Of a stretch of 49,380 nt of DNA, positions 1 to 49,380 are shown in pieces. Within the stretch, counting starts at the first letter, position 1. Each line of letters opens with the position of its first letter. Location: positions 1 to 49,380 of the forward strand of contig JAICYG010000001.1 in NCBI GenBank assembly GCA_025934335.1. Reading direction: 5' to 3'. Below the pieces are notes generated by a model. It was given only the letters and a program-made list of their open reading frames with translations, was not told the DNA's origin and ran no database searches. The translations under genes and the position numbers were made by a program. The stretch comes from Thermoleophilia bacterium (lineage in GTDB: Bacteria > Actinomycetota > Thermoleophilia > Gaiellales > Gaiellaceae).

Positions 1-1
1 T

Positions 2-337
2 GCCGAGGCGGAGGCGCCGAACGAGTGCTGCGGGCTCGTGCTGCTGCGCGACGGCGTCGCCGGCGACTACATCCGCGGCGTGAACAAGCTCGCATCGCCG
101 TACCGCTACGAGCTGTACATCGACCCGGTCGTGTGGTCGGAACTCGACGACGACCTCGAGCAGGTGATCTTCCACTCGCATCCCGAGACGGAGCCGCGCC
201 CCTCGCGCACCGACCGCGAGCTCGCGGGCCTGTGGGCGGGGAAGCCGTTCCTGATCTACGGCCTCGCCCGCGACGAGCTGCGCGCCTGGCGCTTCTCCCG
301 CGACGAGGTCGAGGAGCTCCCGCTGGACGAGAGGTGA
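2..337 (+). CDS. JAMM/MPN+ (Mov34) metalloprotease, Mec/CysO-peptidase-like; 5' end cut by the window
   Basis: The frame is open from nt 2. The translation AEAEAPNECCGLVLLRDG...IFHSHPETEPRPSRTDRE carries the JAMM signature (E-x2-CG, then H-x-H-x7-S-x2-D). Stop is at 335-337. Confidence 0.8.
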   Translation, partial: AEAEAPNECCGLVLLRDGVAGDYIRGVNKLASPYRYELYIDPVVWSELDDDLEQVIFHSHPETEPRPSRTDRELAGLWAGKPFLIYGLARDELRAWRFSRDEVEELPLDER

Positions 338-359
338 GGCGCGCGCGAGACTCCTACGG

Positions 360-3140
360 GTGCAAGACGAGGCGCTGCTCGCACGCGAGCCCGAGCTCGA
401 GGAGATCGAGAGCTTCCTCGCGGACATCGTCGACGGCCCCGCCGCGCTCGTGCTCGAGGGCACGCCCGGCATCGGCAAGACGACGCTCTGGCTGGCGGCG
501 GTCGCACGGGCTCGAGAGCTCGGGCACCGCGTGCTCGCCGCTCGGCCCGCCGAGACCGAGATCGCGTTCGCGTTCGCCGCGCTCGCCGACCTCCTCGGCG
601 ACGCGTTCGCCGAGCGACGCGACGAGCTGCCTCCGCCGCAGGAGCGCGCGCTCGCCGCGGCCCTTCTGCTCGAGGATCCCGGCGACACGGCAGATGCACG
701 GACGATCGCGGCCGCAACCAGCTCGCTGCTCTCCCTCCTCGCCCGCGAGGGGCCGCTCCTCGTCGCGATCGACGACGCCCAGTGGCTCGATCCGGCCGCG
801 CGGCGCGCGCTCACGTTCGCGTTGCGACGGCTGGAGGGGACGGTCGGCGTCGCCGTCACGGTGCGCTCCGACGCCGGGGCCGGGGCGCCACTCGACCTTG
901 CCGACGCGCTGCCGCCGGCGCGCCTGCGAACGATCACGGTAGGGCCGCTGTCGCTCGGCACGGTGCACCACCTCGTCCACGAGCGCATCGGCATCTCGCC
1001 CCCTCGACCCGTCCTGAGCCGGCTCGTCGCCGACTCGGGCGGCAACCCGTACCACGCCCTCGAGATCGCGCGCCTCCTGGCACAAGAGCCGCCGGAGCGC
1101 CGCGTGGACGACCCGCTGCCCCTGCCGCGCACGGCGCGAGAGCTCGCAGCGGACCGGCTGGAGCCGCTCTCGCAGGCGGCGCGCGCGGCGACGCTCGCGG
1201 CCGCGGCGGCCGGCCGCCCCACGACGACGCTGCTCGCGGAGCTCCTGGGCGACGACGCCGGGACGGCGCTCGCCGAGGCGGAGGCGGCGGGCGTGCTCGT
1301 GCTCGAAGGCGAGCGGATCCGCTTCACGCACCCGCTCCTCGCTTCCGCCGCCTACGGCTCGCCACCGGCGGGCGAGCGCCGCGCGCTGCACGAGCGCCTG
1401 GCTGAGCTCAGCGACGAGCCCGAGGAGCGGGCACGTCACCTCGCGCGGAGCGGCGCCGACGTGGATTCGTCGCGCGCGGCGCTGATCGAGACGGGCGCGA
1501 CGCGTGCTTGGCGCCGCGGCGGCACGGACGCAGCGGCGGAGCTGTTCGAGGCCGCGCGCATCGTGACGCCGCCGGACGAGACCATCGCGATTGCGCGCCG
1601 GCTGCTCGGCGCGGCGACCGCCTTCAACGCGACGGGCGACTTCGCAGCCGCCCGCACCCGCGCCGAGGAGGCCCTCGCTCTCGCGCGCGACGGCACGGCT
1701 GCCGCGGACGCGCTCGTGCTGCTCGCGGGCCTCGACTGGCTCGAGGGCGCCGCCGGGTCGGCCACGCAGCGCGTCGAGGAGGCGCTCGCGCTGACCACGG
1801 GCGACCCGGCCCGGCAGGCGCCGATCTATGCGGCGTTCATCCGCTTCAACTTCGCGTACGACCTCGGACGCGCGCTCGAGTACGCCGAAGCCGCGGTCGA
1901 CCGCTTCGACGAGGCCGAGCATCCGTTGCCGCTCGCGCACGCACTCGCTGACCGCCTCTTCGCCGCCGCGCTGCGGGGCCGGCCGGTGGCGACGGACATG
2001 CTCGACCGCGCGCTGCGACTCGAGGAGCGATCGGCGTCCGAGCTGACGGGCGGGCCGCAGCCGCAGCCGATGCCGCTCATCTGGTTCCACTGCACCGACG
2101 CCTTCGAGGCTGCGCGGCGCAGGTTCGCGTGGGAGGACGCATGGCTGCGCCAGCGCGGCGAGGAGCTCTGGCGCGCGGATCGCCAGTCGCATCTCGCGGT
2201 CGCCGAGCTCCGCAGCGGCGACTGGCGTGCCGCCGAGGCGCTGACGGCGGACGCCGTGGCCGTCGCCGAGCGGTTCGACACGAGCGGCCCACGGGCGATG
2301 ATGTTCGAGAAGCGGGCGCTCGTCGACGCGTTCAGGGGACGGGCCGGCGCCGCGCGGGCGACGCTGGAGGCCCTCGTCGCGCGCTACGAGGAGGCGGGTC
2401 AGCGGTGGTGGGCGGCGCTCACGCTCTCGACGCTCGCGGTCGCCGAGCGGTTCGACGGAGACGACGCCGCTGCCGACGCCGCGCTCGCGCGGATGCGGCG
2501 GCACGCGCTCTCGGTCGGCGTCCGCGACGTGCTCTTCGACCGCAGCGAGCCCTACCGGATCGAGGCCCTCGTCGCCGCCGGCGACCTGCGAGCCGCCCGC
2601 CGCGAGCTCGGGCGGCTCGCGCGGCGCGGGCGCGTCCTGCCGCGGGCGTGGATCGCCGCCGCGCTGCCGGCAGCGACCGCGCTCGTCGCCGCGGCCGAGG
2701 AAGGACCGGCGGCCGGTCTCGCCGCCCTCTCCGACGCGGACGCGGCAGCCGCGCCGTTCGAGGCCGCCTGGGCGCTGCTCGTCCGCGGCCGCCTGCAGCG
2801 CCGCGCGAAGCAGAAGCTCGCGGCCGCCGAGACGCTGTGCGCCGCCGCGGCCCTGTTCGACGAGCTCGGCACGCCGGCGTGGGCTGCGCGGGCACACGCC
2901 GAGCTCGACCGCGTCGGGCTGCGCCGCCGGGCGCCGGGCGAGCTGACGCCGAGCGAGCAGCGCGTCGCCGAGCTCGCCGCGAGCGGCCTGACGAACCGCG
3001 AGGTGGCGGCGACCGCGTTCATGAGCGTGAAGACGGTCGAGGCGAACCTCGCCCGCGCCTACCGCAAGCTCGGGATCCGGTCCCGCGCCGAACTCGGGGC
3101 CCGCATCGCGCGAGCCGAGGGAACCTCCGCGCAAACGTAG
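360..3140 (+). CDS. LAL-type (large ATP-binding LuxR family) transcriptional regulator
   Basis: 926-aa ORF with a GTG start. It has an N-terminal Walker A (GTPGIGKTTL) and DDAQWLD, a long Ala/Leu-rich repeat middle, and a C-terminal LuxR/GerE HTH (LTPSEQRVAELAASGLTNREVAATAFMSVKTVEANLARAYRKLGI). Confidence 0.9.
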   Translation: MQDEALLAREPELEEIESFLADIVDGPAALVLEGTPGIGKTTLWLAAVARARELGHRVLAARPAETEIAFAFAALADLLGDAFAERRDELPPPQERALAAALLLEDPGDTADARTIAAATSSLLSLLAREGPLLVAIDDAQWLDPAARRALTFALRRLEGTVGVAVTVRSDAGAGAPLDLADALPPARLRTITVGPLSLGTVHHLVHERIGISPPRPVLSRLVADSGGNPYHALEIARLLAQEPPERRVDDPLPLPRTARELAADRLEPLSQAARAATLAAAAAGRPTTTLLAELLGDDAGTALAEAEAAGVLVLEGERIRFTHPLLASAAYGSPPAGERRALHERLAELSDEPEERARHLARSGADVDSSRAALIETGATRAWRRGGTDAAAELFEAARIVTPPDETIAIARRLLGAATAFNATGDFAAARTRAEEALALARDGTAAADALVLLAGLDWLEGAAGSATQRVEEALALTTGDPARQAPIYAAFIRFNFAYDLGRALEYAEAAVDRFDEAEHPLPLAHALADRLFAAALRGRPVATDMLDRALRLEERSASELTGGPQPQPMPLIWFHCTDAFEAARRRFAWEDAWLRQRGEELWRADRQSHLAVAELRSGDWRAAEALTADAVAVAERFDTSGPRAMMFEKRALVDAFRGRAGAARATLEALVARYEEAGQRWWAALTLSTLAVAERFDGDDAAADAALARMRRHALSVGVRDVLFDRSEPYRIEALVAAGDLRAARRELGRLARRGRVLPRAWIAAALPAATALVAAAEEGPAAGLAALSDADAAAAPFEAAWALLVRGRLQRRAKQKLAAAETLCAAAALFDELGTPAWAARAHAELDRVGLRRRAPGELTPSEQRVAELAASGLTNREVAATAFMSVKTVEANLARAYRKLGIRSRAELGARIARAEGTSAQT

Positions 3141-3187
3141 GGTAACGGCCGATTCCTCCGCGCCCGTGCCGCCCTACCGTCGATTGC

Positions 3188-3481
3188 GTGGCACGGAGGG
3201 ACACGATCTTCCTGGTCGAGCACTACGCACCGGGCTCCGACGTCGAGCGCCTGCGGGCGGCGGCGGCGCGCGTCCGGGCTGCGGAGCGCGGCCGCGTCAG
3301 GCTTCTCCAGGCGACGATCGTCCCCGACGACGACTCGCTCCTCTGCCTCGTCGCCGCCCCGTCGAAGTCGGTCGTCCGCACGACCTGCGAGCGCGCAGGC
3401 GTGGCGCCCGACCGGATCTCCGTCGCGGTCCCCGACCTGCCACTCGAACCTCGACCGAAGGGAGAGCACGATGGCACGTAG
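3188..3481 (+). CDS. small hypothetical protein (97 aa), possibly DUF4242-like
   Basis: GTG start, with non-shadow composition (FLVEHYAPGSDVERL...). Its 3' end overlaps the next ATG by 11 nt. The family assignment is only a weak recollection. Confidence 0.45.
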   Translation: MARRDTIFLVEHYAPGSDVERLRAAAARVRAAERGRVRLLQATIVPDDDSLLCLVAAPSKSVVRTTCERAGVAPDRISVAVPDLPLEPRPKGEHDGT

Positions 3482-3947
3482 ACGCACTCTCGCTCTGGCC
3501 CTGCTCGCGCTGGCGGTCTCGCTGGCGGCAGTGTCCGCGGCGAGCGGCAAGGGCAAGCCGACACCGCAGCTGACGGGGACGTGGCTCACGACGATCTCGC
3601 TGACGAGCCCGCCGCCCGGCGTCGAGGCGGCGTTCCAGGCGCTCGACACGTTCGTCCCCGGCGGCGGCATCCTCGTCTCGAGCTCCCAGTCGCACCCGAC
3701 CGCCCGCGGGCTCGCCCACGGCCACTGCGAGCACGGCACCGGACGCCAGTTCACCTGCACGTTCGTGTGGTTCCGCTTCGACCCGGCGGCCGGCACGTAC
3801 CTCGGGATGCAGCGGGTGCGGCGGACGATGCAGCTGTCGGCCGACGGCAGCTCGTTCCAGGCGAGCGACACCGTCGAGGTCCTGACGCCCGCGGGAGCGG
3901 TCGTCGCATCGATCCAGGGCACCGAGACCGGGCAGCGTCTTCGCTGA
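3471..3947 (+). CDS. secreted hypothetical protein (158 aa)
   Basis: ATG start and a clear signal peptide (MARRRTLALALLALAVSLAAVSAASG). The mature part is Thr/Ser/Gly-rich and beta-like. No motif recognised. Confidence 0.6.
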   Translation: MARRRTLALALLALAVSLAAVSAASGKGKPTPQLTGTWLTTISLTSPPPGVEAAFQALDTFVPGGGILVSSSQSHPTARGLAHGHCEHGTGRQFTCTFVWFRFDPAAGTYLGMQRVRRTMQLSADGSSFQASDTVEVLTPAGAVVASIQGTETGQRLR

Positions 3948-3954
3948 GGCGCCG

Positions 3955-3991
3955 CCGCTCCGGTCGCCGGTTGCGCCGGCGGCCGGAGCGG
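3955..3991 (+). terminator. GC-rich stem-loop after the secreted-protein gene (terminator-like, weak U tail)
   Basis: ccgctccggtcgccgg / ccggcggccggagcgg form a 16-bp stem (one G-U pair) with a 5-nt loop, followed only by tt. It starts 8 nt after the stop at 3947. Confidence 0.45.
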
Positions 3992-4025
3992 TTCGCGGTG
4001 CTGGCAACGCGGGTACGCAGCCTGC

Positions 4026-4400
4026 GTGCTCACCGCGCAGCAGCGGCGGTCGCTCGACCTGATCCTCGTCGTCTGGACGGCGCTCTGGATCCTCGTCGGC
4101 TTCGCGGTCTGGAGCGAGGTACGCGGGCTAAAGCCGCTCGCCGACACCGTCGCCGTCGCGGGCCGATCGCTCGACGACACGGCCGAGGCGCTCCGCGGCT
4201 TCTCCGGCATCCCGCTCGTCGGCGGGAGCCTCGAGCGCGTCGCCGCCGACGCCCACGCGACCGCGGTCAGCGCACGGGTCAGCGCGCGCCAGGGCCGTGA
4301 CAGCGTCAACCGGCTCGCGATCATCCTCGGCATCGCGGTCCCGGCGGTCGCGATCCTGCCACTCGCCCTCGCCTACGCGCTGCTCCGCCTCCGCCGGTGA
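4026..4400 (+). CDS. small two-TM membrane protein (124 aa), partner of the MMPL gene
   Basis: GTG start and two hydrophobic segments (LDLILVVWTALWILVGFAVW and LAIILGIAVPAVAILPLALAYALL). GTGA stop/start overlap with the MMPL gene at 4397-4400. Confidence 0.6.
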   Translation: MLTAQQRRSLDLILVVWTALWILVGFAVWSEVRGLKPLADTVAVAGRSLDDTAEALRGFSGIPLVGGSLERVAADAHATAVSARVSARQGRDSVNRLAIILGIAVPAVAILPLALAYALLRLRR

Positions 4401-6493
4401 CCCGCGCCGCAGCCTGGCTCGTCGCGCGCCTCGGCATCCTCGTCGTCCCGGCGTGGATCGTCGCGGCGCTTGCCGCCGCCCACTTCCTGCCCGGAATTTC
4501 CCAGAGCGGCGGCGGCGCGCTCGGCGGCCTCGTCCTGAAGCACTCGCCGGCGGTCGAGACGCAGCAGCGCGAGGCTCGCCTCTTCGGCAACACGCTCCTC
4601 ACGCGCTTCGTCGTCGTCCAGCACGCGAAGGGGCGCTTCACCGCGGCGCAGGTCAACCGCACACTCGACCTGGCGCGCCGCGTCGACCGCGGCGAGAACC
4701 ATCGGTTCCGCTACCTGCGCATCGCCGCCCCGATCGTCGACCCGCACCGCACGACCAGCGTCACGTACCTCTACTTCACGCGCGAGGCGTCGAACGACCA
4801 GGCCCTCGACGTCGCGCACGAGTACGCGAACGCACTTCGCCCACCGGGCCTCCGCGCCGGCCCGATCCTCGCCCGCGACGCCGAGTTCAGCCAGATCCAG
4901 CACTCGCTGCCGTGGGTGACCCTCGCGACCGTCGGGCTGATCGTGCTCGTGCTCGTCCTCTCCTTCCGCGCGGTCGTACCGCCGCTGCTCGTGCTCGCGA
5001 CCGCCGGGATCGCGTTCGTGATCGCCGTGCACGTGCTCGGCTGGCTGGCGGAGCGGCGGGGGCAGGCCGTGCCGAAGGAGGTCGAGCCGGTGCTCGTCGC
5101 GCTCCTGCTCGGCCTCGTCACCGACTACTCGATCTTCTTCCTCGCCGGCGCCCGGCGCCGCCTCGCCGAGGGCGCCGGGCGCATCGCCGCCGCCGACGGC
5201 TCCGCGCGCGACAACCTGCCGATCATCGTCACGGCCGGGCTGATCGTGGCGCTCGGCTCGCTCAGCCTCACCGTCGGGCATCTCGACATCTTTCGCTCGT
5301 TCGGCCCCGGAATGGCACTGACGGTCGTCGTTGCCCTCGCGGTCGCGACCACCCTCATCCCCGGTGCGCTCGCGCTGCTCGGCCCACTCGCCTTCTGGCC
5401 GACCCTCCGCCGCGAGAAGCCACCCGACGGCAACCGGTTCTGGCGGTTCGTCACGGCGCGCCCCGTCTCCGCCGTCGTCGCGATCGTGATCGTCGCAGGG
5501 CTGCTCGCCGCCGCGGCCGGGCTGCTGCAGACGCGGCTCGGGTTCACGATCGTGCGCGGCCAGCCGGACGGTGCCGAGGTGAAGCGCGCGCAGGAGAACG
5601 TCCAGCCCGCGTTCCCGGCCGGGATCACCGCGCCGACGCTGCTGCTCCTCGGCGGGCGCGACCTCGGCAGGAAGTCGAAGGCGATCGCCGCGCTCCGCAC
5701 GGAGGTGTCTCACGTCCCCGGCGTCGCGTTCGCGCTCGCGAGCGGCGAGCTCCCGCGCGGCGTCTTCGTCTCGAAGGACGGCAGGACCGCGCGCTTCCTC
5801 GTCGTGCTACGGCCGGAGGCGCTCGACGCACGCGCGATCGACGTCCTCCGGCGACTGCGCGGCCGCATGCCGGAGCTGCTGCGGCGCGCGGGCCTCCCCC
5901 ACGCGACCGCGTCGTTCACCGGCGACACCGCGATCGCCGAGGAGACGGTGACCTCGATCCGAGGCGACGCCGCGCGCGTCGGTCTCGTCGTGCTCGCGGT
6001 GAACCTCGTGCTGCTCGCGCTCTTCCTGCGTGCGCTCTGGGCGCCGCTGTACCTGCTCGGCGCGAGCGTGCTCGCGGTCGGCGCGGCGCTCGGCCTGACG
6101 ACGTGGATCATGCAGCGCGGCCTCGGCCACGACGACGTCACGTACTACGTGCCGTTCGCCGCCTCCGTGCTGCTCCTGTCGCTCGGCTCCGACTACAACG
6201 TCTTCGTCGTCGGCCGCATCTGGCACAGCGCGCGCACGCGGCCGCTGCGCGAGGCGATCGCGATCGAGGCCCCACAAACGTCGTCCACGATCACGACGGC
6301 CGGGCTGACGCTCGCGGGCAGCTTCGCGCTGCTCGCGATCATCCCCCTGCGCCCGATGCGAGAGCTCGCGCTGGCACTCGCGCTCGGGATCCTGCTCGAC
6401 ACGTTCCTCGTGCGCAGCCTGCTCGTCCCGTCCCTGCTCGCGCTGTTCCGGCGGCGCGAGCAGGGACGCGAGTTAGACGCTACGAGACCGTGA
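4397..6493 (+). CDS. MMPL-family (RND superfamily) membrane transporter
   Basis: 698 aa in two blocks of about 6 TM, each preceded by a soluble loop. The overall architecture and sequence feel are typical of MMPL proteins. Translationally coupled to the upstream small membrane protein. Confidence 0.75.
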   Translation: MTRAAAWLVARLGILVVPAWIVAALAAAHFLPGISQSGGGALGGLVLKHSPAVETQQREARLFGNTLLTRFVVVQHAKGRFTAAQVNRTLDLARRVDRGENHRFRYLRIAAPIVDPHRTTSVTYLYFTREASNDQALDVAHEYANALRPPGLRAGPILARDAEFSQIQHSLPWVTLATVGLIVLVLVLSFRAVVPPLLVLATAGIAFVIAVHVLGWLAERRGQAVPKEVEPVLVALLLGLVTDYSIFFLAGARRRLAEGAGRIAAADGSARDNLPIIVTAGLIVALGSLSLTVGHLDIFRSFGPGMALTVVVALAVATTLIPGALALLGPLAFWPTLRREKPPDGNRFWRFVTARPVSAVVAIVIVAGLLAAAAGLLQTRLGFTIVRGQPDGAEVKRAQENVQPAFPAGITAPTLLLLGGRDLGRKSKAIAALRTEVSHVPGVAFALASGELPRGVFVSKDGRTARFLVVLRPEALDARAIDVLRRLRGRMPELLRRAGLPHATASFTGDTAIAEETVTSIRGDAARVGLVVLAVNLVLLALFLRALWAPLYLLGASVLAVGAALGLTTWIMQRGLGHDDVTYYVPFAASVLLLSLGSDYNVFVVGRIWHSARTRPLREAIAIEAPQTSSTITTAGLTLAGSFALLAIIPLRPMRELALALALGILLDTFLVRSLLVPSLLALFRRREQGRELDATRP

Positions 6494-6821
6494 ACGACCC
6501 CTTCATGATCGACTTGTGCGGGTCGCAGACGAAGGTGTACTTGCCCTTCTTCAGCTTCAGCTTCCACGTCACGTTGTAGGTCTTGCCGACCGACGTCTTC
6601 TTGTCGACGCCGGGCCCCTTCAGGTGGAAGTTGTGGATACCCGACTTGTCGGCGATCTTGAAGATGTAGGTGCCGGGCTTGAGCTTCTTCACGTTGTTCT
6701 TGCCCTGCTTGAGCGTGATCGTGAAACCAGGCCCGTCGACGCCGTTCAGCGTCGGCGTCTTGGCGAATGCCGCGGGCGCGGCGATGGCGGCGACGAGCAC
6801 CGCGAGTGCAACGAGCTTCAT
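6480..6821 (-). CDS. small secreted cupredoxin (type-1 blue copper protein, plastocyanin/amicyanin-like)
   Basis: ATG at 6821 is preceded by a GGGGGGA run. Signal peptide MKLVALAVLVAAIAAPAAFA. The ligand pattern IHNFH ... FVCDPHKSIMKG matches H ... C-x2-H-x3-M. Confidence 0.8.
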   Translation of the reverse strand: MKLVALAVLVAAIAAPAAFAKTPTLNGVDGPGFTITLKQGKNNVKKLKPGTYIFKIADKSGIHNFHLKGPGVDKKTSVGKTYNVTWKLKLKKGKYTFVCDPHKSIMKGSFTVS

Positions 6822-6876
6822 GTGGATCCCCCCGGATCGATTCGTTCCTGTTGTTTGGACAGGGTACGCTCGATTG

Positions 6877-8223
6877 GTGAGCCTGGATCGTGTCGTGCCG
6901 CACGAGGCGATCGTCGAGCCGCAGGCTCGGTACCTCGCCGACCTGATGGGGCGCGGCGTGCAGGGCACCGCGGACGCGGTGGTGCTGCCGTCGACGGTCG
7001 AGGAGGTGGCCGCAGTCGTGCGCTGGTGCTACGAGCACGACGTCGCCCTGACCGCGCGCGGCGGCGGAACGGGCCTTGCGGGCGGCGCGATCCCGGTGCA
7101 GGGCGGCATCGTGATCGGCTTCGAGCGCCTGAACGGCGTGCGGCAGTTCGATCCGCTCCTCTGGCGCATGCACGTCGAGGCGGGCGTCACGACCGCCGAC
7201 GTGCAGCGGCTCGCACGCGAGAGCGGCCTGCGCTTCCCGCCCGACCCGGGCGCGGCCGAGCTCTCGCAGATCGGCGGCAACATCGCCTGCAACGCGGGCG
7301 GGCCGCACGCGTTCAAGTACGGCGTCACCGGCCACTGGGTGACCGGGCTCGAGGCGGTGATCCCGCCGGGCGAGATCGTGCGCGTCGGCGGGCCCCTGCG
7401 GAAGGACGTCGCGGGCTACGACCTGAAGAGCCTGCTCGTCGGCTCCGAGGGGACGCTCGGGCTCGTCACCGCCGCCTGGCTGCGGCTCGTGCCCGCGCCG
7501 GAGCTCGAGCTGCCGGTCGTCGGCTTCTACCGCGACGCGGAGGCCGGCGTGTCGGCGATCGAGCGCGTGCTCGCGTCCGGCGTCGTCCCCGCGGCGGTCG
7601 AGTACCTCGACGGCGTCACGCTCCGCTTCTCGGGCGACGCGTACCCGTTCGGCGTGCCGGCAGGCGCGGCGTTCATGGTCATCACGGAGGCCGACGGCGC
7701 CGCGGCTGAGGCACAGCGCGTCGCCGGCGAGCTGCGTGAGGCGCTGGCCGACGAGGCGGTCGCGGTGCATGCGCCCGCGGAGCCGTCGGAGGTGACCGAG
7801 CTGTGGCGCTGGCGCGCCGGCGCGGCCTTCGCCATCCTCGCCCAGCGCGGCGGTGCGTACAGCGAGGACATCGCCGTCCCGCTCGACAGGCTGCGCGACG
7901 TCGCGCGCGAGACGCTCGCGATCGGCGAGCGCCACGGCGTGCCCGCGCTCTCGTTCGGCCACGCGGGCGACGGCAACATCCACTCGACGTTCCTCTTCTC
8001 GCCCGATGACCTCGACGAGGAGCAGCGCGCCGACGAGGCGTGCCACGAGCTGTTCGAGCTTGCGCTCCGACTCGGCGGCACCGTCACGGGCGAGCACGGC
8101 ATCGGCTGGCTGAAGCGCGGCCAGCTCGAGCACCAGCTCGGCCCCGTCGGCTACGACCTCCACCTGCGGATCAAGCAGGCGTTCGACCCGAAGGGCCTGT
8201 TGAACCCGGGCAAGAAGCGCTAG
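6877..8223 (+). CDS. FAD-linked oxidase (GlcD / D-lactate dehydrogenase family)
   Basis: AVVLPSTVEEVAAVVRWCYEHDVALTARGGGTGLAGGAIP is a PCMH FAD-binding motif, and the C-terminal GTVTGEHGIGWLK is typical of this family. The GTG start at 6877 was chosen by hand; the ORF is open from 6670. Confidence 0.8.
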   Translation: MSLDRVVPHEAIVEPQARYLADLMGRGVQGTADAVVLPSTVEEVAAVVRWCYEHDVALTARGGGTGLAGGAIPVQGGIVIGFERLNGVRQFDPLLWRMHVEAGVTTADVQRLARESGLRFPPDPGAAELSQIGGNIACNAGGPHAFKYGVTGHWVTGLEAVIPPGEIVRVGGPLRKDVAGYDLKSLLVGSEGTLGLVTAAWLRLVPAPELELPVVGFYRDAEAGVSAIERVLASGVVPAAVEYLDGVTLRFSGDAYPFGVPAGAAFMVITEADGAAAEAQRVAGELREALADEAVAVHAPAEPSEVTELWRWRAGAAFAILAQRGGAYSEDIAVPLDRLRDVARETLAIGERHGVPALSFGHAGDGNIHSTFLFSPDDLDEEQRADEACHELFELALRLGGTVTGEHGIGWLKRGQLEHQLGPVGYDLHLRIKQAFDPKGLLNPGKKR

Positions 8224-8225
8224 CG

Positions 8226-9911
8226 GTGGACAGCGAAACGCTTCGCCGCCGCGCGCGCGCCGGGCTTGCGACCGGGCCCGAGCGCGCAGGCGCCCGCTCG
8301 CACTTCCGCGCGATGGGGATCGACCCCGCGCGGCTCGACGGGCGCATCGTCGGCGTCTGCTCGACGTGGACGGGGACGATGCCGTGCAACCTGAACCAGC
8401 TCGAGCTCTCGCGCCACGTCTGCGACGGCGTCACAGAGGCGGGCGGTGTCCCGCTCCCGTTCAACACGATCGCCGTCTCGGACAACCAGTCGCAGGGCAC
8501 GCCCGGCATGCGCGCGTCGCTGATCTCGCGCGAGGTGATCGCCGACTCGATCGAGCTGATGACGCACGCGCACGACTTCGACGCCCTCGTCTGCATCGTC
8601 GGCTGCGACAAGACGGTGCCCGCGGCGCTGATGGCGCTCGCGCGCCTCGACAAGCCCGCACTCGTCCTCTACAGCGGCCCCATGCGCGCCGGGCCCGGCA
8701 ACGCGACGATCCAGGACGTGTGGGAGGCCGTCGGCGCCGAGGAGCGCGGGCTGATGCCGCGCGCGGAGCTCGACGAGCTGGAGCGCACCGCCTGCCCCGG
8801 CGCCGGCACCTGCGCCGGACAGTTCACCGCGAACACGATGGCCGTCGCCCTCGACTGCCTGGGCATCGCCGTGCCCGGTGACGGTCTCGTCGCGGCCGTC
8901 GACCTCGTCGCGAAGGCCGAGGCGGCGCGGCGCGCGGGCGCGCTCGCGGCCGGTGCGCTGCCGCCGTCGCGGACGTTCCTCGACCGGCGCGGGCTCCTGA
9001 ACGCGATGGCGGGGATCGCGGCCAGCGGCGGCTCGACGAACGGCGTCCTCCACCTGCTCGCGATCGCCCGCGAGGCGGGGGTGGCGCTGACGCTCGACGA
9101 GCTCGCCGGCGTCGCCGCGCGCACGCCGGTGCTTGCGAATCTCGTGCCGTCCGGGCGTCATGTCGCCGGCGAGTTCCACGAGGCCGGCGGGACGCGCTCG
9201 CTCATCCGCGAGCTGGCGCGCGGCTCGCTCCTCGACGGGGCGGCGCCGACGGTGACCGGCCGGTCGCTCGCGCAGGAGACCGCCGATGCGCCGCCGCCCG
9301 ACGGCGAGATCCTGTTCCCGTTCGAGCGCCCGTACAAGGAGACGGCGGCGCTCGTCGTGCTGCGCGGCAACCTCGCCCCGGGCGGCTCCCTCGTCAAGGC
9401 GGCGGGCGCCGGGTTGCGGCGTCACCGAGGCCCCGCGCGCGTCTTCGACAGCGAGGAGGCGTGCGCCGAGGCGGTTCGCGCCGGCCTGGCGCAGCCGGGC
9501 GAGGTGCTCGTCGTCCGCTACGAGGGCCCCGCCGGCGGACCCGGCATGCGCGAGATGCTGAGCGTCACGTCGTCCGTCGTCGGTGCCGGCCTCGGCGAGA
9601 GCGTCGCACTCGTCACCGACGGGCGCTTCTCCGGCGCGACGCGCGGGCTGATGATCGGCCATGTGGCACCGGAGGCGGCGCGCGGCGGGCCGCTCGCCGC
9701 CGTCCGCGACGGCGACACGATCGCGATCGACCTCGACACGTGCACGCTCGAGCTCGAGCTCCCCGCTGAAGAGCTGCGCGCGCGGCTCGCCGAGTGGCGG
9801 GCGCCCGAGCTGCCTTACGGGAGCGGCGTCTTCGGCCGTTACCGCGCGCTCGTCGGCTCTGCCTCCGAGGGCGCCGTGCTCGCGTCTACGCTCGGCACGG
9901 AGCGGGTATGA
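8226..9911 (+). CDS. IlvD/Edd-family dehydratase (dihydroxy-acid or sugar-acid dehydratase)
   Basis: Motifs CDKTVPAALMALARLDKPALVLYSGPM, SGGSTNGVLHLLAIA and LVTDGRFSGATRGLMIGHVAPEA. GTG start lies 2 nt after the upstream stop. Confidence 0.85.
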   Translation: MDSETLRRRARAGLATGPERAGARSHFRAMGIDPARLDGRIVGVCSTWTGTMPCNLNQLELSRHVCDGVTEAGGVPLPFNTIAVSDNQSQGTPGMRASLISREVIADSIELMTHAHDFDALVCIVGCDKTVPAALMALARLDKPALVLYSGPMRAGPGNATIQDVWEAVGAEERGLMPRAELDELERTACPGAGTCAGQFTANTMAVALDCLGIAVPGDGLVAAVDLVAKAEAARRAGALAAGALPPSRTFLDRRGLLNAMAGIAASGGSTNGVLHLLAIAREAGVALTLDELAGVAARTPVLANLVPSGRHVAGEFHEAGGTRSLIRELARGSLLDGAAPTVTGRSLAQETADAPPPDGEILFPFERPYKETAALVVLRGNLAPGGSLVKAAGAGLRRHRGPARVFDSEEACAEAVRAGLAQPGEVLVVRYEGPAGGPGMREMLSVTSSVVGAGLGESVALVTDGRFSGATRGLMIGHVAPEAARGGPLAAVRDGDTIAIDLDTCTLELELPAEELRARLAEWRAPELPYGSGVFGRYRALVGSASEGAVLASTLGTERV

Positions 9912-10594
9912 GAGCGGTCGTGACAGGGGGCGGATCGGGGATCGGCGCGGCGGTGGCGCACCGCCTCGCCGACGACGGCTTCGACATCACCGTCGCCGAC
10001 CTCGAGCCGGACGCCGTCGCCACCGACCTCGGCGCGACCGGCGTCCGGCTCGACGTGCGCGACGAGGCGCAGGTCGCCCGCACGATGGACGGCGTCGACC
10101 TGCTCGTCAACGCCGCAGGCATCGGCTCGACGACGTCGGCGCCCGACACGCCGGTCGAGGTCTGGGACGACGTCTTCGCGGTCAACGCCCGCGGCACGTT
10201 CCTCTGTTGCAAGCATGCGATCCCGGCGATGAAGGCGCAGGGCGGCGGCGCGATCGTCAATGTCGCCTCGATCGCCGCCCTGGTCGGCCTGAAGAACCGC
10301 GCCGCCTACTGCGCCTCGAAGGGCGCGGTCGTCGCGCTCACGCGCGCACTCGCAGTCGACCATGTCGGCGATCGGATCCGCGTCAACGCCGTGTGCCCCG
10401 GCACGATCGACACGCCGTGGGTGGAGCGGCTCGTCGGCAATGCCGGCGAGTCCCTGGACGCGTTGCGTGCGCGGCAGCCCATGGGCCGCCTCGGCACCCC
10501 CGAGGAGGTCGCGGACGCCGTGGTCTACCTGGCGACGGCCGAATTCGTCACGGGCACGATCCTCACCGTCGACGGCGGGCTGACCGCAGCGTGA
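9908..10594 (+). CDS. SDR-family oxidoreductase
   Basis: TGGGSGIG cofactor motif, NAAG, and the catalytic YCASKGAV (YxxxK). ATGA overlap with the dehydratase stop. Confidence 0.85.
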   Translation: MRAVVTGGGSGIGAAVAHRLADDGFDITVADLEPDAVATDLGATGVRLDVRDEAQVARTMDGVDLLVNAAGIGSTTSAPDTPVEVWDDVFAVNARGTFLCCKHAIPAMKAQGGGAIVNVASIAALVGLKNRAAYCASKGAVVALTRALAVDHVGDRIRVNAVCPGTIDTPWVERLVGNAGESLDALRARQPMGRLGTPEEVADAVVYLATAEFVTGTILTVDGGLTAA

Positions 10595-11634
10595 TGCAGG
10601 CGCTCACCGTCGAGCCCGGCGTCGCTCACTCGGCCCGCGTCGAGGAGGTCGACGAGCCGTCGGGCGACGGCGTGCTCCTGCGCGTCCTCGAGGTAGGCGT
10701 GTGCGGCACCGACCGGGAGATTTCCGAGGGGTTGTACGGCGTCGCGCCGAAGGGCGAGCAGCGCCTCGTGATCGGGCACGAGTCGCTCGCGCGCGTCGAG
10801 CGCGACGGGCACGGGTTCTCGAAGGGCGACCTCGTCTGCGCGACGGTTCGCCGCTCGTGCGGCCACTGCCTCGCCTGCGGCGAGGGCGCGCCCGACTCGT
10901 GCCTCACCGGCGACTACACCGAGCACGGCATCACGAGGCTCGACGGGTTCGCGTGCGAGCTCGTGCTCGAGCACCCGGACTTCATCGTGCCCATCCCCCG
11001 CTCGCTCGGTCGGCTCGCCGTGCTCGCCGAGCCGACGTCGATCTGCACGCGCGGCGTGCGGCACGCCCTGACGATCGGCGCGCGCCAGCCGTGGGTACCG
11101 AAGCGCGCGCTCGTCACCGGCGCCGGCGCGGTCGGGCTGCTCTCGGCCATGCTGCTGCGGCTCGAGGGGATGGAGGTGTGCGTCGCGTCGCTCGAGGAGT
11201 CGAGCTCGATCGCGGAGGCGCTCGGCGCGGAGTACGTCTCGACCAGGTCGACGGATCTCGCAGGCCTCGGGCCTTTCGACATCGTCGTCGAGGCGGCCGG
11301 CGTCGCGCAGCTGATGCTGGACGGCCTCGGCTTGCTCGCGCGGAGCGGTGTCTGCTGCCTGCTCGGGATCGACGGCCGCGACGGCACGGCGCAGATCGCT
11401 GACAAGGTGATCGGCTCCGACACGGTGCTCGAGAACCGCGTGCTCTTCGGCAGCGTCAACGCGCATCACCGCGACTGGGTCACGGGCGTCGAGGCGCTCG
11501 ACCGGGCGCGGCAGCAGTTCCCCGGCGCGCTCGAGGAGCTGATCGCGCTGCGCGTTCCCCTCGACCGCTTCGAGGAGGCGTTCGCGTTCCACGGCGGGAA
11601 GGCGACGCTCGTGCTGGCGGAGCCCGATTCGTGA
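10594..11634 (+). CDS. Zn-dependent MDR dehydrogenase, glucose/aldose 1-dehydrogenase-like
   Basis: VGVCGTDREI and GHESLARV motifs as in archaeal-type glucose dehydrogenases, a Cys cluster CGHCLACGEGAPDSC, and GAGAVGLL. The start overlaps the SDR stop by 1 nt. Confidence 0.75.
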   Translation: MQALTVEPGVAHSARVEEVDEPSGDGVLLRVLEVGVCGTDREISEGLYGVAPKGEQRLVIGHESLARVERDGHGFSKGDLVCATVRRSCGHCLACGEGAPDSCLTGDYTEHGITRLDGFACELVLEHPDFIVPIPRSLGRLAVLAEPTSICTRGVRHALTIGARQPWVPKRALVTGAGAVGLLSAMLLRLEGMEVCVASLEESSSIAEALGAEYVSTRSTDLAGLGPFDIVVEAAGVAQLMLDGLGLLARSGVCCLLGIDGRDGTAQIADKVIGSDTVLENRVLFGSVNAHHRDWVTGVEALDRARQQFPGALEELIALRVPLDRFEEAFAFHGGKATLVLAEPDS

Positions 11635-12293
11635 AGACGACCGCGTTGACCTCGACGCTCACGCAGCTCACCCAGTTTCGCTTCGTCAACGCGTACCTCG
11701 TGCAGGAGGAGGACGGGTTGACGCTCGTCGACACGATGATGGGCAAGGCCGTGGACGGGATCCTCGCGGCCGCCGGCGGCGCGCTGCGGCGGATCGCGCT
11801 CACGCACGGGCACGGCGACCACGTCGGGGCGCTGGACGCGCTGAAGGAGCGGCTCGGCGACTCGGTGGAGGTGCTGATGCCGGAGCTCGACGCGCGCATC
11901 CACGCCGGCGAGCAGGTCGTCGAGGGGAAGCTGCCCGGCTCGTGGCCGCAGCTCTCGACGCGTCCCGACGTCCGGCTCGCGGAGGGCGACCGGGTCGGCT
12001 CGCTCGAGGTCGTGGCCGCGCCCGGTCATACGCCGGGGCACGTGGCGTTCCTCGAAACGCGTGACCGGACCCTGATCGCGGGCGACGTCTTCACGACCTA
12101 CGGCAGCCCGCAGGTCACGAATCACTTCTACTGGCGCTTCCCGTTCGCCGCGATGGCGACCTGGGACAAGCGGGTCGACGCGGAGTCCGCGCGGAAGCTG
12201 CGCGCGCTCGAGCCGTCGCTCCTCGCAGTCGGGCACGGTCCGGCGCTGCGGTTGCCGGCGGCGGCGATGGATGCCGCGCTCGCCCGGGCGTAG
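11631..12293 (+). CDS. MBL-fold metallo-hydrolase (possible lactonase)
   Basis: HGHGDHVGA (HxHxDH) and PGHTPGH motifs. GTGA overlap with the upstream gene. Confidence 0.8.
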   Translation: MKTTALTSTLTQLTQFRFVNAYLVQEEDGLTLVDTMMGKAVDGILAAAGGALRRIALTHGHGDHVGALDALKERLGDSVEVLMPELDARIHAGEQVVEGKLPGSWPQLSTRPDVRLAEGDRVGSLEVVAAPGHTPGHVAFLETRDRTLIAGDVFTTYGSPQVTNHFYWRFPFAAMATWDKRVDAESARKLRALEPSLLAVGHGPALRLPAAAMDAALARA

Positions 12294-12455
12294 GTATCAC
12301 CCATACGCGCAAACCTGCGACGTCTTCGTGACGAAACGCAGGCACCCAATCGAAACCGTCGGCTTTCCAGGGCTTTCTGCGGTTGGCCTCCGCGGTCGCG
12401 GGGGACATGCCCGGTGGCAGCCACCGCCACGAAACGCGCACAGCTCTGCCCCGGA

Positions 12456-13114
12456 TCAGGTGCGCGCGAAGAGGAGGTCGAGGTAGAGCGGGACGGCGCG
12501 ATCGTGGCCGGGGACCTCGCGCAGGTCGGCCAGGGCGAAGCCGGCGGCCAGGAACGTGCGGAGCTGGTCCTCGATCGTGCGGTGCTGGTGGTGGACGTGG
12601 TGCTCGCCGAGCTCGACCGGGTGGAGGTCCCGGTCGAAGTAGCCGCGCACGCGCAGCTCGCCGGTCTCCTCGTCGTAGGTCCCGACCTGCGAGACCGGGT
12701 GGATCGTCCCGACCAGCAGCTGCCCACCCGGTGCGAGCACGCGCGCGAGCTCGCGCGCCGCAGGCTCGAGCTCGCGCACATGCGGCAGCACGTTGACGCA
12801 GACGGCGAGCTGCGCCGCACCGTCTCCGAGCGGCAGCGCGTCGATCGACGCGACCTCGTACCGGCCCTCTGGATGCGCCTCGCGCGCCTTTCCGACGAGC
12901 ACCTCCGACGCGTCGAAGCCGACGACGTCGTACCCGCGCTGCGCGAGCTCGCGCGAGACGCGCCCCTCGCCGCACCCGGCGTCGACGGTCAGCCCACGCG
13001 GCGGCGGCAGCAGCTCGTACAACGACGCGTCGTGCGCGTGCACCCGGCCGCCCATGCCGGAGCGGATCCGCTCGACCCACTCGTGCGACCCCTGGTTCCA
13101 TGCCTCGGTCTCGC

Positions 13115-13118
<4 letters not shown>
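12456..13118 (-). CDS. class I SAM-dependent methyltransferase
   Basis: Motif I VDAGCGEGR, and the post-I acidic residue in VVGFDAS. The GTG at 13118 forms a GTGA overlap with the upstream Gfo/Idh/MocA stop. Confidence 0.8.
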
Positions 13119-16041
<2,923 letters not shown>

Positions 16042-16065
16042 CCTTCGATACTAGATTGAAGACCG

Positions 16066-19000
16066 GTGGCGGCCGTCGCGATCCGTGGGACGACGTACCC
16101 CGTCGTCCTCCCGAAGCTGAAAGACCCCCGGCTGCACCTTGCGGCGACGATCACGTCCCTGCAGGTGCTGGGCCAGGTGGCGTTCCATTTCCGGCTCTCG
16201 ATCGCGCAGATCCTCGTCTCGCTCGGGACCTGCGCCGTGATCGAGATCGTGATCACGCTCCGCACGCAACGGGTGCTGATGTGGCCCGCGAGCGCGCTCC
16301 TGACGGCGAACGGAGTCGCGTTCGTGCTGCGCGTCCCCGGGGAGCGCCACGGCGACTGGTGGAGCCTGCGCGACTGGTGGCTCTTCGTCGCCGTCTCGGG
16401 CGGCTCGCTGCTCTCGAAGCACGTGATCCGCTGGCGCCGCGAGCACGTCTTCAACCCGTCGAACATCGGGCTCGTCGTCTGCTTCCTGGCGCTCGGGCGC
16501 ACACGGGCGGAGCCGCTCGACTTCTGGTGGGGGCCGATGTCGTGGTGGATGGCGCTCGCGCTCGTGATCATCGTCACCGGCGGCTTCGCGATCCTGACGC
16601 GCCTCGCGTTGCTCCGCGTCGCGCTCTCGTTCTGGGCGGCGTTCGCGGCCGGCATCGCCGTGCTCGCGCTGACCGGCCACGCGATGACGGCGCGCTGGCA
16701 CCTCGGCCCGATCACGGGGTTCCACCTCTGGTGGGTGCTCGTGACCTCGCCCGAGGTGCTCGTCTTCCTCTTCTTCATGATCACCGACCCGAAGACGGCG
16801 CCGCGCGACCCCCGCAGCCGCCTCGTCTACGGGACGGCGCTCGGGGCAATCGCGGCGCTGCTGATCGCCCCGACGACCACCGAGTTCGCGGCGAAGGTCG
16901 CGGTGCTCGGCTCGCTCGCGGTCGTGTGCCTCGCGATCCTCGTGCTGCGCGTGGTGCCGGTCCGCGTCGACCGCCGGCGCGGAGCGATCGCGGCCGCGGC
17001 AGGCCTGGCAGCGTTCGCGGGTGTGGCGGCGTTCGCCAACAACGGCGCCCCCGCATCCGTTGCGGCGCCGCGCGCGGTGGGCGCGCTGCCGCCGATCGAG
17101 ATCGACCCGTCGCCGGGCGTGCAGACGCAGCTCGACCGCGCGACCGCGGAGCAGATCGCCTACGGCCTCGTGCGCGCACGGCACGTGGGCACGGGGGCGA
17201 CTGTCCGGATCCACCTCGTTCCCGGCACCGACCAGTCGCCGCCGAGCGCGGTGGCGCGGCTCGCGGGCGCGACCTACCGGCTGAGCCAGACCGGCGCCGG
17301 CGCGTGGGCGCTCGGCGGCGCGAAGGCTCCTCCCGCCGCGCCCCGGCCCACCAGCGGCTCGCTCGGCGACACGCGCCTCGTGAACGTCGCTCCCTCCGTC
17401 GGGCTCGACTTCCGCCAGGGCTCGTTCCGCTTCGGCGTCTCGAACGAGACGAAGTCGATGATGGGCGGCGGCGTCTGCTGGCTCGACTACAACGGCGACG
17501 GACGCCTCGACCTGTTCGCCGTCAACTCGTACGCGAGCGCCGACGCCGACCGCTGGGCCGCGCACGGCGGACTGCCGACGAGCGAGCTCTTCGAGAACGT
17601 CGGCCGGAGCTTCCGCAACGTGACCCACGAGACGCACGCCGGTCTCGCCGTCCAGGGCGACGGGTGCGTCGCCGGCGACCTGAACGGCGACGGTCGCACC
17701 GATCTCGTGGTGACGACGACGAGCGGCGTCGAGATCCTCTGGAACCGCGGCGGCACGTTCCGGGCGGCGTCGCTGCCGGCGACCGGCTGGTACGCGGGCG
17801 CCGCCCTCGCCGACGTGAACGGCGACGGGCGCCCCGACCTGTTCGTCGCCGGCTACGCCGACCCGAACCGACCGGTGCCGGGCTCGTATGCCGGCTTCCC
17901 GACGAACCTGGCCGGCGTTCGCGACCTGCTCTTCCTGAACGAGGGCGGCGGCCGCTTCCGCGAGGCGGGCGTCGCCGCGGGCCTGGAGGCAGCCGGGTTC
18001 CGTCACGGGCTCGGCGCCGAGTTCATGGACGTGAACGGCGACGGCCGCCCCGACCTCTACGTGGCGAACGACGAGGACCCGAACGACCTCTACGTGAACG
18101 TGCCGTGGCCGGGCGGCGCGGCGGCGGACCCTGCCGGCCTCGGCTTCCGCTTCGAGGAGCGCGGCAACGCGTCGGGGGTCGACGACCCGTTCGCCGGGAT
18201 GGGGATCGCGACGTTCGGCGACCGGCTGCTCGTCACGAACTCGCGCGGCGAGCCGTCGGCGGCCTACGACCGCCGGGGCACCGAGCGGTTCGCGAACGAC
18301 CGACCGAGCGTCGACCCGGCGCTCGGCAGCGACTTCGCCGGCTGGGGCGCCGCCTTCGTCGACCTGCGGAATGACGGCCGACCTGCGCTCGTGCTCGCGG
18401 CGGGCGCGATCCCCGTCACGAGCCTCGAGCACGACGCCGAGGCGGTGCGCGTGCTGGCACCGGCGGCGGGACGCACGCTCGGCGATGCGAAGAGCGTCGT
18501 CTCGACCGGTTTCCGGCTGAACGGGCGCGGGCTCGCCGTCGCCGACGCCTGGAACGACGGCGGCCAGGAGATCGCGATCAACACGATCGGCGGCAAGCTC
18601 GTCCTCCTGCAGCCGAGCAGGCCCGGTGGGCACTGGCTCGACGTCGCGCTGACCCGCTTCTCACCGGGCGCGGTCGTGACCGCCGTGCTCCCCGGGGGCC
18701 GGCGCCTGCAGGCGGAGGTGCACGCCGGAAGCAGCTACCTCTCGTCCGAGGACCCGCGCGTGCATTTCGGGCTCGGCCGGGCGACGCGCGTCGAGCGGCT
18801 CGTCGTGCGGTTCCCGTCGGGCGCCGTAACTCGGCTCGACGGCGTCCCCGCGAACCGGGTCGTCAAGGTGCTCGCGCCGGACGCCATCCGGCGCGCGTCA
18901 CGGGCAGCGCCCGCCTCCTGCACCCGCACGACGCACGATTCGGTGGCCCGCCGCTGGAACGACACGGCGGTCGAGGTGCTCCGGCTCGGGAACGCGCCCG

Positions 19001-20058
19001 ACCCGGTGGCCGCGCGCGACCTCTACGACCTCTCGCTCGTCGTCAAGCAGGCGTACGACCGCACGCCGCCCGCTCGAGCGGACGCGGCGATCAGCTACGC
19101 CGCGTACCGGCTGCTCCTCTGGCAGGCCTCGCACCTCGAGAACCTCTCGCGGACGTTCGCGCTGCTCGAGAGCCGGCTGCGCGCGCTCTGCTACTCGCCG
19201 ACGGTCACACGCGGCACCGGGAATCGCCTCGCAGCCGCCATGATCGCCTCGACCCGCGGCGACGGCACCAACGAGACCCTTCACTACGCCGACCCGGGCT
19301 ACACGCCGCGGAACCAGCCGCTGATCGTCGCGCAGCCGGGGTCGACGGTGCACGACGCGACGTTCTGGCAGCCGCTCGCGCTCGCGCAGTTCTCGCCGCG
19401 CGGCTCGGGCGCGGTCCCGGCACGGGTGGAGCCGTTCGTCGGCTCGCAGTGGGGCTCGGTGCGCACGTTTGCCGGCAAGGTCCGCGTGAAGCCGCCGGCG
19501 CTCGGCGACCCGTCCGGCAAGCGCTACCGGGAGGCGGCGCTGGCGGTGCTCAGGGCCACCGCGGCGGCGGGCGCCGCGAGCCGTGCCCCCACCACGCCGA
19601 CCGGGCTCAACACCGGCCTGCCGAGCCGTGGCCTGAAGGGCGACGTCGAGCTCGACCTGAGGCTGAACGCGGCCCTCAACGACGTGGCCGTCTCGGTCTA
19701 CGGCGCGAAGCGCGAGTACGAGGCGCCGCGCCCGATCTCGATCATCCGCTACCTCGCCTTCAACGACCAGCTGCCGCTCGTGGCCGGGCTGACGCGGAAG
19801 GCCGGCGACACGATCGAGGTGCGCCTGCGAGGCCGCTGGGTGCGCGGCGACCGGTGGACGCCGCCCGCCCCCACGCCGGCGTCGCCCGGTTACCCGTCGG
19901 CGAGCGCGGCGTACGAGGCGGCAGCGGCCCGGGTGCTCCGGCGGGCGCCACGCGCCGACGTCGGCGTCGCGCAGGGGATCGAGCTGCCGCAGGACGCCGC
20001 CGCAGGCCGGGCGATCGGAGCCGCGGTCGCGCGCCGCGTGCTCGCGAAGCTCCGCTAA
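16066..20058 (+). CDS. 1330-aa fusion: RnfD/NqrB-like membrane domain + FG-GAP/ASPIC (CRTAC1-like) domain + degenerate PAP2/vanadium-haloperoxidase-like domain
   Basis: aa 1-300 are multi-TM with FNPSN and FFMITDPKTAP (compare FFMATDPV in NqrB/RnfD). There are four NGDGR-x-DL FG-GAP repeats (DYNGDGRLDLF, GDLNGDGRTDLVV, ADVNGDGRPDLFV, MDVNGDGRPDLYV), then an ASPIC/UnbV-like segment HAGSSYLSSEDPRVHFGLG. The C-terminal domain carries KREYEAPRP (K-x6-RP). Confidence 0.75.
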   Translation: MAAVAIRGTTYPVVLPKLKDPRLHLAATITSLQVLGQVAFHFRLSIAQILVSLGTCAVIEIVITLRTQRVLMWPASALLTANGVAFVLRVPGERHGDWWSLRDWWLFVAVSGGSLLSKHVIRWRREHVFNPSNIGLVVCFLALGRTRAEPLDFWWGPMSWWMALALVIIVTGGFAILTRLALLRVALSFWAAFAAGIAVLALTGHAMTARWHLGPITGFHLWWVLVTSPEVLVFLFFMITDPKTAPRDPRSRLVYGTALGAIAALLIAPTTTEFAAKVAVLGSLAVVCLAILVLRVVPVRVDRRRGAIAAAAGLAAFAGVAAFANNGAPASVAAPRAVGALPPIEIDPSPGVQTQLDRATAEQIAYGLVRARHVGTGATVRIHLVPGTDQSPPSAVARLAGATYRLSQTGAGAWALGGAKAPPAAPRPTSGSLGDTRLVNVAPSVGLDFRQGSFRFGVSNETKSMMGGGVCWLDYNGDGRLDLFAVNSYASADADRWAAHGGLPTSELFENVGRSFRNVTHETHAGLAVQGDGCVAGDLNGDGRTDLVVTTTSGVEILWNRGGTFRAASLPATGWYAGAALADVNGDGRPDLFVAGYADPNRPVPGSYAGFPTNLAGVRDLLFLNEGGGRFREAGVAAGLEAAGFRHGLGAEFMDVNGDGRPDLYVANDEDPNDLYVNVPWPGGAAADPAGLGFRFEERGNASGVDDPFAGMGIATFGDRLLVTNSRGEPSAAYDRRGTERFANDRPSVDPALGSDFAGWGAAFVDLRNDGRPALVLAAGAIPVTSLEHDAEAVRVLAPAAGRTLGDAKSVVSTGFRLNGRGLAVADAWNDGGQEIAINTIGGKLVLLQPSRPGGHWLDVALTRFSPGAVVTAVLPGGRRLQAEVHAGSSYLSSEDPRVHFGLGRATRVERLVVRFPSGAVTRLDGVPANRVVKVLAPDAIRRASRAAPASCTRTTHDSVARRWNDTAVEVLRLGNAPDPVAARDLYDLSLVVKQAYDRTPPARADAAISYAAYRLLLWQASHLENLSRTFALLESRLRALCYSPTVTRGTGNRLAAAMIASTRGDGTNETLHYADPGYTPRNQPLIVAQPGSTVHDATFWQPLALAQFSPRGSGAVPARVEPFVGSQWGSVRTFAGKVRVKPPALGDPSGKRYREAALAVLRATAAAGAASRAPTTPTGLNTGLPSRGLKGDVELDLRLNAALNDVAVSVYGAKREYEAPRPISIIRYLAFNDQLPLVAGLTRKAGDTIEVRLRGRWVRGDRWTPPAPTPASPGYPSASAAYEAAAARVLRRAPRADVGVAQGIELPQDAAAGRAIGAAVARRVLAKLR

Positions 20059-21316
20059 CGCCCGCTGCGCGCCTGCAGCCGCACCGCGACGGTGTCGAGC
20101 ATGACAGCGCCGAGGAGCACGAGGCCCGTGATGATGTAGATCCAGCCGTTCGACACGCTCAGCGTGTTGAGGCCGTTCTGCAGCGTGCCGATCAGGATCG
20201 CGCCGAGGAGGGCGCCGCGCACCTCACCGCGCCCGCCGAAGAGGCTGACGCCGCCGATCACGGCGGCCGCGATCGCGTTCAGCAGCAGGTTCCCGGGCGG
20301 GAACGTCAGCGCGACCGAGTTGACCTGCGCGGCGAAGATGATGCCGCCCATCGCGGCGGTCGCGCCCGAGATCATGAAGACGACCACGCGGATCCGCGAG
20401 ACGTTGATGCCCGCGCGGCGGGCGGCCTCGGCGTTCCCGCCGACCGCGTAGACGTGCCGGCCGAAGGTCGTCCACTTCGCGAGGAACGTCAGCAAGACGA
20501 AGAACAGGATGATGATCACGCCCGCGAGCGGCAGGCCCTCGGGCGTCGAGATGATCTTGCCGTGGTTCGCGATCGCGACCGTCCCGAAGACGGCGATGCC
20601 GATGCCGACCGCCTTCAGCGCGACGAGCGGCCAGTTCTGCTGGGCGATCTGGGTGCCGCGCGCCACGACGAGCTTGTAGAGGATGCTGATCGGATAGAGC
20701 GCCGTGAGGATGGCGGCGATGATCCAGCCGAGCCAGTGCGAGAAGATGTAGGCGTCGGTGTAGTTGATCCAGCGGTCCTGGATGATGATCGTGCCGCGCT
20801 GCTCGAGCTTGTTCAGGATCACGCCCTGCCAGATCAGGAAGCCCCCGAGCGTGACGACGAACGACGGCACCCCGATGAACGCCACGATCGAGCCCTGGAC
20901 GCCGCCGATCAGGGCGCACGCCGCGATCGCGACCAGCATCGCGAGGATCCCGTTCATCTGCCAGCTCGACCCGGGCAGCTGGAGCTCGGCCACGATCAGC
21001 GCGCCGATCCCCGCCAGGTAGCCGATCGAGAGGTCGATCTCGCCGAGCAGGAGGACGAAGACGACGCCGTACGCCAGCATCGCGGTGCCGGCGGTCTGCG
21101 TGATCAGGTTGACGAAGTTGACGGCCGTGAAGAAGTTCGTCGCCGTCAGCCCGAAGATGATGACGACGAGGATCTCGCCGACGATGATCGGGATCGCGCC
21201 GAGGTTGCCGGTGCGGAGGTTGAGCCAGGCACGGTGGTAGAGGCCGGCGACGCCGCCGGGGAGCTGCTCCTCCTCGGGCGGCAGGGCCCGGTCGGGGCCG
21301 ACGACGTCCGCCGTCG

Positions 21317-21320
<4 letters not shown>
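20055..21320 (-). CDS. CUT2-type sugar ABC transporter permease (XylH-like)
   Basis: 421 aa and multi-TM, with HVYAVGGNAEAARRAGINV as in XylH/RbsC-type permeases. The GTG at 21320 forms a GTGA overlap with the ATPase stop. Confidence 0.85.
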
Positions 21321-22096
<776 letters not shown>

Positions 22097-22110
22097 TGGG
22101 CGGAAGGGAC

Positions 22111-22140
22111 GTCGGAGGCGTCCCTGAGGACGCCTCCGAC
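22111..22140 (-). terminator. intercistronic perfect stem-loop between the SBP and ATPase genes (attenuator or mRNA-stabilising element)
   Basis: gtcggaggcgtcc-ctga-ggacgcctccgac forms a 13-bp perfect stem with a 4-nt loop, in the 61-nt gap after the SBP stop (22158). No U tract. Confidence 0.5.
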
Positions 22141-22157
22141 GCGTGACCTGCGAGATG

Positions 22158-23240
22158 CTACTTGCAGTACTTCTTGTACTGGCCGACGCAAACGTCGCTC
22201 CGCTTCAGGAACTTGTCCGTGAAGAGGCGCTTGTAGTTGGCCTTCGTGATCCACACGACCGGAAGCGCGAGCGTCGGCTCGTTGCGCGCGCCGTTCTTCC
22301 GCACCGTGTTCGTCTTCGGCTTGTGGCCCTTGAGGAGCGAGACCGCTGCCGCAGCGGCGGCATTGGCCTCGTCCGGCACGTACTTGTAGACCGTGCCGCT
22401 CTGCCAGCCGGAGAGGATGTACTGGATTCCCTGCACGCTCGCGTCCTGACCGGAGAGCGGCAGCGGCTTCAGGTGCTTCGCCTTCAGGTCTGCGACGACC
22501 GCGCCGGCGATGTTGTCGTTCGCGGCGAGAACGCCGTCGATCTTGTTGCTCGTCTTGACGAGCATCTGGCTGAAGATGGTCGCCGCGTTGTTCGCGTCCC
22601 AGTCGGGGACGAACTGCGTCGGGCCCTTCTTCAGCGTCTTCTTCTTGAACAGCGGGTTGAAGACGGCGTCGTTGCCGCTCTTGAACCAGAACGCGTTCTG
22701 GTCGGTCTGCCCGCCCCAGAGCTCGGCCACGACACCACCCGGGTACGTGCCGCGTGCCTTCATCGCGCGGATGACCCCGTTCGCCTGCGCCTGGCCGACC
22801 GCCTTGCCGTCAAACGTGACGTACACCGAGGCGGTGCCGCCGGTGACCTGGCGGTCGTAGTCGATCGCCTTGCCGCCCTTCGAGGTGAACAGCTTCTCGA
22901 TCGAGGCGGCCGAGCCGTTGTCGAGGGCGGTCTCGATGACCACCTTCGCACCGGCCGCGAGACACGCCTGCGCCTGCGCCTTCTGCTTCAACGGGTCGTT
23001 GAGAGCGTTGTTGATCGAGGCCTTCACGCCTGCCTTGGCGAACGCGGCCTTCATCGCCGGAGCGTCGAACTGCACCCAGCGGACGGACGACTTCGTGTCC
23101 GGCAGCAGGACGCAGACGTCGACGTTGGCAGTCCGGTGCTTCGTGCTCGCGGTCGCCGTCGCGACGACGAACACGGCGAGTCCGGCGACTACTGCCACGC
23201 TGAGGCCGATCGCCGTCGACCTCCGGAAGACTTTCCTCAA
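22158..23240 (-). CDS. sugar ABC transporter substrate-binding protein (XylF/RbsB-like, periplasmic-binding type I)
   Basis: TTG at 23240 follows AAGGAGAG. There is a signal/anchor segment (AIGLSVAVVAGLAVFVVATATAS). The Lys-rich PBP1 body carries DVCVLLPD, ANDNIAGAV and similar motifs. Confidence 0.8.
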   Translation of the reverse strand: MRKVFRRSTAIGLSVAVVAGLAVFVVATATASTKHRTANVDVCVLLPDTKSSVRWVQFDAPAMKAAFAKAGVKASINNALNDPLKQKAQAQACLAAGAKVVIETALDNGSAASIEKLFTSKGGKAIDYDRQVTGGTASVYVTFDGKAVGQAQANGVIRAMKARGTYPGGVVAELWGGQTDQNAFWFKSGNDAVFNPLFKKKTLKKGPTQFVPDWDANNAATIFSQMLVKTSNKIDGVLAANDNIAGAVVADLKAKHLKPLPLSGQDASVQGIQYILSGWQSGTVYKYVPDEANAAAAAAVSLLKGHKPKTNTVRKNGARNEPTLALPVVWITKANYKRLFTDKFLKRSDVCVGQYKKYCK

Positions 23241-23326
23241 GTTCTCTCCTTCGTTTGACGGGGGGTCAGTGTCAACCCCCAACGCTGTCGCATCCGGCGC
23301 CGCGAGTCAAGGGTAGGCTCGTATCC
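23241..23326. promoter_or_regulatory. divergent control region between the SBP gene and the isomerase-xylB genes
   Basis: TTGAC(23255-59)-N11-GTCAA(23271-75) inverted repeat. A TAGGCT (TANNNT) hexamer at 23314-19 sits 7 nt before ATG 23327, and there is no SD. Confidence 0.4.
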
Positions 23327-24331
23327 ATGAAGACGAGTCTCGGTATCTGGGCGTTCGGCGCCATGGCTACACGGTTCAATCCCGGCGGATACAAGCCGGA
23401 GCTGCAGGGAGCAACGACGGTCGACAAGGTCCGCACCGCGGTCGAGGGTCTCGGCGACCTGATGGACGACTACGAGTTCCACTACCCGCAGGAGCTCTCG
23501 CGGGAGAATCTCGACGCGGTGCGGGAGGCGCTCGACGGGCACGGCATCTACGCCGTCGCCACCGGGACGCACCTGAACCCGCGTTACGGGAAGGGCGGCA
23601 TCTCTTCGCCCGACGACGCGATCCGCGGCGAGGCGCTCGCCGAGGCGCTCGACGCGGCCGCGCTCGCGGGCGACATCGGCGCGCAGATGATCATCTGGCC
23701 CGGCGTCGAGGGCTACAACTACCCGTTCCAGACGGCGTACGCCGACGCGTGGGCGCGCTTCGTCGACGGCGTCGGGCAGGTCGCGTCGGCGTGCGGCGAG
23801 AAGGGCGTGACGCTCTTCCTCGAGCACAAGAACTCCGAGCCGGCGATGAAGATCTTCATGCGCAACATCGGCATGACGCTGCACGTGATCCACAGGCTGC
23901 GCGGCGAGGGGATCACGAACATCAAGGTCAACATGGACTGGCAGCACCTGATCATGAACGGCGAGAACCTCGCCGAGTACGCGGCGCTGCTTGCCGCCGA
24001 GGGGCTGCTCGGCCACCAGCACGCCAACTCCGGCTGGGGCACCTTCGACGACGACAACATGGTCGGCGCGACGGCGTTCATGGAGACCCTCGAGCTCGCG
24101 CTCGAGCTGCGACGGGCCGGCTACGGCCAGGGTGACGACCCGCGGCGGCTCGGCTTCGACCTCTACCCGTACACCGAGGACGCGGTCGGCGCGGTGAAGC
24201 GCTCCGTGCTGCAGTGGCGCTTCATCGACGGCGTCGCCGCGAAGCTGGACGGGGACGAGCTGCGCAAGGCCCAACAGGCGAAGGACGCGGTTCGCGCCTA
24301 CGAGCTCGTGTACGCGGCGCTCGGGGCTTGA
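23327..24331 (+). CDS. xylose-isomerase-like TIM-barrel sugar isomerase (non-canonical, 334 aa)
   Basis: IIWPGVEGYNYPFQ, FLEHKNSEP, VNMDWQHLIM and GHQHANSGWGTFDDDNMVG are reminiscent of class I XylA motifs (WGGREG, FEPKPNEP, VGHEQM, DLN..GxxxDQD) but diverge from them. Confidence 0.6.
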   Translation: MKTSLGIWAFGAMATRFNPGGYKPELQGATTVDKVRTAVEGLGDLMDDYEFHYPQELSRENLDAVREALDGHGIYAVATGTHLNPRYGKGGISSPDDAIRGEALAEALDAAALAGDIGAQMIIWPGVEGYNYPFQTAYADAWARFVDGVGQVASACGEKGVTLFLEHKNSEPAMKIFMRNIGMTLHVIHRLRGEGITNIKVNMDWQHLIMNGENLAEYAALLAAEGLLGHQHANSGWGTFDDDNMVGATAFMETLELALELRRAGYGQGDDPRRLGFDLYPYTEDAVGAVKRSVLQWRFIDGVAAKLDGDELRKAQQAKDAVRAYELVYAALGA

Positions 24332-25695
24332 CGACGCTGATCGGCCTCGACGTCGGCACGTCCGGCGTCAAGGGGATCGCGCTCTCCGGCGACGGCGACG
24401 TGCTCGCCGTCGCCGAGGAGCCGTACCCGCTTTCCACTCCTCATCCGGGCTGGTCGGAGCAGGAGCCCGAGGACTGGTGGCGAGCGGCGCAGGCCGTACT
24501 CGCGCGGCTCCCGGAGGGGCCGGTCGGGCTCTCGGGGCAGATGCACGGGCTCGTCGTCCTGGACGAAGCGGAGCGCGTGCTGCGGCCGGCGATCCTCTGG
24601 AACGACCAGCGCACCGGCGCCGAGTGCGCCGAGATCGAGGAGCGCGTCGGGCTCGAGCGGCTGATCGAACTGACGGGCAACCGCGCGCTCACGGGCTTCA
24701 CCGCGCCGAAGCTCCTCTGGCTCCGCCGCCACGAGCCGGACACGTACGCGCGCATCCGCCATGTCCTGCTGCCGAAGGACTACGTGCGCCTGCGGCTGAC
24801 GGGCGACCAGGCGATCGACGCCGCCGACGCGTCCGGGACGCTCCTCTTCGACGTCGCGCACCGCCGCTGGTCGGACGAGGTGTGCGCGGCGCTCGAGGTG
24901 CCGCTCGAGTGGCTGCCGCCCGCGTTCGAGTCGACCGAGGTGGCGGGCGCCGGCGACCAGGCGGCGGCCGCGCTCGGCGTCGGCATCGCCGCACCGGGAC
25001 CGGTCTCGGTCGTGCTCGGAACCTCGGGCGTCGTCTTCGCCGCGTTGCCGTCCTACGAGCCCGATGCGCTCGCCCGCGTCCACACCTTCTGCCACGCGGT
25101 GCCCGGCACGTGGCACGCGATGGGCGTCATGCTCAGCGCCGCCGGCTCCGCGGCCTGGCTGCAGCGGGCGCTCGCCGCGCCGTACGCCGAGCTCGACGCC
25201 GAGGCGGAGCGCTGGGAGCCCGGCTGTGAGGGCCTGTCGTTCGCGCCGTACCTCGCCGGCGAGCGGACGCCGTACCCCGACCCGGATGCGCGCGGAGCGT
25301 TCACCGGGCTCTCGGTGCGCCACGACCGCGGCGCCCTGTGGCGCGCGATGCTCGAGGGCGTCGCCTTCGGCCTGCGCGACTCGCTCGAGCTGCTGCGCGA
25401 GCTCGGCGTGCGGCCCGAGGTGGGACGCGTCTCGGGCGGCGGGGCGCGCAGCGAGCTCTGGCTCCGCATCGTCGCTTCCGCGCTCGGGCTGCCGCTCGAG
25501 CGGACGGAGGTCGAGGAAGGCTCGGCGTTCGGCGCCGCGCTCCTCGCCGGCGTCCGCGCGGGCGTGTTCGCGGACGCGCGGGAGGCGGTCGACCGCTGCG
25601 TCCGCGCGCGCTCGGTGGTCGAGCCGGTCTGGGACTACGACGACGCGTACGCGCGCTTCCGCACCCTCTACCCCACGTTGAAGGAGATCTCATGA
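24328..25695 (+). CDS. xylB: xylulokinase (FGGY family)
   Basis: LIGLDVGTSGVKG, HPGWSEQEPEDWW and ILWNDQRT are typical of XylB. TTGA overlap with the isomerase stop. Confidence 0.8.
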   Translation: MTTLIGLDVGTSGVKGIALSGDGDVLAVAEEPYPLSTPHPGWSEQEPEDWWRAAQAVLARLPEGPVGLSGQMHGLVVLDEAERVLRPAILWNDQRTGAECAEIEERVGLERLIELTGNRALTGFTAPKLLWLRRHEPDTYARIRHVLLPKDYVRLRLTGDQAIDAADASGTLLFDVAHRRWSDEVCAALEVPLEWLPPAFESTEVAGAGDQAAAALGVGIAAPGPVSVVLGTSGVVFAALPSYEPDALARVHTFCHAVPGTWHAMGVMLSAAGSAAWLQRALAAPYAELDAEAERWEPGCEGLSFAPYLAGERTPYPDPDARGAFTGLSVRHDRGALWRAMLEGVAFGLRDSLELLRELGVRPEVGRVSGGGARSELWLRIVASALGLPLERTEVEEGSAFGAALLAGVRAGVFADAREAVDRCVRARSVVEPVWDYDDAYARFRTLYPTLKEIS

Positions 25696-25762
25696 GCGTA
25701 GGCTTGACGGAGCTCATCGAAGAGCGAAGGTGCCGGCTCTGCCGGCGCCGGGAGCGGGAATC

Positions 25763-26464
25763 ATGAGCCTCGAAGGCAAGACCGCTGTGATCACCGGGGC
25801 GAGCCGCGGGATCGGCGCCGCCGTCGCCCGGATGCTGCACGAGCGCGGCGTCAACCTCGGCCTCGCCTCGCGCTCCGGCGACGATCTCGGCCTCGAGAAC
25901 GTCGTCGCGCTGCCGTGCGACGTCCGCGACCTCGACGCGCTGACGCGCCTCTGCGACGCCACCGCCGAGCGCTTCGGCGGCATCGACATCGTCGTGCCGA
26001 ACGCCGGCGTCGGCGCCTACGGCTCGTTCCTCGACCTGTCGCTCGAGCACCTCGACGAGATGCTCGACGTGAACCTGAAGGGCACCGTCTACGCGATCCG
26101 CGCCGCGCTGCCGCACATGCTCGGCCGCGAGGGCGACGTGGTCACGCTCGCGTCGGAGGCGGGCCGCCGCGGCCTGCCGTACGAGGCCGTCTACTGCGCG
26201 TCGAAGTTCGGCCAGGTCGGGCTGACACGCGCGCTCGACCACGAGCTGCGCGAGCACGGCATCCGCTGCACGAACGTCTGCCCGGGTGGCGTCGCCACCG
26301 ACTTCGCGCTCGAGGAGGGCCGCGGCCGGACGCCCGACGTGCTGCCGGGGATGATGACGGCCGAGGACGTCGCCGAGGTGGTGGTCTTCGTGCTCGAGCG
26401 GCCCCGCCGCTTCCGCATCCTCGAGACGGCGCTGCGCCCGATGACCGAGCAGAGCTGGGGTTGA
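25763..26464 (+). CDS. SDR-family oxidoreductase
   Basis: ITGASRGIG and YCASKFG (YxxxK) motifs. ATG 25763 is preceded by GGGAGCGGGA. Confidence 0.85.
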   Translation: MSLEGKTAVITGASRGIGAAVARMLHERGVNLGLASRSGDDLGLENVVALPCDVRDLDALTRLCDATAERFGGIDIVVPNAGVGAYGSFLDLSLEHLDEMLDVNLKGTVYAIRAALPHMLGREGDVVTLASEAGRRGLPYEAVYCASKFGQVGLTRALDHELREHGIRCTNVCPGGVATDFALEEGRGRTPDVLPGMMTAEDVAEVVVFVLERPRRFRILETALRPMTEQSWG

Positions 26465-27378
26465 TCGACGAGGGCCTCCTCGACGCCGGCGACGGGAACC
26501 GGATCCACTGGCAGACGCACGGCAATCCCGCGGGGAAGCCCGTGCTCGCGGTCCACGGCGGCCCCGGCTCCGGCGCGAATGACGGCGCCCTGCGCCGCTT
26601 CGACCTCGACCGCCACCTCGTCGTGCTCTTCGACCAGCGCGGCTGCGGCCGGAGCGCCCCGCACGCGAGCGACCTCGCGACCGACATGAGCGTCAACACG
26701 ACCCACCACCTCGTCCGCGACATGGAGCTGCTGCGCGAGCACCTCGGTATCGAGCGGTGGCTCCTCTACGGCGGCTCGTGGGGCTCGACGCTGATCCTCG
26801 CCTACGCCGAGCGGAACCCGGAGCGCGTCTCGGAGATCGTTATCGCCGGCGTGACCATGACGCGTCCGGAGGAGATCGACTGGCTCTACCGGGGCGTCGG
26901 CCGCTTCCTGCCGGAGCAGTGGGAGCGGTTCCGCGCGGCGGCCGGCGACGACGACGTCGTCGCCGCGTATGCGCGCCTCCTCGAGGACGCGGATCCGGCC
27001 GTCCGCGAGCGGGCTGCCGCCGAGTGGGTCGCGTGGGAGGACGCCGTCATCTCCCACGAGCCGAACGGAGTCCCCGGCGCCTACAGCGCCCGCGTCGACG
27101 ATGCGCGCCTGGCGTTCGTCCGCATCTGCACGCACTACTTCTCGCACGGCGCCTGGCTCGAGGACGGCGAGCTGCTCCGCGACGCGAACCGTCTCGAGGG
27201 CATTGCCGGCGTCCTCGTCCACGGCAAGCTCGACCTCGGCTCACCGCTCGAGACCGCCTGGCAACTGCACCGGGCGTGGCCGGGCTCGGAGCTCGTGGTC
27301 GTCGACGACGCCGGACATACCGGGAGCGACGCGATGCGCTTCGCCGTCGCCGCGGCGGCGAAGCGGTTCGAGCAATGA
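26461..27378 (+). CDS. pip: prolyl aminopeptidase (alpha/beta hydrolase)
   Basis: HGGPGSG, LFDQRGCGRS and the nucleophile elbow GGSWGSTL. TTGA overlap with the SDR stop. Confidence 0.8.
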   Translation: MIDEGLLDAGDGNRIHWQTHGNPAGKPVLAVHGGPGSGANDGALRRFDLDRHLVVLFDQRGCGRSAPHASDLATDMSVNTTHHLVRDMELLREHLGIERWLLYGGSWGSTLILAYAERNPERVSEIVIAGVTMTRPEEIDWLYRGVGRFLPEQWERFRAAAGDDDVVAAYARLLEDADPAVRERAAAEWVAWEDAVISHEPNGVPGAYSARVDDARLAFVRICTHYFSHGAWLEDGELLRDANRLEGIAGVLVHGKLDLGSPLETAWQLHRAWPGSELVVVDDAGHTGSDAMRFAVAAAAKRFEQ

Positions 27379-27443
27379 GTCCTGCGACAAGAGATCGCCG
27401 AAAGGGCGCGAATCAGGAAGAGGGCGCCGGTAGATTCGGTCTG

Positions 27444-28151
27444 ATGAAAAGGCTCCGAGTCGTGTCGTTGAACCTCTGGGGGCTCTCCCTGTGGCGCGAA
27501 GTGGCCGACCTTTGCGAGGCGGAATGCGTTGACGTTGCCTGCCTTCAGGAGGTCGATAGACACTACCGAGACAGAAGCCGGTGGGACGACGTGCCCGCGC
27601 GAGCTGCGGATGAGTTGGGCTGGGAGTGGGCTTATGCACCTGCGATCTTTCTGCCCGATACGACCGGGACGCGCCAGTACGGCAATGCGGTGCTCACGCG
27701 CCTTCCGCTACTCGGCCGACGCGAGCACGCACTGGCTCCCGAAGTGGAGTGGACGGAACCGGACGACAGCCTCACCGAGCCCCGGATTCTTCTCGAAGCC
27801 GTCATTGAGGCGCCGTGGGGTGGCCTTCTGCGGATCGGCTGCACTCATCTTGCTGATGTCGTCAATCCGGAGGACGAGTGGATCGGGCGCCGTCAAGTCG
27901 CCGACATCCTGCGCGTCGTGCGGGATCCCGCATGGACTCATGTGCCGACCGTCCTGACGGGCGACTTCAATGCGCGGGTCGGCTCCGAGTTACTGGGTGA
28001 TCTCGAGACATCCCTTCGTCTCGTGGCGGTTGAACAGCCGCATGTCGACCACCTCTTCATCTCGGATGGCCTCCGTGCCACAGAGGCTCGCCTACTTGGC
28101 CCGTGCGGGTCAGACCATCTGCCCCTTTTGTGCGACCTCGTTCCCGCCTAA
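27444..28151 (+). CDS. endonuclease/exonuclease/phosphatase (EEP) family protein
   Basis: VVSLNLWG, ACLQEV, GDFNA and the terminal SDHLPL motifs. No signal peptide. It is the first gene with the altered codon usage. Confidence 0.75.
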   Translation: MKRLRVVSLNLWGLSLWREVADLCEAECVDVACLQEVDRHYRDRSRWDDVPARAADELGWEWAYAPAIFLPDTTGTRQYGNAVLTRLPLLGRREHALAPEVEWTEPDDSLTEPRILLEAVIEAPWGGLLRIGCTHLADVVNPEDEWIGRRQVADILRVVRDPAWTHVPTVLTGDFNARVGSELLGDLETSLRLVAVEQPHVDHLFISDGLRATEARLLGPCGSDHLPLLCDLVPA

Positions 28152-28223
28152 AAGCCAGAGGAGCGCCGTTACCAGGTTTCCAGCTTTGCCTCGTCCCAGG
28201 AGCCAGTCTCGGCCGAAGGTGGG

Positions 28224-29108
28224 TCAGTCAAGGGCACTTTGCAGTTCGGAAGCCGTGGGCATCGCCGCGGAACAGGCGACGCGTGATGCGACGATCGCCC
28301 CCGCGATCGTGCCTCTTCGGACGGCTTCGACGAGCGATCGCCCCCTCAGGAGCGATTCGCCGAGCGCCGCCGCGAAGGCGTCCCCCGCGCCGAGCCCGTT
28401 GAGAACGGTCACAGCGCGGCCTTCGACATCGGTGCGCTGACCGTCCTCGAACACGGTCGCACCGCGCTCACCGCGCTTCAACACGAGGGTCGCCACCTCA
28501 GGAAGAGATGCCGCGGCAACCTCTTCCTCGTTGCCGATCACCACGTCCGCGGCGGCGACAGCATCACGAACAACGGCCGGGAACGCCGCCACGTCGTCCC
28601 AGAGATCAGGCCGCCAGTCGAGGTCGAAAATCGTCACCCCTCGGTGTGCGCGTAGCGCGCCGAGAGTCGTCTCGCGGCTCGGAGACTGCGCGAGCGCGGT
28701 CGCGGTGGCGTAGAGGATTCTCGCGTCGGCGACCTCCTCCTGGTCGAAGTCTTCCGTCTCGAGCCGCCAGTCAGGAGCCGTCGGCTTGCGATAGAAGGTG
28801 ATCGGAAAGCGATCAGGTGGCCAGATCTCGCAAAACGTGGGCGGTGTCTGCCAGTAGGGGTCGACGCCGAGGAACCGCACGTCCACTCCCTGCTCGGCAA
28901 GCCACCGGCGGATGAACACCCCGTGGCCGTCAGCACCGACTCGCGAGACGATGGCGGCGTCAACCCCGAGGCGCGCCAGACCGGTTGCCACATTCCCGGC
29001 GAATCCTCCGACGTAGCGTCTAAACGTCTCGACCTCCGACAACGGCGTCTCGAACTGCTCCGGGTACAGGTCGACCCCGACACGCCCGAGCACTGCTGCG
29101 TCGATCAA
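28224..29108 (-). CDS. iolC: PfkB kinase, 5-dehydro-2-deoxygluconokinase (IolC)-like
   Basis: VLGRVGVDLYP, TFRRYVGGFAGNVATG, ATALAQSPSRETTL, DLDWRPDLW, GAGDAF and the terminal AMPTASEL parallel B. subtilis IolC as I recall it. TTG 29108 sits 6 nt after GAGGAG; an alternative TTG is at 29177. Confidence 0.65.
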   Translation of the reverse strand: MIDAAVLGRVGVDLYPEQFETPLSEVETFRRYVGGFAGNVATGLARLGVDAAIVSRVGADGHGVFIRRWLAEQGVDVRFLGVDPYWQTPPTFCEIWPPDRFPITFYRKPTAPDWRLETEDFDQEEVADARILYATATALAQSPSRETTLGALRAHRGVTIFDLDWRPDLWDDVAAFPAVVRDAVAAADVVIGNEEEVAAASLPEVATLVLKRGERGATVFEDGQRTDVEGRAVTVLNGLGAGDAFAAALGESLLRGRSLVEAVRRGTIAGAIVASRVACSAAMPTASELQSALD

Positions 29109-29286
29109 AGGAAGCTCCTCTCGTCGCGTCGGGCTTCGCGACAACTCGTGCCCGCGGCCCAGGCGGCTTCGCCGCAACTGAACGCCTCGGTCTGCACACC
29201 ATGCGAACGCGCAATGATGAGAGCGCCAGGTTCTGCCTGGCTCGTCACGACGCGCGTGGCCGCCAGCGCCGCCGGCCTCAACCTCG

Positions 29287-30096
29287 TCATTGCGGAAATG
29301 CCCCCACGAAGGAGCATGCGGCGGCTCCGGCCCGTGAACCCTCCTCCATGCATTCACGGAGCGTCCGGCCTGCGAGCCGAACGGCCAAGAACGACCCGAT
29401 GAACGCGTCCCCAGCACCACAGGTATCGATGACGTCTACCGCCCGAAGTGCCGACATCTCTATGACCTCCCCCGCCTCGCTCGCCAAGCTCCCGCGCGAG
29501 CCGCGCAGCACGACCGCACAGCGGACGCCTGCCCGATGAAGCTGGCTCACCACGCGCCACGGCTCGTCTCTCGGAGAGGACACGAACGCGACGTCCAGGT
29601 CGGCAAGGGCCGTTCCCAGGCCATGGTCGGAGAAGTCGTACGAAAGGGTTGCGCCGGCGTCCGCTGCAATTCGCCAGAGCTCACTCAGGTGCCTCGGTAG
29701 CCGCGTCGCATGAATATGGCATGCGCCTACCGCAATTTCGGCTAGATCTGCAGGAGGCGAGAACGCATCGGTGATCGTGTACTCCTCGCGAACGAAGCGG
29801 CGCTCGCCGTCAGTGGCGAGAGCGATTTCCGTGACGGCCGTGGGAAGCGCGCCGTCGCGCACGACGCGGCTGATGTCGACGTTCTTCTTTCTCAACGTGG
29901 CCAGCACCCTGTCTCCCTCGACATCGCGTCCGACCGCCCCGAAATAGGCAGTCTCCACGCCTCGGGAAGCGAGGGCGACCGAAACGTTGGCGCAGCTGCC
30001 ACCTACGAGTTCACGGTCGACCGGTGGCAGATACCGATCAAGGCAGTTGTCTCCAATACAGATGACGGCCCGATGGCGACCATTCAGGGCTCGCAT
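29287..30096 (-). CDS. PfkB kinase, fructoselysine/fructosamine 6-kinase (FrlD)-like
   Basis: ICIGDNCLDRY, GGSCANVSVAL, VDISRV, YDFSD, LDVAFVS and VIDTCGAGDAFIGSFL resemble E. coli FrlD motifs as I recall them. 269 aa. Confidence 0.6.
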   Translation of the reverse strand: MRALNGRHRAVICIGDNCLDRYLPPVDRELVGGSCANVSVALASRGVETAYFGAVGRDVEGDRVLATLRKKNVDISRVVRDGALPTAVTEIALATDGERRFVREEYTITDAFSPPADLAEIAVGACHIHATRLPRHLSELWRIAADAGATLSYDFSDHGLGTALADLDVAFVSSPRDEPWRVVSQLHRAGVRCAVVLRGSRGSLASEAGEVIEMSALRAVDVIDTCGAGDAFIGSFLAVRLAGRTLRECMEEGSRAGAAACSFVGAFPQ

Positions 30097-30135
30097 TCAC
30101 ACCGCCGCGGCTCACGAGTAGGTAGAGAAGACAAC

Positions 30136-30942
30136 TCAGTCCGCGCGCGACGGTAGCGGTACAAGTTCCAGCCCCCGTCGCCGGAATATCGCAGCGCAGT
30201 CGAGACCGTGGCGCCTCAGGAACGGCACCGCGCGGAGAGCCGCTCCGGCGGTCGCCGGGACGTGCGCATCTGACCCGAGGCTCGCCCATGCCCCCTCACG
30301 GGCGATGCTCGCAATGAGCGCGGCGACGAGATCAGGGCGAACACTCATGTCGTTCCCGTTCACCTCGACGGCGACCCCGTGCCTCACCGCCGCGCGGGTG
30401 ATCTCGTCGAGCATCTTCGACAGGTTGGGCGGCTGGCCGGGAACGGAGAAGCCGAGCCGTACAGGGTGCGCAAGCACGTCATAGCGGCCGCTCGCGGCCG
30501 CGGCGACCTGGAGCTCTGCGTAGTCGCGCCATACGCCCGTCGGTTCATCCACGATGCGTGTCTCCTCGATCCCGGAATCATCGGACAGCACGTGAACTGA
30601 TCCGACGATCACGTCCCATGCCGGTGCGGACGGATCGACAACCTGTTCAAGGGCTCGCTCGTAGTCATCGTGGAGCGGACGCGCGTCAAGCTCGAGCCCC
30701 ACTCTCACCTCGATCGGGGCGACGCCTCGGGCATCGCTGATTGCGTCCAGATACGCCTGCCTTGCCAGGGGCTGGCCCTCGAGCGTCCACCGGCTCACCA
30801 GGTACGCGATCGTGTCGCGGACTTCGGACAGATGCTGCGCGTGCTCCGTGAAGGCGATGGTGTCGACGCCGTTCGCGGCGGCGGCGGCCGCCATCGTGCG
30901 CGCGTCCGACATGAGAAAGTGGTTGTGGTTGTCCGCGATCAG
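30136..30942 (-). CDS. PHP-domain phosphoesterase (HisJ/histidinol-phosphatase-like); non-canonical start inferred
   Basis: The first ATG is at 30912, but the in-frame upstream codons read LIADNHNHFL, which is the PHP D-x-H-x-H motif, followed by SD...GVDTIAFTEHA. Only CTG (30942), ATC or ACG are available before the upstream stop at 30964-66. Confidence 0.6.
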   Translation of the reverse strand: MIADNHNHFLMSDARTMAAAAAANGVDTIAFTEHAQHLSEVRDTIAYLVSRWTLEGQPLARQAYLDAISDARGVAPIEVRVGLELDARPLHDDYERALEQVVDPSAPAWDVIVGSVHVLSDDSGIEETRIVDEPTGVWRDYAELQVAAAASGRYDVLAHPVRLGFSVPGQPPNLSKMLDEITRAAVRHGVAVEVNGNDMSVRPDLVAALIASIAREGAWASLGSDAHVPATAGAALRAVPFLRRHGLDCAAIFRRRGLELVPLPSRAD

Positions 30943-32210
30943 CGTCTGATCCTCTGGGCCTCGTCATTCCGCCGGGCATGTGCTCCGTCGTTCAGCAGCA
31001 CCGCCCGCAGCGGCCTTGCTGGGTCAGCGAGATCGACCGATGACGGACATGAACCGCGCCCGATGGCGAGGACGGCAAGACGGATGTCCTTGGCAACGGA
31101 ATCGCCCTCTCCGATGGCACTCGCCGAGACGAGCCTGCCGTCGCTCGCGAGATCGAACCGGATCTCAACCCCGTCCTCTCGCACACGCAGGACTTCTCGC
31201 GCTCCCAGACTCGGAACCCCTGCGATCTGCAGCGTCAAGTCGTACTGATCCGACCAGAACCACGGAACAGCCGTGTAAGGCCGTGAGGCACCGAGAAGCG
31301 CAAGCGCGGCGGCATCGCCTTGGTCGACGGCGTTGCGCCACGACTCGAGACGCAGGCGGGCGCAATCGGCGAACGGCAAAGGAAACGAACAGCAGTCTCC
31401 TGCGGCGAAAATGGCCCCGTCGGACGTCGCGAATCGGCTGTCGACGACGATCCCCGCTTCTGTTCGAAGTCCCGCAGCGCCGGCGAGGTCCGTATTCGGT
31501 CGTGCGCCGACCGCGGCGATGACCACGTCGGCGACAAATGCGTCCGAGTCGTGTACCTCCACAGCGAAACGCCGCCCCGCGCGCCGTACGGCTGCGACCC
31601 TGGCACCACACCGGATATCCACCCGCTCGCGGCGGTGCCGTGCCGCGACGACCGAAGCTATCGACGCGGGCACCAATCGCTCGAGCACATGGAACGCCTG
31701 CTCGAGGACCGTGACGGAGCAACCGCGCAGGGCAGCGCACGCCGCGATCTCGAGGCCAAGGAATCCACCTCCGATGACCACAGCTGTCATTCCCGGCTGC
31801 AGCTGGTCCCTCAATCTGAGTACGTCTTGCCAGGTGCGAAGTCGAAGCGCATGTTCGCCGCCGGGGACGGAGAGGGACGAGGCTCTCGCGCCGGTTGCAA
31901 TCAACAGGCGGTCGTACGACATCTCTCGACGCCCTTCGAAGAGAACACGGCCGGCCCGACGGTCGATCGCCTCGATGCGGCCGTAGACGAACTCGATGCT
32001 CGCAGAGCGCAGCGACCCGAGGACGCCGCCGCCGGGCGGCCCGGCCGTGGCATCCCCAAGGGCCGCCTTTGAAAGTGGAGGGCGTTCGTACGGTGCGAAG
32101 GGATCTGAGTCCACAACGCTGATCGGCCCGTCGAAACCACAGGCGCGCAAGGCGAGAGCGGCTCGCGTTCCGCACTCTCCCCCGCCGATGACGACTATGC
32201 GACGCCCCAT
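30939..32210 (-). CDS. FAD/NAD(P)H-dependent ferredoxin reductase (pyridine nucleotide-disulfide oxidoreductase family)
   Basis: VVIGGGECGTRAA (FAD GxGxxG), YERPPLSK, VVIGGGFLGLEIAA (NAD site), and AAGDC. 423 aa from ATG 32210. Confidence 0.85.
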   Translation of the reverse strand: MGRRIVVIGGGECGTRAALALRACGFDGPISVVDSDPFAPYERPPLSKAALGDATAGPPGGGVLGSLRSASIEFVYGRIEAIDRRAGRVLFEGRREMSYDRLLIATGARASSLSVPGGEHALRLRTWQDVLRLRDQLQPGMTAVVIGGGFLGLEIAACAALRGCSVTVLEQAFHVLERLVPASIASVVAARHRRERVDIRCGARVAAVRRAGRRFAVEVHDSDAFVADVVIAAVGARPNTDLAGAAGLRTEAGIVVDSRFATSDGAIFAAGDCCSFPLPFADCARLRLESWRNAVDQGDAAALALLGASRPYTAVPWFWSDQYDLTLQIAGVPSLGAREVLRVREDGVEIRFDLASDGRLVSASAIGEGDSVAKDIRLAVLAIGRGSCPSSVDLADPARPLRAVLLNDGAHARRNDEAQRIRR

Positions 32211-32221
32211 TTCGGGTGGCG

Positions 32222-32542
32222 TCAGTCGATGAACACGTAGACGGTGCCGTCGTCGACACGTGTGCGATACGTGCGGAGATCGATGATGGCGGGCGCGCCC
32301 TTCGCTTCTCCGGTTCGATAGTCGAAGCGTCCGTTGTGTCTTGGGCACTCGATGATCGAGCCCATCACAAGCCCGTCGCACAAGCGTGCCCTCTCATGGG
32401 TGCAGTGTCCTTCGGTTGCATAGAAGCTCCCGTCGGGCGCGCGGTAGAGCGCGTAGTCGCCGCCGGCATGATCGAAGGGAACGACATCTTCGAACTCCAC
32501 GTCGTCAACAGCGCAAACTGCGATCCAGGTCGAGGCGCTCAC
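32222..32542 (-). CDS. Rieske [2Fe-2S] ferredoxin
   Basis: 106 aa with the C-x-H ... C-x2-H pattern (GHCTHE ... IECPRHNG). GTGA overlap with the upstream gene. Confidence 0.85.
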   Translation of the reverse strand: MSASTWIAVCAVDDVEFEDVVPFDHAGGDYALYRAPDGSFYATEGHCTHERARLCDGLVMGSIIECPRHNGRFDYRTGEAKGAPAIIDLRTYRTRVDDGTVYVFID

Positions 32543-33621
32543 CCGGAAAGCGCCGACGGAATCGACGGGGGGGTTCGGTACGGATGCGCCCCAAGAGGGA
32601 GTTCACGGTGGATGTAGTACGTCTGGTCGCGCAGCTGGCGGATCACCGCGGGGACGATCTCGCGATATGCGGCAAAGAGAGACGGAGAAGCTGGAACGAG
32701 GTCGTGCTTCACCGCCGCGTGCAAAGCCGGCAGCTTGTGGTATGGCACCAGCGGGAACATGTGGTGCTCGACGTGGTAGTTCATGTTGAGGTAGAGGAAC
32801 CGGAAGATCGGGTTCATCAAGACGGTGCGCGTGTTCAGTCGGTGGTCAAGGAAGTCTTCGCCCAAACCCGAGTGCTGAGTCAGGACAAAGAGTTGGCCGA
32901 GAAACGCACCGTAGAAGCGAGGCCCGAGAACAAGTAGGAACGGGAGAGGCGATGCGAACGCGATACACGCAGCGATCATTGCGGCGTAGATCGCGAGCCA
33001 CACGCGCGCCGTCCGGAAGACCTTCCTCAGTTCGGTCGCCGGCAGGAACGACGCTTCCTCGGACGTGATACGGCCCGTGGCGTGGTAGAGGACGCGGGCG
33101 AGCATCATCGGGACGTAGACCAGCCCGAAGAAGTTCGCGATGATGCGCACCAGCCGCGCCGGCCTCATTACATCGATCTCAGGGTCGCGACCGACGACCA
33201 GCGTGTCGGTGTGGTGGCGCGCGTGACTCCACCGCCAGACCGTCGGCTCGAGCATGTTCATGAAGGAGCCGAGTTGATACCCGAAGGCGTTCAACCAGCG
33301 CGTGCGGAACGCGGTGCCATGTCCGTACTCATGCCAGCGTGCATCCGCACCCGATCCGTACAGAAGACCGTAAACGGCGAAGCAAGGAATCGCCCGCCAT
33401 GTCCCGTAAGACAACACGCCGAGCGCGCCGGAACCGGTGAGCCCACCCAGCCACAGGACAAGGTCGATCAACGCTCGACGATCGGAACGCCCCATGAGCT
33501 CCCGAAGGCGTGGACGGGGAATCGCACTACGAAACCAATCCGCGCCGGCAAGACCACCCTCGACGGCCCTCTCGCCTCGTTTGCCGTCGAGGCGGTACTC
33601 GTCGAGATGCTCTCTACCCAT
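32539..33621 (-). CDS. membrane fatty-acid-desaturase-superfamily di-iron enzyme (three His boxes)
   Basis: HEYGH, HARHH and YHVEHHMFPLVPYHKLP His boxes with flanking TM segments. ATG 33621 overlaps the upstream stop by 8 nt; an alternative ATG is at 33639. Confidence 0.8.
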   Translation of the reverse strand: MGREHLDEYRLDGKRGERAVEGGLAGADWFRSAIPRPRLRELMGRSDRRALIDLVLWLGGLTGSGALGVLSYGTWRAIPCFAVYGLLYGSGADARWHEYGHGTAFRTRWLNAFGYQLGSFMNMLEPTVWRWSHARHHTDTLVVGRDPEIDVMRPARLVRIIANFFGLVYVPMMLARVLYHATGRITSEEASFLPATELRKVFRTARVWLAIYAAMIAACIAFASPLPFLLVLGPRFYGAFLGQLFVLTQHSGLGEDFLDHRLNTRTVLMNPIFRFLYLNMNYHVEHHMFPLVPYHKLPALHAAVKHDLVPASPSLFAAYREIVPAVIRQLRDQTYYIHRELPLGAHPYRTPPSIPSALSG

Positions 33622-34729
33622 CAGGCCCCCCGGCGGCAAGGGCTCCTACGGTGGGCTCCGATGCCGCACGCTCCGCGAGCTCCTTCAAGAGGCGGATGTC
33701 CTCCAGGCCCTCCCTCGCATTCGTCCGCGGCGGTTCACCCGTGACGACACAGCTGTGGAACTCCTCGAGCTCTCGTCGAAACGCCTCGTCGTACGACACC
33801 GTAAAGGTCTGTTCCCAGGAGACGGTCCCGTCGCCGGCCTGCAGAACGAGACCAGTTGGAGCATTTCGAAGGAACGGTGACGGAAACCGCAACGCGAGTC
33901 GGGAGGAGGCCGTGATGACCTCGAAGTGCTGCTCGTAGCGGACAAGATCGGCGGTCGCCGTCCATGTGCTGACGGCGTCGGCATCTGTCGGGAGCCCGAA
34001 AACCCCCACGACGCCGAGACCGTCGGCGCGGATCGCAGCGTGTTTGACGCTCGGGCGGCCGCACAAGCCGGCGAGCAGATTGACATCGTGAATCATGGAG
34101 TCGATGAGTGCCGTCCGATAGAACCGTCGGATTGCCTCGTCGGCGGACGGCAGAGCCTCGGCGACGAGCTTGTCGTCGTCGGCACGCAACTCCGCCAGGA
34201 CTGCGGGGTCGACGTCGGTGGCCGGGAGCACATGATGGTGGGCGAGATACGGATCCTGCGGACTCTCGAACGTCGCCGTGCGCGCGAGGAGCGGTTCTCC
34301 GAGACCTTGAAGCTCCGCGAGCGCGCGCTCGTACGCCGGGTCGTATCGCTTGTGGTAGCCCACCATCAATGTCACACCGGCACGTTCAGCGGCTGCGATC
34401 ATCTCCTCGCCTTCGCGTGGCGTAACGCACATTGGCTTCTCGACAAACACACCAATGCCAGCCTCGGCCGCAGCACACGCCACCGGAGCATGCGATCCAG
34501 ACGACAGGACGAGAAGCGCATCGAGCGGCTCGGCGAACATGTCGTCGGGATGAGTGTGGACTCGTGGGACCTCGTAGGCCTCACCGAGGCGCCGGACGAG
34601 TTCCTCTGACAAGTCACAGAGCGCCACGATTTCGAACCGGTCGTTCATCTGGCGTAGATGCGGAAGATGCATGACCTGCGCGATCACACCGCAACCGAGG
34701 ACGCCGACGCGCAGCCGCCTACCTTTCAT
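33614..34729 (-). CDS. Gfo/Idh/MocA-family oxidoreductase
   Basis: LRVGVLGCGVIAQVMHLPHL and VFVEKPM motifs. 371 aa from ATG 34729, which overlaps the upstream gene by 11 nt. Confidence 0.85.
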   Translation of the reverse strand: MKGRRLRVGVLGCGVIAQVMHLPHLRQMNDRFEIVALCDLSEELVRRLGEAYEVPRVHTHPDDMFAEPLDALLVLSSGSHAPVACAAAEAGIGVFVEKPMCVTPREGEEMIAAAERAGVTLMVGYHKRYDPAYERALAELQGLGEPLLARTATFESPQDPYLAHHHVLPATDVDPAVLAELRADDDKLVAEALPSADEAIRRFYRTALIDSMIHDVNLLAGLCGRPSVKHAAIRADGLGVVGVFGLPTDADAVSTWTATADLVRYEQHFEVITASSRLALRFPSPFLRNAPTGLVLQAGDGTVSWEQTFTVSYDEAFRRELEEFHSCVVTGEPPRTNAREGLEDIRLLKELAERAASEPTVGALAAGGPDG

Positions 34730-35717
34730 GTCGTGCCTTCTGACCGTGCGACGTCGCAGTTCGCAGAAGCGCGACAGCACGCTCGATGGAACCGAACGGG
34801 TCTGCGGCCGCGTCTTCCCACTCGATCGAAAGAGGTCCGTCGTACCCGACTTCCGCGAGCGCAACGGAGAATGCCGCCCACCACGCGACGTCGTGTCCGT
34901 CGCCGGCAGTGGCGTACCGGTACGACCGGTCGGCCGGCGTCGAGACCCCCTCCTGATCTCCCTCGAGCAAGCCGTTGGTCGCCGTCGCCTCCTCGTCGAG
35001 CACAACGTCTTTGGCATGGGCGTAGCGCACGAGCGGCCCGAGTGCGCGGATCGCACGCAACGGGTCCATCTGCTGCCAGAAAAGGTGCGACGGGTCGAGA
35101 TTGACGCCTAGCTGGCCGGCGGCGTCTCCAAAGGCGTTGCGTAGGCGGAGAAACCCACGCGGCGTGAACACGGTTTGACCGGGATCGAGCTCAAGGCAAA
35201 TCGCGACGCCTGGTGCACGTTCCGACGCAAACTCGAGCAGCCCTTCCCAGTAGGGAACCAATCGTTCACGCCACTGCCATGCGACGCGACCGTGATCCTG
35301 CGGGAGCCACTCCACGGGAAGGAACGCTGGTCGGACTCGATCGTCAGGACCTGCGACCGCGCACCCGGACATGCAGACGACTCGCTCGACACCGAGGGCG
35401 TCAGCGGCGACGAGCGTCCGCCTAAGGGTTCGATCGTCGGCACTGCCACCGTCGATGACATCCGGGAAGAGCTGGTTCCCCGAGCAGTTGAGCGCCGCCA
35501 GCTCCACTCCAGCGTTCCGCGCGTCCCGCAAGAGGGATTCGACGCCGCGATCGTTTCCGAGCTCGTCGAGGTCGAGGTGAGGAGCTGACGAGAAGCCACC
35601 CGTACCGAGCTCGACCTGGCCGATTCCATGCTCGGCGGCCCACGCGAACGCCGCGGGACGTGGAAGCTGACGAAGCCCGTCGGTGAAGAGCCCTATCGGC
35701 TGCGGCACCATGCCCAT
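34719..35717 (-). CDS. xylose-isomerase-like TIM-barrel protein (sugar phosphate isomerase/epimerase, IolE/LgdB-type)
   Basis: GIGQVELG, ICLELDP, NLDPSHLFWQQMDP, YAHAKD and GYDGPLSIEWED follow the typical AP-endonuclease-2/XI TIM pattern. TGATG junction with the LmbE gene. Confidence 0.8.
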   Translation of the reverse strand: MGMVPQPIGLFTDGLRQLPRPAAFAWAAEHGIGQVELGTGGFSSAPHLDLDELGNDRGVESLLRDARNAGVELAALNCSGNQLFPDVIDGGSADDRTLRRTLVAADALGVERVVCMSGCAVAGPDDRVRPAFLPVEWLPQDHGRVAWQWRERLVPYWEGLLEFASERAPGVAICLELDPGQTVFTPRGFLRLRNAFGDAAGQLGVNLDPSHLFWQQMDPLRAIRALGPLVRYAHAKDVVLDEEATATNGLLEGDQEGVSTPADRSYRYATAGDGHDVAWWAAFSVALAEVGYDGPLSIEWEDAAADPFGSIERAVALLRTATSHGQKARHER

Positions 35718-36409
35718 CAGTAGGCACCCGGGCCTTCGAGCAACAACACCAGGCGGCGGATGCCTGCGTCCGGCGCAGGCCATGTTCCGCAGCCGCGGAA
35801 GGCCTCTGCATACCCGCAGCCACGCTGACCACCGCGCAGACGCGCGAGCGTGTCCGTCAATTCGACAAGGCTCTGCCCGTGGAGCAGCGTGAGCTGCGAC
35901 TCGTGCGCTCGTACCATTGCTCGCCTGATCTCGATCGCGTCATCGATGTCGAGCCATACGTGCGGCTCGAAGTCGAGCCCTTGCTCGCTGTCCATGAAGA
36001 CGAGGTCAATCGTCCGTTCCAGCGGTTGCTGGTCGGCTCCTCCCGCCGCGGCAGCCGCGATCCGCACATCCAGCGCCAGCGCCGCGGCCGCACGATGATC
36101 GACGTGATAGTCGTTCGGTGAGTGTGTGATCAGCAGGTTCACACGTAACGTTCGGAGGAGCGCGATGAGGGTCCCGCGTGGATCGTGCTCCCCCAGGTCG
36201 TGAACTCCGCTTAGTCCACCTAGTTGTGCCGCCCGTCTCGCTTCAGCCAGTCGAATCGCGCGCGTCTGATCGCCCGACTCACCGGAAATCCCCGTTTCAC
36301 CGCTAGTCAACAGGCCCACGTGGACCGGCAGCCCGCGACGGGCAAGCCGAGCGAGCGTCCCTCCGCAGGCACCCTCGACGTCGTCAGGATGCGCGCCGAG
36401 CGCCAGCAC
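35717..36409 (-). CDS. LmbE/PIG-L-family zinc N-deacetylase
   Basis: LALGAHPDDVEG and YHVDH (HxDH) motifs. GTG 36409 sits 6 nt after GAGGAG. The longer ATG 36511 start would bury a 13-bp hairpin and overlap the SBP gene. Confidence 0.8.
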   Translation of the reverse strand: MLALGAHPDDVEGACGGTLARLARRGLPVHVGLLTSGETGISGESGDQTRAIRLAEARRAAQLGGLSGVHDLGEHDPRGTLIALLRTLRVNLLITHSPNDYHVDHRAAAALALDVRIAAAAAGGADQQPLERTIDLVFMDSEQGLDFEPHVWLDIDDAIEIRRAMVRAHESQLTLLHGQSLVELTDTLARLRGGQRGCGYAEAFRGCGTWPAPDAGIRRLVLLLEGPGAY

Positions 36410-36456
36410 TACCGTCTCCTCAACTGACCATGCAGTCAGTTTCCTCTCCTTTCTGT

Positions 36457-36486
36457 CTGCGGGGCCGCCAAAGGGCGGCCCCGCAG
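36457..36486 (-). terminator. GC stem-loop immediately downstream of the SBP gene (terminator or mRNA-stabilising hairpin)
   Basis: ctgcggggccgcc-aaag-ggcggccccgcag forms a 13-bp perfect stem with a 4-nt loop, 9 nt after the SBP stop on the minus strand. No U tract. Confidence 0.55.
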
Positions 36487-36494
36487 GTCGGCTC

Positions 36495-38135
36495 TCACGA
36501 CTTCGGGGCAAGCAAGCTGAGGTTCACACGGTTGTAGATCGGGTGGAACACGAACCCGGTGACCTTGTTCGAGATGACGAAGACGTCGTTCGTGTTGAAG
36601 AGCGGCACCCACGGAGCCCAGCGCCGCATGATCGTTTCGTCCAGCTTCTGGTAAGCGGCGAACCGCGCAGGCCCGGTCAGCGAGAACGCACGCTGGAACA
36701 TCGGAATCGCAGACTTGTCGTCGAAACGTGCCTTGTGGCCGGGTTGATCCGCGAGTCGTGGATCGAGCAACGGCGTAAAGAAGTCCTCGGGATCGGGGTA
36801 GTCCTGAGTCCAACCCTGAACCATTCCCATCGGGACGCGATTCGACCGCTTGTCCTGCACCGGATCAAGCGTTGAAGACGGCCCGATGTGGAGGGTGATC
36901 CTGATGCCGATCTTGGCGAGTTCCTGCTGGACGACCTCGCCCACCTTCACGTCACCGTCGTAGCAGTCGACCCGGAGACTCACCGGCGTGGCGACGCCCG
37001 ACTGGCTCATCAGTTGCCGAGCTTTGGCGAGGTTGCCACCGAGCGGGTATGCGTGATAGTCCCGCCAGCCCGCCATCGTCGGAGGCAAGATCTGGTCAGT
37101 CGGACGGGCGACCCCGAACCCGCCGACGATCTTGGCGATCTGGTTCCGGTCGATCGCGTAGTTGACCGCCTGACGCACCTTGACGTTGTCGAACGGGGGA
37201 ACGTCGTTGTTCATCCAGATGTAATGGATCCCGGCCTCGGCATACGAGAACACCCGGCCCTTGAGCGACGGGTCGCGGAGCGCCTGATTCGCAGGCCCCG
37301 CGAGGAGTGGCTCGATGTAGGTGTCGATCTCGCCTGCCTTGACCTTGAGCAGCGCCTGCTGCGGGTCAACGCCGATCGGCATCTTGATCTCATCGGCCTT
37401 GCCGCGCGACCCGAGGAGCTTCGCGTTGTAGCTCGGGTTGCGCACGAGATCGAGCTCACGAGCGGGTGTGTAGCTCTTGATCATGTAAGGCCCGGTCGAA
37501 GGCAACGACCCGTCCTCGATCGGTTTCACCGCTGTTCCGACCGGAACCGGGCAGAGCCATTTCATCGATACGCGCTGAGGCAGCGAGCCGCTCCGACCGG
37601 TCAGCTTGAACGTGAGGCTCGTCGACGTTGCGACGATCCCTGATACGTGCTTCGTCTTTCCCTTCTCGAATGCGTTCACGCCAACGATGTCGGTGAAGAA
37701 GTACGGCGCGGGGCCGGCCAGCTTCGGATCGAGAGCGCGCTCGAACGTGTACTTCATGTCGGCGGTCGTGATCGGCTTCCCGTTCGAGAAAGTCGCCCCC
37801 GAGCGCCAGCGGAACGTCCAGGACTTTCCGCCATTCGACGCCGTCGGAAGCGCTGCTAAACCGGGCACGAGCTTCGTGCCGGCTTGGCCCGAGGCGTCGG
37901 GGTAGCGGAGAAGCGTGGTGCACGTCGCGTCTGCGATCGTCCACGTCGTCGCGTAGTACCAGAGGGCCGGATCCATGTGGTCGATGCTGGAGGTGCCCAG
38001 TGCGACCGTCACCGTTCCGCCGGCTGCCCGGCTGTCATGCGCGGGCCTGGCAACGGCGGTGCTGGCCCACGCGATGACAGCGACCATGGTCAGAAGCGCC
38101 GCAAGCGCCCCTGACCGGATCGTGCGACGTGACAT
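36495..38135 (-). CDS. ABC transporter substrate-binding protein, family 5 (Opp/Dpp/oligosaccharide type)
   Basis: ATG 38135 follows AAGGAG. Signal peptide MSRRTIRSGALAALLTMVAVIAWASTAVA. The length (546 aa) and sequence are typical of the SBP_bac_5 family. Confidence 0.8.
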   Translation of the reverse strand: MSRRTIRSGALAALLTMVAVIAWASTAVARPAHDSRAAGGTVTVALGTSSIDHMDPALWYYATTWTIADATCTTLLRYPDASGQAGTKLVPGLAALPTASNGGKSWTFRWRSGATFSNGKPITTADMKYTFERALDPKLAGPAPYFFTDIVGVNAFEKGKTKHVSGIVATSTSLTFKLTGRSGSLPQRVSMKWLCPVPVGTAVKPIEDGSLPSTGPYMIKSYTPARELDLVRNPSYNAKLLGSRGKADEIKMPIGVDPQQALLKVKAGEIDTYIEPLLAGPANQALRDPSLKGRVFSYAEAGIHYIWMNNDVPPFDNVKVRQAVNYAIDRNQIAKIVGGFGVARPTDQILPPTMAGWRDYHAYPLGGNLAKARQLMSQSGVATPVSLRVDCYDGDVKVGEVVQQELAKIGIRITLHIGPSSTLDPVQDKRSNRVPMGMVQGWTQDYPDPEDFFTPLLDPRLADQPGHKARFDDKSAIPMFQRAFSLTGPARFAAYQKLDETIMRRWAPWVPLFNTNDVFVISNKVTGFVFHPIYNRVNLSLLAPKS

Positions 38136-38157
38136 TCTGCCGTCTCCTTTCTGTCGC

Positions 38158-38180
38158 GCGGCCGGGCTGTTCCCGGCCGC
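38158..38180 (-). other. intercistronic stem-loop upstream of the SBP gene
   Basis: gcggccggg-ctgtt-cccggccgc forms a 9-bp perfect stem in the 65-nt gap between the permease stop (38201) and the SBP start (38135). Confidence 0.45.
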
Positions 38181-38200
38181 ATTTCTCCGCTCGCGAGCGC

Positions 38201-39208
38201 TCATAAGGGCGCCTCGCGAATGCGGGGGTCGAGAAGGCCGTGGACGATGTCCACGATGGAGTTTGCGAGTACGGCGACGATCGCGGCAAAGGCGATGACG
38301 CCTGCGGTGAGTGGGTAGTCAAGGCTGCGGATTGCCTGGAGGCCTACGTAGCCGAGACCTGGGAGACCGAAGACCTTCTCCACGAAGAACGTGCCTGCGA
38401 GGGCGACCCCGACGTCGGCGCCGAGCAGTGTCACGATCACGGGTGCCGTGTTCGGCTGGACATGCCGCAGCAGCACGCGCCGTGTTGACGCTCCCTTCGC
38501 TCGAGCTGTTCGCACGTACCCCTGCGCAAGCTGCTCGAGCGTGAGCGAACGGAAGTAGCGCGCGTAGATTCCGCCGGTTCCCAGCGCGAACACGAGCCAC
38601 GGAAGCAGTAGGTGGTGGGCCCATGCCAGCGGGTGCTCGCGCAGGTTGACGTATCCATCGATGGGGAAGATGTGAAACGCCGAGCCGAGCGGCACCCCGA
38701 GGAACGTGCCCTGCGTTGGCTCGTAGGCAAAGAAATAGGACGCCATCGGCGCCAGCCAGAAGACCGGTATCGAGACGCCGAGCAGTGCGATGACGATGCT
38801 GAGTCGATCCGGAAGCGACCGCGGACGCAGCGCGCCGATCGTCCCGACGGCGAATCCGATCAGCAGCCAGAGGACGGCACCGCCGATGACGACGGAGGCG
38901 GTAGTCCCCGCGGCCGGCAGCACAATGTCTGTGACAGGACGCCGCTGCAGGTACGAGTACCCGAAGTCGAGGTGAAGAACGCCCCAGAGGAAACGCGCGT
39001 ACTGAACGTAGTACGGGCGGTCGGTGCCGAGCTCGTGCGCGACCCGCGCCACCTCCTCCGGAGAGGCGGCCTTACCTGCAATGCGAGTCGCGGGATTCGC
39101 GCCGGTCTTGGCGGCGAGCAGGTAGAAGAGCGCCCACGTCAGGAACGTGATCAGAACGAACTGCAGAGCCATCGCCGCTAACCGCCGAAGCAGGAATGCG
39201 CCGGTCAT
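38201..39208 (-). CDS. ABC transporter permease (DppB/OppB-like)
   Basis: N-terminus FLLRRLAAMALQFVLITFLTWALFYL and six TM segments. ATGA overlap with the upstream permease. Confidence 0.85.
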   Translation of the reverse strand: MTGAFLLRRLAAMALQFVLITFLTWALFYLLAAKTGANPATRIAGKAASPEEVARVAHELGTDRPYYVQYARFLWGVLHLDFGYSYLQRRPVTDIVLPAAGTTASVVIGGAVLWLLIGFAVGTIGALRPRSLPDRLSIVIALLGVSIPVFWLAPMASYFFAYEPTQGTFLGVPLGSAFHIFPIDGYVNLREHPLAWAHHLLLPWLVFALGTGGIYARYFRSLTLEQLAQGYVRTARAKGASTRRVLLRHVQPNTAPVIVTLLGADVGVALAGTFFVEKVFGLPGLGYVGLQAIRSLDYPLTAGVIAFAAIVAVLANSIVDIVHGLLDPRIREAPL

Positions 39209-40197
39209 GTAGCGTCTCCGTACAGCGCCTCACGAACACCGTCGCCGAACACGTTGAACGCGAGCATCGTCAGGACCAGCGCGAAACCAGGCACGATCGC
39301 GAGGAAAGGCGCCGTGAAAAAGAGCCCCGAGTCAATGGAGTCGCTGAGCATCTGACCCCAGCTAGCTGTCGGCGGAGGAACGCCGACGCCGAGGTAACTG
39401 AGCCCGGCTTCGAACATGATGTTCCCGGCGATCACTGTCGTCGCGTACACCACGAGCGGGGCAGTCACCTGTGGCAGCACGTGGCGGCGCAGTATGCGCG
39501 CGTCGGTCGCACCAATCGACCGTGCCGCCTCCACCAGCGTCGACGAGCGGATCCGCAGCACCTCGCCGCGCACGATCCGTGCCGGGTAGTACCAGGTGAA
39601 CAGCGCGATGATGACAAGAACGTTCACGAGCCCGGGGCCGAGCACCACCGCGACCCCAATCGCGAGGAGGAGCGCCGGAAACGCCATCCCCGCCTCGACG
39701 GCGCGCGAGATGACGGCATCCGTCAAGCCGCCGAACCATCCCGCGGCAAGACCGAAGATCACTCCGGCGAGGAGCGAGATGCCGGTCGCACCAACGGCGA
39801 CGATAAGCGACACACGCGCGCCGTAGAGCAAACGGACCAGCATGTCGCGACCGATCGTGTCGGCACCGAGAACGAAGACATCTCCGTGCGGATTTGGGGT
39901 CACTGAGTCCGCCTTGAAGGCGCGGCCGAGTGGACCGATCGGCACGCCGTCCGCGCCAACCGCCGCGTCGATCTGCTCGTTCGGCCCATGGCCGGTCCAG
40001 TGCGCGGCTATCGGTGCGCCGGCACCGGCCGCGAGTACCAGAGCGACGAGGAACCCAAGCGCAGCCATGCTCACGCGATCCGAGCGGAGGCGCCGCCAGA
40101 AGAGTGTCCACGGACTCTTCGCGTGTCCAGCCGCCTCGGCGGCACCGGACTCAGGCCGAGCAACGTCGTCCGGGTGCGCTGCGCCCGGAGCCGTCAC
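39205..40197 (-). CDS. ABC transporter permease (DppC/OppC-like); start uncertain
   Basis: SPWTLFWRRLRSDRVSMAALGFLVAL is an OppC_N-type N-terminus, followed by the permease core. GTG 40197 is the first start after the upstream stop (40287). The ORF-track start at 40368 would overlap the upstream gene by 82 nt. Confidence 0.75.
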   Translation of the reverse strand: MTAPGAAHPDDVARPESGAAEAAGHAKSPWTLFWRRLRSDRVSMAALGFLVALVLAAGAGAPIAAHWTGHGPNEQIDAAVGADGVPIGPLGRAFKADSVTPNPHGDVFVLGADTIGRDMLVRLLYGARVSLIVAVGATGISLLAGVIFGLAAGWFGGLTDAVISRAVEAGMAFPALLLAIGVAVVLGPGLVNVLVIIALFTWYYPARIVRGEVLRIRSSTLVEAARSIGATDARILRRHVLPQVTAPLVVYATTVIAGNIMFEAGLSYLGVGVPPPTASWGQMLSDSIDSGLFFTAPFLAIVPGFALVLTMLAFNVFGDGVREALYGDAT

Positions 40198-40286
40198 GCG
40201 TGCGCTCGCGCGCGTGGAGGGCGCGGGGCCCGACGGTCTCGAAGCGAGTTGCTGCCTGTCGACCGCCGGACCACGCCCCCGCTGCT

Positions 40287-42053
40287 CTACGAGCCCTGCG
40301 CCCAGGGGTTCGGCTCCACCTCGTAGAGGTTTCCCTGCCCGTGCTGGAGGGTGTAGAAGACGTGCCACCCTCCGTGGAATGGATGAGGCGACTTGGCGCC
40401 GAGCAGGCCATCCGGACTTGGATCGCCGTCGGAGACAGTGATGCCCGTCAGCTCGTTCTCATCGTCTGAAAGGCCATACTTTCCGAGGGTCTGGCTGAGC
40501 GCCGCGATCGGGTCGCGACCCGCCGCCAACAGCCGAAGAGGCTTGTTGCCGGTGACGCCGTAGTCCGCGTTCGCGTCGAACATCCACATCGAGTCGAAGT
40601 GACCCGTCTGGGTATGCAGGGTATTGCCGGCGTCTTCTTCGAAGACAACGTGATCCTTGTCCCACCAGGCGACATTGTCGAAGCCCGAGTGATTCTGGTC
40701 GCCAAGGAAGACGAGGTTAAAGCTCCCGGTACCGGCCGCGGAGTCGGTCATCACGAACCGGAAGATGCTGCCGTAGCCGCCGTTGGCGTTCTCCTCGCTG
40801 CGACGGTCGGTATCTCCCGTGTCCGAGAACCAGATCTCCTGGAAGTGCGTACCGGGTCGGTAGACGGCGTTCTCGGGCCGGCGGAACGGCGTCGCGAACG
40901 CGTTGTAGCACGCGGTATTCGCGTCGTACGGGGCCGGCATCCCGCCTGCAGGAACGACCTGGCAGGTGACCCAGCGCGCTGCGAACGTCCGCCCGTAGCT
41001 GTGCAGTGAACGCAGCCCGGCGTCGGTGATGACTGGGTCGTTGTTGGCTCCATTGGACCGGGTGGCGCCGCGCGGAGCAATAGGAGTTCCGTCATCCGCC
41101 AGGACTTGAAGTGCCTCGAGGCGGCCTCCCCCGGCAAGGAAGCTCCGATCATTGGGTACCCACCGGTAGACGTAGTCCATCGGTGCCTTCGCGTTTGGAT
41201 TCGCGACTCCCTTTCCACCACCGTCGTCCTCGGCGATGATCATGCTCCCGTCGGGGGCGATTTGCATCCCCTCGTACGAGGAGGCGCCGAAGTACGCACC
41301 CTCGTTGCGAGGATCGCTGCCGTCGGCGTTGAATGACCACACTCCCCCATTGGGCGACCGCTCTTCGGGCGAGGCCAGGAGCTTCTTACGGAACGGGTCC
41401 CACGTAATCCCGTCGAAGCCGGGCAACGCGTTGCCGTCGGCGTCACGATCGGCGACGATCGTCACGCGATGGGCGAAGTCAGCGTCGAGGTTGACGCGCA
41501 TGATGGTCCCCCGAATGCCCGCCGACGCTGGATTGCCGTTGCCGCCGAACCCAATCGACGGCCATTCATGAGCCACGAAGAGGAAGTGGGTCCCGTAGTC
41601 GTAGGCGGCGTCGGCACCGTGCTGACCGCTGAGCACGAGATAGACCATCTTGTCGGGCGACGTGTGAGTGGCGAACGGGCCCAGTTGGTAGCCACTCGTG
41701 GAGTCGCCGGTAATGGTCGTTGGAACCTGCGTCCCGTCGTCGAGGAACGAAAAGAGCTTGATCGCAGGCTTCGATCCAATTGCAGGCGACGGATTCTCGA
41801 CCGGCTGATCGCCGGCGACGATCAAGGCATCACGTAGCTCCCGTGTCCAGGCGTTGGGTTGGGTATCACCGCCCGCCGCTGAGATGTTCGGGAAGACGCC
41901 GGTCGTTGCCTTCGGTCGCGCATTCGGAACTCCCGCGTACGGGTAGCTCGCCCACGACGACCCGCGATGCGTATGGCCCGCTGCTCCGGCCAGGGGAACG
42001 ATCGCGCCAACTCCAACGGCGAGCGCAACACTCAATGATCTCCGGAATCCCAC
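40287..42053 (-). CDS. secreted beta-propeller protein, PhoX/DUF839-like putative phosphoesterase
   Basis: GTG 42053 follows GGGAGGAGG. The signal contains RR (GFRRSLSVALAVGVGAIVPLAGAAG). SYEGMQIAPDGSMIIAEDDGG, GFDNVAWWDKDHVVFEEDAGN and NELTGITVSDG...FYTLQHGQG resemble PhoX C-terminal motifs. The family call is tentative. Confidence 0.5.
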   Translation of the reverse strand: MGFRRSLSVALAVGVGAIVPLAGAAGHTHRGSSWASYPYAGVPNARPKATTGVFPNISAAGGDTQPNAWTRELRDALIVAGDQPVENPSPAIGSKPAIKLFSFLDDGTQVPTTITGDSTSGYQLGPFATHTSPDKMVYLVLSGQHGADAAYDYGTHFLFVAHEWPSIGFGGNGNPASAGIRGTIMRVNLDADFAHRVTIVADRDADGNALPGFDGITWDPFRKKLLASPEERSPNGGVWSFNADGSDPRNEGAYFGASSYEGMQIAPDGSMIIAEDDGGGKGVANPNAKAPMDYVYRWVPNDRSFLAGGGRLEALQVLADDGTPIAPRGATRSNGANNDPVITDAGLRSLHSYGRTFAARWVTCQVVPAGGMPAPYDANTACYNAFATPFRRPENAVYRPGTHFQEIWFSDTGDTDRRSEENANGGYGSIFRFVMTDSAAGTGSFNLVFLGDQNHSGFDNVAWWDKDHVVFEEDAGNTLHTQTGHFDSMWMFDANADYGVTGNKPLRLLAAGRDPIAALSQTLGKYGLSDDENELTGITVSDGDPSPDGLLGAKSPHPFHGGWHVFYTLQHGQGNLYEVEPNPWAQGS

Positions 42054-42138
42054 ACCCGACCTCCTCCCTTGGACGGCGAAAACCGGGCGATCGTACGCGC
42101 TTCTCGAGAACTTTTCAATACCTGTTTAAATAATCTTG
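42054..42138. promoter_or_regulatory. divergent control region (PhoX-like operon versus SIS-ROK genes)
   Basis: 85-nt spacer containing the only AT-rich stretch nearby (cttttcaatacctgtttaaataatctt) and a perfect 10-bp palindrome TTCTCGAGAA at 42101-42110. Confidence 0.45.
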
Positions 42139-43191
42139 ATGCCAGAAGAGAGCCTCCTCCGGCAGGAGATCCGGGAACAACCGCATTCCCTGATGCGCCT
42201 GCTCGCGGCGACCACCGCGTTTTCGGATGCGAGGGAGCTCTTGCGGGCACACAACACGCGCGCAATCCGTCTCGTCGGCCATGGATCGTCGGACAACGCG
42301 GCCTGCTACGGCGTCTACGCGTTTGCGCTCCTCGGCGGCCTCCCCGCGGTGCGCGATTCGATCTCGCTCCCGGTCTACTACAGGAGTGAGAGCAGACTCG
42401 AGCACTCAGCCGTTGTCGCGCTGTCGCAGTCCGGACGGACGCCCGACGTCGTCGCCTACGTCGAACGCGCGCGGGCCCAGCGTGCACCAACCATCGCGCT
42501 CACGAACGATCCGTCGTCGCCGCTAGCCGAGGTCGCGGACGTGACCGTGCCACTTCTCGCAGGCCATGAGCGTGCGATCGCAGCGACAAAGACCTACACA
42601 TCAGAACTCGCCGCTCTCGCGATACTCGCCGCCCACCTGGGCGGCCGAGCGTCGGAGGTCACCGACGCGATCAGTCGCCTCGTCGAGACAATGGCCGCAC
42701 ACCTCCGAGACGCCGAAATCCCACGGCTCGAGAAGCTCGCGAGCGTTCTTGCCCATGCCGGTCGGATGTTCGTGGTCGGGCGCGGCCTCGAATACGCCAC
42801 CGCGCGCGAACTGGCGCTCAAACTCACCGAGACATGCCGTGTTGCAACGACCGCACTGACATCGACTGACCTGGCCCACGGCCCGATTGCGGCGGTCGAC
42901 TCTCAGTTCCCTGTCCTCGCAATCGCCTCGCTCGATGACGCGCTCCCAGCGGTTCTCTCGGCACTCGATCGCGCGCGCCGGGCCGGGGCGACGATTGTCT
43001 TGTTCGGCAACGCCGCAGGGCTCGTCGAGGGCGTGGCGGGAACCGCTCCAGTACCCTCCGTGCCTCTTCCTGTGCTGTCTCCGATCATGTCGATTGTCCC
43101 GGGCCAACTCTTCGCCGACTCACTCGCTCGAGCGAGAGGCCTGAACCCCGACCAGCCTTTCGGACTGACGAAGGTTACGCTCGCACCGTAG
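42139..43191 (+). CDS. double-SIS-domain sugar-phosphate isomerase/deaminase/deglycase (GlmS isomerase-domain, FrlB/AgaS-like)
   Basis: GHGSSDNAACYG, ALSQSGRTPDVV, VVGRGLEYATARELALKLTE and the C-terminal GLTKVTLAP (compare KSVTVE in GlmS). No glutaminase domain. Confidence 0.75.
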   Translation: MPEESLLRQEIREQPHSLMRLLAATTAFSDARELLRAHNTRAIRLVGHGSSDNAACYGVYAFALLGGLPAVRDSISLPVYYRSESRLEHSAVVALSQSGRTPDVVAYVERARAQRAPTIALTNDPSSPLAEVADVTVPLLAGHERAIAATKTYTSELAALAILAAHLGGRASEVTDAISRLVETMAAHLRDAEIPRLEKLASVLAHAGRMFVVGRGLEYATARELALKLTETCRVATTALTSTDLAHGPIAAVDSQFPVLAIASLDDALPAVLSALDRARRAGATIVLFGNAAGLVEGVAGTAPVPSVPLPVLSPIMSIVPGQLFADSLARARGLNPDQPFGLTKVTLAP

Positions 43192-43193
43192 AG

Positions 43194-44357
43194 ATGGCCC
43201 GCCAGCAAGCATCCCTCAACGAGAGCAACAGCGCGGAACGTGCCATCGCTGCCCGCAGCAGAACGCGCGTCGCAACGCTTGTGTTCGACGAACTACGACT
43301 TCGGGGACCGCTGACGCGGGCACAACTTCAGATGGCACTTCGTGCCAGTCCAGTCACAATCACGGCGGCCGTACGCGAACTGACCGCCCGACAACTCGTG
43401 ATCGAACGCGGCGAGGGGATCTCCACCGGGGGAAGGCGCGCCCACCTCCTTGACCTGGGCCCGCGCGTCGGTGGCGTACTTGCGGTCGATATCGGCTCCA
43501 TCCGCCTGAGGGTCGCCGCGGCGGACATGCGGGGGCGAATCGTGGCTCGTCGCACCGTAGACAGCCCAGCACGGCCCGACCGCAGACGGCTACGCAAGCT
43601 GTTTGGGGAGGTTGCGAACGAACTGGGCGGACCGGTCCGAGCCGTCGGCGTCGGTCTCGCCGCGGCGGTCTACCCTGACGGGTCGATTCAGGTCGCGCCA
43701 ACAATGCCCGAATGGGATGGCTACGACTTCAACCGATTGTTCACTGACTTCGACGCACCTGTCCTGATCGAAAACGAGTCGAATCTTGCCGGGCTCGGCG
43801 AGCACAGGAAGGGTGGGCATCCCGATTCAGACCCGGTCCTGTTCGTCGCGATCGGTGCAGGCATCGGCGGTTCCCTGATTCTCGGGGGTGACATCTACAC
43901 GGGCGCCACCGGTCGCGCCGGTGAGTTGGGAGACCTGCGCACCGGTCTGGTACGAGGGCTTGAGCTCGAGAGCAAGGCGGGCGTACACGCAATCGTCAAG
44001 CGTTACCGAGAACTCGGTGGGCGCGGCAGCGCAGACGCAGAGATCGTCTTTCAGCTGGCCGCACAAGGAGACACTGCCGCCGGTGCGGCCGTCCAGCAGG
44101 CCATCGAGGAGATCGCGCTCGCACTCGTGAACGCAACGTCGCTCATTGATCCTGCCCGCATCGTCATCGGCGGCGGACTCGCTGCGGCAGGCGACTTCCT
44201 ACTCGAGCCGGTCCGAGCATTGATGGAACCCCACCTCCTGAAAGTCCCCGAAATCGTCGCCAGCCGACTCGGCGCAGACGCGACCTTGCATGGGGGAATC
44301 GAATGGGCGCTCGACAGAGGAAGCGAGGAGCTTCTAGATCAGGTGAACAGTGGGTGA
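43194..44357 (+). CDS. ROK-family transcriptional regulator (NagC/XylR-like)
   Basis: N-terminal wHTH (LRGPLTRAQLQMALRASPVTITAAVRELTARQLV), then a ROK body (LAVDIGSIRLR, AIGAGIGGSLILGGDIYTGATGRAGELG). I do not see the usual CxCGxxGC zinc motif. Confidence 0.8.
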   Translation: MARQQASLNESNSAERAIAARSRTRVATLVFDELRLRGPLTRAQLQMALRASPVTITAAVRELTARQLVIERGEGISTGGRRAHLLDLGPRVGGVLAVDIGSIRLRVAAADMRGRIVARRTVDSPARPDRRRLRKLFGEVANELGGPVRAVGVGLAAAVYPDGSIQVAPTMPEWDGYDFNRLFTDFDAPVLIENESNLAGLGEHRKGGHPDSDPVLFVAIGAGIGGSLILGGDIYTGATGRAGELGDLRTGLVRGLELESKAGVHAIVKRYRELGGRGSADAEIVFQLAAQGDTAAGAAVQQAIEEIALALVNATSLIDPARIVIGGGLAAAGDFLLEPVRALMEPHLLKVPEIVASRLGADATLHGGIEWALDRGSEELLDQVNSG

Positions 44358-44433
44358 GGCGGCCACCCCTCCGCAAGCTTCGTCCGGGCGATGATTTCTG
44401 GCGCGCCGCGGGCGTGTGATAGATGATCAGCCG

Positions 44434-44829
44434 ATGGACGTGAAGCAACTCGAGGAGATGCGGCTCTTCTCCGGCGCTCCGCGCGCGGAGCTCGACCGGA
44501 TCGCGAAGAGCGCGATCGAGGTGGACGTGCCGGACGGCTTCTACCTGATCCGCCAGGGCCACGTCGCCTACGAGTTCTTCGTCATCCAGCGGGGCACCGC
44601 GGACGTGGTCAAGGACGGCGAGAAGATCGCCGACCTCGGCCCCGGCGACTTCTTCGGCGAGATCGGGATGATGGAGACCGAGCGGCGCACCGCGGACGTG
44701 GTCGCGACGAGCCCGATGTTCCTCGTCGTCATGCACCAGCGCGACTTCACGAAGATCGAGGACGAGCTGCCGACGGTCGCGGACCGCATCCGCTCGGCCG
44801 TCCGCGCCCGCCTCGACCACGCGCGTTAG
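44434..44829 (+). CDS. stand-alone cyclic-nucleotide-binding domain protein
   Basis: LFSGAP...GDFFGEIGMME...RTADVVA is a classical cNMP-binding cassette. An alternative GTG start is at 44416. Confidence 0.8.
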   Translation: MDVKQLEEMRLFSGAPRAELDRIAKSAIEVDVPDGFYLIRQGHVAYEFFVIQRGTADVVKDGEKIADLGPGDFFGEIGMMETERRTADVVATSPMFLVVMHQRDFTKIEDELPTVADRIRSAVRARLDHAR

Positions 44830-44899
44830 CGGATCGCGGCCGGCACGTCGCGCGCCGCCCCGGTAGAGCTGCGGGCCGACGCGCTTTCGACGAGGCGCT

Positions 44900-45577
44900 T
44901 CACCTCGGCGTCGCCCGCCGCCGCCTGTAGAGCACGACGAGCACGACCACGAGCGCCGCGCCGAGCGCCGCCGCGGCGATGATCACACGGTCGCGGTTGT
45001 CGCTCGCACCTGGCGCGCTCCGTCCCGACGACGACAGCGGCGGCTCGGGGACGACGACCCCGGCGTCGGCGGCGAGGCGGATCACCGCCTTCGTCGCGGT
45101 GGAGGCGAGCGTCCTGCCGTCCGTTCCCGGCGGCTGGATGCGGTCGACGACCGCCTGCTCGCGCGGTGCGAGCTTCCCGTTCGCCGAGACGGCGAGGCCG
45201 TTCGGCATCACGACCAGAAGGCGCTTCTTGTAGATGAGCGCGAGCTCCTGGCCGAGGAAGCGCGCGTACTGCTTCGGCTTCTCGTAGAGGATCGTGACGC
45301 CGCCCATGTCGTAGCGGCTTCCGATCAGCGCGACCCGAATCGTGTAGCCGCGCGCCTTCGCCTCCCGCACCGTCGCGTTCAGCTGGTCGGCGTACGCCTG
45401 CGGGATGCCGTCGTCGGGCGGGATGAACGTCGCCTGCTGGATCAGGTAGTCGCTCGCCGGGTCCGCGTCTGCGTGCGCCCCCGGAACCGCGACCAGCGAC
45501 GCTGCGAGCAGCACGAGGACGAGACCTCTCCTACCCAAGGACCGACCGCCCGAGCAGCAGCACGACGACGAGCGCAC
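44900..45577 (-). CDS. secreted, C-terminally anchored hypothetical protein (last gene of the copper operon)
   Basis: Signal peptide (GLVLVLLAASLVAVPGAHA) and a C-terminal TM plus Arg stop-transfer (VIIAAAALGAALVVVLVVLYRRRR). The start (GTG 45577 or an internal TTG) is uncertain. Confidence 0.55.
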   Translation of the reverse strand: MRSSSCCCSGGRSLGRRGLVLVLLAASLVAVPGAHADADPASDYLIQQATFIPPDDGIPQAYADQLNATVREAKARGYTIRVALIGSRYDMGGVTILYEKPKQYARFLGQELALIYKKRLLVVMPNGLAVSANGKLAPREQAVVDRIQPPGTDGRTLASTATKAVIRLAADAGVVVPEPPLSSSGRSAPGASDNRDRVIIAAAALGAALVVVLVVLYRRRRATPR

Positions 45578-45628
45578 CCGTGCCGGCGGCGAGCGCCGCG
45601 AGCGCGAGCAGCAGGCGCACCTGGGTAC

Positions 45629-47338
45629 TCATCCTTCCGCCCGGTCGACGAGGAGGACGTTGAACGGCGCCGCGCCGCGCGGCGCGACGTTGAACGAGAG
45701 CCCCCAGTGGCCGACCATGACGAGCGCCGGCGCCTCGTGCGCGTACAGGCCGGGGTCGGTCTCGGTGAGCCGGTACGCCTGGTTCCCCATCTCCATGTCG
45801 AGCATCTCGAACGTGACGACGACCTCGGCGCCGGTGACCGGCTTGCCGCCGCGCGTGATCTTCACCGCGAACGAGTTCGGCACGGCCGCCCTGTTCGGGC
45901 TGACCCCGAAGTCGAAGGTATAGCCGCCCCGCTTGACGATCTGCGAGACCGGCCCGGGCCCGACGTGCGCCGCGGCGCCGCCGACCGAGGCGAGCGCCTT
46001 CGAGGGCGGCGCGAGCGACGAGAGCACGGCGGCGGCGAAGACGGCGGCCGTCACGAGCAGCGTCTCGCCGGCGACGAGCCGTCGCAGGAGGCGCGCGGCG
46101 CCCATGCCGACCTCGGGGCGCCCGAGGCGCGGCTTCGTCCGCAGGAGGTTCCCGGACGCGAGCAGCGCGGCGGCGAGGAGCAGTCCGATCTTCACGAGCA
46201 GCGCCTGGCCGTATGACGTCTGCCACAACGACGCGAGCGTCGGGATGTGCAGCAGCGATGCACCGATGCCCGACCCGATCAGCAGCAGCACCGACCCGAG
46301 CGCCGTGTTCGAGAACCGCGGCACCGCGACGACGAGGCCGGCGACGCGCGAGGCCGCGGGCAGGCTGCGCCAGAGGACGAGCAGGCCCATCAGGCCGCCC
46401 ACCCAGAGCGAGCCGGCGACGAGGTGCGCCCAGTCGAGGAGCAGCGACAGGCCGCGGGGGGAGGTCTGCGCAGCGTGTCCCGAGAGCCCGGGGACGAGCA
46501 GGGTCGCCCCCGCGGCAGCGATCGCACCGACCGCGGCGAGCAGCTCGGCGACCGAGCGCCTGTCTCGCTCCGGCCGGTCGACGCGGATCGCGATGCCCGC
46601 CGCGACGACGAAGAGGGCGAAGCAGAGCCACAGGTCGAGGAACCCGCGCCCGAACGCCGAGGCGCGGATCAGCGGGACGAGGGCACCCCACGAGAAGAAG
46701 GAGCGCAGTGCGAACTCGGCCGTCGCGAGCAGCGTGTAGATGGGGATCGCGATGAGGCCGATCCCGGAAACGACCGCGAACGCGATCGAGACCGCGCGCA
46801 GCCGGGTGCCGGGCACGCGACGCACGACGGGTCGCGCGACCGCGAGCCTGAGCGCCGCGAGCCCGATCGCCGCCATCACCGACAGGAAGACGACCCAGCG
46901 CGCGATCAGCAGCTTCGGCGTCGCCGCCGTCTCCGAAATCGAGGGAATGACGAACTGCGGCGCCGGGCCGGGGTTCGGGCCGACGGCGAACGTGAACGCG
47001 CCGCGCACCGGATGGCCGTCGACGGAGATGACGCGCCAGTAGACGAGGTACCAGCCCTGCTGCAGCCGCTCGAGCGGCACGAGCAGCGTGTCGGGGTCCG
47101 TGGGCGAGCGCCGCGGCGCGCCCGCCGTCACGCGGTGGGCAGCGGCGTCCGTGACGGAGACGATCGCGAAGCGCGGCTCGACCGCCTCGCTGTAGGTCAG
47201 CGCGACGTGCTTCGGCGGCGTGTTCACGGTGCCGCTCGCCTGCGGGGTCGTCCGCAGGAGCGCCGCGTGCGCGAACGCCGCGGCGGGGAGCGCCAGCGCA
47301 CCCGCGACGACGACCGCCGGGACGAACGCGCGCCTCAC
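45629..47338 (-). CDS. CopC-CopD fusion copper transport/resistance protein with a C-terminal YtkA/FixH-like domain (YcnJ-like)
   Basis: Signal peptide, then HAALLRTTPQ...WRVISVDGHPVRGAFTF (CopC). This is followed by about 8 TM (CopD), then a soluble beta domain with a Met-rich FEMLDMEMG. Confidence 0.8.
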   Translation of the reverse strand: MRRAFVPAVVVAGALALPAAAFAHAALLRTTPQASGTVNTPPKHVALTYSEAVEPRFAIVSVTDAAAHRVTAGAPRRSPTDPDTLLVPLERLQQGWYLVYWRVISVDGHPVRGAFTFAVGPNPGPAPQFVIPSISETAATPKLLIARWVVFLSVMAAIGLAALRLAVARPVVRRVPGTRLRAVSIAFAVVSGIGLIAIPIYTLLATAEFALRSFFSWGALVPLIRASAFGRGFLDLWLCFALFVVAAGIAIRVDRPERDRRSVAELLAAVGAIAAAGATLLVPGLSGHAAQTSPRGLSLLLDWAHLVAGSLWVGGLMGLLVLWRSLPAASRVAGLVVAVPRFSNTALGSVLLLIGSGIGASLLHIPTLASLWQTSYGQALLVKIGLLLAAALLASGNLLRTKPRLGRPEVGMGAARLLRRLVAGETLLVTAAVFAAAVLSSLAPPSKALASVGGAAAHVGPGPVSQIVKRGGYTFDFGVSPNRAAVPNSFAVKITRGGKPVTGAEVVVTFEMLDMEMGNQAYRLTETDPGLYAHEAPALVMVGHWGLSFNVAPRGAAPFNVLLVDRAEG

Positions 47339-47931
47339 GCGAGCGCGCGCCTCCCGCCGCCCGAGAGGAGCGCCACGCCGCCGAGCACGATCCCGATCGC
47401 ACCGAGGACGAGCGCCACGATCGTGAGCGTCGAGCTCGAGCCGCCGCCGAACGACGACTTCGCCTCGATCGTCGGCGACGGCGTGTCGGACGACTCGGGG
47501 CCGCTCCAGTCGACGACGGAGCCGTCGGAGTACGTCTGGCGCACGCCGAACGTGTACGTCTTCGCGTCGGCGGCGCGGCCGAGGAACGAGAACGCGGCGT
47601 CCTCACCCGTCGGCACCTTGCCCCCCGTCCAGACGACCTTCGTGATCACGGCGTCCTCGCCCGACCCCGTCTGGTGCACGGTGCGCTTCCAGCCGGGCGC
47701 CGGCACGAACGAGTCGATGCTGAACCCCTCGGGCGGCGTCAGCTCGATCTGCGTCGTCTCGAGCCCCTCCTTCTCGGTGGGAACGGCGAGCGTGTACACC
47801 TGGCTCTCGCCCTTCAGCACGAGCGGCGGGCTGACGTGGGCGTGGGCGGACGCGGCCGCCGGCACGACGAGCGCGGCGGCGGCGACGGCGAGGGCGAGGA
47901 ACGTCTTCACGATGCGTTTCTCCTTGGTCAT
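47335..47931 (-). CDS. ycnI: YcnI-family (DUF1775) copper-binding protein
   Basis: Signal peptide ending ASA, followed by HAHVSP. Ig-like body, a Ser/Gly linker and a C-terminal TM. 4-nt overlaps with the genes on both sides. Confidence 0.75.
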   Translation of the reverse strand: MTKEKRIVKTFLALAVAAAALVVPAAASAHAHVSPPLVLKGESQVYTLAVPTEKEGLETTQIELTPPEGFSIDSFVPAPGWKRTVHQTGSGEDAVITKVVWTGGKVPTGEDAAFSFLGRAADAKTYTFGVRQTYSDGSVVDWSGPESSDTPSPTIEAKSSFGGGSSSTLTIVALVLGAIGIVLGGVALLSGGGRRALA

Positions 47932-48770
47932 GGCTTGACGGTGAGGGTGAACGGCGCGGTCAGGACGTGGCCGTTGACGCGGCACTGCAGGAAGAGGCGC
48001 CAGCGGCCGGCGGCGGGGACGAGCACGCCGACGCTGAGCTTCCCGGGCGTCGAGGAGCTGCCGGTGACCTTCGCGGCGCCGAGGACGCTGGTGCAGCCGG
48101 CTGCCCCTCGCGCGCACACGTGCGTGTGGAAGTAGTCGAGCGAGCCCGAGCGGAAGAAGATCGCGTGCGCAAGCGCCCCGTACCACGGCGTGAAGCGCGC
48201 CGGCTTCCCGGACGGATCGGTGACGGTGATCGTCAGGAAGTTGGCCTGGATCGCGTGGAGTGTCGGCCGGCCGTGGAGGGTGACGCGGTACCCGTCGACG
48301 GTCACCGTCGAGCGGTAGGCCGGCAGCGGCTGCGGCGCGTACGCCCCTTTCACGCGCAGCGAGCCGAACAGCTGGAAGTTTCGCTGCTGTCCGGTGCTCG
48401 GGTACGCGTCCACGACGACCCGGTACGGCCCCGGCTCCGGGAACGTGATCGACTCCGCAATCGTGCCGTCGGCCGCGATCGGCGGGTGCCGGTGGATGAT
48501 CGTGTCGAGGTCGCGCCGGACGATGATCAGGTGGACGCCCGTGTGCGGGCCCGGCCCGTGCCGGTACGAGGTCAGCGGCTTGCCGTCCGGCAGGCGGATC
48601 TGGAACGAGACCCGCACCGGCTTTCCCGCTGCGACCGGCTGCCCGGGCGTGAACTCGGCGAGGCCGTAGGTGCGCGCCGCCTGGATCGTCGGGAACCCCG
48701 AGTTCGACGAGCCGCCGCAGCCGGCAACGACGACGGCGCACGCGAGCCCGAGTAGGGCGAGGCGCTTCAT
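47928..48770 (-). CDS. lipoprotein of unknown function with His/Cys-rich motifs (putative metal-binding)
   Basis: Lipobox LACAVVVAGCGG. Motifs PHTGVHLIIV, IIHRHPP and YFHTHVCARG. Translationally coupled between ycnI and the upstream gene. Confidence 0.6.
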   Translation of the reverse strand: MKRLALLGLACAVVVAGCGGSSNSGFPTIQAARTYGLAEFTPGQPVAAGKPVRVSFQIRLPDGKPLTSYRHGPGPHTGVHLIIVRRDLDTIIHRHPPIAADGTIAESITFPEPGPYRVVVDAYPSTGQQRNFQLFGSLRVKGAYAPQPLPAYRSTVTVDGYRVTLHGRPTLHAIQANFLTITVTDPSGKPARFTPWYGALAHAIFFRSGSLDYFHTHVCARGAAGCTSVLGAAKVTGSSSTPGKLSVGVLVPAAGRWRLFLQCRVNGHVLTAPFTLTVKP

Positions 48771-49258
48771 TGCAGTCCTTTCGGAAAGAGGTACGAAGGG
48801 TGCGGTGCGACGTAGCCGCCGACCTCGACGACGATCTGACGGTGTTTCGTGAGGAGCACCCTTCCTGGATCGCCGCGGAACCGACGCCCGTCGACGAAGA
48901 CGAGCACGCGGCCGCGGAACGACAGGAGGCGCATCCGCCCGAGGCGACGCCCCCAGACTGCGAACAGGTCGCGCAGGCGGTGCGGGCGCGTCGCGTCGAC
49001 GTGGACGACGCCCGTCGGGGCCGACGTGTGGAGCGGGTAGCGACAGCCGGTTCGAGCGACGCCGATGCCTTTCGGGACGATCACGACGCGCCGGTTCGCG
49101 AACAGCTCGACGTGGACCGCGAACTCGCGGCCGCGCCGCCCGCAGCGGAGCGGGCCGATCGGCGCTCCCGAAGCCGCGCGCGCGTTCAGGGCGCTCGGCT
49201 GGTAGCGCGGGCCGACGCCGATCGGCCACGGATACACCGGCGGCGGCACGTCGATCAT
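48767..49258 (-). CDS. hypothetical protein (163 aa)
   Basis: ATG 49258 forms an ATGA overlap with an upstream partial ORF. Its 3' end overlaps the lipoprotein start by 4 nt. No motif recognised. Confidence 0.45.
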   Translation of the reverse strand: MIDVPPPVYPWPIGVGPRYQPSALNARAASGAPIGPLRCGRRGREFAVHVELFANRRVVIVPKGIGVARTGCRYPLHTSAPTGVVHVDATRPHRLRDLFAVWGRRLGRMRLLSFRGRVLVFVDGRRFRGDPGRVLLTKHRQIVVEVGGYVAPHPSYLFPKGLQ

Positions 49259-49380
49259 GCGCGCCTCGCGGTCGTCAGCAGCCCGGTCGCCGCCGCGGCG
49301 ACACCCGTCGTGAACGCGAGCGCGCACACGAGCCGGGCGACCGAGGGCGGGAACGACGAGATGACGACGGCGTGCCGGAA
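49255..49380 (-). CDS. C-terminal fragment of a membrane protein (continues beyond the window)
   Basis: The frame is open to the window edge: FRHAVVISSFPPSVARLVCALAFTTGVAAAATGLLTTARRA-stop, a hydrophobic TM-like tail. ATGA coupling to the next gene. Confidence 0.35.
   Translation of the reverse strand, partial: FRHAVVISSFPPSVARLVCALAFTTGVAAAATGLLTTARRA

Follow-up and report, generated by a model that had tools for sequence, protein, structure and literature searches.

The window, i.e. the whole 49,380-nucleotide stretch of DNA that was analysed, carries a single long CDS between a divergent and a convergent neighbour:

15655..16041, − strand: HbpS/GlcG-like gene, 128 aa, divergent, with a 24-nt spacer to the 1330-aa gene
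16066..20058, + strand: single CDS, 1330 aa, GTG start, TAA stop (ORF list and translation)
20055..23282, − strand: sugar-type ABC operon with BPD_transp_2 permease, ABC ATPase and Peripla_BP_4 binding protein (Pfam)

Coding evidence and conservation of the gene

In the frame of ORF 16066..20058, GC3 was 0.92–1.00 in every 150-nt interval, with GC1 > GC2, which is the coding signature of the + strand. ORF length alone is weak coding evidence at this position, because the GC content is 72% and other overlapping frames also hold long ORFs (841 and 860 aa). Full-length homologues were found in at least 119 database clusters, and an orthologue collinear over residues ~1–1330 was present in 80 species-representative genomes, almost all of them Gaiellales MAGs; a frameshift or an assembly fusion is therefore excluded. 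The ORF is one real gene, encoding one polypeptide, and is conserved across uncultured soil Gaiellales.

A first-pass annotation of the sequence had described an uninterrupted 1330-aa ORF joining three parts, and the ORF is present exactly as described, while all three modules (membrane domain, FG-GAP/ASPIC, haloperoxidase-like) were recovered by Pfam, Foldseek, hhalign and PDB profiles. Its claim of novelty stood in part: literature searches returned no characterised protein combining RnfD-like, FG-GAP/ASPIC and vanadium-haloperoxidase (VHPO)-like modules, but given the cluster and genome counts above the architecture is neither rare nor unseen. In databases, the orthologues are automatically annotated as 'FG-GAP-like repeat-containing protein' or 'RnfD subunit'.

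RnfD/NqrB-fold membrane domain

The N-terminal part of the protein comprises the following features:

16066..16956, + strand: RnfD/NqrB-fold membrane domain, aa 1–297, ~10 TM helices (Pfam, hhalign, AF2, Foldseek, conservation)
16450..16464, + strand: FNPSN motif, aa 129–133, aligned to FNPAM of RsxD
16510..16512, + strand: E149, in the column of the FMN-bearing Thr of RsxD (SQATPLD; alignment to RsxD)
16771..16803, + strand: FFMITDPKTAP motif, aa 236–246, aligned to FFMATDP of NqrB (340–346) and FFIATDP of RnfD

Judged from profile scores, the sequence similarity to RnfD/NqrB lies at the edge of detection. Pfam NQR2_RnfD_RnfE (PF03116) scored 27.6 bits, 0.1 bit short of the gathering score of 27.7 (other RnfD-like family members: 21.7–37.2 bits), hhalign of E. 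coli RsxD against aa 36–298 gave a probability of 88% (E 3e-6), and the PDB profile E-value was 0.002. The AF2 model of the domain (pLDDT 88) retrieved RnfD/NqrB structures for all top 14 Foldseek matches, among them 8rbq_D (E 2e-5, TM 0.61) and 7xk3_B. In common with RnfD/NqrB are the ~10-helix fold and the SALLTG, FNP and FFMxTDPxT motifs; N130, P131 and N133 of FNPSN are invariant in the wider RnfD-like family, and D241 aligns to NqrB D346.

This domain is the most conserved module of the protein, with a mean identity of 77% to 118 homologues, compared to 57% in the VHPO-fold domain, the least conserved one. Across 53 diverse family sequences, D20, R22, R89, N130, N133, E230, D241, E273 and K277 are invariant; such charged and polar residues lie on both membrane faces, with one Glu in mid-membrane. 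Unlike in RnfD/NqrB, E230, E273 and K277 are family-specific.

Loss of the flavin site and of redox partners

At the position of the RsxD flavinylated Thr the family has E26 D16 N6 S2 F2 A1 (E149 in the window protein), and the ~46-aa periplasmic loop preceding this Thr is absent. The check for flavinylation that the first-pass annotation had proposed thus has a negative answer as far as the sequence goes, the Thr being replaced and the loop deleted. Elsewhere in the 1330-aa protein no conserved flavinylation motif [ST]GA[ST] was found (the sole TGAT, aa 376–379, has Ala378 in 6/119), and CXXCH is absent.

Partner subunit genes of Rnf/Nqr were not found in the 49-kb window, either by Pfam scans of its genes or by tblastn with RsxA/B/C/G/E, in agreement with the earlier reading, nor beside seven other family members. 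ApbE was missing among the Pfam-scanned genes of the window and in related loci, as was an FMN-binding RnfG/NqrC-like partner, and neither the window protein nor any of ten relatives had a Pfam match to the NqrF-like NAD-binding domain (PF00175). Loss of the FMN Thr and its loop, together with the absence of partner genes, indicates that the 1330-aa protein is not a subunit of an Rnf/Nqr redox pump. Of the earlier RnfD/NqrB-like assignment (~300 aa), the fold and the FNPSN and FFMITDPKTAP motifs thus hold, but a working RnfD/NqrB does not.

NqrB carries riboflavin and a quinone site. With the homology of the domain to NqrB/RnfD, this would suit a minimal transmembrane electron conduit, in which the Thr-less RnfD fold, holding a non-covalent flavin and/or quinone, draws on the quinone pool for electrons and delivers them to a reaction of the ectodomain outside the cell; we consider this unlikely. 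A parallel exists in the flavinylation-associated Nqr/Rnf-like system of Actinobacteria, CPR and Ktedonobacter (PMC8238504; doi 10.1101/2024.03.13.584918), where an RnfD/NqrB-like protein likewise occurs outside a full Rnf/Nqr complex and without the conserved flavinylation Thr, and where a non-covalent flavin site has been proposed for this subunit (doi 10.1101/2024.03.13.584918; PMC8238504). That system, however, includes a cytosolic NqrF-like NAD-binding C-terminal domain, an RnfG/NqrC-like flavinylated partner and ApbE (PMC8238504), whereas all three are absent here, from the window and from related loci, and the C-terminus is predicted to go outside the cell. Moreover, neither CXXCH nor a conserved flavinylation motif occurs anywhere in the protein, no site for a redox cofactor can be recognised in the ectodomain, and the chemistry of VHPOs runs without a supply of electrons.

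Topology and the CRTAC1-type propeller

Beyond the ten-helix fold the protein continues with an additional helix and a large ectodomain, both of which RnfD/NqrB lack:

16957..17055, + strand: Arg-rich cytoplasmic loop (VPVRVDRRR), then extra TM helix 11, aa ~303–327 (hydropathy, loop charges, AF2 helix 303–327)
17083..17340, + strand: small alpha/beta ectodomain, aa ~340–425 (AF2 secondary structure, pLDDT about 90)
17446..18615, + strand: CRTAC1-type FG-GAP beta-propeller, aa 461–850 (Pfam, Foldseek, motifs)
18616..18885, + strand: UnbV_ASPIC domain, aa ~851–940 (Pfam, 67.6 bits; aligned to CRTAC1 9etn_A)

Lys and Arg are concentrated in the predicted cytoplasm-facing loops, including VPVRVDRRR just ahead of helix 303–327, and the conserved Cys pairs and Ca-binding motifs are confined to the distal part of the protein. 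Helix 11 is predicted to put everything past aa ~330 (~1000 residues) outside the cell, so that the FG-GAP/ASPIC and haloperoxidase-like modules, whose location had been raised as a question, would both be extracytoplasmic. The small alpha/beta ectodomain had no Pfam match at E ≤ 10.

For the propeller, Pfam FG-GAP_3 scored 98.7 bits, and four DxNGDGxxD Ca-binding motifs were located at aa 474, 538, 583 and 655, which bears out the at least four NGDGR FG-GAP repeats and the ASPIC/UnbV segment noted beforehand. The Cys471/Cys534 pair is invariant. Propeller and ASPIC together matched murine CRTAC1 (9etn_A) in Foldseek with E 5e-20 and TM 0.64, and the order of a DxNGDGxxD FG-GAP propeller followed by UnbV_ASPIC is that of CRTAC1 and bacterial ASPIC/UnbV proteins. 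CRTAC1-type proteins are secreted, whereas the module here is flanked by a polytopic membrane domain on one side and a VHPO-fold domain on the other.

Vanadium-haloperoxidase-fold domain

The C-terminal module and its motifs were placed as follows:

18913..20055, + strand: vanadium-haloperoxidase-fold helical domain, aa 950–1330 (PDB profiles, Foldseek)
19708..19734, + strand: K1215-x6-R1222-P1223, motif 1 of the PAP2/VHPO superfamily (column counts)
19963..19995, + strand: degenerate motif 3 with G1300, E1306 and D1310 (alignment to SRVWGGVHF of 9l8x, column counts)

PDB profiles matched 9l8x (E 1e-13), NapH3, 9ptr and 4cit, and Foldseek matched 9l8x, 8cxl, 3w36 and 4usz; Pfam VCPO_2nd reached only 13.3 bits, and Pfam PAP2 (PF01569) had no match in the 1330-aa protein. 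The domain contains a conserved Cys952/Cys1042 pair. With the bacterial VHPOs (XhnO11 9l8x, NapH1 3w36, NapH3 8cxl, esVHPO 9ptr and the Zobellia VIPO 4usz) it has the two-helical-bundle fold in common, as well as the Lys and Arg of K-x6-RP (K1215 in 53/55 relatives, R1222 in 55/55) and, from the P-S-x-x loop, the Ser (S1278 in 45/55), although the two positions after it vary; R1216, R1222 and R1228 are invariant.

The reference site of esVHPO consists of H496, K373, R380, R490, S427 and S429 (doi 10.1101/2025.10.24.684477). Here, the position of the vanadate-ligand His is E1306, with E40 D12 A1 Q1 G1 in the family column (n = 55) and never His, and that of the vanadate-binding Arg (R490) is G1300 (column G41 P8 A3), while D1310 is retained. 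Of the three-motif set of PAP2 (KX6RP, PSGH, SRX5HX3D) only motif 1 is complete, the His of motif 2 being absent and motif 3 having Arg replaced by Gly and His by Glu with its Asp kept. The K-x6-RP motif and haloperoxidase-like fold reported earlier are conserved, but the His and Arg residues for binding vanadate or phosphate are lost, so a redox or halogenating role is unsupported. On these alignments the protein is judged to be neither a canonical haloperoxidase nor a PAP2 phosphatase.

That the protein is an active vanadium haloperoxidase (or PAP2 phosphatase), anchored in the membrane and releasing hypohalous acid at the cell surface, is accordingly improbable in the extreme. The fold, the conserved K-x6-RP and the P-S-A-S of the window protein, which resembles S427-A428-S429 of esVHPO, fit such an enzyme; they are set against Glu or Asp in place of the ligand His in 52/55 relatives, Gly, Pro or Ala in place of Arg490, variation of positions 1279–1280 within the family, and the Pfam scores given above. 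The module differs from bacterial VHPOs also in that a propeller and a membrane domain belong to the same chain, and its gene lies outside any natural-product cluster.

With both candidate catalytic sites degenerate, the RnfD-fold domain might be an inert anchor that only tethers, the ectodomain then being a structural or adhesive protein of the envelope or matrix with neither catalysis nor transport. The likeness of the propeller and ASPIC part to murine CRTAC1, for which we know of no characterised enzymatic role, and the fastest evolution being that of the VHPO-like part are consistent with this. We nevertheless hold it to be somewhat unlikely: no other module is as conserved as the membrane domain, whose invariant charged and polar residues occur at either face and midway through the membrane in 53 diverse sequences, one helix rather than eleven suffices for a simple anchor, and the VHPO-like pocket retains its cluster of K/R/R/R, Ser, Glu and Asp across 55 relatives.

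Genomic context and wider family

The neighbours were as named beforehand, the sugar-type ABC operon being convergent, with the stop codon of its permease overlapping that of the 1330-aa gene. The HbpS/GlcG-like product leaves no room for a signal peptide; its gene lies upstream in 55/80 orthologous loci, which makes it a common neighbour, though not a constant one.

The family of the Thr-less RnfD-fold domain comprises 1417 clusters and is a sizeable uncharacterised one. Elsewhere the domain is fused to FG-GAP propeller, BNR or beta-helix/NosD ectodomains, often beside sugar transporters; BNR, beta-helix/NosD and FG-GAP folds are common among carbohydrate-active proteins. About 10 independent contexts were sampled, among them co-directional CUT2 ABC genes (L092), an MFS gene that overlaps the stop codon (L093) and SBP_bac_1/BPD_transp_1 flanks (L094), and one family member is an MFS fusion (P0386); two other contexts contained nothing relevant.

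Two further contexts, in which the paralogues consist of RnfD-like plus FG-GAP/ASPIC parts, adjoin three radical-SAM/SPASM genes (L097) or PqqD and methyltransferase genes (L096). Together with the natural-product pathways in which the characterised bacterial VHPO-fold relatives NapH1, NapH3 and XhnO11 act, they would fit a protein that helps to mature or export a secreted peptide or secondary metabolite, or that confers immunity to it. This is very unlikely for the window protein, as the genes at its own locus and at the 80 orthologous loci serve sugar catabolism and transport rather than biosynthesis, and the L096 and L097 paralogues are without the VHPO-like domain.

Several observations bear on how far sugar transport can be linked to the family. 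The synteny seen in the 80 orthologous loci stems from their close relatedness and supports linkage only weakly, and the ABC operon of the window, being convergent, is not co-transcribed with the 1330-aa gene. Sugar transporters are abundant in soil Actinobacteria, the independent contexts are a small sample, and four of them are either radical-SAM/SPASM or PqqD clusters or are without anything relevant.

Proposed function

The best explanation, put forward tentatively and at less than even confidence, is a surface binding or processing protein tied to nutrient uptake, with a functional channel-like RnfD-fold module. The sugar-transport links of the window locus, of its orthologues and of L092, L093, L094 and P0386 point in this direction. 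The RnfD-fold domain would then be not an inert anchor but a channel-like module, offering an ion or small-solute path that may be built around the mid-membrane Glu and the polar residues at either membrane face that are invariant in the family; assembly, or contacts with partners, could explain the conservation of this domain just as well. The ectodomain would be displayed at the surface, where it may bind or process a substrate from outside the cell; a carbohydrate, or an anionic ligand bound through the Lys/Arg cluster that is still present, is the likeliest candidate, and this surface role would be linked to nutrient uptake.

Coding sequence and homologues

Coordinates of the locus and of the encoded protein were as follows:

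15655-16041, minus strand: HbpS-like gene
16042-16065: 24-nt divergent spacer
16066-20058, plus strand: gene of the 1330-aa fusion protein, GTG start, TAA stop
aa 1-297: RnfD/NqrB-like membrane domain, module (i)
aa 331-460: linker domain
aa 461-940: FG-GAP/ASPIC region, module (ii)
aa 950-1330: vanadium haloperoxidase (VHPO)-like domain, module (iii)

The window has a G+C content of 64-76% and holds long ORFs in several frames, with ORFs of 841 and 860 aa overlapping 16066-20058; as several frames stay open at high G+C, ORF length by itself is no evidence of a gene. Third-position G+C was read along the plus strand: it was 0.92-1.00 in each 150-nt window of 16066-20058 and GC1 exceeded GC2, an unbroken profile that is the coding signature of this strand. 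Full-length homologues numbered 119 in a protein search (1277-1455 aa, 60-84% identity, identical domain set), the named ones being 'Gaiellaceae bacterium' MAG proteins, and a scan using one genome per GTDB species gave 372 related loci, the best 80 of which matched collinearly to residues ~1-1330, a few shortened by contig ends. Homologue alignments begin at residue 1-6, which supports the start codon. The single uninterrupted ORF reported by the first-pass annotation is thus one real coding sequence, neither a frameshift nor an assembly fusion.

Two RnfD-only proteins from Gaiellaceae (P0124 and P0130, 430-540 aa) seemed to be a split version of the gene and were rejected as assembly artefacts: at their loci both the orthologue, in 3-5 ORFs, and the genes around it are in fragments, as at L001 8001-12310 and L002 8001-12321 (long-read MAG assemblies ERZ25039534 and ERZ25039475). 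Frameshifts that break the gene in long-read assemblies thus leave spurious protein entries in databases ('stand-alone RnfD', 'VCPO_2nd-only'), and the short 'RnfD-only' Gaiellaceae entries are no evidence for a separate unit. Some short contigs in MAGs assigned to Burkholderiales, Acidobacteriota and Verrucomicrobiota (L024, L038, L073, L074, L084) also carry orthologues, at 49-69% identity; these outliers are most simply explained as mis-binned Gaiellales contigs.

Membrane domain and topology

Module (i) scored 27.6 bits with Pfam NQR2_RnfD_RnfE, just below the cut-off of 27.7. With hhalign, a profile of 53 domain sequences aligned to E. coli RsxD from aa 36 to 298 (E 3e-6 at a probability of 88%), with the motifs SALLTG, K...FNP and FFxxTDPxT in common. 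The AlphaFold model of aa 1-460 was confident (pLDDT 88, pTM 0.84), and its 14 top PDB matches were RnfD or NqrB chains throughout, the next match having E 0.36. Profile and structure comparison thus bear out the assignment of this module to the RnfD/NqrB fold.

In RnfD and NqrB, the FMN is borne by a Thr of a periplasmic loop. By hhalign, 'SQATPLD' of RsxD pairs with 'RAEPLD', E149 takes the position of the FMN Thr and ~46 loop residues preceding it are missing relative to RsxD; the same column holds E in 26, D in 16, N in 6 and S in 2 of the 53 diverse family members. As an ApbE flavinylation motif, the sole TGAT of the 1330-aa protein (aa 376-379, in the small ectodomain) was rejected, since it is unconserved (Ala378 in 6/119). 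At the level of sequence, the proposed check for a flavinylation motif hence came out negative. Genes for RnfA/B/C/G/E, Nqr and ApbE were absent from the 49-kb window, as had been noted for the Rnf/Nqr subunits, and none adjoined the other RnfD-fold family members examined. The protein accordingly shares its fold with RnfD/NqrB but not the flavin site or the partner genes. A conduit for electrons through quinone or non-covalent flavin has a precedent in the Thr-less RnfD-like subunit of an Nqr/Rnf-like system, a feature that the window protein has in common; the rest of that system is missing here, the NqrF-like domain as well as the FMN-binding partner and ApbE, and we consider such a conduit improbable.

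Hydropathy and the AF2 model place ten helices in the RnfD core, followed by a VPVRVDRRR loop and an eleventh helix at aa 303-327. Known RnfD/NqrB proteins have both termini inside and the flavin loop outside; the clustering of Lys/Arg in loops predicted to be cytoplasmic agrees with this orientation. An eleventh helix after a core with both termini inside puts everything beyond aa ~330 outside the membrane, so that modules (ii) and (iii), whose location had been raised as a question, are predicted to be extracytoplasmic from hydropathy, AF2 helices and loop charges. In keeping with such a location, it is solely this distal part that has the calcium motifs and the invariant Cys pairs (471/534 and 952/1042).

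Thirteen residues (D20, R22, R89, N130, P131, N133, S228, P229, E230, M238, D241, E273, K277) are invariant across the 53 diverse members and sit on both membrane faces and mid-membrane. Among full-length orthologues, mean identity was highest in the membrane domain (77%), with 73% in the propeller and 57% in the VHPO-like domain. Together with the invariant residues, this conservation speaks for a function proper to the membrane domain and against its serving only as an anchor; an inert anchor bearing a structural ectodomain is accordingly rated as rather unlikely.

Ectodomain

Pfam and PDB sequence searches with the linker domain gave no match. Module (ii) was recognised by FG-GAP_3 (98.7 bits) and UnbV_ASPIC (67.6 bits), contains four DxNGDGxxD motifs and has murine cartilage acidic protein 1 (CRTAC1; 9etn_A, E 5e-20) as its top structural match; in line with the first description, it belongs fully to the CRTAC1/ASPIC-UnbV group.

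Local Pfam gave VCPO_2nd at a mere 13 bits for module (iii). Its family profile matched the bacterial VHPOs XhnO11 (9l8x, E 1e-13), NapH3, esVHPO (9ptr) and Zobellia VIPO, and its structural model matched those structures plus NapH1 (3w36). The vanadate of esVHPO has H496 as its ligand and is kept in place by K373, R380, R490, S427 and S429 (doi 10.1101/2025.10.24.684477). Of these residues, the VHPO-like domain conserves the Lys and the first Arg (K1215, R1222) and, for the most part, the Ser (S1278). 'SRVWGGVHF' of 9l8x pairs with 'AGVAEGIEL', so that G1300 stands in place of the Arg and E1306 in place of the His; in the 55 relatives compared, the column of the His holds E in 40 and D in 12, never His, and the partner-Arg column G in 41, P in 8 and A in 3. 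Of the PAP2/haloperoxidase-like assignment, the fold, K1215 and R1222 therefore stand, and the metal ligands that VHPOs have do not: with His and Arg lost, the domain is by the defining tests neither a vanadium haloperoxidase nor a PAP2 phosphatase. An active haloperoxidase, for which fold and Lys/Arg would speak, is very improbable. A conserved pocket of K1215, R1216, R1222, R1228, S1278, E/D1306 and D1310 is retained.

Gene neighbourhood

The HbpS-like gene is divergent with a 24-nt spacer and sugar ABC genes lie downstream, as first described, but the ABC operon is convergent, so that co-transcription with the fusion gene is excluded. The TAA stop (20056-20058) overlaps the ABC permease stop at 20055-20057 (-), which leaves no space for a terminator between the two genes. 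The order in the best 80 of the 372 loci was largely kept: two GFO/IDH/MocA genes, the HbpS-like gene (in 55/80), the fusion gene, convergent ABC ATPase and binding protein genes, a xylose-isomerase-like gene, an FGGY kinase and an SDR. As these loci belong to close relatives, their synteny is weak evidence of functional linkage. As a partner of the ectodomain, the HbpS-like protein was rejected: it has no signal peptide, and its domain spans residues 4-123 of 128 aa, leaving no room for one, so that it is probably cytoplasmic.

The spacer, 16042-16065, reads ccttcgatactagattgaagaccg. TAGATT lies 8 nt upstream of the GTG at 16066 (+) and, on the other strand, TAGTAT lies 6 nt upstream of the GTG at 16041 (-); judged from these hexamers, the two genes may have overlapping -10 boxes and may both lack a leader.

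Further features of the window were recorded:

360-3140, plus strand: large AAA_16 + GerE (LuxR-type) regulator, upstream of the fusion gene
4397-6493, plus strand: MMPL transporter, upstream of the fusion gene
6.6-10.6 kb: further sugar-acid genes (FAD-linked oxidase, ILVD/EDD dehydratase, SDR)
28000-44000: G+C 0.64-0.66 (0.70-0.76 elsewhere), lower GC3; PfkB kinase, PHP, fatty-acid desaturase, GFO/IDH, PhoX-like and SIS genes and an Opp/Dpp-type ABC system (SBP_bac_5 + two BPD_transp_1)
45629-47338, minus strand: single 569-aa ORF with CopC, CopD and YtkA-like domains, a copper-handling fusion

Either a foreign island or a chimeric join may account for the block at 28000-44000. Neither tRNA genes nor Rfam families at gathering score were found across 1-49380.

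The wider family

A full scan of aa 1-340 against 1.84 billion cluster representatives gave 1417 clusters at E <= 1e-3, 325 of them at E <= 1e-30; NCBIfam has no dedicated model. The commonest architecture is the membrane domain with a ~200-aa tail (500-550 aa in total), and ~170-aa tails of short members gave no match in Pfam and PDB sequence searches. Others combine membrane domain, linker and FG-GAP/ASPIC (1050-1170 aa), place a propeller or BNR domain first, or add a beta-helix/NosD-like domain; the architecture of the window protein was seen again in a 1552-aa relative.

Independent pointers to a sugar link come from more distant members: one is an MFS fusion (P0386), one is overlapped at its stop codon by an MFS sugar transporter gene (L093 7001-11790), one is flanked by SBP_bac_1 and BPD_transp_1 (L094 3813-9535) and one has a co-directional CUT2 ABC system (L092 950-7554); sugar-type transporters of three superfamilies (MFS, CUT1 ABC and CUT2 ABC) are thus joined to the RnfD-fold domain or encoded right beside it. 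As a family-wide rule this adjacency was rejected: it holds in roughly 6/10 independent contexts and fails at the radical-SAM and PqqD loci, with two further loci telling nothing. It is kept as a hypothesis only.

Paralogous RnfD-like + FG-GAP/ASPIC proteins, each followed by a second FG-GAP/ASPIC gene without membrane domain, are encoded at L097 2155-12770, L096 425-13852, L090 5902-11366 and L095 848-6285. Three radical-SAM/SPASM genes adjoin the paralogue at L097, and PqqD and methyltransferase genes that at L096. These two contexts, which do not fit the sugar link, suggest that the paralogues are linked to peptide-modification clusters; a role of the fusion protein in a natural-product pathway is judged quite improbable.

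Proposed function

Domain anatomy, missing site residues and topology are read directly from the data. The most likely mechanism that we infer from them, favoured tentatively, is a substrate-binding or substrate-processing ectodomain joined to a channel-like RnfD-fold module. The ectodomain would bind or process an extracellular substrate, the best guesses being a carbohydrate or anionic ligand, judging from the Lys/Arg pocket, the sugar context and the domains to which the membrane domain is fused (propeller, BNR, beta-helix). The RnfD-fold domain would be a channel-like module that lets an ion or small solute pass. It is doubtful, if conceivable, that the Thr-less domain is an autonomous ion- or quinone-coupled membrane machine, free of partners and covalent flavin, that feeds or powers the chemistry of covalently attached ectodomains. 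Were this so, more than 1400 protein clusters of soil Actinobacteria would form a new class of one-polypeptide membrane-to-surface systems, and the VHPO-like domain, with Glu in place of His in its pocket, would hold a new catalytic or metal site.

Significance

The architecture had been put forward as undescribed. Literature searches found no study of it, but many copies exist in databases under automatic names, so that it is annotated yet uncharacterised. Such names ('RnfD subunit', 'FG-GAP repeat protein') and motif calls ('haloperoxidase-like') would mislead metabolic reconstructions of Gaiellales MAGs. Gaiellales are abundant, almost entirely uncultured soil Actinobacteria, and the 1330-aa protein, conserved and typical of this lineage, is one of their surface components; its family is real, conserved and puzzling. 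To our knowledge, the RnfD/NqrB fold has been known almost only as the flavin-bearing subunit of ion-pumping redox complexes; here a large family has it as a stand-alone domain as well, free of the flavin site and joined to ectodomains of various kinds. Should this domain by itself prove to conduct ions, solutes or electrons, the evolution and function of RnfD/NqrB would be viewed anew.

Follow-up and report, generated by a model that had tools for sequence, protein, structure and literature searches.

A predicted catabolic island combining an LmbE-type deacetylase, an Opp-type importer and a MocDEF-type oxygenase in a Thermoleophilia bacterium

Layout of the island and its promoter

In the window (the whole 49,380-nucleotide stretch of DNA analysed here), thirteen co-directional ORFs run on the minus strand from 42053 down to 28224, opposite a divergent plus-strand pair encoding a SIS protein and a ROK regulator, a layout already described in the earlier note. 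The unit boundary drawn there left out a convergent EEP gene that is part of the conserved unit, and with this gene the island extends over about 17 kb (27.44-44.36 kb). Its features are:

43194..44357, plus strand: ROK-family regulator with an N-terminal HTH, NagC/Mlc-like; core gene
42136..43191, plus strand: double-SIS protein of the GlmS-isomerase/NagB-II (GlcN-6-P deaminase) type; specific to the window's lineage
42090..42118, minus strand: predicted sigma-70-type promoter, TTGAAA-17-TACGAT, inside a conserved block of about 45 nt
40287..42053, minus strand: secreted beta-propeller protein, distant PhoX relative; first gene of the operon
39205..40197, minus strand: ABC permease, OppC/DppC type (BPD_transp_1 and OppC_N)
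38201..39208, minus strand: ABC permease, OppB/DppB type (BPD_transp_1, 130.8 bits, and BPD_transp_1_N)
36495..38204, minus strand: family-5 (Opp/Dpp-type) solute-binding protein, start at ATG 38135 or ATG 38204
35717..36409, minus strand: LmbE/PIG-L Zn-dependent N-deacetylase, GTG start, GAGGAG Shine-Dalgarno; core gene
34719..35717, minus strand: xylose-isomerase-like TIM-barrel enzyme (AP_endonuc_2, 79.8 bits); core gene
33614..34729, minus strand: Gfo/Idh/MocA NAD(P) dehydrogenase (GFO_IDH_MocA, 77.1 bits); core gene
32539..33621, minus strand: MocD-like membrane di-iron oxygenase with three His boxes
32222..32542, minus strand: MocE-family Rieske [2Fe-2S] ferredoxin
30939..32210, minus strand: MocF-like FAD ferredoxin-NAD(P) reductase (Pyr_redox_2, 207 bits, and Reductase_C)
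30136..30942, minus strand: PHP-domain, HisJ-type phosphomonoesterase; core gene
29287..30096, minus strand: PfkB kinase 1 (Pfam PfkB, 120 bits)
29109..29286, no strand: 178-nt spacer separating the two kinase genes
28224..29108, minus strand: PfkB kinase 2, IolC-like (5-dehydro-2-deoxygluconokinase-like), TTG start, GAGGAG Shine-Dalgarno
27444..28151, plus strand: EEP (endonuclease/exonuclease/phosphatase) phosphoesterase, 235 aa, convergent with the operon; conserved core

Most gene junctions had been thought to overlap; with curated starts about half do (6/12, or 7/12 if the binding protein starts at 38204), the remaining gaps measuring 11-178 nt. Translational coupling extends from LmbE through MocE, and from MocF to PHP. 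The OppC/DppC-type permease has a probable start at GTG 40197. For the PHP gene the most probable start codon is CTG 30942, which overlaps the MocF stop (cTGA) and brings back the D-x-H-x-H metal motif of the protein; the N-terminal IADNHNHFL motif is kept in the relatives L002, L092 and L094. A promoter scan across the 17 kb returned TTGAAA-17-TACGAT as the sole minus-strand match, and the window, L002, L092 and L094 all carry AGGTATTGAAAAGTT and TACGATCG unchanged despite a different downstream gene. The operon is predicted from sequence to be driven from this single conserved promoter (42118-42090), and the block of about 45 nt is probably also the operator region.

The island encodes no ABC ATPase. 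With an importer, a regulator and enzymes but neither a glycosyltransferase nor an aminotransferase nor a synthase, the operon appears to be of the catabolic type, in support of the earlier reading; the cluster holds no glycoside hydrolase either. GC3 drops to 0.70-0.82 in the island against 0.90-0.96 in its flanks, a contrast that speaks for horizontal acquisition in a high-GC actinomycete; the contigs of the relatives have about 65-67% GC.

Conservation among relatives

The full gene set was found in one narrow lineage only, and L002, L003, L004 and L104 are its MocDEF-type relatives. A nine-gene core (ROK, two Opp-type permeases, family-5 binding protein, LmbE, TIM barrel, Gfo/Idh/MocA, EEP, oxygenase, PHP) retains its order in L092-L095, more distant soil-metagenome contigs, at 53-82% amino acid identity. 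Co-conservation of the gene set is hence a property of the core, kept across diverged lineages, but not of the whole set of thirteen plus two genes. Since gene order is conserved in independent contigs, the locus is not a chance juxtaposition, an outcome that the earlier note had named as fatal to its claim. Its statement that no characterised pathway is known to have this gene set also stands, no characterised cluster of like composition having been found in the searchable literature or in annotated plasmid records.

In L092/L094, identity to the window's proteins reaches 80% for the OppB/DppB-type permease, 77-82% for the binding protein (43-48% in LacI-type relatives), 74% for the OppC/DppC-type permease, 67-70% for the Gfo/Idh/MocA protein, 62-63% for ROK, divergent from the importer there too, and 57-58% for the TIM-barrel enzyme. 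The EEP protein shares 81-92% identity with its orthologues in L002/L003 and 58-59% with those in L092/L094; in the latter two contigs its gene is found within the operon, flanked by Gfo and P450. Five orthologues show no variation at the catalytic residues N, E, H, D-x-N and S-D-H. The importer and LmbE form the most deeply conserved pair: L105 carries a minimal LacI-importer-LmbE module, and in a more distant LacI-type relative the importer is coupled with TIM and Gfo enzymes.

In the P450-type contigs, a cytochrome P450 occupies the position of MocDEF. These relatives lack the PhoX-like protein, the SIS protein and both PfkB kinases, which are, as judged from this distribution, additions of the window's lineage. 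The PhoX-like gene heads the operon in that lineage only and is absent from L092/L094, as is the SIS gene, which has an internal deletion in L002. Kinase 1 reaches 90% identity in L003, is cut short in L002 and is represented in L094 only by a 43% fragment upstream of ROK. Kinase 2, 97% identical in L003/L004, has been deleted in L002 and has no counterpart in L092/L094. The spacer between the kinase genes is missing in L003/L004, where the two genes abut (blastn synteny break). L002 lacks MocF, reduced there to a 37-aa deletion remnant, an intact SIS and kinase 2, suggesting either that these parts are dispensable or that the L002 copy is decaying.

The MocDEF-type oxygenase

The three-His-box enzyme and the Rieske protein and reductase that the earlier note called dedicated to it are no orphans: they are homologues of MocD, MocE and MocF, the known oxygenase of rhizobial rhizopine catabolism. 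The oxygenase scores 121.6 bits on FA_desaturase, carries His boxes HEYGH, HARHH and HVEHH together with hydrophobic segments, and, across 93% of its length, shares 54-55% identity with rhizobial mocD-annotated proteins whose genes adjoin mocE and mocF. The ferredoxin (Pfam Rieske 66.3 bits, CxH...CxxH motif) exceeds the cutoff of the MocE model TIGR02377 (139.7 vs 136.15). Among the 80 GTDB species whose MocD homologues are closest, MocE adjoins MocD in 76/80 loci and a reductase 44-54% identical to the MocF-like protein adjoins MocD/E in 56/80; LmbE, PHP, PhoX-like, EEP or ROK genes occur within 10 kb in 0/80. The mocDEF genes have a genetic role in the catabolism of 3-O-methyl-scyllo-inosamine (rhizopine) (PMC10107442, PMC6668481, PMC5789663).

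Enzyme families and the candidate substrate

Each family call of the earlier note found support in an HMM match, the PhoX-like call being weak by sequence. None of the models IolG, IolC, FrlD, FrlB, MshB, BshB1 and NagB-II (equivalog-type) or HisJ (subfamily) reaches its cutoff. The PhoX-like protein matches Pfam PhoX at 26.6 bits (cutoff 24) over residues 291-454 only; the best PDB fold match of its AF2 model (pLDDT 86.5) is Pseudomonas fluorescens PhoX (3zwu; E 3.7e-14), with a moderate TM of 0.47-0.49. Only 52 homologues were found, the more distant ones in unrelated contexts. The regulator scores 121 bits on Pfam ROK and aligns with the NagC model over residues 30-349. EEP (PF03372, 59.8 bits) has no signal peptide, and the PHP protein matches Pfam PHP (43.4 bits), PDB 2yxo (E 7e-5) and the NCBIfam histidinol-phosphatase subfamily model (67.9 bits, under cutoff).

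The island most likely serves to take up and degrade an N-acetylated compound of the sugar or cyclitol type. Salvage of a GlcNAc/GlcN-cyclitol conjugate would be the best fit. LmbE (PIG-L 67.9 bits, AHPDD and HVDH motifs) has GlcNAc-X deacetylases as nearest characterised relatives, its PDB matches including TT1542, diacetylchitobiose deacetylase and BshB1, and the SIS protein is nearest to the GlcN-6-P deaminase NagB-II. The TIM-barrel enzyme has a 40%-identical homologue within a Tsukamurella iolG/iolC (inositol) region, and kinase 2 (Pfam PfkB 144 bits) scores 290.1 on the IolC model TIGR04382 (cutoff 300). Against this proposal, IolD, IolB, IolJ and IolA are absent from the island in a Pfam/HMM survey of its proteins, as are ABC ATPases.

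Amadori catabolism had been proposed from an FrlD-like kinase and an FrlB-like SIS protein. Kinase 1 does have fructoselysine 6-kinase FrlD as its best family match (NF007321, 120.7, well under the cutoff of 247). The SIS protein (two Pfam SIS domains, 95.4 bits) is, however, far closer to the NagB-II/GlmS type (NF046059, 197 vs cutoff 430, E 4e-58; PDB 8eol, 5e-45) than to FrlB (E 4e-6), and the Amadori proposal is therefore weakened. Oxidative 3-keto cleavage of a glycoside would be compatible with weak PDB similarities of the Gfo/Idh/MocA protein to DgpA1 (its best match, E 3e-19, Rossmann domain only) and of the TIM-barrel enzyme to 2-hydroxy-3-keto-glucal hydratase (8ro4; about 1e-10, a level also reached by 2zds); both proteins resemble characterised enzymes at the family level only. 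Finally, the binding protein (SBP_bac_5 224 bits; signal peptide containing RR) has peptide binders as its nearest solved relatives (PDB 8upi, 1.9e-55; OppA2, 4e-43), which makes a glyco-amino-acid or a peptide-like compound a possible ligand.

Our overall explanation, a horizontally acquired catabolic island working by the steps below, has in our estimate about even odds (0.5). Its favoured candidate substrate is a methylated and/or phosphorylated polyol or cyclitol conjugated to a GlcNAc-type sugar. For such a conjugate, the putative PhoX-like phosphoesterase would trim an extracellular N-acetyl-hexosaminyl compound outside the cell, and the family-5 protein would bind the trimmed product for import. 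LmbE would then strip the N-acetyl group, and the Gfo dehydrogenase and TIM enzyme would catalyse an oxidation followed by isomerisation or elimination, either of the inosose type or as a 3-keto cleavage that breaks the glycosidic bond without hydrolysis. MocDEF (or the P450) may take off an O- or N-methyl group via hydroxylation; the demethylating role of MocD is deduced from rhizobial genetics, and to our knowledge MocD has never been characterised biochemically. EEP and PHP would take off phosphodiester and phosphomonoester groups, and the kinases and SIS deaminase would convert the amino-sugar half to fructose-6-phosphate and channel a cyclitol-derived keto-deoxy acid into central metabolism.

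Layout and borders of the island

ORF calling returned 13 minus-strand genes between 28224 and 42053 of the window, facing two on the plus strand, bearing out the 13-gene run facing a SIS-ROK pair that an earlier note had described from the sequence alone. The features are as follows.

27444-28151, convergent with the operon, EEP phosphoesterase gene
28224-42053, minus strand, 13 ORFs: PhoX-like, PermC, PermB, SBP5, LmbE, TIM, Gfo, MocD, MocE, MocF, PHP, kinase 1 and kinase 2
29109-29286, 178-nt spacer between both PfkB kinase genes
30940-30942, CTG, most likely the PHP start codon
42118-42090, minus strand, predicted sigma-70-type promoter
42136-44357, plus strand, two ORFs: SIS and ROK

Every family named in the earlier note was matched when the island proteins were searched against Pfam: PhoX (weakly), BPD_transp_1 twice (PermC and PermB, of OppC and OppB type), SBP_bac_5 (SBP5), PIG-L (LmbE), an AP_endonuc_2 TIM barrel (TIM), GFO_IDH_MocA (Gfo), FA_desaturase, Rieske and Pyr_redox_2 with Reductase_C (MocD, MocE and MocF), PHP, PfkB twice, double-SIS and ROK. 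Family-diagnostic motifs were found in the island proteins, and no ABC ATPase gene was present in the island. The EEP gene, missed at first reading, scored 59.8 bits against its Pfam model; its catalytic residues are invariant across orthologues, and the gene is conserved along with the cluster. The claim that most genes are joined by overlapping stop and start codons stood in part: with curated starts, 6 of the 12 junctions overlap (PermC/PermB, LmbE/TIM, TIM/Gfo, Gfo/MocD, MocD/MocE and MocF/PHP; 7 of 12 if SBP5 starts at 38204), but gaps of 11-178 nt separate the others. The PHP gene most likely starts with the CTG that overlaps the MocF stop (cTGA). Only from this codon is the IADNHNHFL metal-binding motif of the PHP N-terminus encoded, a motif also present in the orthologues, and the orthologue in L002, a related contig, starts with TTG at the equivalent position; when ORFs were called from ATG, GTG and TTG only, the D-x-H-x-H metal motif was lost. 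The spacer between the kinase genes is missing from two 91%-identical relatives (L003 and L004), in which the genes abut, and may be an insertion or an internal promoter.

GC content is 70-75% in most 2-kb bins of the window, and GC3 is 0.70-0.82 in island genes versus 0.90-0.96 in flank genes. The left border falls in the stretch from 27378, where a host proline-iminopeptidase gene ends, to the EEP start, and the right border in the stretch from the ROK stop (44357) to 44395. The window holds no tRNA gene, and neither an integrase gene nor a flanking repeat was noted on reading both borders. Related contigs have about 65-67% GC throughout. This composition marks the island as foreign and fits transfer from a lower-GC actinomycete. 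The island landed within a sugar-catabolic neighbourhood. Upstream of the island, the host flank (13115-15228 and 21317-25695) carries genes for two Gfo/Idh/MocA oxidoreductases, for a Peripla_BP_4 sugar ABC system that includes an ATPase, and for an FGGY kinase. A protein of 1,332 aa encoded at 16060-20058, also in the host flank, combines FG-GAP and ASPIC/UnbV repeats with a faint RnfD-like membrane segment at its N-terminal end.

A conserved core with lineage-specific accessories

Three Logan assemblies (L003, L004 and L005) are 91% identical to the window at the nucleotide level and share its host flank. L002 (JGI 3300082208), 82% identical, keeps the entire gene order from ROK to EEP; it carries deletions inside SIS (about 695 nt), in MocF (leaving a 37-aa remnant), at the 3' end of kinase 1 and across all of kinase 2 (982-1335, 11258-11371 and 12194-12991). 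A contig from farmland soil (ENA; L104) carries SBP-LmbE-TIM-Gfo-MocD-MocE-MocF at 77-93% amino acid identity. Two further pairs of contigs, L092/L093 and L094/L095, were reached via a search with LmbE and are laid out as a divergent ROK gene followed by PermC-PermB-SBP5-LmbE-TIM-Gfo-EEP-P450-PHP.

Identity to the window of proteins from the P450-type relatives (L092-L095)
Protein, identity
ROK, 62-63%
PermC, 74%
PermB, 80%
SBP5, 77-82%
LmbE, 60-63%
TIM, 57-58%
Gfo, 67-70%
EEP, 58-59%
PHP, 53-54%

The PhoX-like, SIS and full-length PfkB kinase genes are absent from the L092-L095 contigs; L094 has a 43%-identical PfkB fragment upstream of ROK, and OppD/F-type ATPases a few kb off. A minimal relative consists of LacI-PermC-PermB-SBP5-LmbE, with LmbE about 50% and SBP 48% identical; of all pairings, that of importer with LmbE is conserved most deeply. 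In a distant relative (L103-type), the SBP is 43-44% identical to that of the window. L103 (Ga0335076_10000042, 6507-20489) is LacI-regulated and reads TIM-SBP5-OppD-OppF-PermC-PermB-peptidase S9-Gfo-TIM-Gfo, with a beta-eliminating lyase nearby and an alpha/beta hydrolase in place of the window-type LmbE.

The divergent intergenic region contains a conserved block, of which AGGTATTGAAAAGTT and TACGATCG are identical in the window, L002, L092 and L094. Inside this block lies the predicted promoter, TTGAAA-17-TACGAT, the only minus-strand match of the promoter scan across the 17 kb; no exact inverted repeat with arms of at least 7 nt was found in the block. The first gene behind the promoter is PhoX-like in the window and L002 and PermC in L092 and L094, suggesting that the PhoX-like gene was either inserted behind an ancestral promoter or lost in the relatives.

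GTDB was scanned with MocD, one genome per species, and the best 80 loci were tested by tblastn with all 16 island proteins. The best MocD identity was at most 61%. MocE co-occurred with MocD in 76 of these 80 loci and MocF in 56, while LmbE, PHP, PhoX-like, EEP and ROK were found in none. The idea that the whole gene set is widespread was rejected, since only MocE and MocF co-occur with MocD in the 80 loci. Co-conservation holds for the core, whose order is kept in diverged relatives, but not for the full set, recovered in 0 of 80 GTDB loci.

Taken together, these comparisons show that the operon-like catabolic island is real, with a conserved nine-gene core, and that the PhoX-like, SIS and PfkB genes are lineage-specific accessories. 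In L002, the core genes are intact and accessory genes are decaying or dispensable. Of the explanations weighed here, the one to which we give least credence is that no single pathway exists, and that chance or accretion assembled a mosaic of modules (PhoX phosphate scavenging, a peptide importer, MocDEF and kinases). Such a mosaic would agree with the lineage-specificity of the PhoX-like, SIS and kinase genes, some of them deleted in L002, with the occurrence of MocDEF, in many genomes, as a LacI-linked module of its own, and with the failure to recover the full set among the GTDB genomes. However, the order of the nine core genes is kept over a range of 53-82% amino acid identity under one conserved promoter, stop/start overlaps run from LmbE to MocE and join MocF to PHP, and the oxygenase is swapped in place, not lost.

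The PhoX-like protein was rejected as a core component because its 40-47%-identical homologues sit in unrelated contexts. Only 52 homologues are detectable. Its match to Pfam PF05787 is weak (26.6 bits versus a cutoff of 24) and covers residues 291-454 only. The structural model has PhoX (3zwu, 4a9v) as its top Foldseek match with an E value of 3.7e-14, at a TM-score of just 0.47-0.49 and 12-13% identity, and a PDB sequence search with a profile of 39 homologues returned no match. In a Planctomycetota MAG (GCA_016709875.1, 8505-11662), a 42%-identical homologue is divergent from and adjoins an FA_desaturase-family gene, possibly by coincidence.

The oxygenase slot

As read from its sequence, the island oxygenase is of the MocDEF type, which the earlier note had overlooked. 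MocD scores 121.6 bits against PF00487, has all three His boxes (HEYGH, HARHH and HVEHH) and shares 54-55% identity, across 93% of its length, with proteins from rhizobial plasmids that are annotated as MocD and followed by mocE and mocF. The MocE gene lies directly 3' of MocD with a 4-nt overlap, and its Rieske protein passes TIGR02377 'MocE family 2Fe-2S ferredoxin' (139.7 versus a cutoff of 136.15). MocF, with its Pyr_redox_2 and Reductase_C domains, is 44-54% identical to reductases adjoining MocDE elsewhere. The MocD family counts more than 7,600 homologues at E<=1e-30, and such 'fatty acid desaturase family' proteins are very abundant in soil- and plant-associated bacteria. To our knowledge, the sole functional assignment of MocD-like proteins is genetic, from rhizopine catabolism. 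The units for catabolism of rhizopine (scyllo-inosamine and 3-O-methyl-scyllo-inosamine) are mocDEF, mocR, mocBA and mocC (PMC10107442, PMC6668481), and mocDEF-like triads are also known outside rhizopine loci (PMC5132102, PMC5789663).

The closest known system is the rhizopine locus mocCABRDEF of Sinorhizobium meliloti L5-30 and Rhizobium leguminosarum, as outlined in PMC10107442 and PMC6668481 (Bahar et al. 1998 as cited there). Both it and the island have genes for a MocD membrane His-box protein, a MocE Rieske protein and a MocF reductase, arranged in one shared order, and both encode a dehydrogenase of the Gfo/Idh/MocA type (MocA family) as well as a xylose-isomerase-like TIM protein (MocC family). 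What the rhizopine locus degrades is a methylated, polar cyclitol amine. By contrast, the island has neither a Peripla_BP protein (MocB) nor a GntR/aminotransferase-type MocR, but an Opp-type importer (SBP_bac_5) and ROK instead; it adds LmbE, EEP, PHP, PhoX-like, SIS and two PfkB proteins, its host is an actinomycete, and a P450 replaces the oxygenase in relatives. Since MocD, MocE and MocF are found and MocB and MocR are not, the island shares oxygenase type and enzyme families with a rhizopine locus without being one.

MocD-MocE-MocF triads with 52-66% identity also occur in widespread LacI-linked modules (R. etli CIAT 652 pA, Streptomyces sp. MZ04, Amycolatopsis endophytica and the P. syringae mocDEF-xylA2 module; PMC5132102), often beside TIM, Gfo and sugar ABC transporters as in the island. 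Unlike the island, these modules are under LacI regulation, have Peripla_BP_4 transporters and lack LmbE, PHP, EEP and PhoX-like genes. Among rhizobia, the 'mocD' genes closest to that of the window are those of R. etli CIAT 652 pA and R. pisi DSM 30132, which share the layout LacI - TIM epimerase / MocD-MocE-MocF - PanB-like, beside cob and nad genes. These two are not mocCABR rhizopine loci. The majority of rhizobial 'MocDEF' sets probably act on a substrate other than rhizopine.

A CYP107/109/130-like P450 sits in the MocDEF position in L092/L093 and L094/L095. These loci show a non-orthologous displacement at the monooxygenase slot, P450 versus MocDEF. This swap inside an otherwise orthologous operon would define the step as monooxygenation of a soluble substrate, and would give two enzyme systems comparable on one substrate. 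Marine porphyran utilisation loci offer a precedent for an O-methyl-removing monooxygenase in a carbohydrate operon, a P450 that oxidatively demethylates 6-O-methyl-galactose. It parallels the P450 of L092 and L094, but belongs to another P450 family and host, and these loci have no LmbE, EEP or PHP.

Candidate ligands and pathways

From the deep conservation of importer with LmbE, and from the GlcNAc-X deacetylases closest to LmbE, we infer that the ligand is N-acetylated and taken up by the Opp-type importer. Conservation of EEP and PHP, to which this lineage adds a PhoX-type exo-enzyme, argues that the ligand bears one or more phosphate esters. It would receive one monooxygenation, most economically read, from the role that genetics gives MocDEF, as an O- or N-demethylation. 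In the absence of a glycosidase, Gfo and TIM would perform inosose-type chemistry or cleave the glycosidic bond by a 3-keto route, and SIS and the kinases may convert glucosamine to fructose-6-phosphate and pass a keto-deoxy acid to central metabolism. A bolder, tentative reading (probability about 0.3) is that the core encodes an undescribed pathway for N-acetylated, methylated, phosphate-bearing conjugates of an amino sugar with a cyclitol or polyol, in which the glycosidic bond would be cut non-hydrolytically and a MocD-type membrane di-iron enzyme would demethylate a carbohydrate or cyclitol. Its substrates could be head groups of the GlcNAc-inositol type, units of the teichoic-acid type or modified aminocyclitols. 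The reading of the whole as an undescribed system is supported in part: the core is real, conserved and uncharacterised, but one central module belongs to a type already known, and some of the parts named in the earlier note are accessory. The literature searched yielded no characterised cluster of this composition, and nothing relevant on demethylation of pinitol or O-methyl-inositol by MocD-like enzymes or on GlcN-Ins catabolism. A biosynthetic cluster was rejected, as there is no glycosyltransferase, aminotransferase, synthase or exporter, and importer and repressor are found. If true, the bolder reading would open the very large MocD family to biochemistry for the first time. A core with LmbE and an Opp-type importer but no glycosidase may point to an unexplored way in which soil actinomycetes use amino-sugar conjugates; should the substrate prove ordinary, the island would extend the list of known catabolic operons only modestly.

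The iol, Frl and 3-keto cleavage systems each have two or three families in common with the island, and each falls short at the equivalog level. Non-hydrolytic 3-keto glycoside cleavage is carried out by DgpA/DgpBC, by the Agrobacterium 3-keto-glucoside lyase and hydratase, and by systems of the Bacteroides BT2156-2160 type. Like the island, these pair a Gfo/Idh/MocA protein with a xylose-isomerase-like TIM and use no glycoside hydrolase, but the similarities are weak and partial, and no reductase partner was identified in the island. Gfo and TIM match only the family-level Pfam models. The best PDB match of Gfo, DgpA1, is weak and confined to the Rossmann domain (E 3e-19), that of TIM to 8ro4, a 2-hydroxy-3-keto-glucal hydratase, is weak and spans half of the barrel (E 4.5e-10), and the BT_2158 family model scored 23.5 versus a cutoff of 750.

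The earlier note had also proposed salvage of GlcNAc- or GlcN-inositol, which precedes mycothiol or arises from its breakdown, or of head groups of the GPI/GIPC type. LmbE would take the role of MshB or PIG-L, and IolG-, IolE- and IolC-like enzymes would degrade the inositol. We regard this specific route as doubtful. MshB and PIG-L do belong to the LmbE family, and LmbE scores 67.9 against PF02585 (cutoff 28.2), with the motifs AHPDD (residue 13) and HVDH (residue 109); the characterised enzymes nearest to it (TT1542, diacetylchitobiose deacetylase and BshB1) deacetylate GlcNAc-X compounds. It remains, however, below the equivalog cutoffs for BshB1 (84.5 versus 182.5) and MshB (23.4 versus 224, the N-terminal 60 residues only). 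The myo-inositol pathway (IolG, IolE, IolD, IolB, IolC, IolJ and IolA) shares with the island a Gfo/Idh/MocA protein, a TIM barrel and an IolC-like kinase: kinase 2 falls just short of the IolC model TIGR04382 (290.1, cutoff 300), and a 40%-identical TIM homologue sits inside the iolG/iolC region of Tsukamurella. Yet Gfo matches the IolG model TIGR04380 in its N-terminal Rossmann domain only (93.1 versus 355), the IolD, IolB, IolJ and IolA families occur in no island protein, and the IolC-like kinase is absent in L002 and the P450-type core. Three phosphoesterases would suit inositol-phosphate head groups, and an inositol derivative is the one substrate of MocDEF known from genetics (PMC10107442), but plain GlcNAc-inositol offers no obvious task for the conserved oxygenase slot, P450 or MocDEF.

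A further candidate substrate is an N-acetylated, O-methylated rhizopine-type aminocyclitol, or an aminoglycoside or aminocyclitol antibiotic modified by N-acetylation, phosphorylation and N- or O-methylation. LmbE would then free the amine, MocDEF or P450 would demethylate, and oxidation and deamination of the ring would fall to MocA- and MocC-like enzymes. In aminoglycoside pathways, enzymes of the LmbE type remove the acetyl group from GlcNAc-cyclitol pseudodisaccharides, and a deacetylase with phosphoesterases could undo common resistance modifications. MocDEF with the Gfo/Idh/MocA and TIM families parallels mocA, mocC and mocDEF (PMC10107442). On the other hand, the island has no MocB- or MocR-type protein and, except for SIS, no aminotransferase or deaminase for a ring amine; Gfo and TIM are tied to MocA and MocC at the family level only, and the best-matching rhizobial 'mocD' genes themselves lie outside rhizopine loci. 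We consider such a substrate unlikely.

Very unlikely, in our view, is catabolism of an Amadori compound or glycosylamine (an opine-like sugar-amino-acid conjugate), also proposed in the earlier note. It would combine the Opp-type importer with an FrlD-like kinase, an FrlB-like SIS deglycase, an FrlC-like TIM epimerase and a Gfo-type oxidoreductase, a scheme that resembles the conversion of mannopine to santhopine. SBP5 resembles peptide and opine binders including AgaA, the distant relative has a peptidase S9 and a beta-eliminating lyase, and the best NCBIfam match of kinase 1 is fructoselysine 6-kinase (FrlD, NF007321), albeit at 120.7 versus a cutoff of 247. Against this, SIS and the kinases lie outside the conserved core, and LmbE, EEP, PHP and the oxygenase are left unexplained. 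The call of SIS as FrlB-like was overturned: it matches FrlB only at E 4e-6 (NF008481, 26.3 versus a cutoff of 430) and is far nearer to the GlmS-isomerase/NagB-II type (E 4e-58; 197 bits for NagB-II, 185 bits for GlmS; PDB 8eol, 5e-45).

Follow-up and report, generated by a model that had tools for sequence, protein, structure and literature searches.

A MocDEF-type three-component monooxygenase translationally coupled to a rare carbohydrate-type operon

MocD, MocE and MocF are encoded in the moc loci of Sinorhizobium meliloti L5-30 and Rhizobium leguminosarum bv. viciae, and the demethylation of 3-O-methyl-scyllo-inosamine (rhizopine), an amino-cyclitol, is attributed to the trio (Bahar et al. 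1998, 2000, via PMC10107442, PMC13434037 and PMC5132102). For MocD the papers found give only evidence from genetics, and the reference reaction itself thus rests on genetics and homology. Similar mocDEF-like clusters linked to LacI regulators occur in rhizobia, Pseudomonas syringae and others (PMC3538637, PMC5132102, PMC5789663, PMC13434037). Other parallels are the alkane and xylene monooxygenases AlkB-AlkG and XylM-XylA, which are likewise membrane His-box di-iron hydroxylases needing a dedicated soluble iron-sulfur carrier and a reductase, and the cytochromes P450, which are proven carbohydrate O-demethylases. An example of the latter is the 6-O-methyl-D-galactose demethylase of porphyran utilisation, a monooxygenase that removes a blocking group within a sugar-catabolic operon but belongs to a protein family unrelated to the MocDEF oxygenase (PMC6292453).

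Three genes on the minus strand of the window (the whole 49,380-nt stretch of DNA analysed) encode a MocD-like integral-membrane di-iron (His-box) oxygenase (32539-33621, 360 aa, ATG at 33621), a soluble Rieske [2Fe-2S] ferredoxin of the MocE family (32222-32542, 106 aa, GTG start) and a MocF-like FAD/NAD(P)H ferredoxin reductase (30939-32210, 423 aa from its ATG). The 360-aa start is supported because the N-terminus of the oxygenase is conserved (alignment A2). The TGA stop of the oxygenase and the GTG start of the Rieske ferredoxin share a 4-nt GTGA overlap (GGGTGAGCG), exactly 11 nt lie between the Rieske stop and the reductase ATG (CGCCACCCGAA), and the 3′ end of the upstream Gfo/Idh/MocA gene overlaps the oxygenase ATG by 8 nt; start/stop codon overlaps are thereby found at both ends of the oxygenase gene. 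The ORF lengths, GTGA coupling, 11-nt gap and histidine boxes given in a first-pass annotation all held on rechecking. All three genes are under purifying selection, with dN/dS of 0.08-0.23 relative to two metagenomic relatives (0.12-0.13 for the oxygenase). By sequence, the trio is a MocD/MocE/MocF-type three-component monooxygenase, a known and already-described family whose membership the first-pass annotation had missed.

The oxygenase carries the boxes HEYGH (97-101), HARHH (133-137) and HVEHH (283-287) and hydrophobic segments at about 50-70, 156-179 and 201-247. Eleven histidines show no variation across 90 homologues: the eight of the boxes together with H250, H260 and H301. Its closest functionally assigned relatives are the rhizobial MocD proteins (∼370 bits), to which it is 52-55% identical across 95% of its length. 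An AF2 model (pLDDT 82.5) matched membrane FA-desaturase-like chains and AlkB-AlkG (8f6t) in Foldseek, while a sequence search of the PDB gave no match. In the subfamily assignment that had been proposed as a check, PF00487 (FA_desaturase) was the sole Pfam match, at an E-value of 6e-35 that is far beyond chance, neither Lipid_DES nor FA_hydroxylase being matched; NCBIfam desaturase, hydroxylase and carotenoid models reached at best 19-28 bits where their cutoffs demand 380-500. These results give no support to the likeness to sphingolipid delta-4 desaturases suggested earlier. The FA_desaturase placement, with weak NCBIfam matches to DesB and CrtR, would also accommodate an enzyme that desaturates or hydroxylates membrane lipids (fatty acids, sphingolipids or carotenoids) and lies in a sugar operon by chance. 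This is very improbable, since the DesB and CrtR matches of 19-28 bits fall against cutoffs of 475-500, the Lipid_DES domain was not found, and codon overlaps tie the gene to its Gfo/Idh/MocA neighbour on one side and to a dedicated Rieske ferredoxin on the other.

The Rieske ferredoxin matches PF00355 (E 2e-18, far beyond chance), has the motif CTH-x15-CPRH and passes the MocE_fam_FeS model TIGR02377 (139.7 bits; cutoff 136.15). The reductase combines two GxGxxG motifs with the domains Pyr_redox_2 (E 4e-61) and Reductase_C (E 4e-16), both far beyond chance, its top NCBIfam matches being the ferredoxin reductases HcaD and AndAa. A tblastn survey of the genomic context of relatives covered 85 loci: a Rieske gene lay directly downstream of MocD in 80 of them, and a MocF reductase, 44-52% identical to that of the window, was present in at least 59, a figure that understates the total, since the fragmented-HSP filter dropped one reductase or more. 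Most of these loci hold the order D-E-F. MocD-Rieske fusions account for seven of ten long relatives, and the top-scoring relative (P0259) is a triple fusion of MocD, Rieske ferredoxin and FNR reductase. The proposal of a private electron-transfer chain serving a true three-component oxygenase is thus borne out, and both the constancy of the Rieske partner and its fusion in some relatives count further against a lipid enzyme.

The trio lies within a compositionally distinct, low-GC3 island of ∼17 kb (27400-44400), in which GC3 is 0.70-0.82 in every gene compared with 0.88-0.96 in flanking genes, and GC is ∼65% compared with 70-75%. On the minus strand the operon begins with a secreted PhoX-like protein (40287-42053; PF05787, 26.6 bits, only just above the cutoff of 24), followed by two ABC permeases (39205-40368, start uncertain, and 38201-39208; assigned from Pfam labels of orthologues in the close metagenomic relative L005) and an SBP_bac_5 binding protein (36495-38204; PF00496, E 3e-66); no ATPase gene accompanies this importer (36495-40368). 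Next come an LmbE/PIG-L family N-deacetylase (35717-36511; PF02585), a xylose-isomerase-like TIM barrel of IolE/IolI type (34719-35717; PF01261) and the inositol-dehydrogenase-like Gfo/Idh/MocA dehydrogenase (33614-34726; PF01408), whose stop overlaps the MocD start. Directly downstream of the oxygenase slot are a PHP-domain, histidinol-phosphatase-like phosphoesterase (30136-30912; PF02811) whose family is very small (5.8 billion proteins yielded 18 at E≤1e-30), a PfkB kinase (29287-30096; PF00294) whose top NCBIfam match is fructoselysine-6-kinase FrlD (120.7 bits, below the cutoff of 247), and an IolC-like PfkB kinase (28224-29138, start approximate; TIGR04382 myo_inos_iolC_N, 291.9 bits against a cutoff of 300). 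On the plus strand, an endonuclease/exonuclease/phosphatase (EEP) protein (27450-28151; PF03372) is convergent with the operon end, and a divergent pair (42136-44357) encodes a NagB-II/GlmS-isomerase-like enzyme with two SIS domains (42136-43191; PF01380; NagB_SO3506 197 bits and GlmS 185 bits, both below cutoff) and a ROK/NagC-like regulator (43194-44357; PF00480). These Pfam and NCBIfam assignments agree with the earlier view that the neighbours are of carbohydrate rather than lipid type. Also supported are the placing of the trio within a carbohydrate/cyclitol operon to which it is translationally coupled, and a role other than that of a lipid housekeeping desaturase.

Two kinds of substrate are suggested by these neighbours. 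Relatives of the TIM, Gfo and IolC-like proteins found in iolC-iolD-iolB clusters point to a cyclitol: the TIM family is small (669 proteins at E≤1e-20) and its members at ∼40-47% identity adjoin IolD, IolB and IolC, the Gfo protein (top NCBIfam match IolG, below cutoff) is 44% identical to a relative in an iolCDB cluster, and the IolC-like kinase is 60% identical to one in an iolC-iolD-iolB cluster (L091). A link to amino sugars comes from the NagB-II-like and NagC-like proteins and from the LmbE enzyme, nearest to GlcNAc-glycoside deacetylases; among solved structures this enzyme comes closest to TT1542, diacetylchitobiose deacetylase and BshB1, with MshB a weaker match.

Three metagenomic contigs carry the same operon at 82-94% nucleotide identity; L005 has an 89% identical PhoX-like orthologue, and EEP adjoins the operon in L005-L007 as well. 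In three further orthologous metagenomic operons (L090, L172 and L173) a cytochrome P450 stands exactly in the MocDEF slot, MocDEF itself being wholly missing. These sister operons have the transporter, LmbE, TIM, Gfo, EEP, PHP and ROK genes in common with the window at 54-80% identity (75-80% for the importer genes of L090, 70% for a Gfo orthologue) and lack the PhoX-like gene; the NagC-like regulator is kept in all of them, EEP (58% identity) is in line between Gfo and the P450, and PHP comes after the P450. The P450 is of a generic CYP107/109-like type, and no relationship to the algal-sugar demethylases could be demonstrated. Its presence in the slot argues that a single mono-oxygenation of a polar intermediate is built into the pathway; that it fills this slot, with lipid genes absent near the trio, again disfavours a lipid desaturase. 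A P450 in this position would fit hydroxylation of a hydrophobic substituent equally well, a point against O-dealkylation of a sugar or cyclitol. The absence of MocDEF from the sister operons, and the loss from L005 of the reductase, most of the SIS gene and the IolC-like kinase, might instead mark the trio as a recent unrelated insertion or a decaying passenger of the operon. We regard this as highly unlikely, given that MocD and MocE have dN/dS of 0.08-0.13 even in L005, that codon overlaps join the trio to its neighbours, that its GC3 agrees with that of the rest of the island, and that the vacated slot holds another monooxygenase rather than being empty.

Like the rhizobial moc loci, the window has the identical trio in identical D-E-F order, a reductase of the same Pyr_redox_2 and Reductase_C architecture, and a Gfo/Idh/MocA dehydrogenase and TIM-barrel enzyme alongside, a cyclitol-type catabolic setting. 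Rhizobial MocD proteins, one of them from a MocR/MocB/MocA-linked locus, are 51-55% identical to the oxygenase. The set at 52-55% includes the MocD of Phyllobacterium zundukense, whose D-E-F cluster adjoins genes for a MocR-type regulator, a sugar-binding protein and a Gfo/Idh/MocA protein, as would be expected of a rhizopine moc locus (locus type in PMC10107442). Unlike moc, which is carried on a rhizobial plasmid, the window belongs to an actinobacterial-type genome, lacks MocR, a MocB-type binding protein, PanB-like and PurU genes, and adds LmbE, PHP, EEP, PfkB, SIS, ROK and SBP_5. Its Gfo protein is just 29% identical to rhizopine-type MocA, at the N-terminus, and is not an orthologue, nor is its TIM protein an orthologue of the rhizobial TIM 'epimerase'. 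Given these non-orthologous enzymes, missing moc genes and extra genes, rhizopine is very probably not what the enzyme acts on. The LacI-linked clusters also hold a D-E-F module inside sugar- or inositol-type clusters with the rest of the moc locus missing, but have LacI regulators, Peripla_BP_4-type sugar transporters and often a PanB-like gene, where the window has ROK, SBP_5, amino-sugar and phosphoesterase genes. A PanB-like gene follows mocF in 28 of 89 mostly proteobacterial MocDEF loci, and PurU occurs in some. The island, unlike the loci bearing these genes, has no formaldehyde- or C1-handling gene; this, the non-orthologous Gfo and TIM proteins, and the departure of SBP_5 and ROK from moc loci speak against O-dealkylation.

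An oxygenase acting in the manner of AlkB or XylM would hydroxylate or desaturate a hydrophobic group (alkyl, acyl or N-substituent) on the aglycone of the imported compound and leave the sugar or cyclitol alone. In its favour, the classic substrates of this superfamily are hydrophobic, the closest folds of known structure include AlkB-AlkG, the sister-operon P450 is of generic type, and peptide or opine-like ligands are frequent for SBP_5 transporters. Actinobacterial homologues at ∼60% identity adjoin acyl-CoA ligase and GNAT genes (as a fusion), or stand in luciferase-like monooxygenase, radical-SAM and methyltransferase contexts; as these are non-sugar contexts, the substrate is not transferable by homology at such a distance. 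Such a reaction is nonetheless fairly unlikely: the nearest functionally assigned relatives are MocD proteins at ∼370 bits, whereas desaturase/hydroxylase models give 19-28 bits, all other island genes are of sugar, cyclitol or phosphate type, and no beta-oxidation, alcohol- or aldehyde-dehydrogenase genes for an alkyl chain were found in the island. Compared with AlkB-AlkG and XylM-XylA, the carrier is a Rieske ferredoxin instead of a rubredoxin or plant-type ferredoxin domain, and the context is polar and carbohydrate-related instead of hydrocarbon.

Several classical LmbE-family deacetylases (MshB, PIG-L and 2′-N-acetylparomamine deacetylase) act on GlcNAc alpha-linked to a cyclitol. This family trait, with MshB among the LmbE structure matches, the lack of any glycoside hydrolase in the island, and the coexistence of cyclitol-type (Gfo, TIM, IolC-like) and amino-sugar-type (LmbE, NagB-II-like, ROK, FrlD-like kinase) genes, would allow the oxygenase or P450 to stand in for a glycosidase. 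Hydroxylation of the carbon carrying the glycosidic or ether oxygen of a GlcN/GlcNAc-alpha-cyclitol pseudo-disaccharide, such as the GlcN-inositol core of mycothiol or GPI, would lead by hemiketal collapse to an inosose and a free amino sugar, hydroxylation alpha to an ether oxygen being the chemistry of rhizopine demethylation. We consider this improbable: no precedent exists, MshB and Mca are less similar to the LmbE protein than BshB1 and chitobiose deacetylases are, and Gfo and TIM could themselves cleave glycosides oxidatively, as weak similarities to DgpA (the best PDB match of Gfo) and to 2-hydroxy-3-keto-glucal hydratase (8ro4, a weak match of TIM) suggest.

The explanation favoured here, with moderate confidence, is that a MocDEF-type monooxygenase forms an integral, co-translated step, likely O-dealkylation, of a horizontally acquired operon that degrades an imported polar compound. 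From family chemistry, and with the backing of natural fusions, electrons would pass from NAD(P)H through the FAD reductase to the soluble Rieske ferredoxin and then singly to the di-iron centre of the membrane oxygenase His boxes, which would activate O2 and hydroxylate a C-H bond. We infer both substrate class and exact reaction, and our preferred guess is that the oxygenase O-dealkylates an amino-sugar/cyclitol conjugate, N-acetylated and perhaps phosphorylated, taken up by the SBP_5 ABC importer. The LmbE enzyme would N-deacetylate this compound, the inositol-dehydrogenase-like and IolE-like pair would oxidise the cyclitol, PHP and EEP proteins would handle phosphoesters, the IolC-like and FrlD-like kinases would phosphorylate, the NagB-II-like enzyme would deaminate or isomerise a sugar phosphate, and the NagC-like ROK protein would regulate. 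Hydroxylation of a carbon beside an ether oxygen (or amine nitrogen) would parallel the 3-O-methyl-scyllo-inosamine demethylation attributed to rhizobial MocDEF and may unmask the cyclitol or sugar for the downstream enzymes. A sugar or cyclitol substrate had earlier been put forward as new chemistry for the superfamily; since the founding MocDEF is credited with demethylating a rhizobial amino-cyclitol, and this oxygenase is a MocD relative with a MocE-family ferredoxin, a sugar-like substrate would not be new. What is newer is the setting, the rare gene island around the trio, rather than the oxygenase system itself.

Three consecutive open reading frames on the minus strand of the window encode proteins of 360 aa (32539-33621), 106 aa (32222-32542) and 423 aa (30939-32210). 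Pfam assigned the first to FA_desaturase (PF00487; residues 75-312, 121.6 bits against a cutoff of 29.7, E 6e-35), the second to Rieske (E 2e-18) and the third to Pyr_redox_2 (E 4e-61) with Reductase_C (E 4e-16). When the junctions were read directly, the oxygenase stop and the Rieske start were found to share a GTGA overlap, the reductase start lay 11 nt past the Rieske stop, and the oxygenase ATG fell inside the end of the upstream Gfo/Idh/MocA dehydrogenase gene, with an 8-nt overlap. The oxygenase carries His boxes HEYGH, HARHH and HVEHH, matching the superfamily pattern HX3-4H, HX2-3HH, H/QX2-3HH, and hydrophobic segments at residues 50-70, 156-179 and 201-247 flank these boxes. The eight box histidines and three further histidines were invariant across 90 homologues. 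A CxH...CxxH Rieske motif is present in the 106-aa protein and two GxGxxG motifs in the reductase, and dN/dS for the trio, relative to two metagenomic relatives, was 0.08-0.23. The architecture, junctions and boxes described in the first-pass annotation are confirmed, and the HMM subfamily assignment that it had proposed making gave FA_desaturase.

Since the oxygenase sequence had no match in the PDB at E<=1, its fold was judged from an AF2 model (pLDDT 82.5, pTM 0.84) searched with Foldseek. The matches, at TM values of ~0.45-0.53, included the FA-desaturase-like chains 8xqw_M and 8xks_K (E 1e-5) and AlkB of the AlkB-AlkG alkane monooxygenase (8f6t, E 4e-3). Hydroxylation of a hydrophobic substituent, an alternative to be read beside the AlkB match and the polar-substrate operon described below, is regarded as a minor possibility. 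A lipid desaturase would share the FA_desaturase domain; against this, the oxygenase scored far below the NCBIfam equivalog cutoffs for the desaturase DesB (28.3 against 500 bits), the carotenoid hydroxylase CrtR (19.0 against 475) and GntB (23.0 against 380). A lipid desaturase is accordingly held to be highly improbable, and these scores (19-28 bits against cutoffs of 380-500) uphold the non-lipid role suggested at first reading. The resemblance to sphingolipid delta-4 desaturases suggested there was not supported: PF00487 was the sole Pfam match at E<=0.001, with no N-terminal Lipid_DES domain found, and no DES-type match was obtained among the NCBIfam models.

When plasmids were searched by tblastn with the oxygenase, 287 records matched, the majority of them rhizobial; identity was 52-55% and coverage 95% of the protein. 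In some records the match is annotated as 'mocD: hydrocarbon oxygenase' and is followed by mocE and mocF. Annotated MocD of R. etli CIAT 652 and the D gene of a MocR/MocB/MocA-linked locus likewise showed 52-55% identity over 95% of the length. The Rieske protein scored above the curated TIGR02377 'MocE family 2Fe-2S ferredoxin' cutoff (139.7 against 136.15 bits), and the reductase is 44-52% identical to MocF of rhizobial loci. By sequence comparison, the trio is a member of the already described MocDEF three-component oxygenase family. The idea that it might embody new chemistry for the superfamily is thereby set aside, given 52-55% identity to MocD and a MocE-family ferredoxin; no such chemistry was revealed, and what is new is the rare, uncharacterised island in which the trio sits, with the exchange of MocDEF for a P450 and the natural fusions adding interest.

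Conservation of the redox partners was assessed in 80 loci from species-representative genomes together with added plasmid and assembly loci, partner counts being limited to the 85 loci that extended far enough downstream. By tblastn, 80 of these 85 had a MocE homologue downstream of MocD and in the same orientation, and at least 59 had a MocF homologue downstream, a lower bound because fragmented HSPs under-called MocF in actinobacterial loci (L011, which seemed to lack the reductase, does have it). Fusions of FA_desaturase to Rieske made up seven of the ten long relatives examined. Single-chain MocD-like proteins with a C-terminal Rieske domain were seen in P0259, P0262, P0265, P0267, P0271, P0276, P0284 and P0341. 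The best-scoring long relative, P0259 (760 aa), is a triple fusion of FA_desaturase, Rieske and an FNR-type FAD/NAD reductase, and is a candidate self-sufficient enzyme. Such 'Rosetta-stone' fusions give indirect support to the proposed electron path from reductase to Rieske to oxygenase, and together with the partner counts they bear out the first-pass proposal of dedicated partners.

The family is large: at least 6,773 clusters at 90% identity match the MocD-type oxygenase at E<=1e-10, and 276 clusters at 50% identity do so at E<=1e-30 when 1.84 billion cluster representatives are scanned exhaustively with HMMER. Nearly all members carry no annotation beyond 'fatty acid desaturase family protein'. 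The best oxygenase identity among species-representative genomes was 61%, and nearer relatives (83-94%) were confined to short metagenomic or Logan contigs. Outside rhizopine genetics the role of MocD-type proteins was called unresolved as late as 2026 (PMC13434037). Two actinobacterial loci encode MocD-MocE at ~60% identity among genes that are not of sugar type: in L011 (4683-13788) an amidohydrolase, an acyl-CoA ligase/GNAT fusion, a luciferase-like monooxygenase and an aldo-keto reductase lie nearby, and L014 (7892-16079) has a methyltransferase gene and a B12-radical-SAM gene as neighbours. The substrates of the family probably fall into several classes.

The trio lies in a compositionally foreign island at 27.4-44.4 kb. 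GC content is 70-75% in the window generally and 65% at ~28-44 kb; GC3 is 0.70-0.82 for every gene between ~27.4 and 44.4 kb, including the operon, a divergent SIS/ROK pair and a convergent EEP gene, and 0.88-0.96 for the genes on either side. A search for signs of mobility turned up no integrase, transposase or tRNA gene and no flanking repeat that was convincing, and promoter and terminator scans did not rise above shuffled expectation. The island landed in a carbohydrate-catabolic neighbourhood, the high-GC3 flank holding separate sugar-type genes at 13115-15228 and 21317-26464 (two Gfo/Idh/MocA dehydrogenases, an ABC ATPase, a Peripla_BP_4 binding protein, a TIM-barrel protein, an FGGY kinase and an SDR). 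Unrelated to the trio are a 1,332-aa FG-GAP/ASPIC-repeat protein with a weakly RnfD-like N-terminus (16060-20058) and a CopC-CopD-YtkA fusion protein (45629-47602).

The operon runs on the minus strand and begins with a secreted PhoX-like protein of 588 aa (40287-42053), which matches PF05787 marginally (26.6 bits), has no NCBIfam match and is confined to the MocDEF version of the operon (the window and the closely related locus L005). There follow two Opp-type permeases and an SBP_5 binding protein (36495-40368), an LmbE/PIG-L deacetylase, a xylose-isomerase-like TIM barrel, the Gfo/Idh/MocA dehydrogenase, MocD, MocE and MocF, a PHP phosphoesterase (30136-30912), and two PfkB kinases, the first FrlD-like and the second IolC-like, the latter scoring 291.9 bits where the cutoff is 300. 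The gene for an EEP-family protein converges on the operon end, and a divergent pair of genes encodes a SIS protein resembling NagB-II/GlmS isomerase and a ROK regulator resembling NagC. No ATPase gene accompanies the importer in the island or in its sister operons, so the ATPases must be encoded elsewhere. The PHP family is very small: out of 5.8 billion clusters, 18 proteins reached E<=1e-30; the operon is therefore rare, and the PHP protein is effectively its marker.

Remoter relatives of the TIM barrel (~40-47% identity), the Gfo protein (44%) and the IolC-like kinase (60%) sit in iolC-iolD-iolB inositol clusters, which points to a cyclitol moiety in the substrate. Among the 42 TIM-homologue loci that were long enough, IolD adjoins in 11 and a MocA-like Gfo in 17. 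The LmbE protein is nearest to GlcNAc-glycoside deacetylases, namely chitobiose deacetylase and BshB1, with MshB weaker; taken with the regulator of NagC type and the enzyme of NagB-II type, this speaks for an N-acetyl-amino-sugar moiety, and the three phosphoesterase-type proteins (PhoX-like, EEP and PHP) suggest a phosphorylated precursor. We infer that the imported substrate would be an N-acetylated amino-sugar/cyclitol conjugate. An FrlB/FrlC/FrlD pathway for Amadori compounds was rejected: one kinase is FrlD-like, but the SIS protein scored 197 bits to NagB-II against 26 to FrlB. The Gfo and TIM proteins are weakly similar in the PDB to DgpA and 3-keto-glucal hydratase, and this pair might itself perform oxidative glycoside cleavage.

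On a Phyllobacterium zundukense plasmid the MocD homologue directly adjoins a Gfo/Idh/MocA gene and genes for a sugar-binding protein and a PLP regulator of MocR type. The rhizopine moc locus, as known from S. meliloti L5-30, R. pisi and Phyllobacterium (PMC10107442), has this gene content. Whereas the rhizopine locus has MocR (GntR/PLP-type) and an adjacent MocB, the island is without homologues of either and has ROK and SBP_5 proteins instead; of the 89 MocD loci that were surveyed, a single one had MocR. The window Gfo is 29% identical to MocA-type Gfo in the N-terminal domain only, and the TIM protein has no significant similarity to its rhizobial counterpart, so orthology to rhizopine MocA and the rhizobial TIM protein was ruled out. 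With these proteins non-orthologous and MocR and MocB missing, the window is not a rhizopine locus.

The same operon was found on three metagenomic or Logan contigs at 82-94% nucleotide identity. In L005, at 82%, MocF and the IolC-like kinase are cleanly gone, as is most of the SIS gene, the reductase loss mapping to 11248-11381 (window 30944-32155). Its MocD and MocE remain under purifying selection (dN/dS 0.13 and 0.09), so the dedicated reductase seems dispensable. Tracing of TIM-barrel and PHP homologues led to three orthologous JGI metagenome operons, L090, L172 and L173. Identities between L090 and the window are 75% for OppC, 80% for OppB, 78% for SBP_5, 59% for LmbE, 56% for TIM, 70% for Gfo, 58% for EEP, 54% for PHP and 63% for ROK. 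In all three, an EEP gene and a cytochrome P450 gene stand between Gfo and PHP in place of MocDEF (L090 12043-13888; L172 8141-9989; L173 2870-4718), and the PhoX-like gene, the SIS gene and both PfkB genes are missing. Displacement by a non-orthologous enzyme in this way indicates that the pathway includes a mono-oxygenation, supplied here by MocDEF. That the trio is an unrelated passenger would be compatible with its absence from the three sister operons and has to be set against the occupation of its slot by another oxygenase; we consider this very improbable. O-demethylation of carbohydrates has been proven for P450s encoded in sugar-utilisation loci (PMC6292453). The sister-operon P450 itself gave generic CYP matches only, with no clue to substrate.

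In the proposed mechanism, electrons would pass from NAD(P)H through the FAD reductase and the Rieske ferredoxin to the di-iron site of the oxygenase, which would use O2 to hydroxylate a polar intermediate at a C-H bond adjoining a heteroatom, most likely in an O-dealkylation that would resemble the 3-O-methyl-scyllo-inosamine demethylation credited to rhizobial MocDEF. A MocDEF-type monooxygenase acting in this way is the reading we favour, with moderate confidence. Weighing against this reading are the heterogeneous contexts of other actinobacterial MocD homologues, the lack of biochemical precedent for any MocD found in the literature, and the lack of a C1-handling gene in the island. In 28 of 89 MocDEF loci, mostly proteobacterial, the gene after mocF or mocE encodes a PanB-like 3-methyl-2-oxobutanoate hydroxymethyltransferase, and this or a PurU gene may serve to handle the C1 unit freed by demethylation; many proteobacterial loci have one or the other after mocF, whereas the island has neither. 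PanB-like genes were seen, for example, at L001 11670-12479, L008 12741-14482 and L009 11445-12281, and the formyl-THF deformylase PurU also occurs sometimes. No bacterial O-methyl-inositol (pinitol) demethylase of the MocD family was found in the literature; Erwinia is reported to use pinitol without demethylation (PMC9788770), and the induction of mocDEF homologues by pinitol-rich exudate is correlative only (PMC5789663).

No glycoside hydrolase was found in the island, and the oxygenase might instead stand in for a glycosidase by oxidatively cleaving a glucosaminyl-cyclitol ether bond, which we think unlikely beside the favoured hydroxylation. Still more doubtful is the wider proposal that the island salvages GlcNAc/GlcN-alpha-inositol-type conjugates (mycothiol core, GPI or glycosyl-inositol-phosphate head groups), with MocDEF or, interchangeably, the P450 oxidatively cleaving the hydrolysis-resistant alpha-glucosaminyl-cyclitol ether bond. 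If true, it would place an oxygenase in a glycosidase role and provide the first catabolic route for such conjugates.

The trio extends the MocD family to a high-GC, actinomycete-like genome, and the other genes of its rare operon narrow the likely substrate to an amino-sugar/cyclitol conjugate. The natural exchange of MocDEF for a P450 is the strongest genomic argument so far for MocDEF as a soluble-substrate monooxygenase, and the single-chain MocD-Rieske(-reductase) fusions could open the family to biochemistry.
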